DNA from: an uncultured virus (IMG/VR IMGVR_UViG_3300006217_001617)
Taxonomy: Duplodnaviria; Heunggongvirae; Uroviricota; Caudoviricetes
Virus record (IMG/VR): IMGVR_UViG_3300006217_001617
Length of the DNA: 64,000 nucleotides
Reading direction: 5' to 3' (one strand)
Shown: positions 1-64,000 of the stretch, piece after piece
How the letters are laid out: the number at the start of each line of letters is the position of its first letter
How positions within the stretch are numbered: the stretch's first letter is position 1
Translations under genes and position numbers: made by a program
The notes under the pieces: generated by a model
What the model saw: only the letters and a program-made list of their open reading frames with translations
Told to the model about the DNA's origin: nothing
Database searches by the model: none

Positions 1-235
1 TCCCAAGTGACCCAAGCCAGGCTGGATCGTACTCCCAGCACGGCCCCAGCATATTCCCAGCGCCCGGCTGGAGGTTCAATACCATAATCCTGTGGTTCTT
101 CAATCTCGATGATCGACTGGAGGACTGTCTTAAAATCTTTCCCTTTTGAGCTTGAAAGGCATCCGATGACGTTCTCCCATGCCATAAATCTGGGCCGAAC
201 AAACTGAGCTGTTCGCCCTCGCTGTTTGTCTGCAT
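1..235 (-). CDS. Alternate-frame ORF nested in the methyltransferase (MQTNSEGEQLSLFGPDLWHGRTSS...), partial
   Basis: AAGGAG RBS 7 nt upstream of ATG at 235; frame open to the window edge; contains QLSLF. Confidence 0.55.
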   Translation of the reverse strand, partial: MQTNSEGEQLSLFGPDLWHGRTSSDAFQAQKGKILRQSSSRSSRLKNHRIMVLNLQPGAGNMLGPCWEYDPAWLGSLG

Positions 236-541
236 TTCTCATCTCCTTCACAATGCGGATTTGTTCCATGAAAAGGCCGGAACGCGACCCGGCAAGACCG
301 GCACGCGCGCCGGCCACCGACAGTCCTGGCACGGGGAACCGCCGCAAATAATGTCAACCGGCGGCAATTCCGCGCCATTCAGCTTTGTAATGTCACCGAC
401 GTGAATCATTTCGGGGAAGTGCTGTTTCGTGACTTCAATCGGAAACGGTTCGATTTCGCTTGCCCAAACAGGCGTGATTCCGCTGCGAACAGCCGCCAGA
501 GGAAAGCCGCCGATGCCGTCAAACAAGCTGCCTAAAGTCAA
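1..541 (-). pseudogene. dcm: C5 cytosine DNA methyltransferase, 1-nt frameshift near 320-325, runs off the window edge
   Basis: Motif I (SLFDGIGG) and motif IV (GGSPCQD) are in one frame. SVAGARAGLAGSRSGLFMEQ and motif VI (WENV) continue in another frame. The sequence reads GACTG where GACCTG is expected. May be a real lesion or a sequencing error. Confidence 0.8.
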
Positions 542-546
542 GGTTT

Positions 547-912
547 TTACCCCAAGGACATCCCCATCCCTTTCGTAGCTGCGAAGTCGACTTCCAGAAT
601 ATCCTCTGCATTGATTTGATGGACAGGGATGCCAAGCTGCTCTGCCAGCTCTTTTTCATTCGCCATACCTTCGCTGATGCGGTCGCCGCAAAGCCACAGC
701 TCATCGCACAGTTCCAGCATCTGGTTCCCCATGTCGATGCCGATCTGACGGTCGGCGGGATTGCTGTCGTCGAGCATCTGCGTGTACAGCAGGTGCGGCG
801 CGAACGGAGTAACCTCCTGTTCGATTGCGAAACGGCACGCCTTTCGCGCAAATTCAAGGTTTTGCTCTACATCGCCGGACAGCGGCGACGCGATATAAAC
901 CAGAGGTTTCAT
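547..912 (-). CDS. DUF4406/nucleoside 2-deoxyribosyltransferase-like protein
   Basis: VYIASPLSGD...APHLLY...CDELW...SEGM..E pattern; GAAAGGAG RBS before MKPLVY. Confidence 0.75.
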   Translation of the reverse strand: MKPLVYIASPLSGDVEQNLEFARKACRFAIEQEVTPFAPHLLYTQMLDDSNPADRQIGIDMGNQMLELCDELWLCGDRISEGMANEKELAEQLGIPVHQINAEDILEVDFAATKGMGMSLG

Positions 913-937
913 CTGCTCTCCTTTCTGAGATTTGATT

Positions 938-1144
938 TTAAGACAGTGCTGCACCGTGCAGCGGTGACGCAAAATAACGACAGCAGCATGCCAGCCCCGT
1001 CTGCTGATTGAGCGCTTTTGCCGTTTCCTGCGCCTGTTCGCGTGACTCGAAAACAAGCTTTCTGCCGCACAAATCGGTACACCAGCTTTGCATTTCTCCC
1101 CACACGGAATTGCCGTTTGTCTTAACCAAAACGCCGTATTTCAC
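938..1144 (-). CDS. Small hypothetical protein
   Basis: Co-oriented 68-aa ORF filling the operon gap; GTG start with purine-rich upstream sequence. Confidence 0.5.
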   Translation of the reverse strand: MKYGVLVKTNGNSVWGEMQSWCTDLCGRKLVFESREQAQETAKALNQQTGLACCCRYFASPLHGAALS

Positions 1145-1167
1145 GACTTATTCCATCCCTTCCGTAC

Positions 1168-2064
1168 TTATTTGAACGCTGCGGCGACCGCTTTCGTGGT
1201 GTTGACCGCCGCCTGCGCGGTATACACGGCGCTCATGATGTTGGCGCGGGTCGTGGTGTCCAGACCGAACGTCCCGGCGATTCGCGGCACCTCGCCTGCG
1301 GAAAGCATCAGGCCAATCCCGAGCAGGGCATGGTCTTTGAAGACCATAAGCCCCGCCACGAGAATTGTTGCCTGTAAAAACGCCGTCAGGCACAAGCCAA
1401 TTACCTGCTTCATCCATTGCGTAAAACCATCGATATATCCTCTCGGAATACTAAACATATACAACGATCCGACCGCAATTTGGATGAGTAGGATACCGCC
1501 GCGCTTGAGGTTCGCAAAGAACACTTTTATGACAGCATAAGCCATCAAAATAATGCAGAAAATCAGCATGACCCCGCTGGTAATCGCGTGCAGCCCAAAT
1601 CTTGAGCCTACCATTGCGGCTTCCAGCGTGTCGGTTGTCTGCAATTCCTCAATAATTCTTGTTCCGACACTTCCAATGCTCTCACCAGAGCCAGCAAGTC
1701 CGGTGGTCATCAGCCCTTGCAGCGATACCGAAAGAGCGTATAATCGGACAGGCACGACTGAAAACAAACTGACTGCCATAAAGCCTTTGATTGCGTTCAA
1801 GGCTGTCTGCTGGATGTTGCCGCGTCCTGCCGAGTATTCAATTCCGCACTCGAAACAGGCCACTACAAGGCTAACACCGAACAAAGCCCATCCGAGTTGC
1901 ACAAAGAAAAGAACAATCGCCTGCACCCAGCCCATTTCGAACAATTCCACGCCCATATTGCCCATTTCCGCAAAGAAATTACCGAGAAAACCAACAATCT
2001 GGCTGTACAACCAGTCAAGAAGATTGTCCATGACCGTGGATGCAACAAATTCCCATATAAAAAT
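1168..2064 (-). CDS. Polytopic membrane conjugation protein (VirB6/TrbL-like)
   Basis: Many hydrophobic helices; ICE context next to a pilin-like gene. First ATG is at 2031, but the SD-positioned codon is ATT at 2064. Confidence 0.7.
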   Translation of the reverse strand: MFIWEFVASTVMDNLLDWLYSQIVGFLGNFFAEMGNMGVELFEMGWVQAIVLFFVQLGWALFGVSLVVACFECGIEYSAGRGNIQQTALNAIKGFMAVSLFSVVPVRLYALSVSLQGLMTTGLAGSGESIGSVGTRIIEELQTTDTLEAAMVGSRFGLHAITSGVMLIFCIILMAYAVIKVFFANLKRGGILLIQIAVGSLYMFSIPRGYIDGFTQWMKQVIGLCLTAFLQATILVAGLMVFKDHALLGIGLMLSAGEVPRIAGTFGLDTTTRANIMSAVYTAQAAVNTTKAVAAAFK

Positions 2065-2101
2065 GGTGATTCACCTCGTTTCGCGTAGTTTTTCTTCTGT
2101 T

Positions 2102-2455
2102 TTACAGGCCAACAATGCCCCAGATGTAGTTAGGCGCAGTCAGCGTGAACACAAGGCAGGCGAACAGAATCGCAGGGCCAGTCCATTCAAATTGGCCGTG
2201 TTTTCGATAGTCGAAATACGACATACCGAGTTTGCCGAAAAACGCGATTGCGAGGATCATATCGAGCGCCGGAAACACCACGTCATTGACGACCGACTTG
2301 ATCTGCGCGGATGCGCCCTGCCACGCCTGCGAAATTGCGCCGGACACATCGCCGCTGCCGTCGCCTGTGGTGGCGAACGCTGGAATACAGAACAGCGCCG
2401 CTACCGCGAGAGTCAGAGCAATCACGCGAACGGCTTTCTTCCAATATTTCTTCAT
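2102..2455 (-). CDS. Pilin/VirB2-like membrane protein (DUF3852-like)
   Basis: Signal peptide ending PAFA plus two TM helices; YRKHGQFEW motif; GGAGG RBS. Confidence 0.7.
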   Translation of the reverse strand: MKKYWKKAVRVIALTLAVAALFCIPAFATTGDGSGDVSGAISQAWQGASAQIKSVVNDVVFPALDMILAIAFFGKLGMSYFDYRKHGQFEWTGPAILFACLVFTLTAPNYIWGIVGL

Positions 2456-2476
2456 GCTTTACCTCCATGAACAGGC

Positions 2477-2505
2477 GGAAGGGCCGCCCTTTGGACAGCC
2501 CTTCC
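2477..2505. terminator. Hairpin between adhesin 3' end and pilin-like gene
   Basis: GGAAGGGC...GCCCTTCC inverted repeat; no clear U-tract. Confidence 0.4.
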
Positions 2506-2533
2506 TGTGTGAATGATTATATATTGATTTGCA

Positions 2534-5470
2534 TCAATATCCAGTTCTGGGCAGCGGCTGGGACGGCTTATAAACCGTGGTTACCCAGCGGTCAGTCGCC
2601 ATGATCCACTGTCCATTGTGAATGCCGCCGACATCCGCCTGATTCACAAACTGGGAGTCGCCGGTGAGCCAGGAGCCGACGTTGCAGATGACCTGCGCCG
2701 CGTCCGCCATCCGGAAGTTCGCGGGGACAACGCCAAACACCACCATAAATTCGGTGACGCACTCATCCGAACCGAGGTTCAGCGCTGCAGGGGACGCATC
2801 CAAAACATAACTCTGCATTGTGCTCAGATTGTCTGCCAGCGTGCGGTAATCCTGCGAATTGTTGGTCTTGTAAACGATCTTGTAATTTCCCTGCACATTG
2901 TATGTGCCAGTCACGATTTTATCGAGCCGCACAGCTGTAGTCGGCAGGGTATCGCGCCAGTAGAATGAGGTCAGAGAATCCGTCGAATTGTTCGCAATAT
3001 TGCTGATATCGTACTTGATCTGCTGCCCAGGCATGACCTGCGTGTAGCCGCGCTTCGTGATGGAAACATTCGTATACACAGCCTTATTGGTCACCGCCAG
3101 CCGCACGATCTGACCAGCAAACTCGATTTCCGTGTCAATCGGCGTGCTGTTCAAGCCATAGAATTCTGCCGCCTGCGTCTCCTTGACGGAATAGCGTCCG
3201 AGGGGCAGAGGCCGCGAGCTTGCGATGCCGTTTTTGTCTGTTTTAATCGTATCCACAAGGTTATTTGCCCTGTCATAGATTTCAAAGACAACGTTCGGCA
3301 GAGGAGTGCCAGCCGCCCAACCATTCATGGTGTTGTAGTCCTCCGAGGTCTTGGTGATCTGAATCTGACCGGTAATCGGCGTGTTCTTCCACTCGATTTC
3401 AGTCGTTTCTCCGGGCTTCACATAGACCGTTTTTGTCTGCGTGTCTACGATGTAACCCTGATTTTCCAGCTCCTTCAGATAGACCTTGCCGGACAGGTCG
3501 AGTGTATTTATATACGCATAGCCGTCCTGATCGGTCGTGAATTGGTCAATCGGATTGTGGTTTCCATCGTACAGCAGGAAGGTCACGCCGTAGATGCCCT
3601 TGCCAGTTACCGAATCGATCTTGTGGAGCAGGATGCCCGAAAAACGCTTGTTCGTGACGGTCAGCGTCGTGGTTTCGCCGTCCTTCACGGTGAAGTAGTG
3701 CGGCGTGGAATCAATTTTGAAACCCTCGCCAGCTCTGATTTCAACCGCGTAGTAATCGCCAGCATCCAGCGGAACATGGACACGGCCGTTCTCATCGGTT
3801 GTAACCGTTTTTACCAGACCGCCGTCCATTCTGCGGATCTCAAAAGTCACGTTCGGAATCCGTTCAGACTGATTCGCTTCGTTGACCTTGACGAGCTCCA
3901 ACCCGCCTGCCGGAGCGTTGTAAAAATACAGCGTTTGAGTATCGTCTGTATTGACAACCACGGTCTGGCTGCGGCTCGCTTCGTCGATGGTGTAGCCGTC
4001 GATTGTCGCGACTTCCGTTACCACATATGTGTTCGGCGCAAGTCCCGGAAGCACAATCTGGCCTTCTTCATTGGTGAAATACAGACCGTTCGAGGAAGTT
4101 TTCCCATCATTTGCGGGTACAAACGTGCCGTCAGCGGTTGTGATCTTGAACTGAACACCCTTTAGCGGTTTCTTGGTGACGCTATCCAGCTTCTGCACAA
4201 TCAGACCACCAAGCGGCTGGTTATAGAAATCCAAAATGTACAGCTGATGATCCTTAATCTGTATCGTTTTAGGAGTGGAATCAAGCAAGTAACCAGTCTT
4301 GGCTTTCAGCTCAGAGACGACGTAACTACCCGGTTCGAGATCGGGAAGCGAGATGTAACCCTGCGCGTCCGTCTGGTATTCACCGTTGGAGTTTCCGACG
4401 ACGGTTCCGTCCGTGCGGGTAATTTTGAACACCACATCAGAGATCGGTTCTTTCGTAGAAGCATCCATTTTGCGAATCAGAAGCCCGCCCAAAGGCTCAT
4501 TCTCGAAGGTGATTTCCTGCGTCTTGCCAGCTTCCATTTTGATGGTTTTGACCGTATTATCGAGACGATAACCGTCCTTTGCCTGCAATTCCGCAATAGT
4601 GTAGTCGCCGTTCGGCAGATGGTCCAAGCGGATAACGCCATTTACATCCGTCGTGTACTCGCCCTCCGGATAGGGATTGCCGTTGCACCCTTGAATCTTG
4701 AACTGGACGCCATCAATCGGTTCGCGGGTAACACTATCAATTTTCTTGATTATCAGGCATCCTTTCTTCGTGTTTGTGAACGTAAGCGTCTGCTGGTCGT
4801 TCGCTTCCACAACCACAGTCTGCGGGGCTGCGTCCAGCACATAATCGTCAAGGGTGCGCGTTTCCGTCACCGTATAAGTGCCTGGTTTCAGCTGCGAAAT
4901 TTCGATCTGACCGGCTTCGTCGGTGACGTAAATGCCATTTGTAGAAGTCATTCCCTCATTGTCGGCAACCAACTCGCCGTTTGCGGTTGTGATCTTGAAT
5001 TCGACGCCTGCAAGCGGTTCGCCGGTCTGGCTGTCCTTTTTCACAATCAGAAGGCCACCTTTCGGGGCATTGAATACCTCGAGCACATAGGTCTGGTGAT
5101 CCTTGATTGTAATGGTTTTCGGGCTGTCATCCAGCAAATATCCAGGCTTCGCCTGCAATTCTGTGATAATGTAGCTGCCCGGTTCAAGGTTCGGAAGCGA
5201 GATATAACCCTGCTCGTCCGTCCGGAATTCGCTGTTAATTGTGCCAACCGTGCTTCCGTCTGCATGGATGATACGGAAAATAACGTCCGAAAGCGGCTCT
5301 TTGGTCTTGGAATCCATCTTTTTCAGAAGGAGTCCGCCAAGCGGTTCGTTCTCAAAGGTGATTTCCTGCGTTTTTCCGGCTTCCATCCTGATGGTTTTGA
5401 CCGTGTTATCGAGGCGATATCCACCCTTCGCCTGCAATTCCGCGACGGTATAATCGCCGTCCGGTAACAT
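2534..5470 (-). CDS. 3' fragment of the split giant SpaA/CnaB-repeat adhesin, ending LPRTGY*
   Basis: Repeated KxD...G..F...TD..G...L.PG.Y.V.E..A..GY domains; begins mid-repeat at the prophage junction; no signal peptide. Confidence 0.9.
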   Translation of the reverse strand: MLPDGDYTVAELQAKGGYRLDNTVKTIRMEAGKTQEITFENEPLGGLLLKKMDSKTKEPLSDVIFRIIHADGSTVGTINSEFRTDEQGYISLPNLEPGSYIITELQAKPGYLLDDSPKTITIKDHQTYVLEVFNAPKGGLLIVKKDSQTGEPLAGVEFKITTANGELVADNEGMTSTNGIYVTDEAGQIEISQLKPGTYTVTETRTLDDYVLDAAPQTVVVEANDQQTLTFTNTKKGCLIIKKIDSVTREPIDGVQFKIQGCNGNPYPEGEYTTDVNGVIRLDHLPNGDYTIAELQAKDGYRLDNTVKTIKMEAGKTQEITFENEPLGGLLIRKMDASTKEPISDVVFKITRTDGTVVGNSNGEYQTDAQGYISLPDLEPGSYVVSELKAKTGYLLDSTPKTIQIKDHQLYILDFYNQPLGGLIVQKLDSVTKKPLKGVQFKITTADGTFVPANDGKTSSNGLYFTNEEGQIVLPGLAPNTYVVTEVATIDGYTIDEASRSQTVVVNTDDTQTLYFYNAPAGGLELVKVNEANQSERIPNVTFEIRRMDGGLVKTVTTDENGRVHVPLDAGDYYAVEIRAGEGFKIDSTPHYFTVKDGETTTLTVTNKRFSGILLHKIDSVTGKGIYGVTFLLYDGNHNPIDQFTTDQDGYAYINTLDLSGKVYLKELENQGYIVDTQTKTVYVKPGETTEIEWKNTPITGQIQITKTSEDYNTMNGWAAGTPLPNVVFEIYDRANNLVDTIKTDKNGIASSRPLPLGRYSVKETQAAEFYGLNSTPIDTEIEFAGQIVRLAVTNKAVYTNVSITKRGYTQVMPGQQIKYDISNIANNSTDSLTSFYWRDTLPTTAVRLDKIVTGTYNVQGNYKIVYKTNNSQDYRTLADNLSTMQSYVLDASPAALNLGSDECVTEFMVVFGVVPANFRMADAAQVICNVGSWLTGDSQFVNQADVGGIHNGQWIMATDRWVTTVYKPSQPLPRTGY

Positions 5471-5485
5471 ACAATTAGTACACTT
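5445..5485. other. Prophage junction (att site, lysis-side end), core TCCGG at 5460-5464
   Basis: Adhesin repeat homology stops abruptly after TCCGG; same core at 43556-43560. Confidence 0.9.
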
Positions 5486-5491
5486 ATTTAA

Positions 5492-5526
5492 AACAACTGC
5501 CCAGTCATATTACTAGGCAGTTGTTT
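5492..5526. terminator. Bidirectional intrinsic terminator at the prophage end
   Basis: AAACAACTGCCCAGT-CATATT-ACTAGGCAGTTGTTT stem, T-rich 3' side on both strands. Confidence 0.7.
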
Positions 5527-5598
5527 CTTGCGTCTGAGGATTCTGTTTCTAAACTTGATGGCACAATAAACAAATTTACGAATGTATTTTTGTTTAAC

Positions 5599-5654
5599 AT
5601 TATATACTCAATTGACTATTTTCTATTGACAGAATAGTCAATTGAGTATATAAT
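5599..5654 (+). promoter_or_regulatory. Consensus sigma70 promoter overlapped by a perfect 22-bp inverted repeat (operator-like)
   Basis: TTGACA (5626)-17 bp-TATAAT (5649); ATTATATACTCAATTGACTATT at 5599-5620 and its reverse complement at 5633-5654. Confidence 0.85.
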
Positions 5655-5685
5655 AGAATCATAAAGAACAGGGAGGACAAAGAAA

Positions 5686-6009
5686 ATGATGTTGACAGCT
5701 GATGTAATCGCAAAGGTCAAGGAAATGGCAAATGACCCGTATCGCGAATACGAATATATTGGTGTTCGAGTTCAAGAGCAAGAGTTTGAACTTGGAGAAA
5801 TGGATCACGTATCTCATGTTTGGGATAACGGAGACGATACGGGCGAGGAACTTAATGGTGTTTGCGCTCTTAAAGCGGACGCCCTCGAACTCGCGGAAAT
5901 GTACTTTGGAGAGCACGCGGCAATTATCGCCGGAAACTCTATTGAATACGGGGAAGACGTTGGAGAAATTATTATCTCCGATGCAGTTGTCATTGAAATT
6001 TTAGCATAA
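5686..6009 (+). CDS. Small highly acidic protein (candidate DNA mimic/anti-defence)
   Basis: GGGAGG RBS; about 25 D/E versus 5 K/R in 107 aa. Confidence 0.8.
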   Translation: MMLTADVIAKVKEMANDPYREYEYIGVRVQEQEFELGEMDHVSHVWDNGDDTGEELNGVCALKADALELAEMYFGEHAAIIAGNSIEYGEDVGEIIISDAVVIEILA

Positions 6010-6020
6010 CAGGAGGCAAA

Positions 6021-6305
6021 ATGATGCGCAGAAAATATGGAGACTGCCAGCGCATTGACGGTGACTGCACAAAATGCGATCTCGTCAGCTATGGCCGGGA
6101 TTGCCATAACCGGCCAATCACAAAAATGGAATGGTGCAGGATGGCTGCCGGGCTGTCACAAAAGGAACTCGCCCAAAAAAGCGGAATCCACCCTGCCCAA
6201 TTGCAAAAAATCGAGGCGGGCACACGGGAGGCCGGGAAGATGGAAGCCAGTACGCTGCTGTCAATTGCGGACGTACTTGGAGTGCATCCGCGGGACCTGA
6301 TATGA
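6021..6305 (+). CDS. XRE-family HTH regulator with Cys-rich N-terminus
   Basis: GLSQKELAQKSGI...LQKIEAG...IADVLGV HTH pattern; four N-terminal Cys; AGGAGG RBS. Confidence 0.85.
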   Translation: MMRRKYGDCQRIDGDCTKCDLVSYGRDCHNRPITKMEWCRMAAGLSQKELAQKSGIHPAQLQKIEAGTREAGKMEASTLLSIADVLGVHPRDLI

Positions 6306-8023
6306 AAGCAAAGGATTTGACCGGTCAAAGGTTTGGGAAGCTCACCGTTTTGAGTTTAGCGGAGCCTGTATACACAAAAGCAGGGAAACCAGCTCGCCGC
6401 TGGAATTGCCGATGTGATTGCGGTAATGAGCTGGTAGTTCTGCAAAGCTCCCTGACATCTAAAAACGGAACCAGGAGCTGCGGGTGCTCCAGAAGCGATT
6501 ATCAGCGGGCGCACATGGAGGACTTAACAGGCAAGCGCTTCGGACGCCTTATTGTACTCAGCCAGGAGGATTTGCCGGAGAAACAAAGCAACGGCAACAC
6601 GGTCGGATGGCGTTGCCGTTGCGACTGCGGGAAAGAGATAGTCGCAACACGTAAACAACTCGTAAATCAAGGATTGAAAAGTTGTGGCTGCCTCTTGTCA
6701 GATACAGCAAGAGATAAAATAAAAAACAACGTATTACGCCATTACAAGGGGACAACGATATCGGCAATTAACCCGAATCGAAGCCCCAATAGAAACAACA
6801 CATCCGGCGTAAAGGGTGTATATTGGTCAAAAAGCGAGAAGAAATGGACTGCAAAAATCGGATTACAAAATAAAAGCATAACCATTGGAAGATTTGATAC
6901 GCTGGAGGATGCAGCAAAAGCAAGGGAGCAGGCCGAGAAGGACATCCACGCCCCTATTATTGCGGAATACGAAAGCGACTCACGTTGCGGTAAGCCTTCA
7001 AAAGAAGAATGCACTGAAATACGTGGGGAGGATTTGACCGGAAAGCGGTTTGGTAAGTTAATTGTCTGGGGAATTGATGAACCTCATTATACATCCAGCG
7101 GAAAACGTCTCAAACAATGGAAGTGCCGCTGCGATTGCGGAAATGAAATATCCGCATTACACCAGGCCCTAAAGCAAGGCGAAATAACAAGCTGCGGATG
7201 TAATGCAAAAAGATATCAAATGAATGAGAGAAAGTATCCGAAAGACTTATCCGGTCTGCGTTTTGGCCGCCTAACAGTTTTAGAGCGGAGAGACAACAAA
7301 TCGGCGAAAGAGCCGTACATGCACGCATATTTGTGCCGTTGCGATTGCGGCACGGAAAAGGTTGTAAGCCGTGTCGCATTGCTGAATGGGAGCACGAAAA
7401 GCTGTGGATGCCTGCGGAAAGAAAACGGAAAAGAAAAGCCCTTAAAAAATTTCAAATTTTTTAAGGGCACGTGTATATCCGCCATTAAAGCCACAGGATT
7501 GACTGCCGCAAATACAAGCGGTGCGCGTGGGGTTACAAAAAATAAAAATGGCAGATACGTTGCTTACATAGGATTCCGCAACAAAACGAGGTACCTCGGA
7601 AGTTTTGATACCCTGGAAGAGGCTGTCGCTGCGAGGTACGCGGCAGAAAGATTGATTTATGATGACGTTATAGGGGAATACGACTCGCAGAATGCAAGTG
7701 GCGCCCCGCAGAACGATGTTGAAAAAAATGAAGATCCGTCCGAATTAACGGAACCGAAAGAAGATGATCCGCAGGGGAGCGAAGACCGCCCCGCAGTTAA
7801 AAAGAAAAGGGGGAGAACGCCAAAAGACATTACAGGGGAGCGGTTTGGCAAGCTGGTTGCGCTGCATCCGGCAGGATACTCGTTACACGTCAGTGTGGTC
7901 TGGACTTGTCAATGTGACTGCGGAAACACTGTAGATGTAAAATTAAACCATCTTACATCAGGTCACACGCGACAGTGCAGGGAATGCGGAAAAGCGGCAA
8001 AAAGGAGGTCACCCCAACAGTGA
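6302..8023 (+). CDS. AP2-domain protein with five DLTGxRFGxL...CxCDCG zinc-binding repeats
   Basis: Two NTSGxxGV...G.FDTLE.A..AR..AE AP2 motifs; ATGA overlap with the HTH gene stop. Confidence 0.85.
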   Translation: MKAKDLTGQRFGKLTVLSLAEPVYTKAGKPARRWNCRCDCGNELVVLQSSLTSKNGTRSCGCSRSDYQRAHMEDLTGKRFGRLIVLSQEDLPEKQSNGNTVGWRCRCDCGKEIVATRKQLVNQGLKSCGCLLSDTARDKIKNNVLRHYKGTTISAINPNRSPNRNNTSGVKGVYWSKSEKKWTAKIGLQNKSITIGRFDTLEDAAKAREQAEKDIHAPIIAEYESDSRCGKPSKEECTEIRGEDLTGKRFGKLIVWGIDEPHYTSSGKRLKQWKCRCDCGNEISALHQALKQGEITSCGCNAKRYQMNERKYPKDLSGLRFGRLTVLERRDNKSAKEPYMHAYLCRCDCGTEKVVSRVALLNGSTKSCGCLRKENGKEKPLKNFKFFKGTCISAIKATGLTAANTSGARGVTKNKNGRYVAYIGFRNKTRYLGSFDTLEEAVAARYAAERLIYDDVIGEYDSQNASGAPQNDVEKNEDPSELTEPKEDDPQGSEDRPAVKKKRGRTPKDITGERFGKLVALHPAGYSLHVSVVWTCQCDCGNTVDVKLNHLTSGHTRQCRECGKAAKRRSPQQ

Positions 8024-8038
8024 GGTGACCTCCTTTTT
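8000..8038. terminator. Bidirectional terminator between the AP2 gene and the endolysin
   Basis: AAAAGGAGGTCACC...GGTGACCTCCTTTTT between convergent genes. Confidence 0.85.
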
Positions 8039-8044
8039 GTGCTG

Positions 8045-8707
8045 CTATTTTGTGTTCGCCAGCCGCTTATACAGCGCCTGCGCAAACCGATAACCATCAA
8101 GGTATGTCATTGTCTCATCGCTGAATCCAAAGCGCTCCTGCGCCGTCCTGCGGTCGTCAATCGCGGTGTTGCCTGTCTGCTGTACTGCGATGCCCAGCTG
8201 TGCCAGCACCGCCCGCGCGTAGGCCTGTCCGAATTTGCGCTGCTTGTCCGCAGTATCGGCAATCGTCCGGTCAGCGGAATCCAAGAAAAAGCCCTCACAC
8301 AGCACCGCAGGCGCTTTGACTTGCCGCACCCATCCAAGCGATGTACTGACCTTAATCCCCCGGCTGTTCTGCCCGATCTGCTTAACCTCGGCTTCAATGC
8401 GTTCCGCCAGCTGCCGGGCAGTCTGATTTTTGCCGCTGATGTAGCACTCAAAGCCATCCCCGCCGCCAGCGTTATTGTGCACCTCGACAGCAAGGTCGGG
8501 CTGGAATGCGTTGCACTCTTTGATTTCCTCAGCAAGCCGGTCGTTTTCGTTGCGGGTGCGGCTGATGCCGACGGTCACGCCGTGGCGTTCCAGCTCGGCC
8601 TTCATGGCAAGCGCCATTGTGAGGTTGACATCGCTCTCCCGGAGTCCATTCGCGCAGGCTCCGGGGTCGCTGCCGCCGTGGCCTACGCCGATAAATACCT
8701 TACTCAT
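8045..8707 (-). CDS. Endolysin, N-acetylmuramoyl-L-alanine amidase (Amidase_3)
   Basis: GHGGSDPGA...E, VEVHNNA and AVLCEGFF motifs; follows the holin. Confidence 0.92.
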   Translation of the reverse strand: MSKVFIGVGHGGSDPGACANGLRESDVNLTMALAMKAELERHGVTVGISRTRNENDRLAEEIKECNAFQPDLAVEVHNNAGGGDGFECYISGKNQTARQLAERIEAEVKQIGQNSRGIKVSTSLGWVRQVKAPAVLCEGFFLDSADRTIADTADKQRKFGQAYARAVLAQLGIAVQQTGNTAIDDRRTAQERFGFSDETMTYLDGYRFAQALYKRLANTK

Positions 8708-9179
8708 CGTCGTCCGCACCTCCATCAACCATATGCTCTCCGGCCTCGTTGACCGCTGCCATTGTCATTGCCAGCGCGCGTCGGAAGAACGCGGGCACAG
8801 GCGCGCCCATGTTAACGGCGTGCTCCAGGATGCTGCCCATCTCAGTCAAGATGTACCAAACCACGACCATCGGGCAAAAAAACACCGAATACTGAAATGG
8901 CAGCGTAACCGGCAGATTGCCCAGGATAACGCCCAGCAGCAAATCAGCCATCCCGGCAATGAGCACAGCTAACACGCACCCACATTTGTGCCAGATACCA
9001 GTACGCGCCGCCTCAGAACTCCACGCGTGGTCTCTCATCGCAATCACGCTGCCGCAAACGTAGTCCACCGCCATCAAGAATACCAGCGCAATCACAACCC
9101 ACCCAAACCACCCCCACAGGGCGGTCAGCGCCGCCGCACACGCGGCAAGCGTGAGTTTGAACTGATTAACATTTTCCAC
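8700..9179 (-). CDS. Phage holin
   Basis: TM segments, DY..G, E.GSILE...MGAPVP motifs; overlaps the endolysin start. Confidence 0.88.
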   Translation of the reverse strand: MENVNQFKLTLAACAAALTALWGWFGWVVIALVFLMAVDYVCGSVIAMRDHAWSSEAARTGIWHKCGCVLAVLIAGMADLLLGVILGNLPVTLPFQYSVFFCPMVVVWYILTEMGSILEHAVNMGAPVPAFFRRALAMTMAAVNEAGEHMVDGGADDDE

Positions 9180-9183
9180 GGTA

Positions 9184-9339
9184 TCATACCTCCATAGCAG
9201 CCCTGAACTCAGCCGGAACCAGCTCAGGCAGCCCGCTGTCAATCAGGATTTCCGCGCACCCCGGTTTCAGTGCGCCCGGCACAGCGTCGAACGTCGTCTT
9301 ACCGAGAATCACCCTCTGCGCAAAAAACATAGCCATCAT
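9184..9339 (-). CDS. Small XkdX-like phage protein
   Basis: RVILGKTTFDAVP..LK pattern; lies between tail fibre genes and holin. Confidence 0.6.
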   Translation of the reverse strand: MMAMFFAQRVILGKTTFDAVPGALKPGCAEILIDSGLPELVPAEFRAAMEV

Positions 9340-9386
9340 TAAAACCATCCTCTCAAAATATATTTGACACCGCCGTAACGCGGATA

Positions 9387-9791
9387 TCATACGTCATATA
9401 CCTGCACCGCCATCTCGGCAATGCAGTCCTCCAAAAATTCCTGCCTGTCGGTCGCCGCTGTAATCTGCGCGCGCAGCAGCGTGTTTTCCGTCCTCAGCTG
9501 CTCTATAGGAGACGGCGGCGGCGCGGGGATAGCTGCCCGGTCGGCGGCAATCTCGTTGTCTGTGCGCGGCTGGACGGCTCCGTTGGTGTATTTGTAGAGG
9601 GGAATGCCGTCAAACGTGTACAGCCCGCCCTCAAAATAATGCGACTGGCACAAATTGTATTTGTCACCTGTGCCCTCGTCAATTTTAATCCAGCCGGTTA
9701 AATCGGCGGGGGTGGTGTAGCCTCCGTCACAGCGGGTGATGCGGTTTTGGTCGTCTGTCAATATGTAGACGGATGATTTGTATTCGTTCAT
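9387..9791 (-). CDS. Tail fibre-associated/chaperone-like hypothetical protein
   Basis: AGGAG RBS; C-terminal coiled coil ending EDCIAEMA; position after the fibre gene. Confidence 0.6.
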   Translation of the reverse strand: MNEYKSSVYILTDDQNRITRCDGGYTTPADLTGWIKIDEGTGDKYNLCQSHYFEGGLYTFDGIPLYKYTNGAVQPRTDNEIAADRAAIPAPPPSPIEQLRTENTLLRAQITAATDRQEFLEDCIAEMAVQVYDV

Positions 9792-9802
9792 TTCGTTTCT
9801 CC

Positions 9803-11356
9803 TTATAAATCCGCAGAGAATTCTAATCCAAGGTAAGATATACATCCACTGCTATTTGTATAATTTGTTAGATCCTTGTTCAAAAACATCGTTAATCCCA
9901 GGCATGGCGTATTTATCCCAATATCCGAATTCACGAGGACTGATTTAAAGCCTTGGCTTGATGCGGCGTCATACATTTGAGCAGGATGCGAGATCCAAAT
10001 CGGATTGTTTGTAACGGAAGCGGAAGGAGTTGCACGCATAGGCACCGATAAAGGTATATTAACCCATAAAGTACAATTATTATCATAATTAGAAATAAAA
10101 GTCGGAAGCCTGGAATATTGTGCAGAAACAAAATACCTTTGGCATTTAAGCAGCTCACTTCCATAATCCGGAATCTCATTAAGCACCCAGTTCCCGGAAG
10201 CGTCTTTGTGGGCTAGGGTTTGGGTGGAGCCGATTTCCAACTTACATGCAATGGGATTGATTGTTTTGTCTGCTAGATTACTAGTAACAATTAATACGCC
10301 TAACACAGTGTTATTGCTCGTCACCGTGAACGTCATATATTGCAGATTTTTGTCTTCTACTCTGTTCATCCAGTATTCCTGCGACGAATCATATGGCGCC
10401 ATATAAGTTCCCGCAAGATTGTCTGAATCGGAGTACAAACATGATATCGTCATTGTCAAGCCAGAAAATTGTTCTGGATGCTCAACAGCTTGCCTAATTA
10501 AACCATATGTATTTGTCCCATGAATTGTAATATGCCCGGTACCTAATGCTACAGTTGAATTTTCTGCTCTCCATCGGTCGATACAATAGGACATAGTATT
10601 GGATGCATCATATGTTGCTTGTCCCCTTTGATTAACTGGATTAACAAAATACCAGTTATCCAGCAGATTTGGACGGATAACGGAGCTGTCAACGTAGAGT
10701 TTGTTGGCGGCTTCGTAATTATTTAGTGGGGTTTGTACCCCGTCAACAAAAATAGCCGAAGATCCTAATTCTGCTGGATAATCATTATTTGATGATCTGA
10801 CATCTAAAATGCTTACATCGTTTTCTGTTTTGTATCTTGCTAGATTAAGTCTTTCAGCTCCTGCTATTCTACGCAAATAAATCTGACTCTGAAAATCCAG
10901 TCCGCCCTCAATAAGACCCGTCACAACCCCGCCACTCTTCGGCAACGCTGCATCCGCCGTTGACTGCGCCGCTTCTGCTGCTGATGCTGCTCTGTTTGCG
11001 GTTTGCTGGGCGTTATCTGCTGCGGTGGCGGCTGCGGTGGCGGTGGTTTGGGCGGCTTCAATGCCCGTAATCAAATCATCCTGGTCAGTCTTGGTAAAAT
11101 TACGGGCGATAACCTCACCTTTCTGCCACGTTTTAGCAGTGCCCTCCACCCCGCGTGTACAGCCGGACAGCAGCCCGTCCGCTTTTGCGGCATATTCGAT
11201 GGTTTCACCGCCTTCGTCCGTGCCGATGGTCGCATAATTCGGCGCGGGCGGGAATACAGATGCATCCGCAACTTTTATGATGGTATCCGCCGCGCCAATG
11301 TTTTCCGTCAGCGTAGTCGGCGGAGAAAACGGGATACCGGGGTATAATTTAGCCAA
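9803..11356 (-). CDS. Tail fibre/receptor-binding protein
   Basis: Ala-rich coiled segment; NLLDNWYF.NPVNQRG...IDRW and ELLKCQRYF motifs; AT-rich distal part. Confidence 0.75.
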   Translation of the reverse strand: MAKLYPGIPFSPPTTLTENIGAADTIIKVADASVFPPAPNYATIGTDEGGETIEYAAKADGLLSGCTRGVEGTAKTWQKGEVIARNFTKTDQDDLITGIEAAQTTATAAATAADNAQQTANRAASAAEAAQSTADAALPKSGGVVTGLIEGGLDFQSQIYLRRIAGAERLNLARYKTENDVSILDVRSSNNDYPAELGSSAIFVDGVQTPLNNYEAANKLYVDSSVIRPNLLDNWYFVNPVNQRGQATYDASNTMSYCIDRWRAENSTVALGTGHITIHGTNTYGLIRQAVEHPEQFSGLTMTISCLYSDSDNLAGTYMAPYDSSQEYWMNRVEDKNLQYMTFTVTSNNTVLGVLIVTSNLADKTINPIACKLEIGSTQTLAHKDASGNWVLNEIPDYGSELLKCQRYFVSAQYSRLPTFISNYDNNCTLWVNIPLSVPMRATPSASVTNNPIWISHPAQMYDAASSQGFKSVLVNSDIGINTPCLGLTMFLNKDLTNYTNSSGCISYLGLEFSADL

Positions 11357-11525
11357 TTGTAACCGCCTCCGATTCTACCGTGATGGCACGCCTGGCGGGT
11401 TCTGCGCCCTCCCTGGGCACATTCCACCAGATGGATGTCTTTTCCGCGTCCACTGTAATCTGTACAACTCCATCAATCGGTTTGCCGTCCAACTTAATTT
11501 TGCTCAAAAGCTCTGTAATTGACAT
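11349..11525 (-). CDS. Small hypothetical tail-region protein
   Basis: AAGGAGG RBS before MSITELL; overlaps the next gene start. Confidence 0.5.
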   Translation of the reverse strand: MSITELLSKIKLDGKPIDGVVQITVDAEKTSIWWNVPREGAEPARRAITVESEAVTIG

Positions 11526-11538
11526 ATTGATATCCTCC

Positions 11539-13380
11539 TTAAACTGTCGCGTCGCCGCGTGATTGTACAAACCCCTGGAAAATTAAATCAAGGCTGACAT
11601 AGGCAAGATCATCCGGCCTGACTTCGATGGTCAGCCATTGGTCGCGGGGGATTTTGCCGTTGTCACCGACTAGGTGAGTGGTGAGGTTAAGTTCCGCGTC
11701 CGTGCCGGGGAAATATTGTTTTTGGATGCCGTTTATAGATATCCAAAACGCGTGCGGATTTCCAAACTTATAAATGCCAGGCGTTATTCTGTGGGAATGC
11801 TCCGGAACTGTAGCTTTGTGGCTATGCGCTGGAACCATAAACGAGTGCGCATGATCAGCCATTGTAAACGAATGCTTGTGACTATCCAGCGTTAGCGTAT
11901 GTGCGTGCCGACCATAAAAAAAATGATCATGAAGCGTCTTAAACGCATGATAGTGCGCACCAAGATTAGCGTTATGTGTGTGCGCGTTGGTGTTATCAGC
12001 TTTCTCAGAATTACGCGAAAAGCGATTAAAAAAGTCTACGCCGGATGTATACGCATATGATCCGGCAACCGTTACGCCAGATCCTTCAATGGACGTGTAT
12101 AAAGGGTAACCCGGCCAGCCGTATTGATGTTCTCCGGTATGGTAATTCCCGCCTCCTGCTTCGCCTGTTACCCCCTCATATTTTTCGTTATCTTCCGTCC
12201 TGGTTGTGCGCACCACGCTGTCCGTAGTTTTAGAGTACGCCCGGAACTGCCCGATACGGATTTTAGCGTATACTCCATTTACAATCCGCATCTCTGCCGG
12301 AACGATAAAGCTCATCCTGAGCGGCCTGTCAGGGTTCCCGTTGGCTTGCAGCGCCTGCCCGTATATCTGAGTAGCCCCCTGCGCATAGCATTGCTCTGTG
12401 CGCAGCTTATCCGCGATATCGGCCACATGGGCGGCTATGTCCGTGCTATGATTGCATATCGTGATTTTCTGGCGGGTTACGTCGCCGTACTCACGGTGTA
12501 CGCCGGTAACATATGCGTCGAGCGCGCTATACTTCGCGCGCCGTCCGATCTCTATTGGCTCTAAAAACTCAATCTCATACGACGCCGCAGGCTCCTGCAA
12601 TTCGTTCAGCAGCACCTGAGCCGCCGCCATAAGGCTGGCGGGGTCTTCGTATCGTCGGTCAGTCCATATCTTTTCAATGACACCATATTTCGCAATGATA
12701 TTATCCGGCGATTGGATGTAGGGACTGCCGCCGTTAACGCTCTTGATTGTGAGCTGGTTCACACCCTCCCCATATCCCAACGGATACAGCCTGGTGCAAA
12801 TCTGCTGCGGAGCCGTTTGCGCCGCATAGGATATCACATTGTGGACGTATACCGGCGCGTTGTCCTGCAAGCATTTGAGCGACAGCCGCCACGGGTACAC
12901 GCTGGTGTCTGTCAACCATCGGTAGCCCTGAATGGGTGTCGCGATGGAAAAAAGCGCGGACAGCAGGCTCTCCTGCTCCCATCCATACTCGTATTGATAG
13001 TTATAATCGCATTCCGCGAGCACCCAGTCGGATTGCTTGCTGAGCACATAGCGGATGCAGTCAGCCGTTGTCACGCCATAGCCGCCCACATGGTGATAGC
13101 CATACAGCACGAGGTCGATCAGCGTAGCAAGGACGCTCTCGCACTGGTATTCCACCGTCCCGGCGTCGCTGATGTCCACCTGGCGCGGCATAATGCGGTA
13201 CAGCTCCCCGCCGTTCCAGCGCACAAACCAAAACGGCTGGCAAAACTCGTTTTTCGAGTCGTCAAACGGCAGACGGAAGGACAGATAATCGATGCCGTTC
13301 AGCTTTAAATCTTCCGTCACGCCGTGCGCGTTTTCGGCAACCGCCACGCGCTGTCGGGAACGGTCAAATATCTCTAACAC
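11539..13380 (-). CDS. Tail hub/spike protein (Tal-like), copy 2, with His-rich tip
   Basis: TRLYPLGYGEGVNQLTI motif; many HxH motifs; paralog of 13392-15278. Confidence 0.85.
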   Translation of the reverse strand: MLEIFDRSRQRVAVAENAHGVTEDLKLNGIDYLSFRLPFDDSKNEFCQPFWFVRWNGGELYRIMPRQVDISDAGTVEYQCESVLATLIDLVLYGYHHVGGYGVTTADCIRYVLSKQSDWVLAECDYNYQYEYGWEQESLLSALFSIATPIQGYRWLTDTSVYPWRLSLKCLQDNAPVYVHNVISYAAQTAPQQICTRLYPLGYGEGVNQLTIKSVNGGSPYIQSPDNIIAKYGVIEKIWTDRRYEDPASLMAAAQVLLNELQEPAASYEIEFLEPIEIGRRAKYSALDAYVTGVHREYGDVTRQKITICNHSTDIAAHVADIADKLRTEQCYAQGATQIYGQALQANGNPDRPLRMSFIVPAEMRIVNGVYAKIRIGQFRAYSKTTDSVVRTTRTEDNEKYEGVTGEAGGGNYHTGEHQYGWPGYPLYTSIEGSGVTVAGSYAYTSGVDFFNRFSRNSEKADNTNAHTHNANLGAHYHAFKTLHDHFFYGRHAHTLTLDSHKHSFTMADHAHSFMVPAHSHKATVPEHSHRITPGIYKFGNPHAFWISINGIQKQYFPGTDAELNLTTHLVGDNGKIPRDQWLTIEVRPDDLAYVSLDLIFQGFVQSRGDATV

Positions 13381-13391
13381 GCGCCCACCTC

Positions 13392-15278
13392 CTACACGGT
13401 CATGTCGCCGCGCGACTGCACAAACCCTTGGAAAATCAAATCAATACTGACATAAGCAAGGTCGTTTGGTCTGACCTCGACCGACAGCCATGAGCCGCGC
13501 GGTACCCGCCTGTCATCGCCCAGCAGGTAATTTGTCAGGTTGATTTCGGCGTCCGTTCCGGAAAACGCCTCTTTGAGCTGCCCCTTAACATACACGGAAA
13601 ACGAATTTGCGCTTCCAAACTCATAAATTCCGGGTGTGATATCATGCGCGTGCGCGGGAATCGGTACATTATGCCGATGTGCCGGAATCGTAAAATTATG
13701 TGCGTGATTCGGGATGCTGACATCATGCGCATGAGGATCAATAAAAATTTCATGCGCGTGAGTGGATGCGGGAAGCTGATGACTATGCGGCTCCTCCTTT
13801 GTTATTGCATGCTCGTGAGCCTGCGCCTCGATTAAGTGCGCATGGGATTGCATTTTGCCGCCGCCGGATTTTGTACTCAGACTAAGCTTTGTGGGCTGCG
13901 TAGTGCTCACGCCGTTTGTGGTTGACGAGTAAGTCGAGCCGGATACGGCGGCCTCCTTGGACGTTGCCGTTGTGCTGCCGCCGGATTTGCTCGTAAATAC
14001 GCCACCGCCGCCACCACTGCTGGTAGATCGCACCTCGTTTTCCGTGCTGGTACTGGCGACAAACGCTTCCGCTGCTACGGTACTTTTTGAGTACGCCCGG
14101 AACTTATCCAGCCGGATTTTTGCGAAAATCTTATTTATCACGCGCATTTCGGACGGAATGAAAAAATCCATAACAGCACCGTTTTTGTTGTCGCAATTAG
14201 CCTGTAGTGCTTGACTGTACAGCTGCGTTGCGCCCTGCGAATAGGTCTGCTCTATCCGTTGCCGGTCAGACAGATCGGAGATGGTACTCGCAATGCTCCG
14301 GTCTTTATTGGCCACCGTAACAGTGCTTTGGCGGGTATCATCATGCCGGTATGAGACAGCGGTGATATAGGTATCCGTAAAATCATGCGTGCCGGGGTGC
14401 TTTATGCGCACGCGGTCACCGACATTGACAAGGCCGTCGATATCAGACAGCCCAAACTGATAAGATACCGCAGGCTCCTGGAGCTGATCGAGCATGGCCT
14501 GAGCCGCCGCCTTCAATCTGGTGGGGTCTTCATATCGCCGATCCGTCCAGACGCGCTCTATCAGCCCATACCGGTCAATATAGGATTGCGGACTTTGGAG
14601 ATACGGCAAACCGCCGTTAATATCCCTGATTGTAAGTTGGTTAACACCCTCGCCGTAGCCCAGCGGGTACAGCCTTGTGCAAAGCTCCTGCGGGTTGCTC
14701 TCCGCGCTGTAGGTCAGCATATTGCGTGCCCGCTGTACTGAGATATGCGGGACGCCCGTCAAGTCGAGCCGCTTGAGTGACAGCCGCCAGGGGTACACGC
14801 TGGTATCTGTTTTCCAGATGTAGCCTTCCAGCGGCGAGGAAATGGAAAACAGCGCGGACAACAGATTTTCCTGCTCCCAGCCATACTCAAACTGATTACG
14901 AAAATCACAGTCCGCAAGCACCCAATTGGATTGTCTGGACAGCAGATAGTTGATGCAATCCGCCGTATAAGTGCCCAGGTTGCCAACCACATGATACCCA
15001 AAAAGGACGGTATCGGCCAGGGTAGCCAACACATGCTCACACTGGTACGTAACAGAGCCGGTATCGGTGATTTGCGTGCTCGTCGGCATGATACGGTACA
15101 GCTCGCCGCCGTCCCACCGCACAAACCAAAACGGCCGGCAAAACTCGTTTTTCGGGTCCTGATACGGCAGTGTAAAATACAGGTACCAAAGCTCATTGAT
15201 TTTCTGCTCTTCCGTCACGTCGTGCGCGTTTTCCGCGATTGCTACGCGCCGCCGAGAGCGGTCAAATACCTCCAGCAT
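13392..15278 (-). CDS. Tail hub/spike protein (Tal-like), copy 1, with His-rich tip
   Basis: Same motifs as copy 2; HAH/HSH repeats; located after Dit-region genes. Confidence 0.85.
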   Translation of the reverse strand: MLEVFDRSRRRVAIAENAHDVTEEQKINELWYLYFTLPYQDPKNEFCRPFWFVRWDGGELYRIMPTSTQITDTGSVTYQCEHVLATLADTVLFGYHVVGNLGTYTADCINYLLSRQSNWVLADCDFRNQFEYGWEQENLLSALFSISSPLEGYIWKTDTSVYPWRLSLKRLDLTGVPHISVQRARNMLTYSAESNPQELCTRLYPLGYGEGVNQLTIRDINGGLPYLQSPQSYIDRYGLIERVWTDRRYEDPTRLKAAAQAMLDQLQEPAVSYQFGLSDIDGLVNVGDRVRIKHPGTHDFTDTYITAVSYRHDDTRQSTVTVANKDRSIASTISDLSDRQRIEQTYSQGATQLYSQALQANCDNKNGAVMDFFIPSEMRVINKIFAKIRLDKFRAYSKSTVAAEAFVASTSTENEVRSTSSGGGGGVFTSKSGGSTTATSKEAAVSGSTYSSTTNGVSTTQPTKLSLSTKSGGGKMQSHAHLIEAQAHEHAITKEEPHSHQLPASTHAHEIFIDPHAHDVSIPNHAHNFTIPAHRHNVPIPAHAHDITPGIYEFGSANSFSVYVKGQLKEAFSGTDAEINLTNYLLGDDRRVPRGSWLSVEVRPNDLAYVSIDLIFQGFVQSRGDMTV

Positions 15279-15976
15279 TACAGGTACCTCTCTGTATAGA
15301 TCAGGTTCCCGGACAGGTCGCCGCCGCTGCCGCTCTCGATATCGAGCCGCAGCAGATCGCGGGATACGTTAATCCAATCGCCCAGCTGCGTATACAGGAT
15401 GTTTTCGCCGTTCAGCGTCACCGTAAAGGCGTCGCTGTCAATCCGCAGCTCCGCGCCGGGCGGGATGGCGATTGAAATAGATACGCTTTCCGTTTCCTCC
15501 AGCGTCGCGGCTGACAGCGCTTCCAGCGCGTCAAAAAACTGTATTGCCCCTCTGATTTCCTTTCCGGCATATGAGCGTCCAGAAAGCGCGTCCGCCGCAG
15601 ACCATTTGCACGGCATTGTTTTGCCGACGTGCGCCGTGCCGCTGAGCGTGTCAACGGCCAGCATCTCGCAGCCTATATCCTTGGATGCATAAGCAGACTG
15701 CTGAAGCGCGTCCGCAAAGGTAACGCATAGCTGGATATCCGCGTTTGCCGTCGCGCTGCCCTGGAGGCTGTCGCCAGCCTCAAAATGTAACGGGAGCGCC
15801 ACTGTACCACGCGCTGTCATCTGCAGGCTGTCTGCGAAATAGGCAGTCATATTCACCGGGACGGCTGCACCGGCCAGGCCGCCCAGCGATTCCGTAAATG
15901 TCTGCTCGATAAAAATCCGATTATCAGCGCTGCCCAGGGAATACCGGTGCAGGCTGTAACGGTCCTGCGCCGCCAT
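15278..15976 (-). CDS. Phage tail/baseplate protein
   Basis: Stop/start overlaps with both neighbours; C-terminus resembles a distal tail protein end. Confidence 0.7.
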   Translation of the reverse strand: MAAQDRYSLHRYSLGSADNRIFIEQTFTESLGGLAGAAVPVNMTAYFADSLQMTARGTVALPLHFEAGDSLQGSATANADIQLCVTFADALQQSAYASKDIGCEMLAVDTLSGTAHVGKTMPCKWSAADALSGRSYAGKEIRGAIQFFDALEALSAATLEETESVSISIAIPPGAELRIDSDAFTVTLNGENILYTQLGDWINVSRDLLRLDIESGSGGDLSGNLIYTERYL

Positions 15977-16755
15977 CAGTTAATACCTAACTGCAGCTTT
16001 CCGATGTCATACGTCGGCATATATCCGCGTTTGACCGTCATTGGCTCGGTAAGCTGCTGGATGTAGACCGGCTGGCCGCTGGATGCCGCCGAATAAACCG
16101 CTGTCCAATCGCATGTGCCCCACGCGGTGGAAGGGCGGTTAAATGTCACCACCGCCGCATTTGTGATCAGCAGCTGTCCGCTTTCCTGCTCTGCGGGTGC
16201 GGCAAGCGTGATAGGCACACGGGCGTAATTATCGCCGGACAGCTCCGCACCCGCGTTTTCCGGGTTTCCGTTCCACAGAGACATATGCGGCGTAACCCCG
16301 GAAATAGGCTGCCCGCGAAATAAATTCAGCAATTTGCTTTTGTATGCCGTGGACAGATTTCCGGCTAGGTAGAGCATGACATCCCCGGCCATCAGGACGG
16401 GCGGCTGATTCGCGCCGATCACCAGCGGTTCGGTCAGCTCGTTACGCGCCAGCATATTACCGCCGGAAAGGGAATCCAGAATCCCGATATACGTAGCCGT
16501 TCCGGCGGCGGTTTCCGGCACCGGGAATTTAATGTCGGTCAAGTTTTGGATGCCGATACCGCCATTCGAGGCGGCAGGCTCCGAAAACGTAATTTCCATG
16601 CGGGTATAGCCACTGTAGCTGACCTCCGTGCCCGCTGTGCCGCTTTCGCCGGGGTCGTTGATGTACAGCCCTAAATAGCACTTGGACGGGGCCGTGAAAG
16701 TGTTCCCGCGCAGGACATTCAAAAAACCTTTTTCCAAATAGTCGCATGCATACAT
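15976..16755 (-). CDS. Phage tail protein with internally duplicated domain
   Basis: Two similar halves (LNVLRG...GTEVSYSGYTR / LNLFRG...GAELSGDNYAR). Confidence 0.75.
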   Translation of the reverse strand: MYACDYLEKGFLNVLRGNTFTAPSKCYLGLYINDPGESGTAGTEVSYSGYTRMEITFSEPAASNGGIGIQNLTDIKFPVPETAAGTATYIGILDSLSGGNMLARNELTEPLVIGANQPPVLMAGDVMLYLAGNLSTAYKSKLLNLFRGQPISGVTPHMSLWNGNPENAGAELSGDNYARVPITLAAPAEQESGQLLITNAAVVTFNRPSTAWGTCDWTAVYSAASSGQPVYIQQLTEPMTVKRGYMPTYDIGKLQLGIN

Positions 16756-17291
16756 TATTTCCTTCTCCTTTTTACCGCCGTGATTCTCAGGTTTTGGATG
16801 TTCCAAGACGAATTATTCCGCAGCAGGATAACGCATGGAGCTTCCGCCGTCCCCCGGTACTGCACGGCGTTCCGTCCGGTCTGTATCGGCAGGGTGACGG
16901 TACGCCCCACGGCAAACGGCGGGTTGCACGACCATGTGAGCGTAAACTGGCCATAATGCAGGTGCTGCTCCATCGGCGGCGCGCCAGAGAGCCGCGCCTG
17001 ATAGGCCTTGTCCGGCTCCTTATCGTAAATAAGCCGCCCCGTGCCGGAAAGCCAATAGGCGATTTCCCGGCAGGCCTCCGGGATGGTCATATCCTTTGGC
17101 TTTACAAACCCGCAAAGGATTTCCTCAACCCGCTCGTCGTAAACCGTGCTCAGGATACCGTCATAGTAGCCGGATCGCCCCGGGATGGTCAGCCGCCCCT
17201 CGCGCCTGGGCGGGATCAGGGCGCGGCTTTGGTCCTGCGTGCAGATTCCAAACCGGCTGCTATGGATGCCCCGGAAGGTGAAGCCACTCAT
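16755..17291 (-). CDS. Distal tail protein (Dit)
   Basis: FTFRGIHS..FG...IPGRSG...WLSG.G.L..D.EPD.Y.A...C.P motif; directly after the tape measure gene. Confidence 0.85.
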   Translation of the reverse strand: MSGFTFRGIHSSRFGICTQDQSRALIPPRREGRLTIPGRSGYYDGILSTVYDERVEEILCGFVKPKDMTIPEACREIAYWLSGTGRLIYDKEPDKAYQARLSGAPPMEQHLHYGQFTLTWSCNPPFAVGRTVTLPIQTGRNAVQYRGTAEAPCVILLRNNSSWNIQNLRITAVKRRRK

Positions 17292-20200
17292 AAGCGCAGC
17301 CCCCTTCCGCGCATCTCGCGCACTTGAATCGCGTACAGCTCCCGCGCAATCCGGTTAATGTCGGCCTCCTCGCGGATAACCGCACCGCTGAAATCGAAAT
17401 TGTTGGTAATGGACGGCATACTCTGCACCTCCCGTGCAGCGGCTTCCAGCGTCACGGCTTGGGATGCTTGGGCAAAGAATCGCTTTTCCGCTTGGCTGAC
17501 CGCCGGGATTGCGTCCTCGAAAGAAACAACGGCCGTTTTCGCTGTCCGCTCCATTTGCCGTTTCAGCGTTTCCTCGTGTTTTTCAACACCGTCCTCAAAG
17601 CCCTCCATCGTGCCGCTGCCGATATCTTCAAAGACTTTGGATGGGGAATTTTGTTTAAGTGACTTTTTTGTAGCCTGCGTCATAGAACCGGTAATACGTT
17701 TTGCCGCAGACTGCACCGCGCCCTCTTTGCTTTCCATGCCCTTTATGAGGCCTTCCATAGCATTTACACCGATTTGCCGCATTTCATCCGAAATATCAAT
17801 CTGAGATATCGTTTCCGAAACGGATTTTGAAAGCACCCGCATCCTTTGAGAATAATTTGTTTCCAGCTCTGCGGCTGAATGTGCGGTTGCATCCTGTTCG
17901 GCCTGCAAACCCTTATAAAGCGACACCATTTCGCCAAGTTCAGAATCAGTCATCCATCTCAGGGATGCGAGGTTCTGCCCGCCTTCCTTATCGAGCGTAT
18001 TCGTTGCGGCAACAAGTTCTTTGATGCCATCAACATTTCGGTTCATCAGATTTGTGAGGTTGGCGTTGTAGTTCTTCCAAAATGTTTGCTGGCTTTGCAG
18101 CGCCTCCTTCATCTCTTCCGTAGATTTTAAAACAGTGTCTCCAAGGTTTTCCCATAGCCCAAATTGAGACTGTATGCTTTCGCGCGCAGCATCTGCGGCT
18201 TGTTCATATTCCTTGTTTAATTCCTGTATTTGACCTACGACGCCGTTTATATACCCTTCAAAATCCGCTACTGACTGACCGCTCTTTTGAAAAGTTCCGT
18301 TAAGCTGATCGACTGCATCCTGTATCTTGTCAATTTCCTTTTGGAAACCCTCAACTTTTTTCTCTGAGTCCTTTACAGCATCGGCAAACTGCTCTGACTT
18401 ATCCCGCGCAGTTGTATACGCGTCATTCAGGTCCATCATACGCCCCTGGAGCGCCGCAATCTTTGTCTGTTTTTCATCGACCGTGAGCGTACTGTCCTGC
18501 TCGACCTTATTCAGTTCTGCGGACGTTGCTTCTATCTGAGCCATAATAGCCTCAGTGTCAGCCAAAGCGATTTTGTAGTTAACCTGATTTTCCGCAAGCT
18601 CAATCAGCGCCTGCGCCTGCTCGTCCAGGATGGCCTTATATTTCTCCTGCATTGCCTCGGCAAGCGCCTGTTCCTGCAAAGCCTGGATTTGTGCCCGGAT
18701 AGCGTCGGTGCCGTCCTTCAGCTTTCCGGTATGCTCATCAATCTCAAGGTTAAGCTCTGGCATAAGCGCTTTGAGCTGGTCAACCGTCTGGGCATAGGCC
18801 GCTGTGTCGGCTGCGGTCATAACCTCCTGTTGGCCGAGTACGTCGAGCCGGTCAACAAGGGATTCCGCCGCCGTGGCCGTCGCAACGATTTCCTCGCGGC
18901 TCTGCTCGTAGTTCGCGTTGATTTCATCCATCGCGCCGGACATGCCGTCCGCTGCCGTCGTAGCGTCCGCAAGGTACGCGATCAAGGACGCAAGCGCAGT
19001 CCCCACACCAACGATAGCGACAACCGCCGCCGCGTATGGGTTCATGGCCAGCGCGGCGTTAAGTCCACCGAGCGCGGTTTTTACTGCATTTATGGCGGTG
19101 GTAATATTAAGCGCAACCGCCAGCGTGCCAAACGCGGACACTAGGCCAAGAATTGCCGCCGTTATCCATGGGCAAGTCTTAAGAATTTCACTGAACGCAT
19201 TTGTCGCCGTCGTAGCGCCAGAGGCAATTGCCTCAAACAGCGGGGACAGCTGTCCACCAATGGTCATTTTCAAACCGTCAATAGCCGAATTGAGCAGCGT
19301 GACCTGTCCCTCAAAATTATCCAGCCGGATTTGCGCCATGCGCTCCGCTTCGCCGTTACAATTGTTGATTGCCTGCGTCAGCTTGTTAAAATCGGCATCG
19401 GACGCATTGACAACGGCCAACAGGCCGGACATCGCTTCTTTTCCGGCGATGCCTGCCGCGTATTCCGCCTTCTGCGCCTCTGTCAGGCCGCTGAATTTCT
19501 CGCGCAGTTCGCCGATCAGTTGTGACAGGGGCTTCATTTGCCCGGCGCTGTCGGTCAGGGAAACGCCAAGCTCTTCCATGTACGTTGCCACTTGTCGGCT
19601 AGGCTTCGCAAGGTTGGTCAGCGTACCGCGCAGGGTGGTACCTGCCGAGCTGCCCTTGATTCCCGCATTTGCCATCAGGCCAAGCGCGACGGACACGTCC
19701 TCCAGCGAGTAGCCAAGCGCACCGGCCACCGGCGCGACGTAGCTAAAGGATTCGCCGAGCATGGATACATTTGTATTGCTGTTAGCGCTTGCCGACGCGA
19801 GCACATCCGCAAAGTGTCCAGATTCACTTGCCGCTAGCCCGAACGCCGTCAGGCCGTCGGTCACAATATCGGACACCAGCGCAAGGTCCTCACCGGAAGC
19901 GGCGGCAAGGTTCATGATACCTTCCAAGCCGTCCAGCATATCGCCGGTTTTCCAGCCTGCCATAGCCATGTATTCAAGCGCCTGACCGGCTTCCTTCGCG
20001 GTAAATGAGGTGGTTTGCCCCATCTCCTGCGCCTTTTGGGTAAGGGCTTCCATCTCCGCGCCGGTCGCGCCGGAAATCGCCTGTACAGCGGACATTTGGC
20101 TTTCAAACTCACCGTAGGTCTTTACGCAGTCGTAAATAGCCTCGGCCATTTCCTTCGCCTTGTCGGCGATACCGGCGGCAACCATCGCCTGGGCAAGCGC

Positions 20201-20845
20201 GTCCACAGCGCTGACGGATTCCTCCTCAAATTCCTCTGAGGCGTCCCCGGCGTCTTTCGTCGCCTTGCCATATTCGTCGATGGATTCCGCACAGCCGTCC
20301 GTGCTGTTCGCGGCCTCCTCCAGATACTGATTATTTTGCTGGATGCTGTCAGACAGGTTATTCAGCTCCACACCGGCATAGTTCAGCTGCCGCTGCCAGT
20401 TCTGCGCGCCGCGCTCGGCGGCCTCCTGGCCTGCGGTGGCCTCGGCAAGCTCGCGTTTCCACTGGGACAGCCCTTCCTCCAGCTTTTTCTGCTCTTCGGT
20501 CGTATCACCGGCAGTGTTTTTCAGCCGTTCCAGCGATGTCTCATACGCATAAATATTGTCCTCTGCTTCCGCAACACGCCGAGCATATTCCTGCTGGGCT
20601 TTCTCGCAGTTCTCAAGGGCTTTTTTGATCTGCTCCATCTTGCTGGCCTGCTGATCATACATCCCCTGCAAAGCCTGCCCTTTAGCCCGAAGGGCCTCCA
20701 TGCTGTTTGCCTGCCCCCGGAATTCACTTTCGGTGAGGGCAAGCTGTGATTTCAGCGTGGACAGCTGCTGATTACATGCCGTGATGGCCTGTTTATACTG
20801 GGCTTCGCCCTCAACGGCAAGCCTGGTTGATATTGTTCGTGCCAC
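17288..20845 (-). CDS. Tail tape measure protein (TP901-like)
   Basis: 1185-aa helical protein with FESQMSAVQAISGA...AMAGW...GIKGSSAGT core. Confidence 0.95.
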   Translation of the reverse strand: MARTISTRLAVEGEAQYKQAITACNQQLSTLKSQLALTESEFRGQANSMEALRAKGQALQGMYDQQASKMEQIKKALENCEKAQQEYARRVAEAEDNIYAYETSLERLKNTAGDTTEEQKKLEEGLSQWKRELAEATAGQEAAERGAQNWQRQLNYAGVELNNLSDSIQQNNQYLEEAANSTDGCAESIDEYGKATKDAGDASEEFEEESVSAVDALAQAMVAAGIADKAKEMAEAIYDCVKTYGEFESQMSAVQAISGATGAEMEALTQKAQEMGQTTSFTAKEAGQALEYMAMAGWKTGDMLDGLEGIMNLAAASGEDLALVSDIVTDGLTAFGLAASESGHFADVLASASANSNTNVSMLGESFSYVAPVAGALGYSLEDVSVALGLMANAGIKGSSAGTTLRGTLTNLAKPSRQVATYMEELGVSLTDSAGQMKPLSQLIGELREKFSGLTEAQKAEYAAGIAGKEAMSGLLAVVNASDADFNKLTQAINNCNGEAERMAQIRLDNFEGQVTLLNSAIDGLKMTIGGQLSPLFEAIASGATTATNAFSEILKTCPWITAAILGLVSAFGTLAVALNITTAINAVKTALGGLNAALAMNPYAAAVVAIVGVGTALASLIAYLADATTAADGMSGAMDEINANYEQSREEIVATATAAESLVDRLDVLGQQEVMTAADTAAYAQTVDQLKALMPELNLEIDEHTGKLKDGTDAIRAQIQALQEQALAEAMQEKYKAILDEQAQALIELAENQVNYKIALADTEAIMAQIEATSAELNKVEQDSTLTVDEKQTKIAALQGRMMDLNDAYTTARDKSEQFADAVKDSEKKVEGFQKEIDKIQDAVDQLNGTFQKSGQSVADFEGYINGVVGQIQELNKEYEQAADAARESIQSQFGLWENLGDTVLKSTEEMKEALQSQQTFWKNYNANLTNLMNRNVDGIKELVAATNTLDKEGGQNLASLRWMTDSELGEMVSLYKGLQAEQDATAHSAAELETNYSQRMRVLSKSVSETISQIDISDEMRQIGVNAMEGLIKGMESKEGAVQSAAKRITGSMTQATKKSLKQNSPSKVFEDIGSGTMEGFEDGVEKHEETLKRQMERTAKTAVVSFEDAIPAVSQAEKRFFAQASQAVTLEAAAREVQSMPSITNNFDFSGAVIREEADINRIARELYAIQVREMRGRGLRL

Positions 20846-20860
20846 AGCAGCGGGCCTCCT

Positions 20861-21400
20861 TTAGTCCATGTCGGTTTTCCGTTTGATTCCGTGCGCCTTC
20901 AGGTATAGGCTCCACAAATCCCCGAGCTCCCCCGGCGTGGAAAGCAAAGTTTCCTTCTTCGTGAAGCCGTTCACCGCGCCCATGCGATAGAATAGGGCGG
21001 GCGCAATATGGCTGTCCTTTTCCTCGTTCAGCTCTTGCAGCCCAAGGTCGATTTCCTCGTTTTCGTCCTCCAGCTCATGGTGCAGCCCCGCGATTACGGC
21101 GGCTGGTACTGCAATCCTCAGGACCTCAAGCTCATCCTTGGACGCATGAGCCGCTATATAAGCCGCCAGCGGTGTAGCGCTCGGCTCATGTCCCATGTAC
21201 CGCCGTACAAGCTCCGCCTGCTCCATCAGGATGGCAGCGGCGCGGCAGACAGCCGCCGCACCCTGTACACTGCCCGCGTCCTCAATCGCGGCAAGCATTT
21301 CCTCGCTGCTGCCGAACGCGTCCTGAATCCTGATCGCCGCGCCTACGGTATAGGCAAGCTCATAGGGTTTTCGCCTCACCGTTACTGTTATCGGCTTCAT
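20861..21400 (-). CDS. Tail assembly chaperone
   Basis: Position between major tail and tape measure genes. Confidence 0.7.
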   Translation of the reverse strand: MKPITVTVRRKPYELAYTVGAAIRIQDAFGSSEEMLAAIEDAGSVQGAAAVCRAAAILMEQAELVRRYMGHEPSATPLAAYIAAHASKDELEVLRIAVPAAVIAGLHHELEDENEEIDLGLQELNEEKDSHIAPALFYRMGAVNGFTKKETLLSTPGELGDLWSLYLKAHGIKRKTDMD

Positions 21401-21987
21401 GCGTTACCCTCGTCGCCGGAAGCGGCAGGAGTGACGGGAGAAAGCTTCTCCTGAAGCCACGCGACCGCCGCCGACTCGGTTTCAAATTCCTCGGTATGCC
21501 GCCAGTCGCCGTTATTGCACGCAAACACGGTAAACGTGGTTTTGTTGGTGCCGAATGTAATACTGTCCGTCTTGGTCTGGGCGGTATCATTGCCGAGCGC
21601 GGCTTTGACCGATGGATAATAGTAGGCCTTGCAAATCACCTTTTTGTTGCGCATCAGGCGTTTCAAGTAGCCAAGCCCGCCCGCAGGAGGCTCATCACCC
21701 GCATTATAGATTACCGTTTTGTCTTTGACGGTAGTGCCGTAAACCACCGCCGCGATATCGTCCGTCATATCGTCCGTTTCCATTTCAATCGACGCGGAAA
21801 CAAACTCGTCAACGGATTCCGCAAGCGCGTCGTCGGCATACAGCTTGCCGGACGCAAGCTGCACGGCCAGATCAGCTTTTACCAAACGCCCGATTCTGAC
21901 CGGAGCCGCCTCATAGGTCGGCAGCGCGCCCTTCGGTTCCTCTTTCACCTTTGAGAAAAAGGGATATTTTGCTCCAAAACTAGCCAT
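21397..21987 (-). CDS. Major tail protein (phi13-like)
   Basis: LYADDALAE and TKTDSITF motifs; position. Confidence 0.88.
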   Translation of the reverse strand: MASFGAKYPFFSKVKEEPKGALPTYEAAPVRIGRLVKADLAVQLASGKLYADDALAESVDEFVSASIEMETDDMTDDIAAVVYGTTVKDKTVIYNAGDEPPAGGLGYLKRLMRNKKVICKAYYYPSVKAALGNDTAQTKTDSITFGTNKTTFTVFACNNGDWRHTEEFETESAAVAWLQEKLSPVTPAASGDEGNA

Positions 21988-21999
21988 TTCTCAACCCTC

Positions 22000-22420
22000 C
22001 TATAGGTTTTTACTGTTTAACCAGCTGTTGTACTTCTTTTCGCCCGCTTCCGCTGCTGCGGCCTCGTTTTTGCTGTTCGCGGTGCGGATGGCAGGGCGGG
22101 CGGGCTGCCCGCGCTTGCCATACTCATTGATAAATGCAACCTCGGAATTACGGGTGCCGCGCTTGTTTTTGCCCTGCGGGGATACGGTAATCGCCCTGCC
22201 GTCCTTTCCTTTTTTGGGCTTGCCTTTTTTGATAGAGCGGGAGGTCGTGCCGGTTGCATACGCCCCGCGCCACGTCCTGGCTGTTTCCTCCCGCTGTGCG
22301 CTTACAATTACGTCCGCTTCCGCGTTCAGGATTTCATCCAGCACACTATCCGGCAGGGACGCGAGCTGTGAAAAGCTGCTCATAAGCTCTCCCAAGCCGC
22401 TGACCGTCAATTTTCCCATT
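22000..22420 (-). CDS. HK97 gp10-like neck/tail component
   Basis: AFINEYGKRGQPARP motif. Confidence 0.8.
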
Positions 22421-22751
22421 CGACCGCCCCCACCGCCGCGATATAATCGCACTCAAAAACGTAGTGCTGTCCCTGTTTGTCGGAAGCGTTGGTGCAGATC
22501 GGCCAGGTCAGCCCGGCGAAGGCAAGCGCGGACTTGATGCCCAGGCGCAGCTTCCGGGTATCCTTCCCGGCGGGCGCGTACAGGTGCACCTGCACCAGCG
22601 CCAGCTCACAAACCGGCTCGTCGTCGCCGTAGTTTGTCGGCACCGTATCATAGTTAAATGTGATATAGGTTGCCTTTTTACCCTCGTAGGCGTCGGCCTC
22701 GACCGGCGCGACCGGGCTGAGGGCGGCGGTCAGGATTTCATTCAGGCTCAT
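22407..22751 (-). CDS. Tail terminator-like protein
   Basis: YITF...QVHLY...H.VFE pattern; size and position. Confidence 0.7.
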   Translation of the reverse strand: MSLNEILTAALSPVAPVEADAYEGKKATYITFNYDTVPTNYGDDEPVCELALVQVHLYAPAGKDTRKLRLGIKSALAFAGLTWPICTNASDKQGQHYVFECDYIAAVGAVEWEN

Positions 22752-23059
22752 TCGTCCTCACCCGCTTCCGCGCAGTTCAATTCGTAGATTTCGCCGTTTT
22801 TGGTATAGGCACGGATAACCTCGTAATACCTGCCCGCAAATTCAAGCCGCGTTTCCTCGTGGTAATCTGCGGCGCGCACTTCCAGCACCAGGGAGATTTT
22901 AGTGCCGGTCTGCCGCGCGGCGTAAAATTCCGCGCGCGTGACCGATTTCTGGTTGACGAAAACCTCCCGCCGCACCGTGCGGATTATATCCTGATACCCG
23001 TGCTCATTCGGGGCCTTTTCCAGCGCAACCAGCACGGCCTTATCTTTCCAGTACATCAC
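22748..23059 (-). CDS. Head closure/head-tail adaptor
   Basis: SVTRAEFYAA...Y.VIR.Y...ELNC motif. Confidence 0.8.
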   Translation of the reverse strand: MMYWKDKAVLVALEKAPNEHGYQDIIRTVRREVFVNQKSVTRAEFYAARQTGTKISLVLEVRAADYHEETRLEFAGRYYEVIRAYTKNGEIYELNCAEAGEDE

Positions 23060-23364
23060 TGCGCCTCCCCGATAATGTAATCCGACGACAGCGCCAAGGC
23101 GATTTTGAGCCGGTTATAAGCCGCGCGGTATCTGTCCGCGTCGTCATTGCCAAGGCCAAACTCCGCCCGGAGATATACGGTCACGGCCTGCCGGATCAGC
23201 GGGTCGGACTCGTCCGCCACACACTCCGGCAACACGCCGCAAAGGGCAAGGTCACGCCGGGCGGCGGCGATCAGGGCGCGGAGCTCGTCGTCAAAGCCCT
23301 CCGTGCTGATGCGCAGCGCCTGCCGCATTGCGGCAAGGTATTCCGGGGAGATTTCACCCGTCAT
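23056..23364 (-). CDS. Head-tail connector (gp6-like)
   Basis: ALRI...DDEL..LI.AA..DL pattern; follows the capsid gene. Confidence 0.82.
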   Translation of the reverse strand: MTGEISPEYLAAMRQALRISTEGFDDELRALIAAARRDLALCGVLPECVADESDPLIRQAVTVYLRAEFGLGNDDADRYRAAYNRLKIALALSSDYIIGEAQ

Positions 23365-23380
23365 GACCGTTCACCTCCCC

Positions 23381-24730
23381 TTAGCCGCCAGCCGCCGCTT
23401 TGTTTTTGATACGGATAAAGCCGTTTTCGGTGACGACATTGCCGCCGATCATTGCCTCACCCATGACCGCAAGCATGCCCTCCGCAAATTTGTAATCGCG
23501 GGACACCTCCACCGTGTACGGCCCGAACAGGTCGAGCTGATAGGCAAGCGGCTTACCGTATGCCATGCAGTACTTGCCAGCGGCGGTCTTGCTGTCCGAC
23601 AGCGCGGGCAGCTCGTCCACGATGCAGAACCGCACCGACAAACCGCCGTCCTTAATCGTGCCGGTGGTCGTGCTGTTGGCGGAAAACTCAATCTCGTAGA
23701 CGGCCTTCTTTTCGTTCGTGCCGCGAATGTCACCGAACGCGATGAGATCGCGCTTGTTGAGCAGCAGCACGCCGCCGCCCTCGACATTGTTCGCGCCGCC
23801 ATAGTTCAGGGCGATGGTGCGCAGGGTCTTTTCGTCGATTTTGTCAATCGTGATATCGCTGGTGGACTGGATCGCCGCCGCGTTCAGGATGCCGGTGATT
23901 TCCGGCAGGGTTGCGGAAGGGTCGCCGGTGACGATCAGGCCGCCGGTCTTTTTGCGAAGCGCGGTCAGCGCGCCCTCGGTCACGCGGCTCTGGTAATTAA
24001 GCGGGGTCGTGCGCTGGATTCTCCTGGAAATATAGGAAAGCGTCGTCACCAGGACGGGCGTGATTTTCGCGACGCGGAAATCGGGGTCGTGGTCGCCGGG
24101 CGCGGTGCCGTCGTCCTTCTTCAGCTCAGACGCCTGCCAGCCGCTCACCTCATAGGCAACCGCGTCCTCCCCCATGCCGTTCGCGTCAACCACGCGCACC
24201 ATGTCCACAATGCCGGATACAATGTTCTGGCCCTCGTTGATGCCGGAAACGCGGGTCGGCTGGGCAAGGTTGCCGCTGGTCAGGGTCAGGGAACGCCGAA
24301 CGGCGTCGGTCGTAATCTCCATACGGCTCCCGGACGCGAACCGCTGCGCGCGTTCTTCTACGTCCTGCACCTGGATGCCCTGCATATCGGCAAGATACGC
24401 CGCGCGGCTGTCTGCGTGGGCGGGAAGCCCGCCGCCTGCGCTTTCGCCGTGCGCGCCGCTGCGGTCCAAAATCGGGTTGACCGGGCCGGGCGTAACACTG
24501 GGCGGTTCCTCGCCGCTGCTGCGGTCACCATGCCCGCCCTGCTGGCCGCTGCGGTTCAGGCGGTCGAGCGTGGTACTGCGGCGGGTAAGCGTCGCTTCTT
24601 CTTTGTCAAGATCGTCCAGCTCGCGCTCCAGCTTTTCGAGCTCGTCATCTGCCGCCGTTTCCACCAGTTTGCGGATTTCCGCGCGGCGGGCCTCAATTTC
24701 CCTCAAACGCTTTTCATACATAGGTGTCAT
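23381..24730 (-). CDS. HK97-fold major capsid protein with N-terminal delta domain
   Basis: Coiled-coil N-terminus; position after the prohead protease; 449 aa. Confidence 0.9.
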   Translation of the reverse strand: MTPMYEKRLREIEARRAEIRKLVETAADDELEKLERELDDLDKEEATLTRRSTTLDRLNRSGQQGGHGDRSSGEEPPSVTPGPVNPILDRSGAHGESAGGGLPAHADSRAAYLADMQGIQVQDVEERAQRFASGSRMEITTDAVRRSLTLTSGNLAQPTRVSGINEGQNIVSGIVDMVRVVDANGMGEDAVAYEVSGWQASELKKDDGTAPGDHDPDFRVAKITPVLVTTLSYISRRIQRTTPLNYQSRVTEGALTALRKKTGGLIVTGDPSATLPEITGILNAAAIQSTSDITIDKIDEKTLRTIALNYGGANNVEGGGVLLLNKRDLIAFGDIRGTNEKKAVYEIEFSANSTTTGTIKDGGLSVRFCIVDELPALSDSKTAAGKYCMAYGKPLAYQLDLFGPYTVEVSRDYKFAEGMLAVMGEAMIGGNVVTENGFIRIKNKAAAGG

Positions 24731-25341
24731 TCCTCCTTGGTCGGTGTGTGATAGGTTTTCATCCGGACTGCAAGCCGCTTCCGATGCCGGGCCTGCTCCA
24801 AAGCCCTGACCTCCTTCCCGTGCTCCGCCTCGAAAAAGGACCGCGCCGAAATTTCCGTTTCCTGATAGGCGGGAATATCCACCGCCGAAACGTCGTACAG
24901 TTTCCGGATTTTCGTAATCGTCCGGGTGTGGGTTACATTGTCGTATTTCGACTCCCGCACCGCAAACGAAAAACTCATTTTGTCAACATAGCCGCCGTCG
25001 ATTTCCTCGTAAAGGTCGCGCCCGGCGGCGGTGCCGGACAGGTCAGCCTCCATATCAAGGCCGCGCTCGGTGATTGCGAGCGACAGCGTTTTGTTCCGCA
25101 GCCGAGCGACCACTTTGCCGCCGTGATTGTAATTGAAAATCACATCGGACATGTCGCAGCCGTCAAAGGCGTGCCGGTCAATGACTTCATAATATTTCAC
25201 GCCGTCAAACTCATACAGGCAGGTCGGCGCATTGAACACGACCGCCGTGCCGCGCACCCGGTAGGCGTCGTTTTCCCCGTCGCGGGGCAGCGGCGCGAAG
25301 TTTTGCAAGGCGCGGTACTCGCGCTCCTGCTTAATCGGCAT
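24727..25341 (-). CDS. HK97-family prohead protease
   Basis: NYNH, MSFSF and DVSAVDIPAY motifs. Confidence 0.92.
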   Translation of the reverse strand: MPIKQEREYRALQNFAPLPRDGENDAYRVRGTAVVFNAPTCLYEFDGVKYYEVIDRHAFDGCDMSDVIFNYNHGGKVVARLRNKTLSLAITERGLDMEADLSGTAAGRDLYEEIDGGYVDKMSFSFAVRESKYDNVTHTRTITKIRKLYDVSAVDIPAYQETEISARSFFEAEHGKEVRALEQARHRKRLAVRMKTYHTPTKEE

Positions 25342-26617
25342 TCTGGTTTTCCTCCTTTTTCTTGGATTCGGGCGGTTCCTTTGGCGGCTCTGTCTTTTTG
25401 CCGGAGCCGCCGACCTGATACTCGTCAATCAGCTGGGCGTTGACCATATTAAGGGTTTGAACGCGCCGCGCGCCGTCCTCCCCGCCAATCGGCGGGTATC
25501 CGAAAATCTCAAGCACCTGATCAAGCGTCAGCGCGCCGATATCGGTCAGGTACTTTGCCGCCGTGACGCGTTTGTCCAGCGTCTCAAATTGGATTCGGTC
25601 AAGCTCGCACAGGATTTCATTTCCGTGCGCGCGCTCCCGCTCGGTAAAAATTGCGTTCGTGAGCCCCTGCGCCAGCTGCATGTAAAAGGGAGCCAGCTCA
25701 CCGCGATAAAACGCGTCCATTTTCTCAGCGTCTGCCTTGTTCTGCACGATTTCGTCATTGACGCCGAAATAGTCATAGATTTCCCGGCGGACAAATTCCA
25801 GCTGACCGGTCGGCAGCGGCACCTGCTTTTCGTTGATGGGGATATACTCGTTTTTGGAGTCGGTGACAATCACACCCGCGCCATTTTGGTCGGCATAAAG
25901 GTTATCCCGGACAAATTCGTCCCGGCGCTCGCGCAGATCGGCGGATTTGTTCGGGACAACCATTTTCAGAATGCCCCGGACAATACCAACCAGCTTTGCA
26001 AAGCGGCTCATATTCTGGTTGAAGGAATCCGCCGTTTCCAGTGTCGGGGTCAGCGGCCTGTTGTCATCCCCGAAAATATCGTTATCCAGATAATGCCGCC
26101 GCAGGTGTACCAGATGCTCATAGGGCACCGTGTACACGCTGCCGGTTGCGAAGGTCAGGCGGGCATACATCACGCCCATATTCTCCACCAGGTCCACCCG
26201 CGCGGCGTTGATGGGGTACAGCGTGGACAGGCGGCCATCCTCCCAGACCGGCAGGATAAACGCGTTATTGTAAACCACGAACTGCGCCGCTACGCGGTAG
26301 TAAAACGCGTATGCCGTCATGTACGGGTTCGGGCGGATTTGCAGCAGGCGTTCTAAATTGCCGTGCAGTTCCTCACGCCCGCCGCCTGCCCGCCGAACGT
26401 GGCGCGGCTGCACCTTCGCGGCGTTGCGCGCCCAGGCGTCCACAGCAGAACGGACGGAAGCAATGTCCCAAGCCTGGCCGTTAAACGGCGTAAAGCTGGA
26501 ATCGTAGGAAGAAAGCAGCCGGTAGGCGGGCAGGTTTTCCCCGCTGCCGGGCGGCGGCTTGCCGAAAATGGTTTGGAACAGGCCACGGAAGGAAAAGGCC
26601 ATTTTATCACCCCACAC
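25331..26617 (-). CDS. HK97-family portal protein
   Basis: LLQIRPNPYMT...NNAF...LYP...VHLR motifs. Confidence 0.92.
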   Translation of the reverse strand: MWGDKMAFSFRGLFQTIFGKPPPGSGENLPAYRLLSSYDSSFTPFNGQAWDIASVRSAVDAWARNAAKVQPRHVRRAGGGREELHGNLERLLQIRPNPYMTAYAFYYRVAAQFVVYNNAFILPVWEDGRLSTLYPINAARVDLVENMGVMYARLTFATGSVYTVPYEHLVHLRRHYLDNDIFGDDNRPLTPTLETADSFNQNMSRFAKLVGIVRGILKMVVPNKSADLRERRDEFVRDNLYADQNGAGVIVTDSKNEYIPINEKQVPLPTGQLEFVRREIYDYFGVNDEIVQNKADAEKMDAFYRGELAPFYMQLAQGLTNAIFTERERAHGNEILCELDRIQFETLDKRVTAAKYLTDIGALTLDQVLEIFGYPPIGGEDGARRVQTLNMVNAQLIDEYQVGGSGKKTEPPKEPPESKKKEENQNAD

Positions 26618-28265
26618 TATACATAAAATCGTCCAAATGCTTGACGTACATCACCCATGCGTTGAGCAGGGAAACCGTACCGTCAATGCGGCGCTTTTCG
26701 CTGATTTTCACGGGCTGAATATTATTGATACCCGACTTTTTAATCCCCGTGTTGGTCAGGCACCAGGTGAGAACCGGGTTGCAGTTATAATTGACGGTAT
26801 GGGCGTCCAGCGCCGCGCCCATCTCGCGCATGGGCTGGCTCCAGGTGTAAGGGCCCTGCGCGACGGCCTCCATCAGGAAGCCGTTGGCGGCCATCTCGTC
26901 TACCCAATAACCGGCAAGCGCACGGTCGTAACCCACCCAAAGCGCGTCTATGGCGTACTCGTCGCGCGCCTGGCAAAACCACTCTGTCACCTCGGTATAA
27001 TTGACGCGGTTGCCTTCGCAGATGGTCAGCAGGCCGCGCTCTGCCCAAACCCGGTAAGGGGCTTCCCCCTTGCCGCCGCTCTGGCGCTCGATATCGCCGA
27101 CGCGCTTTTCCGGGATAAAATAATGCTGAAGCACGTAGACAATGGGGTCGTTCGGCTTGCGGATCAGCAAGGTTGCGCAGGTCAGGTCAGTTGTCGCCGA
27201 CAGGTCACAGCCGCCGAGCGCGTAGGTGTCGCGGATATCGTCCATCGTAAAATGGAGGTCGTTTTTAATCGACTCATACGACAGCCACACCTCTGCCGCA
27301 ACTTCGCGGATGTTGAAATCTTTGCAAAGGACGCCGGGGAGGTCGGCCACGCTGTTTTTAGCTCGCTCCACAAACCCCGCAAGGGTTTTGTATCGCTTGA
27401 TAGGGCCAAGCCCCGGATTTGCTTTCTGCCACGCGGACGGGTCCGTCCACTCGTCGCGCCTGTCCAGCTCGTAGAGCACCGGAAGGAAGGTCGGCTCGTC
27501 GATTGAGCCGTCCGCGATGCCCGCGGCAAGCTCGTACATCTCGTCAAACACGCTTTCTCGCACCGTGCCCGCCGTCGTAATCATGACAACAAGCGGCTGG
27601 CGGCGGCTGGAGGTGGACTGCTTCATGACCTCGTACAAATTCCGGTCCTTGATGGCGTGCAGCTCGTCGATAATTACCGCGTGAGAGTTGAGACCGTCCA
27701 GGGTGTTTGAGTCCGACGCAAGCGCTTCCATGGTGGAGGCCGTCATCGGGAAATAGAGGTCGTTCCGGCGCTTTTTCAGTACCGCCCGCAGGTCGGGGGA
27801 TTGGCTCACCATGTTAACCGCTTCCGTCAGCGTTTTCTTGGCCTGGTCGCGTTTGGTCGCCACGCTGTAGATTTCCGCCGCGCCTTCACGGTCTGAGGTC
27901 AGCAGGTACAGGGCGATGCTGGACATCAGCGTTGTTTTGCCGTTTTTACGCCCCACAAGCAACATAGTTTCCCGGAAGCGGCGGTAGCCTGTATCTCGCT
28001 CCAAAAAGCCGAACAACGCCTGAATAAACGCCTTTTGAAACAGCTCCAGCACCATCGGCGCGCCGAGCAGGCCCTGGGACTGCTTGCAAAAGCGCTCGAT
28101 AAACTCGATGGGACGCTCCCCGGCCGCCTCGTCGAACACGTAGGGGGATGCCGGGTCCGTCGCGCGGATTTCCTGCGCGAGCCGCCCATAGACCGCGCGC
28201 ACCCGCCGCCCGACCACGACTTCGCCGCGCTCTATCGCGTCCCAGTAGGCAAGAACCCAATTCAT
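26607..28265 (-). CDS. terL: Terminase large subunit
   Basis: GRKNGKT Walker A, IIDELH Walker B, ITTAG, DLSATTDLT, RIDG. Confidence 0.96.
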   Translation of the reverse strand: MNWVLAYWDAIERGEVVVGRRVRAVYGRLAQEIRATDPASPYVFDEAAGERPIEFIERFCKQSQGLLGAPMVLELFQKAFIQALFGFLERDTGYRRFRETMLLVGRKNGKTTLMSSIALYLLTSDREGAAEIYSVATKRDQAKKTLTEAVNMVSQSPDLRAVLKKRRNDLYFPMTASTMEALASDSNTLDGLNSHAVIIDELHAIKDRNLYEVMKQSTSSRRQPLVVMITTAGTVRESVFDEMYELAAGIADGSIDEPTFLPVLYELDRRDEWTDPSAWQKANPGLGPIKRYKTLAGFVERAKNSVADLPGVLCKDFNIREVAAEVWLSYESIKNDLHFTMDDIRDTYALGGCDLSATTDLTCATLLIRKPNDPIVYVLQHYFIPEKRVGDIERQSGGKGEAPYRVWAERGLLTICEGNRVNYTEVTEWFCQARDEYAIDALWVGYDRALAGYWVDEMAANGFLMEAVAQGPYTWSQPMREMGAALDAHTVNYNCNPVLTWCLTNTGIKKSGINNIQPVKISEKRRIDGTVSLLNAWVMYVKHLDDFMYSVG

Positions 28266-28648
28266 TTCCTCACCCCCGGAGGCTTGGACATGAAGTTCAG
28301 CAGCTCCTCACCTGCCTGCTTTTGGGTTTTCTCCGGCAGCAGGTCGAGCAGCGCCTTGGACAGCGCCGTGAAAGACTTGATGGTCGTGTTGTAGCTCTTG
28401 AGCGCCGGGTTTTCCCGCCGGAGGCGCTGCGCCCCCTGCTCGAAAATTTCTATCAAATCGCCGGAGTTGATTTCCTCAACCAGCCGTTCCAGTGTGACCG
28501 TGGAAACGGCAAACTGGTAGATCAGCCCGTCCGCAAACTGCGCCTTTTCCGGCGGCAGCTCACGGAAAAGCTTTTTGATTTTTTTCTCTTTCGCCTTGAT
28601 TTTGTCGGGAGTTTCAAGGCTTTCATAGGATTTTTTTCGAGTTGCCAT
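28262..28648 (-). CDS. terS: Terminase small subunit (P27-like)
   Basis: AAAGGAGG RBS; RENPALKSY motif; overlaps the terL start. Confidence 0.82.
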   Translation of the reverse strand: MATRKKSYESLETPDKIKAKEKKIKKLFRELPPEKAQFADGLIYQFAVSTVTLERLVEEINSGDLIEIFEQGAQRLRRENPALKSYNTTIKSFTALSKALLDLLPEKTQKQAGEELLNFMSKPPGVRK

Positions 28649-28659
28649 AATTAGTACGG

Positions 28660-28930
28660 ACCTCCTTTCCGCAGGATGTGCCCCCCCCTCCCAGGCGCAC
28701 CCCCGGGGAGTCCCAGACGGGAATGGGCAGCGGTTCGCCGCCGCCGCGTGCGGGGGTCGAAGGTGGGGGGGATTTGCGCGGCGAACCGGCGCGGCCATCG
28801 AAAGTGCAGCCGTGTTTCGCGTGCGAGCGTCGGCGCTTCCGCATCGCGCAGCGCCGAGCTGCCGCGCGGCTGAGGGCACGGGTGCGGGCTGGGCGCGCCG
28901 TTTATTTTTTCGCAATGCAATCCGCTGCAA
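28660..28930. other. Probable cos/packaging region
   Basis: GC-rich non-coding gap with G/C runs between HNH and terS, the usual cos position in HK97-like phages; exact site not determined. Confidence 0.5.
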
Positions 28931-28933
28931 GCT

Positions 28934-29254
28934 TCAGCCGTTCGATTCGCCTGCATCCCGAAAGCCGCAGCGCTGCACAAGATTTCCATCCTGGTCAAAG
29001 GCCAAGCCTTCCGCCGTTGGCTGGCTGCGGATGTGCGCGAGTGTGTGGCAGTCTCGGCATAGGGTCTCCAAGTTGTCCTCACCAAGCGCGATGGACGGAT
29101 CGCCCAGGTTGGCAGGGGTCAAGGGCGTGCGGTGGTGCACGATCTCCCCCGGCCTGCCGCACCGGACGCACAGCCCAGCGTCGCGCTGAAAGATATATTC
29201 CCGCACCCGCCGCCACTGCGGCGAAAGATAAAACGCTTTTGCGAATTCCCGCAT
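28934..29254 (-). CDS. Packaging-associated HNH endonuclease
   Basis: FY.S..W...R...RD..LC..C...VHH...NLETLCRDCH. Confidence 0.92.
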   Translation of the reverse strand: MREFAKAFYLSPQWRRVREYIFQRDAGLCVRCGRPGEIVHHRTPLTPANLGDPSIALGEDNLETLCRDCHTLAHIRSQPTAEGLAFDQDGNLVQRCGFRDAGESNG

Positions 29255-29275
29255 GTCAGCTGCTCCTTTCGCGGA

Positions 29276-29330
29276 AAACAAAAAGAGCCGACAGCCAAAC
29301 ACATCTCGTGTGTCTGGTCAGTCGGCTCTG
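29276..29330 (-). terminator. Long hairpin terminator/attenuator upstream of the packaging operon
   Basis: AGAGCCGAC...GTCGGCTCT followed by a T-tract on the minus strand; overlaps the upstream ORF stop. Confidence 0.7.
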
Positions 29331-29497
29331 GCGCTAAGGCTCTGGCGCTCACCGTCGTAATCAACGATGGACTCATGTTTGCATTTTTTACACCACGCCG
29401 GATAAAATCGCAAGCGCGTGTTTTTCAGCAGCGGTTTGATACGTGCGCCACAGTTCGGGCAGCACAACCAGTATCTACCTTTTGGATTAGTATACAC
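29318..29497 (-). CDS. Cysteine-rich KTR-like zinc-ribbon protein
   Basis: W..CP.CG...T.L..YP.WCKKCKHES; AAAGGAGG RBS with GTG start. Confidence 0.75.
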   Translation of the reverse strand: MYTNPKGRYWLCCPNCGARIKPLLKNTRLRFYPAWCKKCKHESIVDYDGERQSLSARAD

Positions 29498-29591
29498 GCT
29501 TCCGCGCCTCCTTTCAAGGGGTCCGGGCTGATTTCTACAACCGCGTTCAGAAGATATACACGGTTCCAAGCCCGAAAAATATAAGTGGTCA

Positions 29592-30335
29592 TTATGCAGG
29601 CTTCCGCCGTCGCGTTCGATGATGGTTCAGCGCGGACTCGGGCAGAAGGTATTTCAAGTAGACAAACTCGCCGTATTCGTTGTGCTGACTGTCCCTGTCC
29701 AGCACAAACGCGCCAGGCGGCACGCTCAAGGTGAGGTCGTCCGGAATCATACAGCTCTCGACCACCGGCTTTGCCAGGTTCAGGGACGGCACCCAACACC
29801 TTTCCCCGTTTAATGTACGGTCGCCGTTGCGCGGCTCTTTGGTCAGATACTCCGCAAGGGCAAAGTATCCGTCCCGCAGGGACAGCGGCGCAAGGTCTAC
29901 GCTGCCATGCGGCCACAGGCTGCGCAGGATTTCCAAATCATCCCGCGTGCCGTTGATTACCAGATGATGGTGCACGCGCTTGTCCCCGTGCAGTCCCTCG
30001 GTTACATATATGTACTTGAGGTCGCCGCCGCGCCTGCGCCGGTACTCCCGCAGCTGCCGCAAAAATTTCTTGAGCAGCTTGACAGCATCCGGGCGCGTTT
30101 CCGGGAGCGCGTCGTCATGATAGTCGAGCGACAGCACCAAATCGCCGGGGCCAAAGTTGGCGGCAAGCGCCAGTTCAAGCTTTTGCGCCGAGCGTTTCAG
30201 GTTCATCCGCTGGCGCGCGGCGGATGAGCACTTCCGCTTTTCCCGCCGGACATGTGGCCGGTCTGACGGGTATGACATGGTATAGGCGCAGGTCAGCACC
30301 AAACGGCCCGCGCGGATGGTTTTTCGTCGCTTCAT
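29592..30335 (-). CDS. HUH-superfamily Rep-like protein
   Basis: LSLDY (motif I-like), YIYVTE...RVHHHLVI (HUH), LAEYLTKE (catalytic Tyr motif). Confidence 0.75.
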   Translation of the reverse strand: MKRRKTIRAGRLVLTCAYTMSYPSDRPHVRREKRKCSSAARQRMNLKRSAQKLELALAANFGPGDLVLSLDYHDDALPETRPDAVKLLKKFLRQLREYRRRRGGDLKYIYVTEGLHGDKRVHHHLVINGTRDDLEILRSLWPHGSVDLAPLSLRDGYFALAEYLTKEPRNGDRTLNGERCWVPSLNLAKPVVESCMIPDDLTLSVPPGAFVLDRDSQHNEYGEFVYLKYLLPESALNHHRTRRRKPA

Positions 30336-30487
30336 AGCGCACTCCCTTCCTTGTTGTATAGAGAAGAGCCGGGGCGTAAGCCCCGACCCATCGTCTTACT
30401 ATTATTTATCGTATCACAACTTTCCGGAAATATCCGCAGTAAAAATACAATTTCATCGATTTGCATAATTATGAGGGCGCGCGTTTG

Positions 30488-30898
30488 TTAAAAAGGCACA
30501 GTCCCTTCGTCCTCTTCGTCGGTCAGCTCGGTGAAATCCGGCGGCACGCCCGGCGCGCTGGCCGGGGCTTTCGCGTTCGACTCCCGCGCGCGCTTGGTCT
30601 CCCCGAAATTCACTTCATCGGCCTGCACCTCAATCGATACGCGTTTGTTTCCGTGCTTGTCCTCCCACTTGCGGGAGCGCAGGCTGCCGATCACGATGAC
30701 AAGGCAGCCCTTTTCCAGCCAATTCGTGCACCAGTCGGCGCGCTTGCCCCACACAACAACGTCGATGTAATCGGTTTTCTTTTCACCCTTGGCCGGGCGG
30801 TCAAGGGCAACCGTGAAGTTTACAACGGATTCGTCGTTATATCGCCGCAGTTCCGGATCGCGAACCAGGCGGCCCATTAAAATCACTTTGTTCAGCAT
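30488..30898 (-). CDS. ssb: Single-stranded DNA-binding protein
   Basis: NKVILMGRLVRDPELR start; acidic tail ending VPF. Confidence 0.95.
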   Translation of the reverse strand: MLNKVILMGRLVRDPELRRYNDESVVNFTVALDRPAKGEKKTDYIDVVVWGKRADWCTNWLEKGCLVIVIGSLRSRKWEDKHGNKRVSIEVQADEVNFGETKRARESNAKAPASAPGVPPDFTELTDEEDEGTVPF

Positions 30899-30902
30899 CG
30901 TT

Positions 30903-31853
30903 TCACCCTCCGATTGCAAGCGCGTTCTGCTGCAGGAATTCCGCGATCACGTCAGAAAACTTGTCTGCCGCCTCCGGCTGATCGCCGCGAAGGTCATTCA
31001 GCGCCGACCGGATTGCCGCAACCTTTGTCTGTACATCCTCAAAACAGAGGCTTACCCGGAGCGCCGCCGGGTTTTTTGCCTTTTCCAGCCGCGCCGCCGC
31101 TTCTGCCGCGCGTTCCTCCGCCGCCTTCAGGGCTTCCGCCTGTTCGGCGCGGACTTCCTCGCGGATACGTTCCAGCGTTTCCTCATCCGGGACAACCTCG
31201 GCGGGGATGGGTTCGGCCTTGGCGGCTTCCTCCAATTCGCGGAGTTTTTTCGCGAGCTCGGCGCGTTCGTTCTCCGCTTTACGGCGGGCTTTGGCGTCCC
31301 GGCCTGCGGCCTCGTTGGCTTCCTTTAGCCCAGCCTCTGCCTTTCTTATCTTTTCTTTGGCGTTTTTCAGCTTGAGATCTACCGCGTCGGCGGTATTCTT
31401 CCACTTTTCCACATCCGCCTGCGCGGATTCGGCAAGTTTCCGAGCTTCGTCGCGCTCCTTCATGACCTTTTCCAGCTCGCGCTTGCTCATTTCCTGCACG
31501 GTTTTTTCTTCGCCGTCCACCTCGTGCGGCTGCTCGATAAATTCCTCGCGTTCCCCTTCCGGCAACTGCAACAAAAGCAGCGCCTTTGACAGCCCCAAAT
31601 CCGCAACCGGCTGCGGATTTGAGTACTCCCGCGCCACCCGCATGAAGTTCTGTGCCGCCCTTTCGGAAAACTCGACCTTTTCAGAAAGCCATGAAGCCCA
31701 CTGCCCATGCGGCAGCAGCTCCTTTGCCTGGATCAGCCGCCGCCCGATCTCGACGATGCACGCCCCGGCCTGCTGTTTATAGACCTGGATTTCGGCGGTC
31801 AGCGTTTCGATTTCGGCGGGAAGCTGGCTTTGCATTGCGTCTATGTAATTCAT
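30903..31853 (-). CDS. DUF3102-domain coiled-coil protein
   Basis: EIGRRLIQAKELLPHGQW..WL...FSERAAQNFMR. Confidence 0.85.
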   Translation of the reverse strand: MNYIDAMQSQLPAEIETLTAEIQVYKQQAGACIVEIGRRLIQAKELLPHGQWASWLSEKVEFSERAAQNFMRVAREYSNPQPVADLGLSKALLLLQLPEGEREEFIEQPHEVDGEEKTVQEMSKRELEKVMKERDEARKLAESAQADVEKWKNTADAVDLKLKNAKEKIRKAEAGLKEANEAAGRDAKARRKAENERAELAKKLRELEEAAKAEPIPAEVVPDEETLERIREEVRAEQAEALKAAEERAAEAAARLEKAKNPAALRVSLCFEDVQTKVAAIRSALNDLRGDQPEAADKFSDVIAEFLQQNALAIGG

Positions 31854-33412
31854 CCTGCATCCCTCGCAAACTTAATAGATTTCAGACGATTTACCCATAA
31901 TTTGATAAATTCACGGGCTTCCGGCTCCGCGTCGGCGTTATGGTATCCACGGCACTGTACCACATCAAGCGTCCCGGGGTTCAGTTCCACGGTATGCCAG
32001 CTTTCGCGGGGCGCGTCCATCCGCCGTAGCACGCAAATAATCGTTTTGCCGTCGGCATGCCGCCGGGCGTAGCCTGCAACGCAGTTTTCCTGACGTTCGC
32101 CTTCGAGGTTGATTTCGTTCACGGAATCAATCGGACGAATCAGCATCCCGTCATGCCGCCAGCACAGCCATCGGTACAGATGCCGCCGCATCCGGAACCG
32201 GGTGTTTAATTCCAGATCCTGGACCATCCGCAGCCGGGCGCTTAACCTTGCGTGCGCTTCCCACAGGTCGGGCGGCATGATGTTCCCGCCGCCGACCTGA
32301 TCCAGCTGCCCGAGATAATCCCCGTAATCATGCAGCACGGTACGTACTAAAATCCCGCTCCGCCGTGACTGCTTCTCGATGTACGTGCGAAGCGCCTTTC
32401 CGTCAATCCCCCGATTTGCAGCCCGCTCCATCGTGCCGCCATTGTAGTTTATAGCCTCCGCCCACTGGAAACCCGCGCCATCGCCTGAGACAATCCCGTC
32501 CGCTTTGAGCTTTCGATAGATTTGCATCGTGCGAAGCCCCAACTGCTCGTCAGCGATTTTGCGTACCTCGTTCACCGTCAAACCGGGAAGCAGATCCCTC
32601 GGTCGTTTGGCGCGAAGATTGAAAGCCTTGCGCAGCTCGAAGCGATGGCCTTTCATCAGCGCGTCCCACAGCAGATAACCCAGATCAAATTTCCAGAAAT
32701 ATTCAATTATCGGGTTTTTGAGGTAGAAATCAAGATACTCCGGGATGTCAAACCCTGCCGCGATTGCCTTGTCCAGCTGACTGTATTCCAGGCAGCTCCC
32801 GGCAATCGTCTCGAGCGCAATCGGGCCGACAAAAGCCGGATAAGGTGGCATGCTGCCCATGGTATTGCGCTGCCAGACTGTTTTTGTAACCTGCTTCCGG
32901 CGTACCCATTGAGACGTGATGTCCCGTCCGAAATAATTGAGCTGGCATGTCCACTTGTACGCCTTGCCGTCCTCAAACAGGTACCTCGACACCTCGTCAT
33001 ACTCAAGCCGTTCGTCTCCCGGCTCCGGGCAAAAATTATGCGTTACGCGGTAAGCGCGCAGCCAAACCCGCCGCCCCTCGCCGCGCTGGAACTTGTAATA
33101 CAGCAGGCGGCTTTGCAGATTTACACGCCTGTCAACCCATTTTTTAGTGGTTACGTTCGCGCCGCACTCAGGGCATTTCGTCAGGGCGCTGGGCTTAAAC
33201 TCCCGGCGTTTGCTCCGGAACATACCCTGCCGGCAGGATGTGCAGTACAGATCCCACATGTTTTTCTCGGCTTCATCGATTGACGGCCAGCCGCATTGCG
33301 GCCGATGTGTGCGATAAAACAGATAGTTGTCATCGATCAGCGGCCCATTCAGGATTTCCTCGTCCAGCGCATCAAAGTCCATTCTCGGGCAGCCTTCAAA
33401 AAGCTCGTCCAT
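31850..33412 (-). CDS. PcfJ-like protein
   Basis: DY.DY...P.DL..AH...EG..Q.NCV.GY...T.E...QCRG..N motif. Confidence 0.85.
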   Translation of the reverse strand: MDELFEGCPRMDFDALDEEILNGPLIDDNYLFYRTHRPQCGWPSIDEAEKNMWDLYCTSCRQGMFRSKRREFKPSALTKCPECGANVTTKKWVDRRVNLQSRLLYYKFQRGEGRRVWLRAYRVTHNFCPEPGDERLEYDEVSRYLFEDGKAYKWTCQLNYFGRDITSQWVRRKQVTKTVWQRNTMGSMPPYPAFVGPIALETIAGSCLEYSQLDKAIAAGFDIPEYLDFYLKNPIIEYFWKFDLGYLLWDALMKGHRFELRKAFNLRAKRPRDLLPGLTVNEVRKIADEQLGLRTMQIYRKLKADGIVSGDGAGFQWAEAINYNGGTMERAANRGIDGKALRTYIEKQSRRSGILVRTVLHDYGDYLGQLDQVGGGNIMPPDLWEAHARLSARLRMVQDLELNTRFRMRRHLYRWLCWRHDGMLIRPIDSVNEINLEGERQENCVAGYARRHADGKTIICVLRRMDAPRESWHTVELNPGTLDVVQCRGYHNADAEPEAREFIKLWVNRLKSIKFARDAG

Positions 33413-33420
33413 GACGCACC

Positions 33421-33774
33421 TCACAGCAGGTCAAGCAGGTCAATCTTGCCGCCTGACGCTTTTGCCGGTTCGGGCGCAGCGCCGCCGGTCAGCCAATCGC
33501 CCGGAATTTTGTAAAAGTCCAGGATCACCTTGACGGCCTCGTTTTTCGGGTCAATCCCGAACACTGCGCATGACCAACGACTGTTTTTCTGGTGCTTTCG
33601 CGCATATTCCGTCAGTGCGTCGGCGCATTTGTCCAGTGACATTTCCGGGTTTGCAAGGTCTTCCTCGATCAGCTGCGCGGCCTGCGGGCTGATCCTGCCA
33701 ATCTCCCGCAGTATCTCTCCGATGGTGCGGGCGCAATCGCTTGCCGTTTCTATTGCTTTTTCTAAAATTTCCAT
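33421..33774 (-). CDS. PcfK-like protein
   Basis: SL..C...YARK...DFY pattern and IDLLDLL tail; directly upstream of PcfJ-like gene. Confidence 0.6.
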   Translation of the reverse strand: MEILEKAIETASDCARTIGEILREIGRISPQAAQLIEEDLANPEMSLDKCADALTEYARKHQKNSRWSCAVFGIDPKNEAVKVILDFYKIPGDWLTGGAAPEPAKASGGKIDLLDLL

Positions 33775-33817
33775 TTTTTAATCCTCGTCTTGTCTGTAAC
33801 TGTGGTGTGTATCGGTT

Positions 33818-35158
33818 TTAGCGTCCGCCGTCGCCGTCCAGCGACATTTGCGGGTTTGGCTCCGGTTCCGGTTTCGATTTCGGCGTGTAATGCTCTTTTT
33901 GTGCCGGTACGTCCGGTATATCTAAGTATTCCGTAAGCTGCTGGTGCTTTCCGTCAAAGAAAAGTACGATTTTTCCCAAACCGCCCTCTTTGTTTTTCAC
34001 GACTTGGAGCAGGCGGTCAGTCGTGGGCGGCTCATCGTCTTTTGGTATTTTGATTGACAGCATCATGACGATATCTGCGTCCTGTTCAATCTGTCCGGAC
34101 TCCCGCAAATCACTGAGCGTCGGGTCTGCTTTGACGCCCTTCGGAGCGCGGCTCAGCTGCGCCAGGGCAATGACGAGCACATTGTGCCGCTGGGCCAGCG
34201 TATGCAGCGCCCGCGACACCGCGCCGACCTCTTCCGTCCGGTTGCCGGGCTTGGCGCGTTCCAGACGCACCAGCTGCAGATAGTCTACGAAAATCACCTG
34301 ATAGCGCTTTCTGAGCGTTTCGGTTTGTATCTTCTCCACCGTGTAGCCGCCCGCACGGATCACGTCAAGCGACTGCCGCAGGAAGCGGCGTTTGTGATAG
34401 GCAAGCGCCGCGTGGTCATCCGCCGTCATCGTGTGGCGCTTGATGCTGCCGAAATCGATCGGTATCGCCTGCGAGAAAAACCGGTCGTAGATTTTGCCGG
34501 GGCTTGTCTCAAGGCTGAAATACCCGACACGGTATGTCTGGGACAGCACGTCCGCCATCTGCACGGACAGCAGCGTCTTGCCCGCTGAGGGACGCCCGCC
34601 GATCACGACAAAGTCCCCGAGTGAGGCGTATAATTTCCGGTCCAGCTTGTCAATACCGAATTCGATGTATTTCACCGGCTCGCTTTGCCGGGTGAGGAAA
34701 TCCAGCGTCCCCTGCGCAATGCTCACGATATCGCCGCTTTCCATGTCGCTGGCGTCCTCCTGCGCCTCCGACAGCACCGCGCGTGCTTCGTCGAGCGTGG
34801 CCGCCTGCACCAGCCGCTCCCCGGCCTGCTGCAAGCGGTACAGCCGCGCCTGCTCCCGCAGCAGCCTGGCGTACTCCCGCCAATTGGCGGAGGTCGGCGT
34901 GATCTCGATCAGGTCGCCCAAAAATTTGCGGGTTTCCGCGCCGCCGCCCATCCGGTCGAGCACGGTCACAGGGTCAACCGCCCGGCCCTCCAGAAACAGC
35001 GACCGCGCCGCCTCGTATACGCTCCGGTAATCGGCGGTTACCAGGTCGCGCGCCGAAGTCTCGGCAAACAGCTCCCCGCAAATCTGCGGGTCGATTAACA
35101 GCGCGCCAATCACCGCGCCCTGTGTTGACAAAACAGCCTTACTTGCAGTCATCACCAA
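33818..35158 (-). CDS. dnaB: DnaB-like replicative helicase
   Basis: GGRPSAGKT, FVDYLQL, LAQLSR, DLRESGQIEQDAD. Confidence 0.96.
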   Translation of the reverse strand: MVMTASKAVLSTQGAVIGALLIDPQICGELFAETSARDLVTADYRSVYEAARSLFLEGRAVDPVTVLDRMGGGAETRKFLGDLIEITPTSANWREYARLLREQARLYRLQQAGERLVQAATLDEARAVLSEAQEDASDMESGDIVSIAQGTLDFLTRQSEPVKYIEFGIDKLDRKLYASLGDFVVIGGRPSAGKTLLSVQMADVLSQTYRVGYFSLETSPGKIYDRFFSQAIPIDFGSIKRHTMTADDHAALAYHKRRFLRQSLDVIRAGGYTVEKIQTETLRKRYQVIFVDYLQLVRLERAKPGNRTEEVGAVSRALHTLAQRHNVLVIALAQLSRAPKGVKADPTLSDLRESGQIEQDADIVMMLSIKIPKDDEPPTTDRLLQVVKNKEGGLGKIVLFFDGKHQQLTEYLDIPDVPAQKEHYTPKSKPEPEPNPQMSLDGDGGR

Positions 35159-36018
35159 TCCTCCAGTTCTGATCTGCCGACCGAAGACGGCGCGGGCTCT
35201 TTGGGCGGGTAAACGGTATCCCAGCAGTGCAGGATGGACGTTTCCAGCATTTCCAGCTTTCGCGCCCGGCTGCCGCCTGAGTGTTTTTCCAAGGCGTTCA
35301 GCAGCATTTTTTTGGCGCGGTCGCTCATGGGCTTTTTGCGCTGCCGCCGCAGCTTTTCAAAATCACAAAGCGCTTGCAGCAGCTCCCCGTCGTCCCCAGC
35401 GTAATCCCGCCAGATACCGCCCCCACGCGTGGGGGCTATGGGGGTATTTGTTATATCTTGTATTGTTAATCCTTTTAATACCTCCCGATTTTTCGGGGGA
35501 GGGTCACCCGAATTTTCGGGGGAGGTATCCCGATTTTTCGGGGTAGGGTCCCCCGATTTTTCGGGGGAGGTATCCATGCTTTTCGGGGGGAGCGCGCACG
35601 CTGTATGCTGCAAAACAGCCTTTTTGGGCGTATCTGCAAGCGTTTCCGACATTTCAGGATGCAAATCCGGAATACCGTCTGCGGGGGTATCCCGATTTTT
35701 CGGGGCAGGGTACAGGGATTCACCTTCCTCCGGCGCGTCCGGCAGCCAGATACGCCGCCCGGATACCTGTCCTTTTGTGTCTCTTAATACTTCAAGTTTC
35801 AGATATCCGCGTGCAACAAGCTGCCCTATCAGCTCCGATACTGTCTTTTTTGTTATTTTATAAAGTGTTGAAAAATAATCATTCTGCGCAGTGCAGAAGC
35901 CGCTTTTGCTGCACAGCGCCGTGATTTCGGCATAGAGCAGCTTTGCGTTTGGGCGCAGCCGCTCGTCGTAGCGTACATTCGCCGGTAGTATCGCGTAAAA
36001 ATTTGGTTTTTCGGCCAT
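35152..36018 (-). CDS. Phage replication initiator (replisome organizer, N-terminal wHTH)
   Basis: YAILPANVRYD..L...AKLLYAEITAL...G.C.A.N.YF; internal iterons. Confidence 0.88.
   Translation of the reverse strand: MAEKPNFYAILPANVRYDERLRPNAKLLYAEITALCSKSGFCTAQNDYFSTLYKITKKTVSELIGQLVARGYLKLEVLRDTKGQVSGRRIWLPDAPEEGESLYPAPKNRDTPADGIPDLHPEMSETLADTPKKAVLQHTACALPPKSMDTSPEKSGDPTPKNRDTSPENSGDPPPKNREVLKGLTIQDITNTPIAPTRGGGIWRDYAGDDGELLQALCDFEKLRRQRKKPMSDRAKKMLLNALEKHSGGSRARKLEMLETSILHCWDTVYPPKEPAPSSVGRSELEDW
35481..35710. repeat. Iteron array/probable phage replication origin within the initiator gene
   Basis: Five copies of CCCGAWTTTTCGGGG-like units at ~21-22 bp spacing (35484-35590) plus one near 35691; AT-rich stretch adjacent at 35445-35480. 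Confidence 0.8.
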
Positions 36019-36090
36019 TTGATACACCTCCTGATTTCGATGGTACCACATCCCCGCGAGATTGTCGTCTGCGGGGATGTGGACTGACCG

Positions 36091-36822
36091 TTACAGGGCG
36101 ATGTACACGCGCTCGCACTCGACCTCATCGGCAAGCTCGTCCTCTAAAAATGCCTTGATGGTTTCGCGGGCGCGCAGCTTCCACATGCCGCCGTCCGCTT
36201 CCACAAAGCGGATGGTGCGCTCATTCAGGCGGATCAGGAAAATACTTTCCGGCTGCTCGACCTCCTGGAAGGTGCGGTAAGGGCGCAGGGAAACCAGCGG
36301 ACGGATTTGATCACTGGACTGCAACGCAACGCCTTTCTGTGTCACAACGGTCGTCGCAATGCCGTTATCGTTGAAGGTAACCTTTGCACCAGTGCAGATA
36401 TCCGACAGCAGCTTTATGGTATAAGGGCGGTCGTTGGAATCCTGAAAGCGCGTGCGCAGCGCGATCTGCGCTTCCTCGAACCCGAGCTGCACATTTTCAT
36501 CCCAACCGGGCACATCGGTCGCATTCACGTTATAAAAGAGCTGCCGGAAACACCGTTTATCATCATTCGGCTGCGCAAAACACTGTACTTTCAGGTGGGA
36601 GGGGATCGTGATGTACAACGGCGAAGAAACCTTGCAGGCTTCCGTCTGTACCAGCTTGACCAATGCGTCCAGGCTGTTCAGTGTCAGGGTGTCAGGGCGG
36701 ATGGCTTCCGGATGGATCTCGATCGGGTCCTCATTGGCGTTAATCACAAAGTGCGAACCTTCGATTTCTACGATCTGCGGCTGAGTAGTTTTCTGGATAT
36801 GCTCAATAAATTCCTTTAACAT
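36091..36822 (-). CDS. Conserved phage hypothetical protein
   Basis: L.PYRTF.EVEQPES.F..R...EADGG.WK motif; AAGGAGG RBS. Confidence 0.8.
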   Translation of the reverse strand: MLKEFIEHIQKTTQPQIVEIEGSHFVINANEDPIEIHPEAIRPDTLTLNSLDALVKLVQTEACKVSSPLYITIPSHLKVQCFAQPNDDKRCFRQLFYNVNATDVPGWDENVQLGFEEAQIALRTRFQDSNDRPYTIKLLSDICTGAKVTFNDNGIATTVVTQKGVALQSSDQIRPLVSLRPYRTFQEVEQPESIFLIRLNERTIRFVEADGGMWKLRARETIKAFLEDELADEVECERVYIAL

Positions 36823-36833
36823 AATGATCCTCC

Positions 36834-37211
36834 TTATCTAAAATTAACAATTTTGAGGGATGCGGGCGCGGCTTCTTCCGTACCGTCGATGTCCATCTGT
36901 CCGGGGATTTGCGGAGCCATTTCGACCACGTTTTTACCGTCCGCCACATAGAGCGACGTGACAACAGGGTTGGTCGGGACAGGGGTAAATTTCGCGGCGC
37001 AGCTGACCTGGACTACCTGACGGTCGTCGTCCGGCTTAAATTCCAGCGTCAGGACGAGCTTGCGCTTTGCAGTCGCGCTCGTGTTCGCGTCCATGATATT
37101 TTCGATGATGCGCGCCATCTCATAATCTACGCGCTCCAATATCGCGCCGCGCGCCATCTGCAAAATAGATTTCGGGTTTCCGTTCACGTTTTCACCTTCT
37201 CCCTCAGCCAC
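36834..37211 (-). CDS. Conserved phage hypothetical protein, partner of the downstream gene
   Basis: A.GA..ER...I..NI.D.NT.AT.KRK..L.L motif; start uncertain (GTG ~37187). Confidence 0.75.
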   Translation of the reverse strand: MAEGEGENVNGNPKSILQMARGAILERVDYEMARIIENIMDANTSATAKRKLVLTLEFKPDDDRQVVQVSCAAKFTPVPTNPVVTSLYVADGKNVVEMAPQIPGQMDIDGTEEAAPASLKIVNFR

Positions 37212-37549
37212 AGCGCTATGCAGTTATAGCAATTAGGGTGATCATGATATCTGCATGGGAGTGGCTCTTCTTTGAAGTGAGAGCAAAATAAAGGATCGGC
37301 TCCCTCAAGAAGCGCCGCCATTTCTTCCGGCGTCTCGCAGTTCTTGACGCGCTCGAACCAGGTGGGGGACTCGTCCCCGTCCGTCTCTGCGGAATACGCC
37401 CGCAGGCTCGCTTTCGTCCGTGCGATATCGCCGTCGAGCAGCTCCACGTACCGCGCCCAGACATAGGACGCGCCCGGATTGGACGCCATGTCCGCGCAGT
37501 AATCGCGCAAATCTTTATACAGTGCAGGCACTTTATCACTAAAAATCAT
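37184..37549 (-). CDS. Hypothetical early protein
   Basis: GAAGGTG RBS; C-terminal C..CI..WL motif. Confidence 0.65.
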   Translation of the reverse strand: MIFSDKVPALYKDLRDYCADMASNPGASYVWARYVELLDGDIARTKASLRAYSAETDGDESPTWFERVKNCETPEEMAALLEGADPLFCSHFKEEPLPCRYHDHPNCYNCIALWLREKVKT

Positions 37550-37561
37550 AATGACACCTTC

Positions 37562-37726
37562 TTAAAAGACCTCAACTTGACCGGTTTCCTCCATCAGCGA
37601 AAGCGCCGTTTTCAGCGCGGCAATCATAGGCCGCCGGTCCTTCGCGATTTCTTCCGCAAGATAGTCCTCGCATTCATGCGTAATCATAACCAGCGCATGG
37701 TACAGCTCGATATAGTGCGTTTCCAT
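37562..37726 (-). CDS. Small hypothetical early protein
   Basis: 3' part of ORF 37562-37885 fills the operon gap; start uncertain. Confidence 0.45.
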   Translation of the reverse strand: METHYIELYHALVMITHECEDYLAEEIAKDRRPMIAALKTALSLMEETGQVEVF

Positions 37727-37742
37727 GCTTTTCTGCTGCTTT

Positions 37743-38099
37743 TTACGCATCCTTGCCACCATCACCGCGCAAGGTACCCATGAGCACATAAGACATGAAA
37801 CCAATCGATTCAATATTGTCTGCGACTCTTTTGGTCTGTTGATATAACGGGTCATCCTTATCAAATCGGTTCCCGATGACCTCACTGAGCTCTTTTGCCG
37901 ATCGGTGCGCCTTTCCCAGGGCTAAATCAATCTCCTTTACACTTTTGCTACACGCCTGGATCTGCTCCAGTCGCCGGGAAATGGCCAGCATGGAGCCGGT
38001 CATGCCGGTCAGTGCGCGGGGATGAGTGGTCGTTTCCGACATCCTTTCCAGCCGGACGAGCTGCCGTTCCAGCATGCTCCTGATTTCATCGCTTGTCAT
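37743..38099 (-). CDS. Hypothetical early protein
   Basis: AGGAGG RBS; N-terminus resembles the 39872-40015 product. Confidence 0.65.
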   Translation of the reverse strand: MTSDEIRSMLERQLVRLERMSETTTHPRALTGMTGSMLAISRRLEQIQACSKSVKEIDLALGKAHRSAKELSEVIGNRFDKDDPLYQQTKRVADNIESIGFMSYVLMGTLRGDGGKDA

Positions 38100-38111
38100 G
38101 GTATGTACCTC

Positions 38112-38396
38112 CTATAATTTTGGTTTTGCGTTTCCTCTCGAGCGCCGCTTCCTCGCGTAATCCGCTCGATATCTGCATTCGTCAGAGCAGTATTTTGCCT
38201 TTGGGTGAGCATTAGGCATGATTCTGCCGCACACTTCGCAGGGACGGTCCGGGCGCGCCTTCCGGTTCCGCCCTGGCCGTGCTGCCTGCCCGGCCGGCAT
38301 GCAGGCCTCCCGCTGCATCCACTCCCGCGCGACCAGCTGCCCATAGGTCAGTCCGAGCGCACGGGCGGCGGCTTCTTTCTCTGCGATTTCGCTCAT
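38112..38396 (-). CDS. Zinc-finger hypothetical protein
   Basis: A.ALGLTYGQ and CEVCG...KYCSDEC motifs. Confidence 0.7.
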   Translation of the reverse strand: MSEIAEKEAAARALGLTYGQLVAREWMQREACMPAGQAARPGRNRKARPDRPCEVCGRIMPNAHPKAKYCSDECRYRADYARKRRSRGNAKPKL

Positions 38397-38587
38397 GTGC
38401 CCGGCGGCAGTTCGCCGCAGTCGTCCAGCCCGGCCATTTCACGGACAAGCGCGTCCCGCAGGTCGGCGACCATCTCTGCCACCTTGTCCAGCAGGCCGAT
38501 TCGGTATTCCGCTGGATACATCGGATCAATCGCCTGAAGCAGCAGATACGCGCCGCCGCTGCCAATGTCCTGCATCTGTTCTGTCAT
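38393..38587 (-). CDS. Small hypothetical early protein
   Basis: ATGA overlaps on both sides; AAGGAGG RBS. Confidence 0.65.
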   Translation of the reverse strand: MTEQMQDIGSGGAYLLLQAIDPMYPAEYRIGLLDKVAEMVADLRDALVREMAGLDDCGELPPGT

Positions 38588-38790
38588 GCGGGTTCCTCCT
38601 TGATTTGATTTTGCGCGCCCTCCTGGGCGTCGGCAATCCGCGTGGCCTTGACCGTGCCCTCTACACCGTAGGTCAGCCGCAGGGCAGCGCCCAGCGCGTC
38701 AAACAGCCGGGCGAAGTCAAGCCGACCCTCCACCTGAACGCCTTCTGCTGCAAAACGCTCGTACATTCCGGCGTGAGTATTCTCTGTCAT
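38584..38790 (-). CDS. Small hypothetical early protein
   Basis: AAGGAGG RBS before MTENTH. Confidence 0.6.
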   Translation of the reverse strand: MTENTHAGMYERFAAEGVQVEGRLDFARLFDALGAALRLTYGVEGTVKATRIADAQEGAQNQIKEEPA

Positions 38791-38803
38791 GGAAAAGCCC
38801 TCC

Positions 38804-38849
38804 TTGCACCTCCTATTGAAATCTGATATACTGAAATCAGAAAGGAGGT
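38804..38849 (+). promoter_or_regulatory. Cassette promoter/RBS block, copy 1
   Basis: TTGCAC-17 bp-TATACT with TG extension, then AAAGGAGG; near-identical block at 39654. Confidence 0.75.
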
Positions 38850-38855
38850 GAAAAT

Positions 38856-39338
38856 ATGAATGATTACTTTTATGCGTCAATCTGTCTGAACGGACATTGC
38901 AGCGATTCCTGCTTAACCGTCCCGGTTGCTCAAGAGCGCTATTGCGAATATTGTGGAAAAGAAATTATAACACAATGTCCAAACTGCAAAACTGCCATCA
39001 GAGGGAGATTTGATTATGGCGCGGAGAACGTTTGGGACTGTACAGATTACAATCCCCCTCTGTATTGTTATTGCTGCGGAAAAGCGTTTCCATGGACACA
39101 GACTGCACTTGACACTGTAAAAGCATTACTCGAAGAGGACGATAATCTGTCATCAGATCAACGTCAAAAACTGGTTGAGGTCCTTCCGGACGCCATTCAG
39201 GAAACGCCCAAAACACAGCTTGCAACAATAAGGCTCCAAAAGGCACTCAAATCGGTCGGCCGATTCACTGCGGATTCCCTTCGACAATTCTTAATTGATT
39301 TTGGATGCGAATACCTCAAGAAAGCCTTAAAACTTTGA
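38856..39338 (+). CDS. DUF2321-like zinc-ribbon protein (moron)
   Basis: ICLNGH...C..CG...CPNC...IRG...P.YC..CGK.FPWT motif; AT-rich; own promoter. Confidence 0.8.
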   Translation: MNDYFYASICLNGHCSDSCLTVPVAQERYCEYCGKEIITQCPNCKTAIRGRFDYGAENVWDCTDYNPPLYCYCCGKAFPWTQTALDTVKALLEEDDNLSSDQRQKLVEVLPDAIQETPKTQLATIRLQKALKSVGRFTADSLRQFLIDFGCEYLKKALKL

Positions 39339-39512
39339 TTGCTTCCTCTCCAGAAAAAGCCTGTAACCCGGACATTTGCCCTGCCCGCAGTTATAGGGCT
39401 TTTTCTTTACCCAGCAATAGCAGATGTTCCTCACCTTAGATCCACATTTGCGACAATAATTAGCTTTTTCTGAGTTGTTCGCCCCACATTTAATACATAT
39501 CGATTTAATCAC
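39327..39512 (-). CDS. Small Cys-rich zinc-ribbon protein
   Basis: CIKCG..N...ANYCRKCG; GTG start; 3' end overlaps the convergent DUF2321-like gene by 12 nt. Confidence 0.65.
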   Translation of the reverse strand: MIKSICIKCGANNSEKANYCRKCGSKVRNICYCWVKKKPYNCGQGKCPGYRLFLERKQSKF

Positions 39513-39521
39513 CCCATCACG

Positions 39522-39665
39522 ACCGCCCCGCATGGGGCGGCTTTTATGTGCCGTCCTGTGCTGCGGCACTATAACCCTTGCGCCTCCTTCCGTAGCCGCC
39601 CCGCCCGGGACAGCTTTTTATGCACTGCCTTATGCTGCGGCGGTTCGTAGCCCTTGCGCCTCCTG
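39522..39665. repeat. Tandem ~75-bp hairpin+RBS units; third homolog at 40025-40085
   Basis: CCGCCCC-loop-GGGGCGG-TTTTATG hairpins at 39522, 39595 (degenerate) and 40039; CCCTTGCGCCTCCT at 39575 and 39651. Confidence 0.75.
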
Positions 39666-39697
39666 TTGAAATCTGATATACTGAAATCGAGAAAGGA
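39654..39697 (+). promoter_or_regulatory. Cassette promoter/RBS block, copy 2
   Basis: TTGCGC-17 bp-TATACT; shares TTGAAATCTGATATACTGAAATC with copy 1. Confidence 0.75.
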
Positions 39698-39707
39698 TGT
39701 GAATAAA

Positions 39708-39875
39708 TTGAAGCCGGAAGAAATTGCTTTGAGCCTGACACTCAAGGGGATTGAGCATGGTAGTATTGTCCCGTCTACAAGTGGAGATTTGGGCATGGAA
39801 CATGCAGAGAAAATTGCCGAAGCGTACAAGATCATCCTTGATGGCGTAAGGAAATCGTACATAGGTGAAGACTAA
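39708..39875 (+). CDS. Small hypothetical moron protein (MKPEEIALSLTLK...)
   Basis: Downstream of promoter copy 2 and AAAGGA; TTG (or GTG at 39699) start. Confidence 0.6.
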   Translation: MKPEEIALSLTLKGIEHGSIVPSTSGDLGMEHAEKIAEAYKIILDGVRKSYIGED

Positions 39876-40015
39876 AACCTTAGACAATCCTCCACCGTAT
39901 GTATCGCAACCGAAAGCATCAAAAGTTCGGATGCGCTCAAACCGTCCTGAGCAGACTTCTCTGCAAGCAGCTGCAACTGTTTGCAGAGAAGTTCTTTTAT
40001 CTCATTGCGCGACAC
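39872..40015 (-). CDS. 47-aa hypothetical protein (MSRNEIKELLCKQLQLLAEKS...), below the ORF-track cutoff
   Basis: GGGAGG RBS, GTG start; TAG stop overlaps the TAA of the convergent gene. Confidence 0.6.
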   Translation of the reverse strand: MSRNEIKELLCKQLQLLAEKSAQDGLSASELLMLSVAIHTVEDCLRF

Positions 40016-40059
40016 GTCCTCTTACACCTCCCTTCGTGGCCGCCCCGGTTGGGGCGGTT

Positions 40060-40236
40060 TTATGCGCTGTCTTTGGCAGCGGCTGTTTGGATGCTCTCAC
40101 CGGCAAGCAGGCCGTCCGTGTAGGCCTGGAGCATCAGCGCGGCCAGGGCCTGTTTGTTCGTTGGAGCACTTTGCAGGACGGCATAGAGACGCTTGCCCTC
40201 GGCGATGCTCTCCGGGGTATATGGGGTTTTGTTCAT
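40060..40236 (-). CDS. First early gene, in Cro position (no clear HTH)
   Basis: AGGAGG RBS; divergent from the repressor. Confidence 0.65.
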   Translation of the reverse strand: MNKTPYTPESIAEGKRLYAVLQSAPTNKQALAALMLQAYTDGLLAGESIQTAAAKDSA

Positions 40237-40264
40237 CTTGGCCACCTCCTTTGTTCGTTTGAGA

Positions 40265-40355
40265 CTATTGTAAGTCATATTGGGACAATTGTCAAGAACT
40301 TTTTTGTGCTTACGTGACTTTTTGTTGACAAAGGAACTTTTTTGTGCTATATTCG
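40265..40355. promoter_or_regulatory. Divergent lysis/lysogeny promoters with repeated operator-like motif
   Basis: Plus strand TTGACA(40325)-17-TATATT; minus strand TTGACA(40295)-17-TACAAT; GAACTTTTTTGTGCT at 40296 and 40334. Confidence 0.75.
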
Positions 40356-40376
40356 TTATAGAAGGGAGGAAAACCT

Positions 40377-40892
40377 ATGATTGGTGACCAAATAAAAGCA
40401 CTGAGAAAAACACTTGACCTTACTCAGCAGGCGTTTTGTGAACGAATAGGCATCAAAAGAAACACTATAGCGAAATACGAAACTGGCCGTGGAGAGCCTA
40501 TTGATGCCGTGGTGTCCTTGATATGTCGAGAGTTTGGCGTTAGTGAAGAATGGCTACGAACCGGGAACGGAAAAATGTTTAAGGAAAAGGAGACTGATGC
40601 ATTAGACATCTTGGCTTCCGAATATGGAATGAGCCAAAGCGACCGTATACTTATCGAAAAATTTCTTTCGTTAAAACCTGAGCACCGCCAAGCTGTGATG
40701 CAATACGCTATTGATGTTGCTGCCGCCTTTAACTCTTTAGAAAATACGGTAACAGTATCCGGGCAAATTGATCCGAAAGAGAAAATGTCTGTCGAGGAAG
40801 CCGAGGCGGTTTATATAAAAAGTCGCTTAGATGCTGCGCAGAAAACGGGACCGTCTGTTTTGAATACCTTGTCCGACACAATAACAGGATAA
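40377..40892 (+). CDS. CI-like XRE repressor
   Basis: IKALRK.L.LTQ..F...IGI...I..YE.G...IC..FGVSEEWLRTG.G.MF. Confidence 0.9.
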   Translation: MIGDQIKALRKTLDLTQQAFCERIGIKRNTIAKYETGRGEPIDAVVSLICREFGVSEEWLRTGNGKMFKEKETDALDILASEYGMSQSDRILIEKFLSLKPEHRQAVMQYAIDVAAAFNSLENTVTVSGQIDPKEKMSVEEAEAVYIKSRLDAAQKTGPSVLNTLSDTITG

Positions 40893-40934
40893 ATAAAAAA
40901 GCACCCAAACGACGCTAAAGTAGGAGGATTTCAA

Positions 40935-41984
40935 ATGCATAAAGTCTTGGTCTGCTTAACTACAATGGCACTCGCACTAACTCTTACAGCCTGTAATGCT
41001 CCGGTAAATAACGCGGGCACGCAAGATGTAGGTGAGTATACAGTATATCCTCATGATGCAAGTGACATCATGTTGGGGTTGTCTAAAATCGAAGAACCGC
41101 CGAAAGATATATTCACAACGCCAGCAAGCGAAAACGGTAAAGAGGGATACATATACAAGTTCATTGGCGAGATTACGGAAGAAAAATTCTCAAATGGATA
41201 TAATACGGCAACCGTAAAAACAGATACGGGTGAAATGGTTCTTATAGATATGTATTCCTATGTGGTCGAACAGTATCCGGATTTAAATCTTTCTGAAGGC
41301 GCATCTTATTTTAAGATGCCAAAAGTTGGCGAAAAAGTTTGCGCTTATGCGGAATATTCCGGCTATAGCGATACAATTGACGCCCCAACTTCATTTTTAG
41401 GGAGCATGGATGCACTGACACACATAATAGAAAATGCATTAAGCGAATGCGATGCTGACGTTCTTGAAAAATATGCAAGCGGGGATGAACCAGACGCGCC
41501 AAAGGATGATCTTGAGCAGGGCGGATTCGATCTTAATGCATATAAAGCTGCTGTTTCAGAATGTCGGGACGCGATTAACGAAGCTGGAATCGTAATATCA
41601 AATGTAGGCGCATACGAAGGCAAAGTCATTAGCGCGCTATCCTCCATGGGCGGCACCATTAGAGGCGATGAAGAAGTCAAAGATTTAGTCAATGATTCTT
41701 TTGAGTGGCTAGCTGAAAACGCAGATGAATCCCGCGAAACCGTTGACGCCGCATATAACGCTATTCGTCGGCAGTACAAAGATATTATTTTAACTGAGAT
41801 TGACGGAAAAGAAGCCGAGGAAATAGATTCCGCATTGCGCGGGATGTATGACGCGTATGAATCCATATATAATCTCGTAATATATCCCATAGGTTCAGCA
41901 TCGGCATTTGAAACAGAACTTCAGGGATATATAGACTCCTTTATCAATAGTGATGATGCTCTGTCATTGTTTTTAGACGATTGA
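40935..41984 (+). CDS. Acidic lipoprotein in the immunity region (possible superinfection exclusion)
   Basis: Lipobox LTAC; located between repressor and integrase. Confidence 0.7.
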   Translation: MHKVLVCLTTMALALTLTACNAPVNNAGTQDVGEYTVYPHDASDIMLGLSKIEEPPKDIFTTPASENGKEGYIYKFIGEITEEKFSNGYNTATVKTDTGEMVLIDMYSYVVEQYPDLNLSEGASYFKMPKVGEKVCAYAEYSGYSDTIDAPTSFLGSMDALTHIIENALSECDADVLEKYASGDEPDAPKDDLEQGGFDLNAYKAAVSECRDAINEAGIVISNVGAYEGKVISALSSMGGTIRGDEEVKDLVNDSFEWLAENADESRETVDAAYNAIRRQYKDIILTEIDGKEAEEIDSALRGMYDAYESIYNLVIYPIGSASAFETELQGYIDSFINSDDALSLFLDD

Positions 41985-42160
41985 TTCAATATGCCTTAGA
42001 AATGCCAAGGAAAAAGCAAATCCGCAACCGGTTTCGTTTTTACCAACAAAAAATGCCCCGTCCACTGCGCCAACAGTGAACAGGGCGGGTACTGAAAATT
42101 GCAACCTTTCCAGTACCCTTATTTTATCATACTCAAACGATAAAAGAAAGGGGTATTTTT

Positions 42161-43528
42161 ATGCCAAAAGAAAAAACTACATCCAATACCATTCCGCGCG
42201 TTGCGCTGTATGTCCGCGTCAGCGGGCAGGAACAGGCCATCAAGGGCTTGTCTCTGGAGGCCCAGCAGGAGGACCTGGAGGAATACGCCCGCGCCCAGGG
42301 CTGGATCATCGCCGGGGTTTACATCGATGCGGCCAAGACCGCGCGCAAGCGGCTTTACAAGCGCACCAACTTCCTGCGCATGCTGGAGGATGTCAAACAG
42401 GACAAAATCGACCTGATTTTATTCACCCGGCTTGACCGCTGGTTCCGGTCGGTCGCCGACTATTACAAGGTGATGGAAGTGCTTGAAGCACATCACTGTG
42501 ACTGGAAAACCACGCAGGAGCAGTACGACACCAGCACGGCCGGCGGCCGCCTGTACATCAACCTCCGCCTGTCCATCGCCCAGAATGAGGCCGACCTTTG
42601 CGGTGAACGCATCAGCGCGGTATTTGATAATAAAATCAAACATGGCACCGTCGTGTCCGGGGCGGTGCCATTCGGATATCGAATCAATGATCAAAAGCGC
42701 TTGGAAATCGTGCCGGATCAAGCCGCAATTGTTCTGGACGTGTTTGAGCATTATCGTGCAGTGGTGTCCAAGCGCGCCACACTAAAATATGTCCGCGAAA
42801 CCTATGGTATCAACTGGTGCCCTGGGACGATGAAAAATATTCTTCAGCAGCAGCGATATACCGGGTATTACGAAAGCCGCAACCGCGTAAAGGAAAATTT
42901 CTGCCCGGCCATTGTACCGCAAGAGCTGTTTGACGAAGTGCAGCGACTGCTCGACCGCAATGCAAAACAAGGCCCCGCTGGACGCATCTACTTATTTTCG
43001 TCCATCCTCATTTGCAATGAGTGTGGGCACCGGCTGTCAAGCGCGTTCAATCGAAAACCATATTACCGGTGCTACAACTACTCTAATCGTCGGCTATGCA
43101 CACACAAGCGCAATATCCGCGAGGAAGTCCTAGAAAAATGGCTGCTGGAGCATATCGAAAGTGAATTTGCACAGTACCGGATGAAATGGGAACAGGCTGA
43201 GGAACAGCGTAAGCGCACGGCGAAATCTGTAGACCGCGCCGCAATCCGCCGAAAGCTCGCCAGGCTTCAGGACCTGTATGTGAATGAATTGATTGATATA
43301 GAAAATTATCGCCGAGACTACGAGATGTACATGGATCAGCTTGCCGTACCGCCCGAGCAGGAAAACCCGCGCCCTAACTTTGAAAATATCGACGCACTGC
43401 TATCCAAGGGATTCCGCCGCACCTATGAAGAACTTTCACAAGAAGGGAAACGCACCTTTTGGCGTTCTATCATCCGAGAAATCCACATCGATAACGACAA
43501 TCAAGTCGTCAATATCATTTTTTCATAG
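42161..43528 (+). CDS. int: Large serine recombinase (integrase)
   Basis: YVRVS catalytic Ser, RLDRWFR, PFGY recombinase domain, C..CG...YYRC...C zinc ribbon, coiled coil; ends next to the att junction. Confidence 0.96.
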   Translation: MPKEKTTSNTIPRVALYVRVSGQEQAIKGLSLEAQQEDLEEYARAQGWIIAGVYIDAAKTARKRLYKRTNFLRMLEDVKQDKIDLILFTRLDRWFRSVADYYKVMEVLEAHHCDWKTTQEQYDTSTAGGRLYINLRLSIAQNEADLCGERISAVFDNKIKHGTVVSGAVPFGYRINDQKRLEIVPDQAAIVLDVFEHYRAVVSKRATLKYVRETYGINWCPGTMKNILQQQRYTGYYESRNRVKENFCPAIVPQELFDEVQRLLDRNAKQGPAGRIYLFSSILICNECGHRLSSAFNRKPYYRCYNYSNRRLCTHKRNIREEVLEKWLLEHIESEFAQYRMKWEQAEEQRKRTAKSVDRAAIRRKLARLQDLYVNELIDIENYRRDYEMYMDQLAVPPEQENPRPNFENIDALLSKGFRRTYEELSQEGKRTFWRSIIREIHIDNDNQVVNIIFS

Positions 43529-43534
43529 GATTTT

Positions 43535-43575
43535 GTATACTAACTGGATTAACCCTCCGGCAGGTGATCCAAACG
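43535..43575. other. Prophage junction (att site, integrase-side end), core TCCGG at 43556-43560
   Basis: Adhesin frame ...DHLP runs into phage-derived EG-TAA; arm GTATACTAACTGGAT is an imperfect inverted match to ATACAATTAGTACAC at 5469-5483. Confidence 0.9.
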
Positions 43576-46500
43576 GATAACGCCGTTGACATCCGTGGTG
43601 TAATCGCCTTCCGGGTAAGGATTGCCGTTACACCCTTGAATCTTGAACTTTACGCCATCAATCGGTTCGCGGGTAACGCTGTCAATTTTCTTAATTATCA
43701 GGCATCCTTTCTTCGTGTTTGTGAACGTAAGAGTCTGCTGATCGTTCGCTTCCACAACCACAGTCTGCGGGGCTGCGTCCAGCACATAATCTTCGAGTGT
43801 GCGCACCTCTGTTACCGTATAAGTACCCGGTTTCAGATGCGAAATCTCAATCTGACCGGCTTCGTCGGTGACATAAATGCCGTTTGTGGAGGTCATGCCC
43901 TCATTGTCGGCAACCAGCTCACCATTTGCGGTTGTAATCTTGAATTCGACGCCTGTAAGCGGTTCGCCAGTCTGGCTATCCTTTTTCACAATCAGGAGAC
44001 CGCCTTTCGGGGCATTGAACACATCGAGGATGTAAGTCTGGTGATCTTTGATCGTGATGGTTTTCGGCGTATCATCAAGGAGATACCCCGGCTTCGCCTG
44101 CACCTCGGTAATGATGTAGCTGCCGGGTTCGAGATTCGGAAGGGAAATGTAACCTTGCTCGTCCGTCCGGAACTCGCTGTTAGTCGTGCCAACCGTTGTC
44201 CCATCTGCATGAATGATACGGAAAATAACATCCGAAAGCGGCTCTTTGGTCTTAGAATCCATCTTTTTCAAGAGGAGACCGCCAAGCGGTTCGTTTTCAA
44301 AAGTCAGCTTTCTGGTCTTTCCTGCTTCGACGTTGACGGTCTGAACAGTGCTGTCGAGACGGTATCCGTCCTTGGTCTGCCGCTCCACCACGGTATAATC
44401 GCCGCTCGGAAGGTGGTTGATCTGGATTACACCATTGCCGTCAGTCGTGAACTCGCCACCCTGATAGATGTTGCCATTGCAGCCCTTGATTTCAAATTTC
44501 ACGCCGGAAAGAGGTTCTTTGGTAACGCTGTCCACCTTTTCGATGAGCAGGCAGCCCTTTTTCGTGTTCGTAAAGGTCAGCACCTGCATATCGTTGGCTT
44601 CCACGACTACTGTCTGCGGAGGTGCATCCAAAATGTAGTCCTCCAGCGTGCGCGTTTCTGTTACCAGATATGCCCCCGGTTTTAGCTGCTTGATTACAAT
44701 CTCACCGTCCGCATTCGTCCTGTAAATGCCGTTTGTGGAGGTCTGGCCTTCATCATTCGGCACAAGCTCGCCGTTTGCAGTGGTGATCTTGAACTCGACA
44801 CCTTCCAGCGGTTCGCCGGTCTGCGAGTCCTTTTTAACGACGACAAGCGCCCCTTTCGGCTGATTAAAGAACTCGATTGTGTATGTCCGGTGGTTCTTAA
44901 TATCAATCGTTTTAGGAGTGTTATCGAGCAAATATCCAGGCTTCGCCTGTATCTCCTGAATCACGTAGCTGCCGGGTTCGATATCCGGAATCGAGATGAA
45001 TCCCTGCTCGTCCGTGTGGTATTCACCATTGGATTCGCCGAACACTGTGCCGTCCGAGCGCGTGATTTTGAACAGTACGTCGCTGAGCGGTTCCTTGGTT
45101 TTGGAGTCCATTTTCTTGACAATCAGACCGCCAAGAGGCTCGTTATCAAAGGTGACTTCCTTGGTCTTGCCAGCTTCAATATTGACCGTATGGACGGTAT
45201 TATCGAGACGATACCCGTTTTTAGCCTGCGTTTCCGTAACGGCATAATCTCCGCTTGGAAGGTGATCGATCCGAATCACGCCATTGCTGTCGGTCGTGAA
45301 GCTTCCTTCAGGATAGGGATTGCCGTTGCATCCCCTGATTTCAAACCGAACATCTGCCAGCGGCTCGTGAGTTACACTGTCAATTTTCTTAATTATCAGG
45401 CATCCTTTCTTCGTATTTGTGAACGTCAGAACCTGCATATCGTTGGCTTCGATTACCACCGTCTGCGGCGGAGCATCCAGCACATAATTGTCCAGAGTTT
45501 TTGTCTCCGTAACGGTATATGCACCTGGCTTTAGCTTGTTGATGACGAATTCCCCGTTCTCGTCGGTGCGATAAATGCCGTTTGAAGAGGTCTGCCCTTC
45601 GTTATTCGGGACAAATTCACCGCTTGCAGTCGTTACTTTGAATTCCACGCCTTCGAGCGGTTCGCCGGTTTGGCTGTCCTTCTTAACGACAACCAGATTT
45701 CCCTTCGGCTGATTGAACAGCTCAAGGACGTAGGTCTGGTGATCCTTAATCGTGATTACCTGTGGGCTGTCGTCCAGAAGGTAACCCGGTTTTGCTTTCA
45801 CTTCCTTGACTATATAGCTTCCTTGAGCAAGATCTGTCAGCGTGATATAGCCATTTTCATCGGTTCGATACTGGCTGTTCGTCGTGCCGACAACTGTACC
45901 ATCCGCGTGAGTAATTTCAAAGATCACATCCGAAAGCGGCTCTTTCGTGACGGAATCCATTTTCTTAATCAGGAGTCCGCCAAGCGGCTTATTTTCGAAT
46001 GTCAGCTTGCGGGTTTTCCCGGCTTCGACGTTTACGATCTGCGCGGTACTATCCAGCTGATAGCCGTCCTTCGCCTGCTTTTCAATAATCGTATAATCGC
46101 CACTCGTAATGTGGTCAATTTGAATCAGACCGTTTCCATCCGTCGTGTAGATATCGGCGGGATAGGCGTTTCCGTTGCAGCCGCGCACCTCGAATTTCAC
46201 GCCGGAAAGCGGTGCTTTCGTAACACTATCGACCTTTTCAATGACGAGACAGCCCTTCTTCGTGTTCGTAAACGTCAGGAGCTGCATATCGTTTTCTTCA
46301 ACTACAACCGTCTGCGGAGTGGTGTCCAGCATGTAGTCGTCCAGCGTGCGCACCTCCGTCACGACATATGCGCCCGGTTTTAACTTGGAAACAACGATTT
46401 CGCCATTAGAATCGGTACGGTAAATGCCGTTTGTCGAAGTCATGCCGCCATTATTCGGCACAAGTTCGCCGTTTGCAGTCGTGATTTTGAACTCAACACC

Positions 46501-49500
46501 TTCCAACGGCTCGCCGGTCTGTGCGTCCTTTTTGACGATAACCAGCGCCCCTTTCGGTTTGTTAAAAAACTCAAGCGTATACGTCTTATGGTCGCGAATT
46601 TCAATGGTTTTCGGCGTATTATCGACCAGATAGCCTGGTTTTGCCTGCACTTCCTGCACCGTGTAGCTCCCCGGCGCAAGCTCCGGAATCGAAATGAAAC
46701 CGCGCTCGTCGGTGCGGTACTCGCCGTTCGACTCGCCAACAACGGAACCGTCCGTGCGCGTGACCTTAAAAATCACCTCGCTGAGCGGTTCCTTCGTGAC
46801 GGAATCCATCTTTTTGATGAGAAGTCCGCCAAGCGGCTTGTTTTCGATGGTGACTTCCTTGGTTTTTCCAGCTGTAACGTTGACCGTGCGGGGACTGCTG
46901 TCCAGCTGGTAGCCGTCTTTCGTCTGCGTTTCAACAATCACATAGTCGCCGCTTGGAATGTGGTCGAGCCGGATCAGTCCGTGGCTGTCGGTCGTGACGG
47001 TTTCCTCAGCATAAGCGTTGCCATTGCTGCCCCTGATTTCAAAGCGGACACCGGAAATCGGCTCATGCGTGACGCTGTCCACTTTGGAGATAACAAGTGA
47101 TCCTTTCCTAGTATTTGTGAAAGTCAGCGTCTGAACATCGTTTGGCTTCACGGCAACCGTCTGCGGCGGCGCGTCCAGCACATAATCGGGAAGGGTTTTA
47201 ACTTCAGAAACGATATATGTGTCCGGTTTCAGCTTGGAAATGAAGATTTCGCCTTTAGAATCCGTCCGGTAGATACCGTTTGAGGTGATCAGACCCTCGT
47301 TGCTGTCCACAACCTCACCGGTCGAAGTCGTTACCTTGAACTCGACGCCTTCCAGCGGTTCTCCTGTTTGACTGTCCTTTTTGACAATCAGAAGTCCGCT
47401 TTTCGGCTGGTTCACGACCTCTAAAACGTAGGTTTGGTGATCCTTGATAGTTACCGTTTTCGGCGTGTCGTCAAGCAAAAATCCAGATTTCGCCTGCACC
47501 TCTTTAACGATGTATGTGCCAGGTTCAAGATCGGGAATTGAGATATAGCCTTCGGAATTCGTCCTGAACTGCCCGTTGGAAATGCCAATCGAGGTTCCGT
47601 CCGCATGGGTCACGCTGAACAACACGTCGGGGATCGGTTCCTTCGTCGTCGCCGACATCTTTTTGATCAGCAGACCACCGAGCGGTTCGTTCTCAAAAGT
47701 TATCTCTTTGCAAGCTCCCGCTTCGACCTTTACGATCTGCGCGGTATCATCCAAACAGTAGCCGTCCTTTGCCTGCGTTTCCACGATGGAATAACATCCG
47801 CTGGGAATATGCGCCAGCTTGAACGTACCGTTTGAGTCCGTTGTGTAGGTTCCTGCGGGGTAATCGCAGCCGTTACAGCCTTTAACCTCGAACTGCACGC
47901 CGGAAAGCGGTGCATGGGTTACGCTGTCAATTTTCTTGACTAAAAGACAGCCCTTCGGCGTGTTCGTGAAGGTGATTGTCTGGGTGTCGTTTGCGTTGAC
48001 AACCACCGTTTGCGGCGCTGCATCCAGCACATAATCCGGAAGTGTTTTCGTTTCAGTAATAATATATGTGCTGGGTTTTAATTTTGAAATTTCGATAACG
48101 CCGTTCGAGTCGGTCTTGTAGATACCGTTCGAGGACGTTACGCCCTCGTTGCTGTCTACTACTTCGCCGGTCGAAGTCGTTATCTTAAACTCAACGCCTT
48201 TCAAAGGTTCTCCCGTAATGCTGTCTTTTTTAATAACGACGAGACCGCCTTTCGGCTGGTTGAAAAATTCGAGGGAATAGGTGCGGTGGTCCTTAATCTC
48301 GATGTGCTTCGGCGTATCGTCGAGCAAAAATCCGGGCTTTGCCTTGACTTCTTGCACCACATAACCTCCCGGTTCCAAATCGGGAATCATGATGAAACCT
48401 CGCTCATCCGTCCGATATTCGCCGTTGGAAGTCCCGACGACCGTGCCGTCCGTTCTGGTAACCTTGAAAATCACATCGGAAAGCGGCTCCTTGGTCACGG
48501 AATTCATCTTTTTCAGCAGAAGTCCGCCTAAAGGCTCGTTTTCGATGGTAATTTTTGCGGTTTTACCGGCTTCGACCTTCGCAACACGGCTGTTGTTCTC
48601 AAAGCGATAACCGTCCGGCGCACGCTTCTCCTCAATCGTGTAGTCGCCGCTGGTCAGGTCTTGCAGAAGGATTTGACCGCTGCTGTTGGTTGTGAACGAA
48701 GTCGCGGGAAAGTTGCTGCCCTTGATTTCAAAAGTTGCGCCCTGAAGTGGGCTGCGCGTCACGCTGTCGATTTTTTCAATCAGCAGCTTACCCTTCGGCG
48801 TGTTCAAAAAAGTCAGCGTTTGTGCATCGTTTGCCGACACAACAACGGTCTGGGAAGCTGTATCAAGTTCGTATCCGTCGACTGTCTTTGTTTCGGAAAC
48901 GATATATGTCCCTGGAGTGAGCTTCAAAAGCACAATCTGGCCGTTTGCATTGGTTTTATACATTCCATTTGTGCTTGTAAGCCCTTCATTGTCAGGGACA
49001 AGTTCGCCGCTGGCAGTCGTGATTTTGAATTCGGCACCCGGCAGGGGCTTTCCCGTAATGCTGTCTTTTTTGACAACAATCAGGCTTCCCTTCGGTTGGT
49101 TCCGAAATTCGAGTGTCATTGTCTCGTTAGCCTTGATTTTAATCGTCTGCGGCACGTCGTCGAGGACATATCCGGAACGTGTGCGGGTTTCCTTCGCGAT
49201 CACGGTCATGCCGGGTTCGAGACCGTCAACATGGATCGTGCCGGAGCTGTCGGTCACATACTTGCCATTTGAGTTTCCGATCACATTGCCGTCGCTGCCG
49301 GTCAGCTGAAACTCAACATCAGACAGCGGCTTACCGGTCGCAGCGTCTTTCTTGACGATGAGCAGGCTGCCCTTTTTATCGTTTCCAAAAGTTATGGTAA
49401 TGACATCCTGCTCTTTGCCAGAAAGGTACACCGTCTGCGCGGAATCGTTGATGACATAGCCTTCCGGCGCGGAAACCTCCTCGATCACATAAGTACCAGC

Positions 49501-52500
49501 TTTTAAACCGGTTTTTACAATCGTGCCGTTGCTGCTGGTCATATACTCGCCGATGGTCGTGCCGCCTGTACCAGAAGTGCCGCCGAGGTAGCGAATACGA
49601 AACCACGCACCCTCCAAAACTTTTCCAGAATCTGCATCGACCTTCTTAATGACAATCGCACTCAGCGGAACATTTTCAAAGGTGAAGGTCTTGTGGCCAC
49701 CTGCCTTGATGTAGGCTTCCTGCGTCGCGGGCTGCTTGATGGAATAGCCTGCGGGCGCTTCCAGCTCGGTGACTTTGTACCAGCCATCCTGCACCTTATC
49801 GAGCTTAATCTGTCCGTTTGCGTCTGTAAAATAGTCGCCAAGGTCATTGATTTCGCCCGTTGCGGTATTGTTGCTGGCATAGGTGATGTGGAACTTTGCA
49901 CCCTTTAACGGGTCGCCGGTCACGCTGTCTACCTTCTGAATCAGGAGCGAAGGCTTCGGATAATTGTAGAAGCGAACAATCCCTGTTTCGTTCGGAACAA
50001 GCGTAATCAGCTGCGGTTTTTCATCAATCAGGTAGCCTTCTGGGACTTTCTTTTCGCTCACCTGATATACCCCAGGTTTCAAATCATTGACTGTAACGGT
50101 TCCGTCCGCGCCCGTAATAACTGTCGTAAGCGTTGACGAGTCTGCTTCGTTAATCGTGAAGGTTACGCCGGGGAGCGGCTTGCCTGTAACCGCATCCGTT
50201 TTTACAATCTTTAGATTAGGCTTTCGGTAGTTGTTGACAACCAGCTTCGAGCCTTTTCCGGGGAACAGTTCAACGTGGTACTCGAGCGTGTTTTTTACAT
50301 AGTGGGCAGGCTCGGCCTGCTCGACTACGGTGTAAACGCCCGGCTCCAGATTCTCAATCAGAATACGGCCATTTTCATCCGTTACCCGGTCAAGATAGTG
50401 CGTTCCGTCCTCAATCTTCGCAATTTTGAAAGTCGCTCCGGGGATGTAAACATCGTTATCCGGGTCGTATTTCAGAATTTCCAGCCACGGTTTTTTCGTG
50501 TTTGTGAACACAAAACGCGCAGTTTCATCTGGATTCAGTTGGATAGTCCGGACGGCATCATCGATCAGATAGCCGTCGATAGTCAACAGCTCCCGCACCT
50601 GATATGCGCCCGGTTCCAGCTTGGAAAGATCAATCTCGCCCTTTGCATCGGTGGTATATTCTTTTGAGAACGTGCCGCCAATCTGCGATATCAAAAACTT
50701 GACATTCGGCATGGGCTTAAGGCTTTCGGAATCGATTTTGACGAGGTACATACCGGGCTTCAGCTGATTCATGAACACAAGCTCCGGCACCTCAGTCTGG
50801 CCGACCTGCAGCTCGATCTGTTGTGGCGTAGAATTTACCACATGCTCCGCATCGGACGCAACCTCTTTTACCATGTAGGTTCCGGGCTTCAGTCCGGTCA
50901 GATTAATCTCGCCGTTCGTATCGGTCTGCTTGCGCCCAAGGGAAACAGCATTGCAAAAAATCTCAAATGTGATACCGGACAGCCGCTTATTGCTCTGCTG
51001 GTCAAACTTAATGATTTTCAGCTTTAACTCTGCGTAATCCTTCATTTCAACCGGAATAATACGTTCTCCGGACGCCATTTCATTCGGGTTGATGTACTGC
51101 GTTACGATTTCGTCCGTCTTCAGGTAGCCCTCCGGAGCCTGCTTCTCTTTGAACGTGTACGTACCTTCAACCAATTCTGTAATTGTGAACGTGCCGTCTT
51201 CCTGCGTCTCATAGTCGCCGATCCGCTGGTTGTTGCGGCTAACCTCAATGATTGCACCCTTGAGGGTTTCACCAGTCACCGCGTCGCGCTTCACAAACAG
51301 AATTGAGGGTTTCCGGTGGTTCTGGAACGTCAGCGTAATTGGAGTCGCTTTGCCGTCCCAGGAGAAGGTTTGCACCGGATTCGGGTCTTTCTCGTAACCT
51401 GGAGGCGAGGTGATTTCGGTTGCCTTCCAGCCACCCTTTTTGTCGGCGGGAAGCTCGATCGTTGCAAGCCCGTCGCCTAGCGTCGTGACCGTGCTCTTGA
51501 AGCCGGACTCGATGTGCTCGACTTCAATCGTGCAGTCCGCAAGAGTTTCGCCGGTGTCAGCATCGACCTTCTTAATAATCAGCTCGCCGGGTTCCTCCGG
51601 TTCGTCTGGGTCATCAGGATCATCGGGATCGTCCGGGTCATCCGGGTCAGGAACATCGACATTTCCCCACTTGATAGGCAAATGATTTTCTGTATCCTGC
51701 CACTGCGGTCCGCTAATCAGGTATTTCTGATAATCTTCACTGTTTTCATAACCACTTGCACGGCCCACAAAAATTTCAAAGGATTCAACAGTCGCGGAAA
51801 CGTCAACATTGAAAGCATAATCGGTTTCTGCTTCCGCCGCTTCTTTCGGTACCCAGACTTTCACAACTGAATAATATTCGGAGCCGTTCACGTTCGCATC
51901 GGTTGTCTGGACAATCGGTTTTGTCGAAATCGGTGTGCCATTGTACGGCTCCGGATCGGCAGGGCTGGAATGGTTCTCATCCTTGACGATCTGGAGTAAA
52001 GTACCCGGAAGGTAATCGGAAAGACCGATCTTTAATGCATTGCTCTGGCAGAATGAAGCCGACGCAGCCTTGATTTCCTGCGTGTAATATTCCTCACCAT
52101 CGTGGGTTTCGGTTGCTTCCGCATTCAGCTCACTGCCGCTGCTGGGCGACCAGTCAATCACACCATTTTGAGAGTGTCCAGGGCCATGCCGCAGATACAT
52201 TCCGACATAATAGTTATGATTGATGGTGTTGGCATAATTGAGCAGTGCCTTGACTGCCGCCATTACACGCGCACCTTCTGTACTGTGTGAGGATGAAATT
52301 TGAATTGCGTTGCCGCTGGTGAATGCCGTGCCGCTGACGCTCAGCTGACCAAGCGCCGCCCACATTGCGGTTTGGGTCGCATAGCGATATTCATCCTCTG
52401 TCAAATCACGGGGAACAGCGGGAAACTGGTTCAGAAACGACTGTAAAGTGAGACGCCCGCTGCCGCGCATAATGACACCCACAGCTTTAGGGTTTTGCGT

Positions 52501-52821
52501 ATAGCCGCTGCCCGCATCCAGCTTGTAGGTATGGCGGTTTGTAGAGGGTGCTACTTCATGAATGCCGTGTTTGCCGTGATTCATACAATATGCCTGGAAT
52601 TTCTCCCCATTTTCGTCCGCGTAGCATTCGTGGATGGGCAAATTTACCCAGGAACCGCCCTTTTGCTCACGAAAATAACTTTGCTTGTCATTTTCAAAAA
52701 CTAAGGTTACTGAGTCTCCGCCGGTGAATGCAGCCGCCTGCGGAAGCTCTCCCGCGAATGAGCTGAACACCGTTGCTGCCGCCAAAACAGAAGACAGCAG
52801 GCGCTTCAATTTGTGCTTCAT
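43549..52821 (-). CDS. 5' fragment (3090 aa) of the giant thioester-domain/SpaA-repeat surface adhesin
   Basis: Signal peptide; YCM...TQTAMW thioester-domain signature; DPD linker; many SpaA/CnaB-like repeats; truncated at att. Confidence 0.92.
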   Translation of the reverse strand: MKHKLKRLLSSVLAAATVFSSFAGELPQAAAFTGGDSVTLVFENDKQSYFREQKGGSWVNLPIHECYADENGEKFQAYCMNHGKHGIHEVAPSTNRHTYKLDAGSGYTQNPKAVGVIMRGSGRLTLQSFLNQFPAVPRDLTEDEYRYATQTAMWAALGQLSVSGTAFTSGNAIQISSSHSTEGARVMAAVKALLNYANTINHNYYVGMYLRHGPGHSQNGVIDWSPSSGSELNAEATETHDGEEYYTQEIKAASASFCQSNALKIGLSDYLPGTLLQIVKDENHSSPADPEPYNGTPISTKPIVQTTDANVNGSEYYSVVKVWVPKEAAEAETDYAFNVDVSATVESFEIFVGRASGYENSEDYQKYLISGPQWQDTENHLPIKWGNVDVPDPDDPDDPDDPDDPDEPEEPGELIIKKVDADTGETLADCTIEVEHIESGFKSTVTTLGDGLATIELPADKKGGWKATEITSPPGYEKDPNPVQTFSWDGKATPITLTFQNHRKPSILFVKRDAVTGETLKGAIIEVSRNNQRIGDYETQEDGTFTITELVEGTYTFKEKQAPEGYLKTDEIVTQYINPNEMASGERIIPVEMKDYAELKLKIIKFDQQSNKRLSGITFEIFCNAVSLGRKQTDTNGEINLTGLKPGTYMVKEVASDAEHVVNSTPQQIELQVGQTEVPELVFMNQLKPGMYLVKIDSESLKPMPNVKFLISQIGGTFSKEYTTDAKGEIDLSKLEPGAYQVRELLTIDGYLIDDAVRTIQLNPDETARFVFTNTKKPWLEILKYDPDNDVYIPGATFKIAKIEDGTHYLDRVTDENGRILIENLEPGVYTVVEQAEPAHYVKNTLEYHVELFPGKGSKLVVNNYRKPNLKIVKTDAVTGKPLPGVTFTINEADSSTLTTVITGADGTVTVNDLKPGVYQVSEKKVPEGYLIDEKPQLITLVPNETGIVRFYNYPKPSLLIQKVDSVTGDPLKGAKFHITYASNNTATGEINDLGDYFTDANGQIKLDKVQDGWYKVTELEAPAGYSIKQPATQEAYIKAGGHKTFTFENVPLSAIVIKKVDADSGKVLEGAWFRIRYLGGTSGTGGTTIGEYMTSSNGTIVKTGLKAGTYVIEEVSAPEGYVINDSAQTVYLSGKEQDVITITFGNDKKGSLLIVKKDAATGKPLSDVEFQLTGSDGNVIGNSNGKYVTDSSGTIHVDGLEPGMTVIAKETRTRSGYVLDDVPQTIKIKANETMTLEFRNQPKGSLIVVKKDSITGKPLPGAEFKITTASGELVPDNEGLTSTNGMYKTNANGQIVLLKLTPGTYIVSETKTVDGYELDTASQTVVVSANDAQTLTFLNTPKGKLLIEKIDSVTRSPLQGATFEIKGSNFPATSFTTNSSGQILLQDLTSGDYTIEEKRAPDGYRFENNSRVAKVEAGKTAKITIENEPLGGLLLKKMNSVTKEPLSDVIFKVTRTDGTVVGTSNGEYRTDERGFIMIPDLEPGGYVVQEVKAKPGFLLDDTPKHIEIKDHRTYSLEFFNQPKGGLVVIKKDSITGEPLKGVEFKITTSTGEVVDSNEGVTSSNGIYKTDSNGVIEISKLKPSTYIITETKTLPDYVLDAAPQTVVVNANDTQTITFTNTPKGCLLVKKIDSVTHAPLSGVQFEVKGCNGCDYPAGTYTTDSNGTFKLAHIPSGCYSIVETQAKDGYCLDDTAQIVKVEAGACKEITFENEPLGGLLIKKMSATTKEPIPDVLFSVTHADGTSIGISNGQFRTNSEGYISIPDLEPGTYIVKEVQAKSGFLLDDTPKTVTIKDHQTYVLEVVNQPKSGLLIVKKDSQTGEPLEGVEFKVTTSTGEVVDSNEGLITSNGIYRTDSKGEIFISKLKPDTYIVSEVKTLPDYVLDAPPQTVAVKPNDVQTLTFTNTRKGSLVISKVDSVTHEPISGVRFEIRGSNGNAYAEETVTTDSHGLIRLDHIPSGDYVIVETQTKDGYQLDSSPRTVNVTAGKTKEVTIENKPLGGLLIKKMDSVTKEPLSEVIFKVTRTDGSVVGESNGEYRTDERGFISIPELAPGSYTVQEVQAKPGYLVDNTPKTIEIRDHKTYTLEFFNKPKGALVIVKKDAQTGEPLEGVEFKITTANGELVPNNGGMTSTNGIYRTDSNGEIVVSKLKPGAYVVTEVRTLDDYMLDTTPQTVVVEENDMQLLTFTNTKKGCLVIEKVDSVTKAPLSGVKFEVRGCNGNAYPADIYTTDGNGLIQIDHITSGDYTIIEKQAKDGYQLDSTAQIVNVEAGKTRKLTFENKPLGGLLIKKMDSVTKEPLSDVIFEITHADGTVVGTTNSQYRTDENGYITLTDLAQGSYIVKEVKAKPGYLLDDSPQVITIKDHQTYVLELFNQPKGNLVVVKKDSQTGEPLEGVEFKVTTASGEFVPNNEGQTSSNGIYRTDENGEFVINKLKPGAYTVTETKTLDNYVLDAPPQTVVIEANDMQVLTFTNTKKGCLIIKKIDSVTHEPLADVRFEIRGCNGNPYPEGSFTTDSNGVIRIDHLPSGDYAVTETQAKNGYRLDNTVHTVNIEAGKTKEVTFDNEPLGGLIVKKMDSKTKEPLSDVLFKITRSDGTVFGESNGEYHTDEQGFISIPDIEPGSYVIQEIQAKPGYLLDNTPKTIDIKNHRTYTIEFFNQPKGALVVVKKDSQTGEPLEGVEFKITTANGELVPNDEGQTSTNGIYRTNADGEIVIKQLKPGAYLVTETRTLEDYILDAPPQTVVVEANDMQVLTFTNTKKGCLLIEKVDSVTKEPLSGVKFEIKGCNGNIYQGGEFTTDGNGVIQINHLPSGDYTVVERQTKDGYRLDSTVQTVNVEAGKTRKLTFENEPLGGLLLKKMDSKTKEPLSDVIFRIIHADGTTVGTTNSEFRTDEQGYISLPNLEPGSYIITEVQAKPGYLLDDTPKTITIKDHQTYILDVFNAPKGGLLIVKKDSQTGEPLTGVEFKITTANGELVADNEGMTSTNGIYVTDEAGQIEISHLKPGTYTVTEVRTLEDYVLDAAPQTVVVEANDQQTLTFTNTKKGCLIIKKIDSVTREPIDGVKFKIQGCNGNPYPEGDYTTDVNGVIRLDHLPEG
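43556..49300 (-). repeat. 849-bp (283-aa, three-domain) tandem super-repeat, continuing at ~4200-5464
   Basis: Equivalent positions at 43556, 44405, 45254, 46103, 46952, 47801, 48650 and at 5460, 4611. Confidence 0.9.
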
Positions 52822-52895
52822 AAGCTCTCCTTTCTGAAAGTCGCGTACAAAAAGCCACCGGATTTCTCCGATGGCCTTCTGTGCTATCTTTATAC

Positions 52896-53975
52896 TTACT
52901 TTGTTGAACCGGGTTGCAACACCTCCTTTACAAAGTTTATCTCATCGAGGCCGTCCGGTTTCATTTTCGGATGCTCCTGCTGAAACCAGTTGGCTTCGTT
53001 ATGAGACGTGTCATAGTGCGTCAAATCGACCGTCAGCCATTCGCCATCGCAGCAGACAATATTCCATGCGTGGTTGCCTGCGGCGCTGCCTACTGTCAGC
53101 ACATCCAACCCTGCCGTGCGTCCCATCCTCTGGAATGCCGCCGCATATCCTGAGCAGACGGCCTTACCGCCGCTCTCCATCGCTTTGCTCCATGAGTTAA
53201 TGTTTCTGTCGTAGGCATATTCTAACCGATCACAAATCGTTTCAGCAAGGTACTCGGCTCTTTCACGGTCGCTGCTGTATTCTTTTGCCGTTTCAATGAT
53301 TTCTTGTATGTAAGGCCATTTCAAGTCATCATCGGTGCGCGGATAAGCGTACACATATGGGAAATTTTCCGTGATTTGATAGTTATAGGACACACCGCCA
53401 AGTTCGCTGCAAATATTTTTCATTTTCTCCGTTATGGCTGTTCCGCTGGGCAATCGCACTGCAAGCAGTTCGTCACCCACACGGAAATCCCGGTCGAAGG
53501 CTGCTGCCATTTCTTTTGCATTCAAGTATGCGTGCCGTGCGGAGTTATAGAACTCGCGCGGCAGGTCTGCGGTGAAAATTGCGGGGTTCGCATCCTGCGA
53601 GTAGTCCCTGCCGCCGTTCCGCGACGGCGGCGTTACGGTGGGCTGTGCGGGTGCTACAGCCGTAGGCTGGGGTGCTGTCGCAGTGATCGGGAGCGTCGCA
53701 ACGGCGGGCCGTACCGCCTGCTGTGCGCCGATGCTGATCTGCACACTGTCCGTTCTGGAGTCGTATTCCACTCCAAATCCAACTGCCTGTCCAATATCGC
53801 GAAGCCGCATGTAATTGTTGCCCGAGATTGCGTATGCAGTGCAGTAGATTGGTCTGCCGTTCACATAAATGCTCTGCATGGACGGCTGCGCCATCAGCCC
53901 TGCGGCGGCTGCTCCTGTCCCTCCGAACGCGATTGCGCCTGTTACCATTCCGGCAATAAATTCCTTCTTCAACAT
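52896..53975 (-). CDS. Secreted protein with transglutaminase-like (Cys-His-Asp) domain
   Basis: Signal peptide; GNNYMRLRDI...GF.V.YD (copper-amine-oxidase-N-like) domain; AVCSGYA, NHAWN, VDLT motifs. Confidence 0.8.
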   Translation of the reverse strand: MLKKEFIAGMVTGAIAFGGTGAAAAGLMAQPSMQSIYVNGRPIYCTAYAISGNNYMRLRDIGQAVGFGVEYDSRTDSVQISIGAQQAVRPAVATLPITATAPQPTAVAPAQPTVTPPSRNGGRDYSQDANPAIFTADLPREFYNSARHAYLNAKEMAAAFDRDFRVGDELLAVRLPSGTAITEKMKNICSELGGVSYNYQITENFPYVYAYPRTDDDLKWPYIQEIIETAKEYSSDRERAEYLAETICDRLEYAYDRNINSWSKAMESGGKAVCSGYAAAFQRMGRTAGLDVLTVGSAAGNHAWNIVCCDGEWLTVDLTHYDTSHNEANWFQQEHPKMKPDGLDEINFVKEVLQPGSTK

Positions 53976-54103
53976 GATTTCGTCCTCCTTTTTTGATATC
54001 GTATCATAAGGTTTTTACAAGTACATGATACCGAAGAAAGCATCACAAGTCGAGAAGAATTAGTAGCCGGAATGGAGAAGTTCAGGGCAGAAAAGCAAGC
54101 ATA

Positions 54104-54994
54104 CTACACAATTTCGGTACAGACAACACACCAGCGATAATCGCGCTCATCCTCCACGCAGGTGTAAAGGGTCAGCTTATTTTCTCGCGTGACGGCGAGG
54201 CCGCTGCGGTCGTCTTCGTCAACCTTTGAAACGGAGATCACCTTGTAAGAGCGCGTGCCGAGTTTCGTTTTCAAGGTGATTTCATCGCCAAGTTCCAATT
54301 TATGAAGCTTATTAAAGGGCTGTACCTTGCCGCGATTGTGTCCGGCAAGTGCAACATTGCCGCTCCAGATGCTGCTGTCCTTAAAGTGACCGACGCCTTT
54401 ATGAAGCGTATCGCTGTCTGTTCCTTCGTAAATCTTGACTGAAAGGTCGATTGCCGGAATTTTCAGTGTGCCGAGGTGTCCGTTCGAGTAATACATATCC
54501 GAGGTCACTTTAGTGAAGCCACTGGAGGTATTCGGCTGCGTATTTGTAATGAAATTGGGGCCTGTCGTTGTCGAATTGCTGCCGGACGAAGTGATTCCAT
54601 TGGAGGTCGTGCCGCCCCCAATCGAACCGGAACTGCCCGTCGAACCGATCACGCCGCCGCCCGCAGACGGAGGAAGAACAATCGCAGCATTCGAGCCGTT
54701 GATCGTGCCGTCGGAAGGCTGCATTCCCGGAACGAGATTTGGCGTGAGCCAACTGCCGGTATTCAGCGTGTTACTCGCGCCGCTGCCGAACAGCGGCGGA
54801 ATCTTCGCGGCGTTTTTGCTGATATCCTCGTTTTTCCTCGCCCCGCCATCTGCGGTCTGCGGAACTTCAATCGAGGTCGGCTTGCCGTAGTTCGCACCTT
54901 CCGGTGCGTCAATAGAGTATTCGAGCGCTCCCGCAGACGGCGCAAGAGCCATCGTCAGGCAGGCGAAAAGTGCAAGAAACCTTATCTTTTTCAT
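54104..54994 (-). CDS. srt: Sortase (class D-like) with long Gly/Ser linker
   Basis: GVGHF, LAGHNRG, LTLYTC and downstream Arg. Confidence 0.92.
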   Translation of the reverse strand: MKKIRFLALFACLTMALAPSAGALEYSIDAPEGANYGKPTSIEVPQTADGGARKNEDISKNAAKIPPLFGSGASNTLNTGSWLTPNLVPGMQPSDGTINGSNAAIVLPPSAGGGVIGSTGSSGSIGGGTTSNGITSSGSNSTTTGPNFITNTQPNTSSGFTKVTSDMYYSNGHLGTLKIPAIDLSVKIYEGTDSDTLHKGVGHFKDSSIWSGNVALAGHNRGKVQPFNKLHKLELGDEITLKTKLGTRSYKVISVSKVDEDDRSGLAVTRENKLTLYTCVEDERDYRWCVVCTEIV

Positions 54995-56193
54995 TCTGAA
55001 TCATCTCCATTCTCTGCTCGGTGTTTGATGAACAATGCAATCCCAACGCCAGTGCCAGCCAGCGCAAGCACCAGCAGCGGTACCAAAATGTACGCCCAAT
55101 TAAAAGAGAAAGCCGGAACCGGAGCTGGCTCCGTCGGACCGGCAACCTGCCCTTGTGAATCCGGGTTTTCCGGCTCGGTGGGTTCGGTTGGAACTTCCGG
55201 ATCAGTCGGAGTTATAGGTTCAGTCGGTGCCACAGTCCCGGACGGTTCAACTGGCTCAGTCGGCGGCCCCATCAGGTCGGAGGTATCCGTCGGGTCGGGT
55301 GTGTCATTAAAGATGGACATTCCCTCAAATATCGCCACATACCGCACCCGATTGAGCGCAATACGACTGACAGTTCCCGTGTATTCAGCAGTCACCGTGT
55401 AGCCCTTTACATAGGTACTGGTCGCTGTGCCGGTGTAGGTAGCCACTGCCGTGTAGCGGTCACCCATTGCATAGCCGTTCACGTTTGCGGTATTATCGGT
55501 CTGCCATTTGATATCTGAAAGCGTCAGCGTTTTGCCGCCGTCATCGATACTTTTCGGAATATTTTCTGTGTCCTGGCTGACCTGATTCGGATAATTTCGC
55601 GTAACAGACACCTGTTTTGTGGATTTTCCATAACCCGCCGTCTCTACCTGTACTGTGTCCAGCTGGAGATTCAGGATTCCCGAAAGACCGTCATCGGTTA
55701 CAAACTCCTTTTGCTCCGGAAGCAGCGACAATACGGACTCCATATCCTTCTTTTTGCTGTTCAAAGTTACGGATTCTGTATGTGTTCGTTCCTCGTATTC
55801 AGGCAATTCCTGCTTCAAAAGGTCAACGAACGTGTACGAAAAACCGGCGTGCTCAAAGTCCGCGCGTGGAATCCCGGCAGGATCTGCTTCCGGAGAAAGG
55901 TCGTAGATTTTTCGGATCTCTGCGCCTTCGTCCCGCACATCAATTGCGGTCGGATAGCACACCGTTTTGGGCGCTGTGCTGGCTGGGATTGAGGTTGCTG
56001 TCGTGCTCAAAATTGCAGACGCTTTATCACTTTTTGATGTTTCCGCATCTTTTGCCGCACCCTCGTCCTCACCCTCAGCCGTGGTTTCCACTTCCGTCGA
56101 ATCCGCTGCCGCGTCCTCGACCGCCAACGCGGTCGGCAGCATCATGCTTACCAGCATCAGCGCTGCCAACCAAAAGGTTAAAATCTTTCTCAT
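54991..56193 (-). CDS. Membrane-anchored surface protein with PTEP-rich stalk
   Basis: Signal peptide; Pro/Thr/Glu repeats; C-terminal TM helix; no LPXTG. Confidence 0.8.
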   Translation of the reverse strand: MRKILTFWLAALMLVSMMLPTALAVEDAAADSTEVETTAEGEDEGAAKDAETSKSDKASAILSTTATSIPASTAPKTVCYPTAIDVRDEGAEIRKIYDLSPEADPAGIPRADFEHAGFSYTFVDLLKQELPEYEERTHTESVTLNSKKKDMESVLSLLPEQKEFVTDDGLSGILNLQLDTVQVETAGYGKSTKQVSVTRNYPNQVSQDTENIPKSIDDGGKTLTLSDIKWQTDNTANVNGYAMGDRYTAVATYTGTATSTYVKGYTVTAEYTGTVSRIALNRVRYVAIFEGMSIFNDTPDPTDTSDLMGPPTEPVEPSGTVAPTEPITPTDPEVPTEPTEPENPDSQGQVAGPTEPAPVPAFSFNWAYILVPLLVLALAGTGVGIALFIKHRAENGDDSE

Positions 56194-57094
56194 AGTTTCC
56201 TCGTTTCCTTTCCTGAAATAATGCGTCATCTGTCTGCATCTCAAACGAAATCTGTCCTGTCAGCACGCCATCCGCGAGCCACCAGTGAAACACATCTTCA
56301 CCGCTTTGCCACTCTGTCGGAAGGCCGCGTGCCTTTCTCATCGCCAGCATCCGGTCAAAAGAATGGATATATGCCATTTGATACTGTGGATAACGGGCAA
56401 ACTCCATATATCGCTTCTTCGTTGTCGTGAGCGGACATCCGATGCATCCTATACGCGTAAAACCGCACTTATATAACGGATTTGTACAGATATGCTCGGC
56501 TTCGATGTAAGCCCAGACATCTTCGTCTGTCCAGTCAATGATTGGATTGCAAATCCACCGGCTTTTCATACCGCAGTGCTCCAATACTCGGCGGTCATCG
56601 TTATCATTCAGCAGAATGCGTTTTTCTTTGTCCTTGTGCGGTTTTTCAAAAAGCGCCCGACCGTTCCGTCGCGCTGTACTTTCTGCCCAGCGGACACCGG
56701 TCGTGATAAATCGATTTTCGCCACCATACTCTTTCAGCACAGAACAACAATAGCGAACCAGCCGGGTCGCTGGCATGAGTTTTTGCGGAATCAAGCTCCA
56801 CATAGTTACATGCCTGCTTTTGTAGCTCGGCATATTGACAGTGCAGGAGATCCCTTTTTTCTCAAGTTCATGGAACGTTTTCCTGATATGATAGACCGTT
56901 TCGGGCGCGTCAGCGGTAGTATGATTGTGAATGACTTCAAATGGAATTTCTGCCCGCTGCACCAGAGCTAGACACAAATCCGAATCTTTCCCGCCGGATG
57001 TTGTCACAAGCAAGGGCGCTTTGTACAGGCGTTCGCTGTGAAATGCAGCTTCCCGCAAACGCGCTATTGCTTTCCGCTCTTTGTCCTCATTCAC
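56075..57094 (-). CDS. PAPS-reductase-family protein
   Basis: SGGKDS PP-loop, RYCCSVLKE, TGVRWAES, NPIIDW, RIGCIGCP. Confidence 0.9.
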   Translation of the reverse strand: MNEDKERKAIARLREAAFHSERLYKAPLLVTTSGGKDSDLCLALVQRAEIPFEVIHNHTTADAPETVYHIRKTFHELEKKGISCTVNMPSYKSRHVTMWSLIPQKLMPATRLVRYCCSVLKEYGGENRFITTGVRWAESTARRNGRALFEKPHKDKEKRILLNDNDDRRVLEHCGMKSRWICNPIIDWTDEDVWAYIEAEHICTNPLYKCGFTRIGCIGCPLTTTKKRYMEFARYPQYQMAYIHSFDRMLAMRKARGLPTEWQSGEDVFHWWLADGVLTGQISFEMQTDDALFQERKRGNYEKDFNLLVGSADAGKHDAADRVGGRGRGSGFDGSGNHG

Positions 57095-57354
57095 TTGGCT
57101 TCAGCTGCGACGGCTTCGGCATAGGCATCCAGAACCGCCTGATCGAACTCCTGCCGGAATTCCTTCGTGCTGGGATAGCACACGTCGTGATACTCCTCGT
57201 CAACCCTACGGGACGGCATGGACACAAAAACGGTTTTGCTGCCTTCGATCACCTTCACACCGCGAATGATGAAGCAGCCCTCCAGGCAAACAGAAGCGGT
57301 CGCCAGCAGTGCGCTGGGATTCTTCGGCAAATAGATTTTAACGTCGATATTCAT
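57091..57354 (-). CDS. spoVG: SpoVG-family nucleic-acid-binding protein
   Basis: A.ASV....F.I.G.KVIEG...FVSMPS....Y.D..YP. Confidence 0.9.
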   Translation of the reverse strand: MNIDVKIYLPKNPSALLATASVCLEGCFIIRGVKVIEGSKTVFVSMPSRRVDEEYHDVCYPSTKEFRQEFDQAVLDAYAEAVAAEAK

Positions 57355-57382
57355 TGCTTTCTTCCTTTCAAAAAGCTATCTT

Positions 57383-58012
57383 TTAGTTTTCTTCCGCCAT
57401 ACGTTCAAAGTCTCGCGGTGAAATCTCCAGCAGGAGAATGCGGCCATCCTTGTTGACCGCATCAACACGGTATTTCATTACCAGCGGGTATTGGAAATCG
57501 CTGCATTTCGGCGGAATGTAACGCTTCTTAAATTCTTCCGGAGACAGCCAGCCGACTCCGGCAACACAAATCCAACGGATAGGCGAATTGCTTCCTTCAA
57601 CGTTCAGCAGCCGGAAATTTCTCTTTGCCATTTGTTTTTCTGGCTTCCGCTGAAGCGGGAACAGGGTAAATTCATGCAGCCCATAGCGGATTCGGAACGC
57701 TTCGATACATTCTTCTGCCAGCTGCTTTACCAGTTGATTCCTGTGCCAAAACGGTAAGTTTTTATAATCCATTACAAGGACATCCTCGCACGCCTTGTGC
57801 TCCGAAAACACGGGAACACAGCGCACCAGGTCAAGCGCCTGGATGCCGTTTGTCACTCCCAGAACTTTGATGCTTTCTATACCGAGTGACTGGTAATCCT
57901 GGAACGCATCCGAACACCGTGTAAACTCCATCAGCCGCCAGCCGGGGCCGTCGCTTCGGCGCTGGCCGATCCGCAGGTCATCAATGGTGTAGTAGGTCAG
58001 CTCAGCCGCCAT
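57383..58012 (-). CDS. Hypothetical protein
   Basis: GGAGGGAG RBS; co-oriented, overlapping the upstream gene. Confidence 0.7.
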   Translation of the reverse strand: MAAELTYYTIDDLRIGQRRSDGPGWRLMEFTRCSDAFQDYQSLGIESIKVLGVTNGIQALDLVRCVPVFSEHKACEDVLVMDYKNLPFWHRNQLVKQLAEECIEAFRIRYGLHEFTLFPLQRKPEKQMAKRNFRLLNVEGSNSPIRWICVAGVGWLSPEEFKKRYIPPKCSDFQYPLVMKYRVDAVNKDGRILLLEISPRDFERMAEEN

Positions 58013-58511
58013 AGACAACCGCTCCCTCCGAGATTTTTTCTGCAAGCTCGCCCATGCAAATGCCGTCTGCGGCCAGCTTTTCCTGCAACTCGCGCGGAAT
58101 TTCGCGAAGCTCTGCATCGAACGGCGCACGGGTAATATTGATGGCGGCTGTCTCCGGATCGGGACAGGCTACCAGTCTCGCGTCCTGCGGAATACCTGCG
58201 GCTTCCATCAGCTCAGACGGCATTTTGATTTCCTCCCGTTCCAGCGAAAAGGGACAAAAACCTTTGTTGCAGTCGATGCATTCTCCGCAAACCTCAATCA
58301 GATGGTCGCACAGCTCCTGTTCCAATTCCTGCAATGCGGAAATCGTGTGCAGCAATTCAGGCGCGGTCATCGTTCCCGGAAGCAGTGCCATCGACTTCCC
58401 AATGATGTGGATTTCAAATTTTTTCATGTCCTGCAAGCCGCAAATCTTCAGTGCAGCAGACGGGATCAGCACGCCCTTCGGCTGTGCTTCCTTCTCCAAT
58501 TTGATACTCAT
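58002..58511 (-). CDS. AbrB-like hypothetical protein
   Basis: Two IP...L...G motifs and CGECIDC; AGGAGG RBS. Confidence 0.6.
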   Translation of the reverse strand: MSIKLEKEAQPKGVLIPSAALKICGLQDMKKFEIHIIGKSMALLPGTMTAPELLHTISALQELEQELCDHLIEVCGECIDCNKGFCPFSLEREEIKMPSELMEAAGIPQDARLVACPDPETAAINITRAPFDAELREIPRELQEKLAADGICMGELAEKISEGAVVYGG

Positions 58512-58519
58512 ATTTCCTC

Positions 58520-59329
58520 CTAAAAAAGCGTTATTTGAGACGGCGCGTTTCGCATCCGTTCGTCAAAATCGTAGTTTGCGATCAGCAGCTCGGCAAACTG
58601 TGCGCCGTTGTCATAGCGCTGCTTAATCGTGTTCAGACGACTGACTTCCATCATGCGGATGTTCGAATATTTGTACAGTGCGCGTACAAAATCATCGTCG
58701 TTATAAGACAACAAAAACTTGCCTTGAATCTGCATCAATGTGTCACGCAGCCGCACATGGTCTTTATCTGTGAAGCCTTCCTCACCGATGTTTTTGTAGT
58801 AGCCCTCGGTCGAGTGATACGGCGGGTCGAGATAGAAAAAGCTGACCGGACGGTCGTACTGTCCTATCAGCTTTTCAAAATCACGGTTTTCAATTACCAC
58901 ATCGCCTAGACGAATGTGTGCCTGCTCGATCAGCGGAAAATCCTTACGAATGTTGTGCGGCTGTCCGCCGAAGCTGGTCAGCCCAGAGGCGTAACTGTAG
59001 CGGATCAGCTGGTAAAACCATGCCGCCTTCTGCACATCTGTCGCAGGGCTATCGCGGGCCAATTCCGCACGGATACTGTCAAATTCTTCGCGGGAATTGA
59101 GCGCGTACCGCAGTTCGTCAATCAGTTCATCGTGTTTATCGCGGACACAGCGGTAAAGATTCACAAGCAGGCTGTTTCGGTCGTTGTAGACCTCGAAATC
59201 GTTGCGAGGCGACTTGTGAAACAGCACCCAGCCGCCACCGCCGAACACTTCAATGTAGCGCTCATAGACCAGCGGGAAGCGCTGAACAATCACATCGCGC
59301 AGCGCTTTTTTGCCGCCAATCCAACTCAT
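58520..59329 (-). CDS. dam: Dam-like N6-adenine DNA methyltransferase (orphan)
   Basis: WIGGK, YIEVFGGGG, EVYND, FYLDPPY, LLSYND, ELLIANY. Confidence 0.93.
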   Translation of the reverse strand: MSWIGGKKALRDVIVQRFPLVYERYIEVFGGGGWVLFHKSPRNDFEVYNDRNSLLVNLYRCVRDKHDELIDELRYALNSREEFDSIRAELARDSPATDVQKAAWFYQLIRYSYASGLTSFGGQPHNIRKDFPLIEQAHIRLGDVVIENRDFEKLIGQYDRPVSFFYLDPPYHSTEGYYKNIGEEGFTDKDHVRLRDTLMQIQGKFLLSYNDDDFVRALYKYSNIRMMEVSRLNTIKQRYDNGAQFAELLIANYDFDERMRNAPSQITLF

Positions 59330-59337
59330 AAAACTGT

Positions 59338-59652
59338 TTATTTGCCCTCACCGCCTTCATTTTCGCAGAAACAGTTCAAGGCGCTTTCAAGACCGCTGAT
59401 CGCGGCTTCCAGCCCGTTTGCCATCGCGCGGAGCTGGCGGATTGTCGAATAAACTTCGCCAGCGGTCACGGCATAATAGTAGCCATCCGCGCTGCTGCCA
59501 ACCGGAATGCCCTCGCGCCGGAGCCGGTTCACACGCCGCCGCAGTTCATTGCCGCTGATGTGCAGGGAATGTTCCAATTCTGGCGCGTTCTTAGCGTTTT
59601 TTCTGCCTTTGCACTCTGATTTTAAGTGCATTACCAGGGGTTCATATTTCAT
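59338..59652 (-). CDS. Winged-helix DNA-binding protein
   Basis: EL...L.IS..ELRR.VN.LRR.GIP..S...GYY. Confidence 0.75.
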   Translation of the reverse strand: MKYEPLVMHLKSECKGRKNAKNAPELEHSLHISGNELRRRVNRLRREGIPVGSSADGYYYAVTAGEVYSTIRQLRAMANGLEAAISGLESALNCFCENEGGEGK

Positions 59653-59698
59653 GGTTTCCTCCTTTTTCAAGGGCTGTTTCCCAAAAAAGGGTACGAAA

Positions 59699-59731
59699 AA
59701 AGGGCCGCAGTCCTTTTCGGGAAAACGGCCC
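59699..59731. terminator. Intrinsic terminator-like hairpin
   Basis: GGGCCG...CGGCCC with TTTTT on the minus strand. Confidence 0.55.
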
Positions 59732-59753
59732 CTGTTGATGTCATAATATTAAC

Positions 59754-60746
59754 TTACAAACTCATGCTGGGTGCGGAGTTTTCGAGCTTCTCATAGCGTG
59801 ACGGATCGGCGGCGGGAGTGTCCCAGCCGAACATACTGCCGCCGACCATCGCTTCCTCCTGCGCAGGCGTAATGCCGCGCTGTTGATTATGATAATCAAC
59901 GATTTTGCGGTTCTTTTCCGCATTCCCCGTCTCCCATTCGGAGGGGTAATAACCGCTTTCGCCGCGCTTGATGCAGATAATTTCGCCGGTTGAAGGCAAG
60001 GTGGAAAGACAGACTTCCGGAAGCTCTGACGGTGAAAAACGTTCCTGCTCTGTCTGAATTGTCCATGACTTATCGTCGCTCCAAAGGGAGGCGTTAATGA
60101 TATTGCCATCCGCAGTTTTTAAGTCTCTCTGCTCAAACCCTTCCCCCAGGCCATCACTTGCCTGTCCGGTAATCTCGCTGATTAGTGCGTCCATTTCAGC
60201 GGCATTGAGCGGTTCGCGAATCACACACTCCGCAACGCCCCACAGCTTCCCTTCGCGTACATCCACATCGAATTGGAAGGACTGTACCTTCGCATTCAGG
60301 CTGTCTTTTTCATGATGATATAACATCAAACCTCGCTCCGCCTCCTCCGGCGCACGCTCTTTCAGAAGCGCTTCCCGGATGAGGTCGGCATATGAAACTG
60401 CTTCCCAATCGGAAATCGGCGTCGGATCTTCATCGAGATAGTCGCCCCATTTATTGGTTTCCAGCATTCTCACCGTCATCGGCATGTAAAAGTTCAGCGT
60501 TTGCAGATGCTGGATGCTGAACGTATCTTCGCCCGGAACCAGGCTCAGCGAGCGCCCGTTGTCCCATTCAACCCCAATCTGACCTGCATCGTCGATGAAC
60601 CGAATGGTTCCGCCGGTTCCTGGCTCGACCGGATATGGATCGTCCATATGCCCAAGCTTGATGCGCGTTCCCGGTGGGTACTGCTTCCGCAGCGCGTCCA
60701 CCCGATCTTTGTTTGGAATCAATTTTATACACTCCCTCTTTGACAA
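59754..60746 (-). CDS. DUF4314-domain protein
   Basis: YPPGTRI.L..MDDPY...PG..GT...IDD.GQI.V.WDNG.SL.L..GED; C-terminal AM..GSMFGW..P.ADP. Confidence 0.85.
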   Translation of the reverse strand: MSKRECIKLIPNKDRVDALRKQYPPGTRIKLGHMDDPYPVEPGTGGTIRFIDDAGQIGVEWDNGRSLSLVPGEDTFSIQHLQTLNFYMPMTVRMLETNKWGDYLDEDPTPISDWEAVSYADLIREALLKERAPEEAERGLMLYHHEKDSLNAKVQSFQFDVDVREGKLWGVAECVIREPLNAAEMDALISEITGQASDGLGEGFEQRDLKTADGNIINASLWSDDKSWTIQTEQERFSPSELPEVCLSTLPSTGEIICIKRGESGYYPSEWETGNAEKNRKIVDYHNQQRGITPAQEEAMVGGSMFGWDTPAADPSRYEKLENSAPSMSL

Positions 60747-60781
60747 AAGCCGTTTTTCTTTTGAAAAACGGCTTTAAATCA

Positions 60782-61066
60782 TTATATAATGTTCAGTTTT
60801 TTCAGAAGCATAATGCTGTCTTTCGCACCCTGCCGATACAGGCAGCGGTAGTGCTGTATCTGCACATCCAACGACAGGCTGATGTACTCGCTGATTTTCT
60901 GCTTAAGCAGTGCAGGCAGTGTCGGATCTCTTAAAATCTCGTCATTCAGCGTGGATATTCGGCGTTGTTTTGCGTCAAGCGGCGGTGTCGCCCTTTCCAG
61001 CTTTGTCAGCACGCATTGTACCAGCTCATCCGTTGCTGTCGTAAGGATTTCCTCGTAGGTTTGCAT
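60782..61066 (-). CDS. Small hypothetical protein
   Basis: GGAGG RBS; LYRQGAKD...LLK.L ending. Confidence 0.7.
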   Translation of the reverse strand: MQTYEEILTTATDELVQCVLTKLERATPPLDAKQRRISTLNDEILRDPTLPALLKQKISEYISLSLDVQIQHYRCLYRQGAKDSIMLLKKLNII

Positions 61067-61079
61067 TTCGTTCACCTCC

Positions 61080-61136
61080 GCAACACAACATACCACAACA
61101 TTTTTGTAATATCCAGCAGCAAACCTACCGAAAAAC
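61080..61136 (-). promoter_or_regulatory. Conserved ICE promoter-like motif, copy 1
   Basis: ~55-bp match to 63767-63822; extended -10 TGTGGTATGTT. Confidence 0.6.
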
Positions 61137-61173
61137 TTTCCGCAAAACCTACGAAATTGAGATACGTTCCTGG

Positions 61174-62373
61174 TTACGATATCCCACCGAAGTGCAGCCC
61201 CGATTCGTCTTGATTTTGTTCGCTGGGGTCTTGCTGCATCAGCTCATCCAACGTCAGGACTCCATGATAGGAAATGTAGCCGTAATCGTTGAACTGACCA
61301 TTTTCCGCGCTGATTTTCTGCCTGCCATAGCCTTGGAAATCATAAAATTCTTCCAGATTCGGGTCATATTCAAACCGTCCGGACTGCTGGATCATGTATT
61401 TCCCATATTCGCCCGGCGTTTTTACATTTGGAACAAATTCGAATTGCTCCAGATTTTCAGCAAGCTGACGGATTTCACTGGCGTATCCTGGTTCTGCCAT
61501 CAGCACAGCGGCATTCAATTTGCTGCATTCCTGCGGGGACAGTTTTGCGATGGCTTCGCACATTTCGTTGACCTCAGCCAGCGACTCCTGCTGCAAATCG
61601 ATCCGTCCGGAAACAGTTTTCGGAAGTTCATCCTCTACGATCTGCATTCGGCTGCCTGCAACATCGGTCGCTCCGGCACGCTCCAGCGTCCGGGCAAGCT
61701 GCTGATCCGGCGCAGGAAAGTACAGGTAATCGCTTGCTCCTGTGCTGCAGTCCGCTGGTCGAATTTCGATTGCTATCTGACACGGTTGGTACAGATACGG
61801 CGGGAAGTGTTGCCCATCATAGAGCTGTTCCAGCTTCATTCCATTATCGTATACTACGCCGTAGGGGGTCACGCTGCCGTTTCCACCTTGCATGAGCTTC
61901 AGGGCTTCTGCCTTGCCGTCGATCTGCTGATATTCCGCCGTGGCCATACAGCCGCCGTGAATTGTTAGGACATGGTTGCGCCCAATTTGCTCCAGGTCGT
62001 TGAAATCTGTGACCACGGTTACCTGCTGGCTACTGAAGGTCAGGTTAATAAAATCCCGTATATCTGAGAGTTCCAGTTTGCTCGCCATCGCCTGAAACTG
62101 CGACGCTTCGTAATCATCGAAGCTTTCCAGCCGCTTGGCGAGGTAGTCCAGTTCATCTGCGTTGACCTTCTGTCCTGCAAGCGGCTCCAGCACCGTGTAC
62201 CAGCTTTTTAACGTATCGATTTTGCAGTCAGATTTCTGAACAGCGCCGATTCCGAGCTGTTCCATCTGCGCAATCGCGTGGTCGTACTGCTCGTCCGGAA
62301 TTGGGAATTCAAGCGGCATAGAGCCGTGTTCGGGGTGTTCCGCATTACTGAGCACGGTTCTAATCATTGACAC
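61174..62373 (-). CDS. ArdA-like antirestriction-domain protein
   Basis: DELDYLAKRL.SF; YD...YG...G.F..YGY acidic repeats. Confidence 0.7.
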   Translation of the reverse strand: MSMIRTVLSNAEHPEHGSMPLEFPIPDEQYDHAIAQMEQLGIGAVQKSDCKIDTLKSWYTVLEPLAGQKVNADELDYLAKRLESFDDYEASQFQAMASKLELSDIRDFINLTFSSQQVTVVTDFNDLEQIGRNHVLTIHGGCMATAEYQQIDGKAEALKLMQGGNGSVTPYGVVYDNGMKLEQLYDGQHFPPYLYQPCQIAIEIRPADCSTGASDYLYFPAPDQQLARTLERAGATDVAGSRMQIVEDELPKTVSGRIDLQQESLAEVNEMCEAIAKLSPQECSKLNAAVLMAEPGYASEIRQLAENLEQFEFVPNVKTPGEYGKYMIQQSGRFEYDPNLEEFYDFQGYGRQKISAENGQFNDYGYISYHGVLTLDELMQQDPSEQNQDESGLHFGGIS

Positions 62374-62538
62374 ATTCCTCCTTCTTTGACGTACTTTTGA
62401 TTTTCTGCATTCGTGTTTTCATGCACTCGCCGTCGCTGCCGCCACACAGGAAGCCGGTTGAAGGATACGGACAGCCCCTGCAATCTGACAGAGCAGTCCG
62501 CGCCTGCACATCTTTCTTCTTTTCCATACGCCCTCCGA

Positions 62539-63717
62539 TTACAAATTCATGCTGTTAAACTGCTTCTGTCCCGGCTTCTCCTGCGGGGTCTGGACTGGCT
62601 GACGGTCTTTGCGTTCCACCATGCCGTAATCCGTCAGTTTGGCGTTTAGTTCTTTGACAAGCGCACCCCCAAAACCCTCCAGGTCAAGGTATGGAATCAT
62701 GGCTTCCGCTGACTGCGGATCAACGACCACGCTTAACTCGTCCCGCGCGACATCCTCCAGCGTTTCGTATTGCGGTGTGACCAGATACTCATCCATCCGA
62801 TCTATCAACTGAACTGCGCTGCCGAAATCGTTTGGTTTTACTGCTGCGACAATCGCTTTGTACTCGGTCATTTGTTTTAGGGGCATCTCTGCCAGGATTG
62901 CAGCCAGCTGATTGACCTCGCGGATATCTTCCGCATGATTGATGGGGCCTTTCAGCAGCGGGACTTTGCAGTCAGCACACTCAAAGCTGGTTTCCTGCCA
63001 GCCGTCAGCTCCCAACTGATCCAGCACGTTATTCAAACTTTCGCTGGAAGTGGGGAGTTTGATTGATTTCTCACCATCGGAATCAGACGTTCTTATTTCC
63101 AGAAGTATCGTGTAGTCTGGTGCTTTCGGTGTGTAGTCGAGCGTTTTATGGGCTTCCACTAATTCGCTGTGCTGCTCCACATAACTGTTATCTGTGAACA
63201 CGCCGCCATTGCTTAACCGTTCCTCTCGACCTATCGCTGTGTAGTCCAGCTTCGCAAAAGCTTCCTCCGGCATTTCCTCAGTGTTTGCCCACAGCCCGTT
63301 ATCGACAAGGAACTCGCCAAGTTCTTTGTGCGTCGTGATACCGCCGAGTACATGGCAGCACTCGGTGCTGTACGCGAAGTCGATCAGCTTTGAGATGGGG
63401 ATCGGTTGATCTGATTTGAAAGCGTCTGCCTTCACCATCCCATCGAAGGCTTCCTGCTGCCAGTCCTCAAGACTGCTCATCTTTTCAGCCAGAGCGTTGA
63501 CCTCATACAGCCCTCCATGCTCAATCGGCAGGAGGTTCAGGTATTTGCTTGTGTGACTGGAGACAATCTCAACTTCGACTTCAGATGCGTCGGCAGTTCG
63601 CAGCCGCTCCTGCACATCCAGCAATTCATATGGCGTTGCTGGCAGCGCGAGAGTCACAGCTGCCGCATTGTATGGCCTTCCGGGCCTCGTGACATATGTA
63701 TCAAATATTTTTTGCAA
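62539..63717 (-). CDS. ArdA-like antirestriction-domain protein
   Basis: LPATPYELLD, ELGEFL, LDYTAIGR, PYLDLEGFG, TDYG; acidic; GGAGG RBS with TTG start. Confidence 0.65.
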   Translation of the reverse strand: MQKIFDTYVTRPGRPYNAAAVTLALPATPYELLDVQERLRTADASEVEVEIVSSHTSKYLNLLPIEHGGLYEVNALAEKMSSLEDWQQEAFDGMVKADAFKSDQPIPISKLIDFAYSTECCHVLGGITTHKELGEFLVDNGLWANTEEMPEEAFAKLDYTAIGREERLSNGGVFTDNSYVEQHSELVEAHKTLDYTPKAPDYTILLEIRTSDSDGEKSIKLPTSSESLNNVLDQLGADGWQETSFECADCKVPLLKGPINHAEDIREVNQLAAILAEMPLKQMTEYKAIVAAVKPNDFGSAVQLIDRMDEYLVTPQYETLEDVARDELSVVVDPQSAEAMIPYLDLEGFGGALVKELNAKLTDYGMVERKDRQPVQTPQEKPGQKQFNSMNL

Positions 63718-63766
63718 GTGTCTCAGCTCCCTCCAATTTGGTATTTGCCGTTTGATTTTTCGGTTT

Positions 63767-63822
63767 GCAACACAACATATCACAACGGGTTTCGGATATC
63801 CAGCAGAAAATCCAACGAAAAC
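63767..63822 (-). promoter_or_regulatory. Conserved ICE promoter-like motif, copy 2
   Basis: GCAACACAACATAYCACAAC...ATATCCAGCAG...CGAAAA shared with 61080-61136. Confidence 0.6.
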
Positions 63823-64000
63823 ACAGCGGTTATATCGTGAAATCAGCCGAAAAACACTGGCTGAAAACTTCAATCGGCAAAACGTATAAATTTTCTTTCA
63901 AAAGTTCGTGCAAAATGTTTATTGATTTTTAGTGAAGGCCAAAGGGTAACGCTGATAGGCATTCATCTCGTCCAGCAGAGCGCTGATTGGAAGCATCTCT

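Follow-up and report, generated by a model that had tools for sequence, protein, structure and literature searches.

Serine integrases leave no target duplication, which is established chemistry. Several elements that rely on them interrupt a gene and show active lysogeny, such as skin in sigK and the Listeria prophages in comK. The prophage SPbeta in spsM is another gene-interrupting system of this type and depends on SprA and SprB; as described in PMC5499854, excision by a serine integrase requires a directionality factor and restores the site exactly, and the directionality factors share no motif. Among thioester adhesins, a class II thioester domain (TED) protein is reported to raise pLS20 conjugation by about 1,000-fold in liquid and 15-fold on solid medium (PMC8092201). 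Prophage-bearing conjugative elements have also been described, including the Hodor megaplasmids (PMC12934698), phage-ICE tandems (PMC13651849), and a CTn1-like element of C. difficile with a partial prophage (PMC3158075), and nested mobile elements are known (PMC12084326, PMC5704250).

The window, that is, the whole 64,000-nucleotide stretch analysed here, contains a 38,096-bp siphoviral prophage inserted at a TCCGG core within a thioester/SpaA adhesin gene. As the first-pass annotation had proposed, the target is a thioester adhesin of what appears to be a Clostridial conjugative element, split by a serine-integrase prophage. Both adhesin open reading frames (ORFs) were recovered as previously listed, at 43549..52821 (minus strand, 3090 aa) and 2534..5470 (minus strand, 978 aa); the former ends in ...IRLDHLPEG*, and the latter starts with MLPDGDYTVAELQ and ends in LPRTGY*. 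The stop of the 5' half in the lysogen (43549-43551, minus strand) is supplied by phage DNA, the frame ending in ...LDHLPEG*. The TCCGG reported at both junctions is present at 43556-43560 and 5460-5464. TCCGG alone is weak evidence, with 141 copies on the plus strand of the window; the junction evidence apart from this core far exceeds chance. The joined halves are in frame, as claimed, over 12,192 nt (4,063 codons plus stop), the 283-aa repeat period runs unbroken over the site (1386, 1669 and onward to 2801, the junction, then residue 282 of the C half), and both halves are without further lesions. An uninterrupted gene, which it had been suggested to look for, exists in the natural alleles P0252 and P0243; these read IRLDHLPDGDY at the equivalent position, share 92-93% identity with the C half, and have one repeat fewer. 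The 4,063-codon sum and these uninterrupted alleles uphold the claim that exact excision would restore the adhesin frame.

Both junctions are also present in an IMG/VR record (99.98% over 11,916 nt and 99.94% over 6,618 nt) with a few single-base differences from the window, and a contig of run X1 spans the integrase-side junction (43298-43605) with zero differences. The record and the X1 contig may represent one strain lineage with the window, so the shared junctions exclude an artefact but do not count as independent insertions. In run X2, contigs of related adhesin alleles continue through the site.

The integrase-side hybrid attachment site (43538..43576, plus strand) consists of an 18-nt phage arm (43538-43555), TC at 43556-43557 within TCCGG, and an adhesin arm. 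The distal hybrid site (5441..5480, plus strand) consists of an adhesin arm, TCCGG at 5460-5464, and a phage arm extending to TTAGTA at 5480. Comparison with L002, a 65% relative whose natural attP has the same core, places the crossover dinucleotide at TC; the core of that attP is followed by what we take, from its sequence, to be a holin-like gene. The imperfect inverted repeat described at the joined phage ends is present, but its geometry is corrected here to 18+2+19 nt, with the left arm one base short. The 20 attP sites of relatives are all 19+2+19 nt, as scored by a script that assumed 19-nt arms and would let other geometries escape. A crippling effect of the 18-nt left arm is disfavoured. 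A contig of run X9 with a 99% identical integrase matches 42260-43561 through this arm, with 9 differences and 0 gaps, and then leaves; the short arm is therefore probably a lineage trait.

The 5' half of the adhesin (43556..52821, minus strand) encodes a signal peptide, a class II thioester domain, and 29 SpaA/CnaB-type domains, and the 3' half (2534..5459, minus strand) encodes nine SpaA domains and a terminal LPRTGY-stop with no transmembrane tail. The thioester domain proposed earlier is supported by the Pfam family TED (PF08341, E 1.9e-6) and by the predicted fold, whose best match is EfmTIE86 (6FWY, E 2.3e-10). The domain model has a pLDDT of 84.9; a single-sequence fold was poor (pLDDT 41.8), and a sequence search of the PDB gave no match. 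Over 46 alignment rows the thioester Cys79 is nearly invariant and its probable partner Gln365 is invariant. The N-terminal domain is thus a class II TED, with a predicted thioester bond. The ATG at 5470 belongs to the phage arm and is not preceded by a Shine-Dalgarno sequence; since this start comes from phage DNA without a ribosome-binding site, the C half is probably not produced.

The adhesin was found in 56 of 401 genomes of the family of genome G003, with 87 matches, 62 of them in frames of at least 1400 aa. From the 25 short frames 16 were fetched; six stop at contig ends, and the 10 examined are truncated, frameshifted or stopped, none of these 10 having the window's integrase family beside it. 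Broken adhesins are common, and usually reflect ordinary decay. The close homologues carry the source labels Clostridiaceae, Butyricicoccus and Eubacteriales, and all habitat-labelled runs among those listed are metagenomes of mouse or mouse gut. An LPxTG[YWF]-stop without a membrane tail occurs in 109 of 120 adhesin homologues.

The first-pass annotation had also stated that the thioester-bearing part is made without its LPRTG. This holds for the lysogen, but LPRTG is not a canonical sorting signal here: it is followed by one residue and the stop, with no hydrophobic tail, so that LPRTGY-stop lacks the hydrophobic helix and charged tail that accompany LPxTG in a canonical sortase substrate. 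In the survey of homologue C-termini, no 17-residue stretch of the last 60 aa exceeded a hydropathy of 1.31. Judged from these ends, the anchoring route of the adhesin family appears to be non-canonical. The string LPKTGY was found in no paper of the full-text literature searched, outside which most subscription papers lie. If the neighbouring sortase processes the tail-less LPxTG, it would constitute a sorting route absent from that literature.

The genes upstream of the adhesin (52896..56244, minus strand) encode a transglutaminase-like protein, a sortase (54104-54994), and a C-terminal membrane-anchor protein (54991-56244), an order also found in related elements. Downstream (547..2455, minus strand) are DUF3852, TrbL (VirB6-like) and DUF7768; DUF3852 is TrbC/VirB2-like in a relative. 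Further element genes (56075..63873, minus strand) encode a PAPS-reductase-like protein, SpoVG, an adenine methyltransferase, DUF4314, and two ArdA antirestriction proteins. The adhesin lies between the sortase cassette and DUF3852/TrbL, and the order is identical in the intact syntenic element of G003, where TrbL is accompanied by a VirB4-like ATPase and a MobL relaxase. The window's share of the element includes TrbL, DUF3852 and ArdA, and the element ends beyond the window. No resistance gene was named by a Pfam scan of the 67 window ORFs, which is a general rather than a dedicated search. As regards a possible polar effect of the insertion on DUF3852/TrbL, a promoter-like site scoring 10/12 lies at 2543-2516, in a scan that gave 8 sites in total with 5.4 +/- 2.7 expected by chance.

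The insert is, from its gene content, a complete siphovirus-type temperate prophage with head, tail, lysis, replication and repressor modules. Its large serine integrase (42161..43528, plus strand, 455 aa) has Resolvase, Recombinase and Zn ribbon domains, and no Pfam match to DUF4368. The lysogeny control region (39327..41984) contains a CI-like repressor (40377-40892, plus strand), a divergent small ORF (40060-40278, minus strand), and a 349-aa protein with no family match (40935-41984, plus strand). Early and replication genes (29318..39338, minus strand) encode an initiator, DnaB helicase, a PcfJ-like protein, SSB, and a second Rep-like protein, and DUF2321 (38856-39338, plus strand) lies within this region. 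The late genes (8045..29302, minus strand), all open, comprise HNH, terminase, portal, protease, major capsid, connectors, major tail, tape measure, Dit, two tail proteins, a fibre-like protein, holin and amidase; no family match in the prophage names a small terminase. The cassette at the phage end (5599..8023, plus strand) consists of a 107-aa ORF with no family in the Atlas, an HTH protein, and a 630-aa AP2/HNH protein; its 12/12 sigma-70 promoter (5626-5654) overlaps with a perfect inverted repeat of 22 nt. A search of INPHARED gave nothing above 60% identity, phiCD27 being the best at 39%.

Targets of related integrases were read from the loci of three scans, of which 169 had an integrase match, 150 reached the C-terminus, and 127 had a junction; the tally leaves out eight loci below 44% identity. 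The integrase tree is the result of a quick search with SH-aLRT support and no bootstrap. In it, the window's integrase is grouped with P0004-P0008 and P0010, and this group is sister (SH-aLRT 99) to a clade of 21 loci. At 60-66% identity to this DUF6017-targeting clade, the window's integrase is a sister and not a member. Of the 97 junctions outside the sister clade, 66 are at the DEP codons of ABC ATPases and 19 are attP; among the other 12, one is an attP by eye, and some targets resemble what we take to be VirB4 or TopB genes. The core is mostly TC in the sister clade and GT in the outside relatives. The DUF6017/HTH_36 gene is interrupted at LSLP in 15 of the 21 sister-clade loci, which represent nine different sites, and the remainder is one attP and five loci in four other genes. 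Two loci of this clade cut a serine-recombinase gene at a single site; one target is presumably an IS21-like transposase (blank in Pfam), and another we assume to be a sigma-factor-like gene. Many sister-clade loci may derive from few mouse studies.

The first-pass annotation had considered that integrase homologues might normally use an unrelated site, and this is largely what was found, the usual targets being ABC ATPase or DUF6017 genes. Among the loci scanned, no clean adhesin insertion was found besides copies of the window's own. L014, the remaining locus of the sister clade, has an adhesin junction; it was tried as a second adhesin prophage and rejected, being an inversion that joins a DUF6017 site to an adhesin site. 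The 3' half of its adhesin is found in reverse orientation at a distance of 19 kb, where it is joined to the 5' end of a DUF6017 gene. As a rearrangement, L014 shows that adhesin repeats act as secondary sites. Tight integrase branches use several genes. The window's own cluster, its sub-branch, which includes its closest relatives P0004-P0006 (72-87%), has a single readable site and might prefer adhesin repeats. Overall, the family seems to have relaxed specificity, with a loose site and few symmetric bases round the core. IMG/VR searches with the integrase, P0005 and three short natural junction stretches gave only the already-known record and L002, and 12 of the 13 matches in one of these searches are due to chance. 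A DNA search of the 401 genomes gave four integrase matches, three of them new, 38-43% identical, and in other genes.

Phages with 98-99% identical integrase DNA are present in two other studies. Run X5 contains a 14.8-kb phage contig (depth 27.9) with about 98% identical integrase DNA; it matches 42017-43560 with 27 differences and then continues into 2.6 kb of other DNA, and the adhesin bins 43938-46772 are at depth 0. Both the X5 and the X9 contig leave the reference at the core; they are free phage or insertions at other sites, and either way they do not lie in the window's adhesin allele. Their context may be attP or another adhesin less than 85% alike.

The locus is probably best explained as an insertional knockout, with precise reversal as a by-product of serine-integrase chemistry. 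The phage, a temperate siphovirus whose hosts are gut Clostridia, integrated through its large serine integrase at TC in the Leu-Pro-Asp codons of one adhesin repeat; members of the sister clade mostly use a comparable Leu-Pro-Glu site in DUF6017, a gene of the same type of element. The lysogen would secrete a 3090-aa thioester protein without the C-terminal third and the LPRTGY end. With such a truncated product, and going by pLS20, the element's mating adhesin probably no longer functions and its transfer is probably lowered. Because serine integrases leave no duplication, excision would restore the gene exactly; as excision most likely occurs during lytic induction, restoration would be a by-product, and the rare surviving cells would be revertants rather than a regulated state. 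The full lytic gene set, the varied targets of the family, and the uninterrupted close alleles support the knockout reading, as do the X5 and X9 contigs and the 10 examined short adhesin frames, none of which lies beside this integrase family. Against it stand the sister position of the window's integrase, at only 60-66% identity to the DUF6017-targeting clade, and the possible preference of its sub-branch for adhesin repeats. The repeats on either side of the prophage are 86% alike, their codon changes being 83 synonymous and 24 non-synonymous. On paper, recombination between these repeats offers a second, integrase-independent exit that deletes the prophage in frame. Where the two repeats differ, the shorter natural alleles mostly have the N-side residue over the first 15 positions and mostly the C-side residue over the last 10, a pattern that fits past exchange between the prophage-flanking repeats.

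Adaptive parasitism, in which this phage branch was selected to land within conjugative elements, is unlikely, even though several observations point towards it. As the core changes from GT to TC, ABC ATPases give way as targets to DUF6017 and further genes of mobile elements, DUF6017 occurs among the same gene set as the window's element (L199), a CI-like repressor lies upstream in 15 of the 21 clade loci, and the intact syntenic element has TrbL, the VirB4-like ATPase and the MobL relaxase. Phage carriage has precedents (PMC12934698, PMC13651849), and loss of the pLS20 adhesin is reported to cost only about 15-fold on solid medium (PMC8092201). Insertions in DUF6017 would, under parasitism, disarm a competing element; the adhesin site spares transfer and replication genes, so that the prophage may ride along at lower efficiency. 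On the other hand, the elements are multi-copy in each genome (G003 has at least 8 adhesin and at least 8 DUF6017 matches), and a conserved multi-copy site explains the target choice without any transfer benefit. Moreover, no co-transfer was seen, and the remainder of the window's element lies beyond the window. A wider proposal, possible but doubtful, is put forward tentatively: the phage branch would have been retargeted from ABC-ATPase to conjugative-element genes, where it disarms the element or removes the adhesin while riding as cargo; exact or repeat-mediated phage loss would restore full transfer, and the adhesin family would be sorted by the tail-less LPxTG[YWF]-stop and a dedicated sortase.

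The phage-operated adhesion or conjugation switch of the first-pass annotation is very unlikely. Such active lysogeny would require host signals to cause non-lytic excision, yielding full adhesin when needed, with later re-integration. The clean, in-frame, reversible geometry would suit it, as would the 20 relatives seen as attP circles or free genomes, the halves free of other lesions, and the same junction in the IMG/VR record and X1. Intact lytic genes are compatible with active lysogeny as well, SPbeta being an active prophage (PMC5499854). However, the target gene is not conserved, unlike those of the spsM or sigK elements, and adhesin alleles elsewhere are uninterrupted. Relatives use ABC ATPase or DUF6017 genes, and near-identical integrases occur in other contexts, with those of X5 and X9 outside the window's adhesin. 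The halves and the phage look recent and undecayed, as any new insertion would, and the analysis identified neither a directionality factor nor a host-controlled promoter.

The weakest alternative, an assembly artefact via the adhesin repeats, is exceedingly improbable: the gene is highly repetitive and the prophage-flanking repeats are 86% alike, but these differ mainly at synonymous sites, both junctions show the attachment geometry of the integrase family and recur in another assembly and one run, and the misassembly feared at first is not borne out, with both junctions in the IMG/VR record and X1 bridging the integrase-side one.

Under the insertional knockout reading, the locus is a natural mutant in which the giant thioester adhesin of a gut conjugative element is knocked out precisely. 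Comparison of lysogen and cured cells would directly test whether such adhesins drive mating-pair formation in Clostridia, as in pLS20. The integrase family also illustrates clearly how targets evolve, from a GT core and ABC-ATPase genes to a TC core and mobile-element genes, and this shift bears on phage-ICE conflict and prophage spread in the gut. The main value lies mainly in the shift to mobile-element genes and in the tail-less sorting signal, rather than in the proposed switch. Within the full-text literature, outside which most subscription papers lie, no paper was found that describes a thioester mating adhesin split by a prophage. The same literature, which excludes the supplements of PMC10083194, gave no paper on phage integrases targeting DUF6017 or ABC-ATPase genes.

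Similar to SPbeta, skin and the comK prophages, the window's phage has a large serine integrase, a short core with symmetric flanks, an inverted-repeat attP, and exact restoration of the frame; the lytic genes are intact in both SPbeta and the window. In contrast to all three, its target belongs to another mobile element, its integrase family has no fixed target gene, and it is without an identified directionality factor or host-timed excision. The multi-targeting large serine recombinases of Durrant et al. (PMC10083194) resemble the present family in that close integrases use several unrelated targets with a short motif round the core dinucleotide. However, DUF4368 is reported in 63% of that clade and has no match in the window's integrase, and here one target gene (ABC ATPase or DUF6017) dominates in each branch. 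No mention of ABC-ATPase or DUF6017 targets was met in the text of PMC10083194, whose supplements may list them.

Like TIE-pLS20 (p34, PMC8092201) and EfmTIE86, the adhesin has a signal peptide, a class II TED, and a CnaB/SpaA-type stalk. TIE-pLS20 as described also shares the location in a conjugation region and a non-canonical surface attachment, whereas it has 778 aa, no LPxTG and no sortase (PMC8092201); the window's adhesin has 4,063 aa, a tail-less terminal LPxTG, and a sortase two genes upstream. The Hodor, phage-ICE and CTn1-like systems, as far as their published descriptions go, likewise join a temperate phage genome physically with a conjugative element, their hosts being gut Bacillota or streptococci. 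These are tandem, plasmid-borne or intergenic, whereas the window's phage is nested and breaks the gene of a mating-pair adhesin.

The adhesin homologues mostly end in a sorting motif that lacks a membrane tail: an LPxTG[YWF]-stop ending is present in 109 of the 120 proteins compared (P0123-P0242), and in the window the C-terminal end of the adhesin lies at 2534-2551 on the minus strand. Two genes just upstream of the adhesin, in conserved order, code for a sortase and for a protein anchored through its C-terminus. Together, the tail-less ending and this gene order suggest a dedicated, non-canonical sorting route for the family.

The two adhesin repeats that flank the prophage (43558-44404 and 4613-5459) are 86% alike. 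Shorter natural adhesin alleles contain an N-to-C hybrid of these two repeats, and thus recombination between them could remove the prophage in frame.

The prophage end carries a cassette (5599-6305) in which a 22-nt perfect inverted repeat overlaps a perfect sigma-70 promoter, whose predicted targets are a 107-aa acidic ORF, to which no family was assigned, and an HTH gene. The cassette is a predicted autoregulated unit. The gene at 6131-8023 on the plus strand encodes a 630-aa protein with AP2/HNH matches and repeated Cys motifs; it is oriented opposite to the lysis genes and is probably an inserted homing-endonuclease-like element. At 11539-15278, on the minus strand, two tandem tail endopeptidase-like paralogues of 613 and 628 aa each match PF06605 and phrog_4311. 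The early region contains two copies of a 52-nt repeat, 92% alike (38802-38852 and 39652-39703), near which a 619-nt 'goes back' joint is found in contigs.

In G003, the genome with an intact syntenic conjugative element, approximately 22 kb of one contig (C8:404900-427470; L191, L192) is inverted between an attachment site in a DUF6017 gene and a site in an adhesin gene. What remains of the prophage there is a remnant, and the rearrangement has created a DUF6017-SpaA fusion frame of 1250 aa. The whole genome holds at least 8 copies of the adhesin gene family, and therefore many related conjugative elements reside in it.

The left phage arm (43538-43555) is one base short compared to 20 phage attachment sites (attP) of relatives. 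Phage integrases of the TC-core clade insert at LSLP of the DUF6017/HTH_36 gene in conjugative elements, as seen at loci L013, L016, L036, part of L120-L134, and L143. In contrast, the outer integrase branches have a GT core, and their site is the DEP codons of ABC ATPases.

Follow-up and report, generated by a model that had tools for sequence, protein, structure and literature searches.

A repeat-bordered array of convergent gene pairs, one of them encoding a DUF2321 protein and a small zinc-ribbon partner, lies downstream of the cro-position gene in a temperate prophage

The window, which is the whole 64,000-nt stretch of viral DNA that was analysed, contains a temperate prophage of ~ 38 kb that holds an array of two convergent gene pairs. 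One end of the prophage is occupied by a large serine recombinase gene (42161..43528, plus strand; PF00239, PF07508, PF13408), and the minus-strand early region leads from replication genes into packaging, tail and lysis genes. An HTH repressor in the cI position, encoded at 40377..40892 on the plus strand, was identified by PF01381 (E 1.9e-13) and by PHROG repressor families. Beside it, the divergent sigma-70-type promoters of the genetic switch occupy 40267..40353 (minus strand, 40295-40267; plus strand, 40325-40353), each agreeing with 11 of 12 consensus positions. The cro position is taken by a 58-aa gene on the minus strand (40060..40236), homologues of which lie divergent from a repressor in loci L105-L107; its product matched no HTH family, and only the window's own phage was found when viral contigs were searched with it. 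The repressor region shares 68.6% identity with Faecalibacterium phage FP_Epona, and the host of the array is presumably a gut clostridium. Contigs 99+% identical to the window were found in a mouse gut metagenome, possibly the window's own sample.

The array lies directly downstream of the cro-position gene and interrupts the minus-strand early region with two plus-strand genes, henceforth referred to as cargos, a feature of the noncontiguous-operon layout. Each cargo faces a small minus-strand gene, referred to as its partner. To the left of the array, the lytic operon continues with a 68-aa gene (38584..38790, minus strand) that matched no family and whose ribosome binding site (RBS) overlaps the first promoter block described below. 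The four cargo and partner genes have a GC content of 41–47% compared to 57% in the early region. A convergent neighbour is the automatic outcome of any antisense insertion.

An earlier sequence-only reading proposed that both pairs are preceded by copies of one conserved block, serving as a promoter on the plus strand and as an RBS on the minus strand. Two such blocks are indeed present. Block 1 (38802..38851, plus strand) contains a weak -35 element (38804), a 17-nt spacer, an extended -10 element reading TGnTATACT (38824-38832) and a Shine-Dalgarno (SD) site, and block 2 (39652..39702, plus strand) contains its extended -10 element at 39674-39682, also followed by an SD site. The copies at 38802-38838 and 39652-39688 are identical at 35 of 37 nt (95%), and the similarity extends over ~ 50 nt with the SD site included. 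The block pattern matched twice in the window and not at all in 100 shuffles. Additionally, only two plus-strand sites between 6000 and 43600 fit the extended -10 sequence TGnTA(T/C)A(A/C)T, one in each block. We infer that the blocks are active promoters. Their proposed minus-strand role was upheld in part: AGGAGG is read on the minus strand of both blocks, but in block 2 it points into the empty unit and not into a gene. The gene overlaps were exactly as first read, with 12 nt common to cargo A and partner A (39327-39338) and overlapping stop codons in cargo B and partner B (4 nt, 39872-39875).

Hairpins at 39523 and 40040 and an empty unit between the cassettes were also present as described. 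The right-hand repeat unit is larger than a hairpin and ends in cro-gene sequence, because the cro-position gene 3' end, or a decayed version of it, comes after each hairpin; the unit thus comprises an RBS, a hairpin and a cro end, and occurs in three copies. The intact copy (40021-40085) includes the RBS of partner B and, at the stop codon of the cro-position gene, a hairpin with T-tract (40021..40062, plus strand; hairpin at 40040, RNA fold z -2.22). One decayed copy (39523-39567, plus strand) consists of a hairpin with T-tract (z -2.05), at which the cargo A transcript is predicted to terminate, and, after it, a decayed remnant of the cro-position gene 3' end. The other (39572-39641) makes up most of the empty repeat unit (39572..39651, no strand assigned), in which an RBS copy is followed by a degenerate hairpin (39596-39614, z 0.44) and a decayed cro-end copy (39616-39641). 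A 17-bp hairpin with T-tract inside partner B (39954..40003, plus strand) is stronger than the repeat-unit hairpins (z -4.49 over 39954-39993) and is the predicted terminator of the cargo B transcript. Since the T-tract lies 3' of the hairpin on the plus strand only, the hairpins would end cargo transcripts yet let the lytic transcript pass. An Rfam scan of seven loci returned two tRNAs and no match at the borders.

Pair B consists of two orphan open reading frames. Cargo B (39708..39875, plus strand; 55 aa) has a TTG start with an SD site, while partner B (39872..40015, minus strand; 47 aa) has a strong SD site and is the first gene after the cro-position gene. No homologue of either was found in the searches made, and Atlas matches for the pair were all below 0.9. 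Membership in a family of small convergent pairs was considered and rejected: the best likeness, 1 in 500 shuffles among 12 comparisons, was not significant, and therefore no family is claimed. All readings of pair B are among the least certain presented here.

Cargo A (38856..39338, plus strand) encodes a 160-aa DUF2321 protein, identified by PF10083 (E 4.4e-47; 160 bits against a gathering cut-off of 24; model positions 2-156 of 157) and supported by conserved residues and by a structure model predicted from 88 sequences (pLDDT 93.6). Partner A (39327..39512, minus strand) is a 61-aa zinc-ribbon protein with eight cysteines (PF13240, E 7.4e-7). Its start codon is doubtful, as judged from the nucleotides upstream: the GTG at 39512 has no clear SD site, and an alternative GTG at 39569, which would give an 80-aa protein, has AGGAGG 13 nt upstream.

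The association of DUF2321 with a small overlapping gene was found well beyond the window. A tblastn search of annotated phages for DUF2321 returned six records representing three phages, and in all three the gene lies antisense in the early region and is followed by an unannotated gap holding a cysteine-containing ORF of 56-58 aa that overlaps its 3' end. A partner profile was then applied to 80 of the 106 genome stretches that encode DUF2321. It matched 22 of these loci (E < 1e-7), 19 of which had been used to build it, with L022, L066 and L069 being new, and in every case the partner is convergent with DUF2321 and overlaps its stop. No significant match was obtained elsewhere in the same 80 loci, which had been picked by DUF2321. 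By record title, the partner is present in 19 of 29 Bacillota loci and in 3 of 51 others; the 58 loci without a partner match include 9 assessable Bacillota loci, and at least three of the partner-less loci stop too close to a contig edge for judging. Fourteen partner loci were mapped: an HTH gene is close by in 12, phage replication genes are present in another, and the last gave no match. In most of the 14, the partner is downstream of a small cro-position gene. The window's DUF2321 falls in a 14-row clade with a partner in every row (SH-aLRT 99, quick tree), and the link is kept across Clostridia, lactobacilli and staphylococci despite changed flanking genes. The expectation that the two genes of a cassette co-occur was therefore borne out for pair A, as was conservation of its minus-strand ORF. 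In an alignment of 20 partners, the window's protein is 38–53% identical to the other 19 and the cysteines are conserved. Outside the cargo overlap, 55% of the mismatches among partner cores (13 genes) fall at third codon positions, and the partners of L015 and L032 differ by nine synonymous codons and one non-synonymous codon, a pattern that shows purifying selection. The partner is a real protein family in view of this third-position bias together with its linkage and its conserved cysteines. At L120, DUF2321 is cut to 14 codons and the partner is intact.

The complex of cargo A and partner A was predicted with a score of 0.55, the best of three controls reaching 0.01; 116 of 157 solved pairs and 2 of 215 mismatched ones attain the mark for this score, and among the pairs attaining it 18 of the 157 solved pairs and both mismatched ones score 0.60 or under. 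The prediction runs have at least 90% of contacts in common, the partner pLDDT is 76 or more, and the tool grades the result as weak. The first half of the partner resembles the zinc ribbon of the cargo (probability 85%, 21 columns), which suggests that the partner may mimic it; the same likeness may inflate the complex score. The idea that the minus-strand gene is an antidote thus received weak support for pair A, from one complex prediction. That the partner and DUF2321 are linked in function is considered probable.

The plus-strand gene had also been read as a possible toxin, and in a classical addiction module it would be a constitutive toxin with the minus-strand gene as its antitoxin. 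The small size and overlap of the pair, the loss of the cargo with retention of the partner at L120, and the weakly supported complex all agree with such a module. It would nevertheless place the antitoxin in a repressed lytic operon, so that no antitoxin would be present during production of the cargo, and toxin families gave no match for the array genes. The toxin reading of pair A is further weakened since 58 of 80 DUF2321 loci show no partner, and we regard addiction as decidedly unlikely. Membership in type II toxin-antitoxin systems was rejected separately because the genes are convergent, not co-oriented, and co-occurrence is not obligate. DUF2321 should instead be harmless until triggered, because lysogens would lack the partner and DUF2321 mostly occurs without one; conditional defence fits better than addiction.

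The sequence-only reading also held that the pairs are modules exchanged at their borders. For the window's own border, three patterns were searched in viral contigs, and the sole contig recovered has the window's own sequence and is thus no independent case. With the hairpin pattern a single unrelated locus was obtained, and a metagenome border scan gave four matches without similarity to the window, taken as chance. Among 401 genomes, the block was absent at up to 3 mismatches, and a DNA search in which few candidates were scored per genome matched only the centre genome of that search. No full-length relative with the exact border was therefore found in the viral contigs, the metagenome scan or the 401 genomes, and the hairpin border of the window is not conserved. 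The window border was seen with other neighbours in three short contigs from another study (depth 2-4). The first contains block 2 with 2 of 37 positions changed, placed between another left neighbour and the start of another cargo; the second is identical over 38727-38850, with 27 letters unaligned from the SD site onward; and the third matches the cro end and hairpin and then continues leftwards with 321 unlike letters.

Borders were also compared across lineages. Across 25 DUF2321-partner loci, the left and right borders of one locus are more similar to each other than permuted pairs (mean 24.75 versus 18.07 when permuted; 0 of 5000 permutations, window excluded), and 0 of 5000 was also obtained with the window included. 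The signal rests on six loci, namely L013, L015, L017, L023, L029 and the window, with the RBS region recurring to the left and right of the cassette in three of them and a promoter block doing so in three; the other 19 of the 25 have no strong locus-specific flanking repeat. A 25-nt sister-block pattern taken from L015, L023 and L032 was found at 22 viral loci. Two of these run off their contig, and the 20 readable loci, 9 of which are near-copies, represent 10 cargo families, with DUF2321 accounting for two. L111 and L126 have 86 nt in common with different genes on both sides, and L111 and L119 have the block, cargo and partner in common with a different left gene. These comparisons give direct evidence of shuffling at a promoter block in the sister lineage. 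L109 and L121 carry the same partner family with cargos that do not align, meaning that cargo specificity does not extend to every partner. A dedicated site-specific cassette system was rejected, as no second recombinase was noticed near the array and the borders differ between lineages.

Modular exchange is consequently supported by the sister-border swaps and the three short contigs, and is set against by the missing full-length relative of the window border and by repeats in only 6 of 25 loci; on balance, this part of the model is quite likely. The opposing view is that an early zinc-ribbon gene was captured once together with DUF2321 and has since been co-inherited, so that the repeats are scars of local duplication. 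Most loci indeed have no flanking repeats, no full relative with the window's border was found, and partner-bearing rows cluster on the tree, with four changes, making one origin possible. Such passive pairing agrees less well with a partner that has no significant match away from DUF2321 in the 80 loci (picked by DUF2321), with a link kept across Clostridia, lactobacilli and staphylococci while the flanks change, with swap points located at the sister-block edges, or with the weak support for a complex, and it is judged rather improbable.

The nature of DUF2321 itself was examined by structure and by genomic neighbourhood. The model has a cysteine-rich N-terminal half with two predicted zinc sites and a five-helix C-terminal part. 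Invariance is seen at cysteines and at a G-x-x-x-P-W-T motif, and the alignment contains no invariant catalytic-type residue. An Rx4-6H motif in the helical half, as expected for HEPN, occurs in 4 of 88 rows only and is not conserved, and no HEPN family was matched in Pfam or PADLOC. Searching the sequences of solved structures returned generic zinc-finger stretches and none matching the whole of DUF2321; Foldseek with the pLDDT 93.6 model gave no match at E <= 0.001, the VIA wide fold search with an earlier model (pLDDT 66.5) gave a best Z of 3.9, and Atlas leads were all below 0.9. PADLOC returned no significant match for the four array genes (best E 0.039), and neither DUF4145 nor PD-T7-4 was matched among the window proteins in Pfam or PADLOC. 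Partner-less DUF2321 genes occur in many phyla, with mostly housekeeping or mobile-element neighbours, and lie beside terminase genes at L039, L049 and L064. In 45 partner-less loci, scanned for up to three large neighbours each, 12 of 132 neighbouring proteins had PADLOC matches, several through generic kinase, HEAT and UvrD domains. Because PADLOC and fold searches gave no match and the neighbours are mostly housekeeping or mobile-element genes, these data contain no direct sign of a defence role. No relevant study was found in the literature on DUF2321/PF10083; supplements, which may list it as a predicted defence family, were outside that search.

When 20 other antisense cargos from these loci were screened with PADLOC, one matched, a PD-T7-4 (RAZR) homologue at L028 (E 5.6e-20, DUF4145) with an extended -10 site of its own and a 56-aa ORF converging on it. 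One match in 20 shows that the slot can hold defence genes, but does not make every cargo one. A regulatory role would be an alternative to defence, with DUF2321 tuning the host or the lysis-lysogeny decision in the lysogen and the partner counteracting it in early lytic growth. The pairs do lie beside the genetic switch, PADLOC gave no match, and DUF2321 is helical, predicted to bind zinc and devoid of an invariant catalytic-type residue. A switch regulator would, however, need neither to occur as a lone gene across many phyla nor to lie beside terminase genes, and the slot holds many unrelated cargos, one of them a known defence gene. Regulation is accordingly held to be improbable. That DUF2321 is a phage-triggered defence protein is likely in our analysis, and is among its least certain points.

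The preferred model is one of accessory genes, probably for defence, that would be expressed in the lysogen, silenced during lytic growth by a partner protein together with antisense transcription, and shuffled at regulatory repeats. Each block would act as a repressor-independent promoter. As read from the layout and from published analogues, the lysogen's repressor would shut the cro operon, and the cargo transcripts initiated at the blocks would run across the partner gene and end past it at the one-way hairpins. Because the plus transcripts would cover the partner before ending, cargo and partner would be mutually exclusive. Upon induction, the opposing lytic transcript and the partner protein would switch the cargo off. 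DUF2321 would serve as a phage-triggered defence protein in the lysogen, to which the zinc-ribbon partner is predicted to bind. New pairs would enter by homologous recombination between promoter blocks and between the RBS-hairpin-cro-end units, and old pairs would leave empty units behind, with no dedicated recombinase needed. Taken whole, the model is evenly poised between right and wrong. A broader version is possible but doubtful: the region after cro in temperate phages of gut Clostridia would be a recombinase-free, integron-like array in which defence genes and their antidotes are exchanged as whole pairs at common promoter blocks, DUF2321 would be a non-HEPN anti-phage family across phyla that gains a zinc-ribbon mimic inhibitor in prophage early operons, and the other cargos would be defence genes with cognate inhibitors.

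The feature is real and commoner than a single window shows. It names a small partner family that annotation missed in the three annotated phages checked. If the model is true, an antisense gene after cro with a small gene overlapping its 3' end would be a positional rule leading to anti-phage genes and their inhibitors, the widespread DUF2321 would have a first testable role, and the repeat-mediated shuffling of lytic T4-type phages would extend to life-cycle-gated two-gene modules of temperate phages. Under the broader version, the other slot cargos would form a mineable set of defence genes with cognate inhibitors adjoining. The parts are known from Tha/Ith, sieB/Esc and PeSLs; the DUF2321 pair and the combination of these parts were not found in the literature searched.

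The array would work like the systems compared below but lacks defining features of Tha/Ith, PeSLs and RAZR. In the available text on Tha/Ith of Staphylococcus aureus prophages, the two genes form an opposite-strand pair with mutual transcriptional exclusion, one side is expressed in lysogeny, Ith inhibits Tha after induction, Tha is a HEPN RNase, and tha lies in the cI operon while ith has its own promoter (PMC11087260). Common to both is a small overlapping antisense gene kept with its cognate, here in pair A at 22 of 80 loci. The layout in the window is the mirror image of that account, with the candidate defence gene having its own promoter and the partner lying in the cro operon; moreover, DUF2321 has no HEPN match or motif, and the borders are repeated here whereas the text seen describes none for Tha/Ith.

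In the P22 SieB/Esc/sas system, the position is antisense within the early-left operon. Exclusion by SieB is relieved in lytic growth by an antisense RNA and an escape protein, according to the portions of the reports used (PMC12197685, PMC7067206). Esc differs from the partner in being, as described there, a second peptide of the sieB gene and not a convergent gene, and the host phylum differs; no SieB family was matched in Pfam, PHROGs and NCBIfam scans of the window proteins. Phi13 has lysogenic-direction genes inside its lytic region, seen in RNA data, and 80alpha has four noncontiguous operons, as far as the excerpts relate (PMC11034616, PMC9694928). Those excerpts assign the genes no function and report no dedicated partner or repeated border, and the layout in the window was read from DNA contigs.

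RAZR (PD-T7-4) is described in the part of its report at hand as an RNase of the HEPN type that carries a zinc finger and works through abortive infection (PMC13017515). DUF2321 resembles it in combining a zinc-ribbon N-terminus with a helical C-terminus, and a RAZR homologue occupies the same type of antisense slot at L028, but the DUF4145 HEPN RNase domain of RAZR has no match in DUF2321. The PeSLs of T4-type phages are repeated promoter and stem-loop motifs located on either side of orphan genes, where they serve as sites of recombination and where an empty site has a filled counterpart, in the sections of the reports drawn upon (PMC2839356, PMC4122927). Repeated promoter and stem-loop motifs around variable orphan genes are common to PeSLs and the array. 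Swapped sites between close relatives are seen at the sister block, and hints of them at the window's border in the three short contigs of depth 2-4. PeSLs, as presented in those sections, occur in lytic phages, are sense to early transcription and unite promoter and terminator in one motif, whereas in the array the motifs are separate, are oriented opposite to the lytic operon and enclose pairs of genes in a temperate phage with a serine recombinase.

The predicted promoter block and Shine-Dalgarno (SD) sequence of the DUF2321 cargo gene (38802..38851, plus strand) and Streptococcus phage Javan85 (L009:3501-3888) have 47 nt of promoter-SD sequence in common (87.5%). In Javan85, too, this predicted promoter-SD sequence would drive an antisense gene, of 70 aa, with which a 49-aa gene is convergent with a 12-nt overlap. 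In a sister promoter block found in gut phages (the 22 viral loci L108-L129, and also L013, L015, L023 and L032), a conserved 25-nt hairpin-like element lies downstream of the -10 box and upstream of the SD of the antisense cargo genes. Besides acting as a recombination point, the element might form a structured 5′ leader. A scan of the four genome loci among these (L013, L015, L023 and L032) gave no Rfam match.

An antisense cargo gene in another prophage early region (L028:1949-2641, plus strand) encodes a homologue of the zinc-finger HEPN RNase defence protein RAZR/PD-T7-4. Its 3′ end is overlapped by a convergent 56-aa ORF (L028:2609-2779, minus strand), a candidate cognate inhibitor of RAZR. 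In the window, the reading frame of the 47-aa partner of the second pair contains a 17-bp near-perfect hairpin (39954-39993), because of which the same short peptide is seen on both strands.

A very large, repeat-rich surface-protein gene appears, from its two fragments at 2534-5470 and 43549-52821, to be split by the prophage. As read from the window sequence, a 4-nt core near 5467 and 43556 lies where the two reading frames would meet in register, so that the gene could become whole again on prophage excision. Another candidate lysogen-expressed gene is a 630-aa plus-strand ORF (6131-8023) located between the lysin gene and the left end of the prophage.

Elsewhere, a unit of repressor and cro-position gene occurs twice in tandem, ~1 kb apart (L105/L107, G176:C2). 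DUF2321 genes lacking the partner adjoin terminase genes in three compared loci (L039, L049 and L064), and this terminase-side position is a second prophage slot for the family. In L022 (3978-4508, minus strand), the second half of the zinc-ribbon partner makes up the C-terminal end of a 176-aa fusion protein. In L038 (2960-4591), DUF2321 and its partner are flanked by plus-strand repressor-like genes without cro between, a layout nearer to that of Tha/Ith, the defence/inhibitor pair of Staphylococcus aureus prophages.
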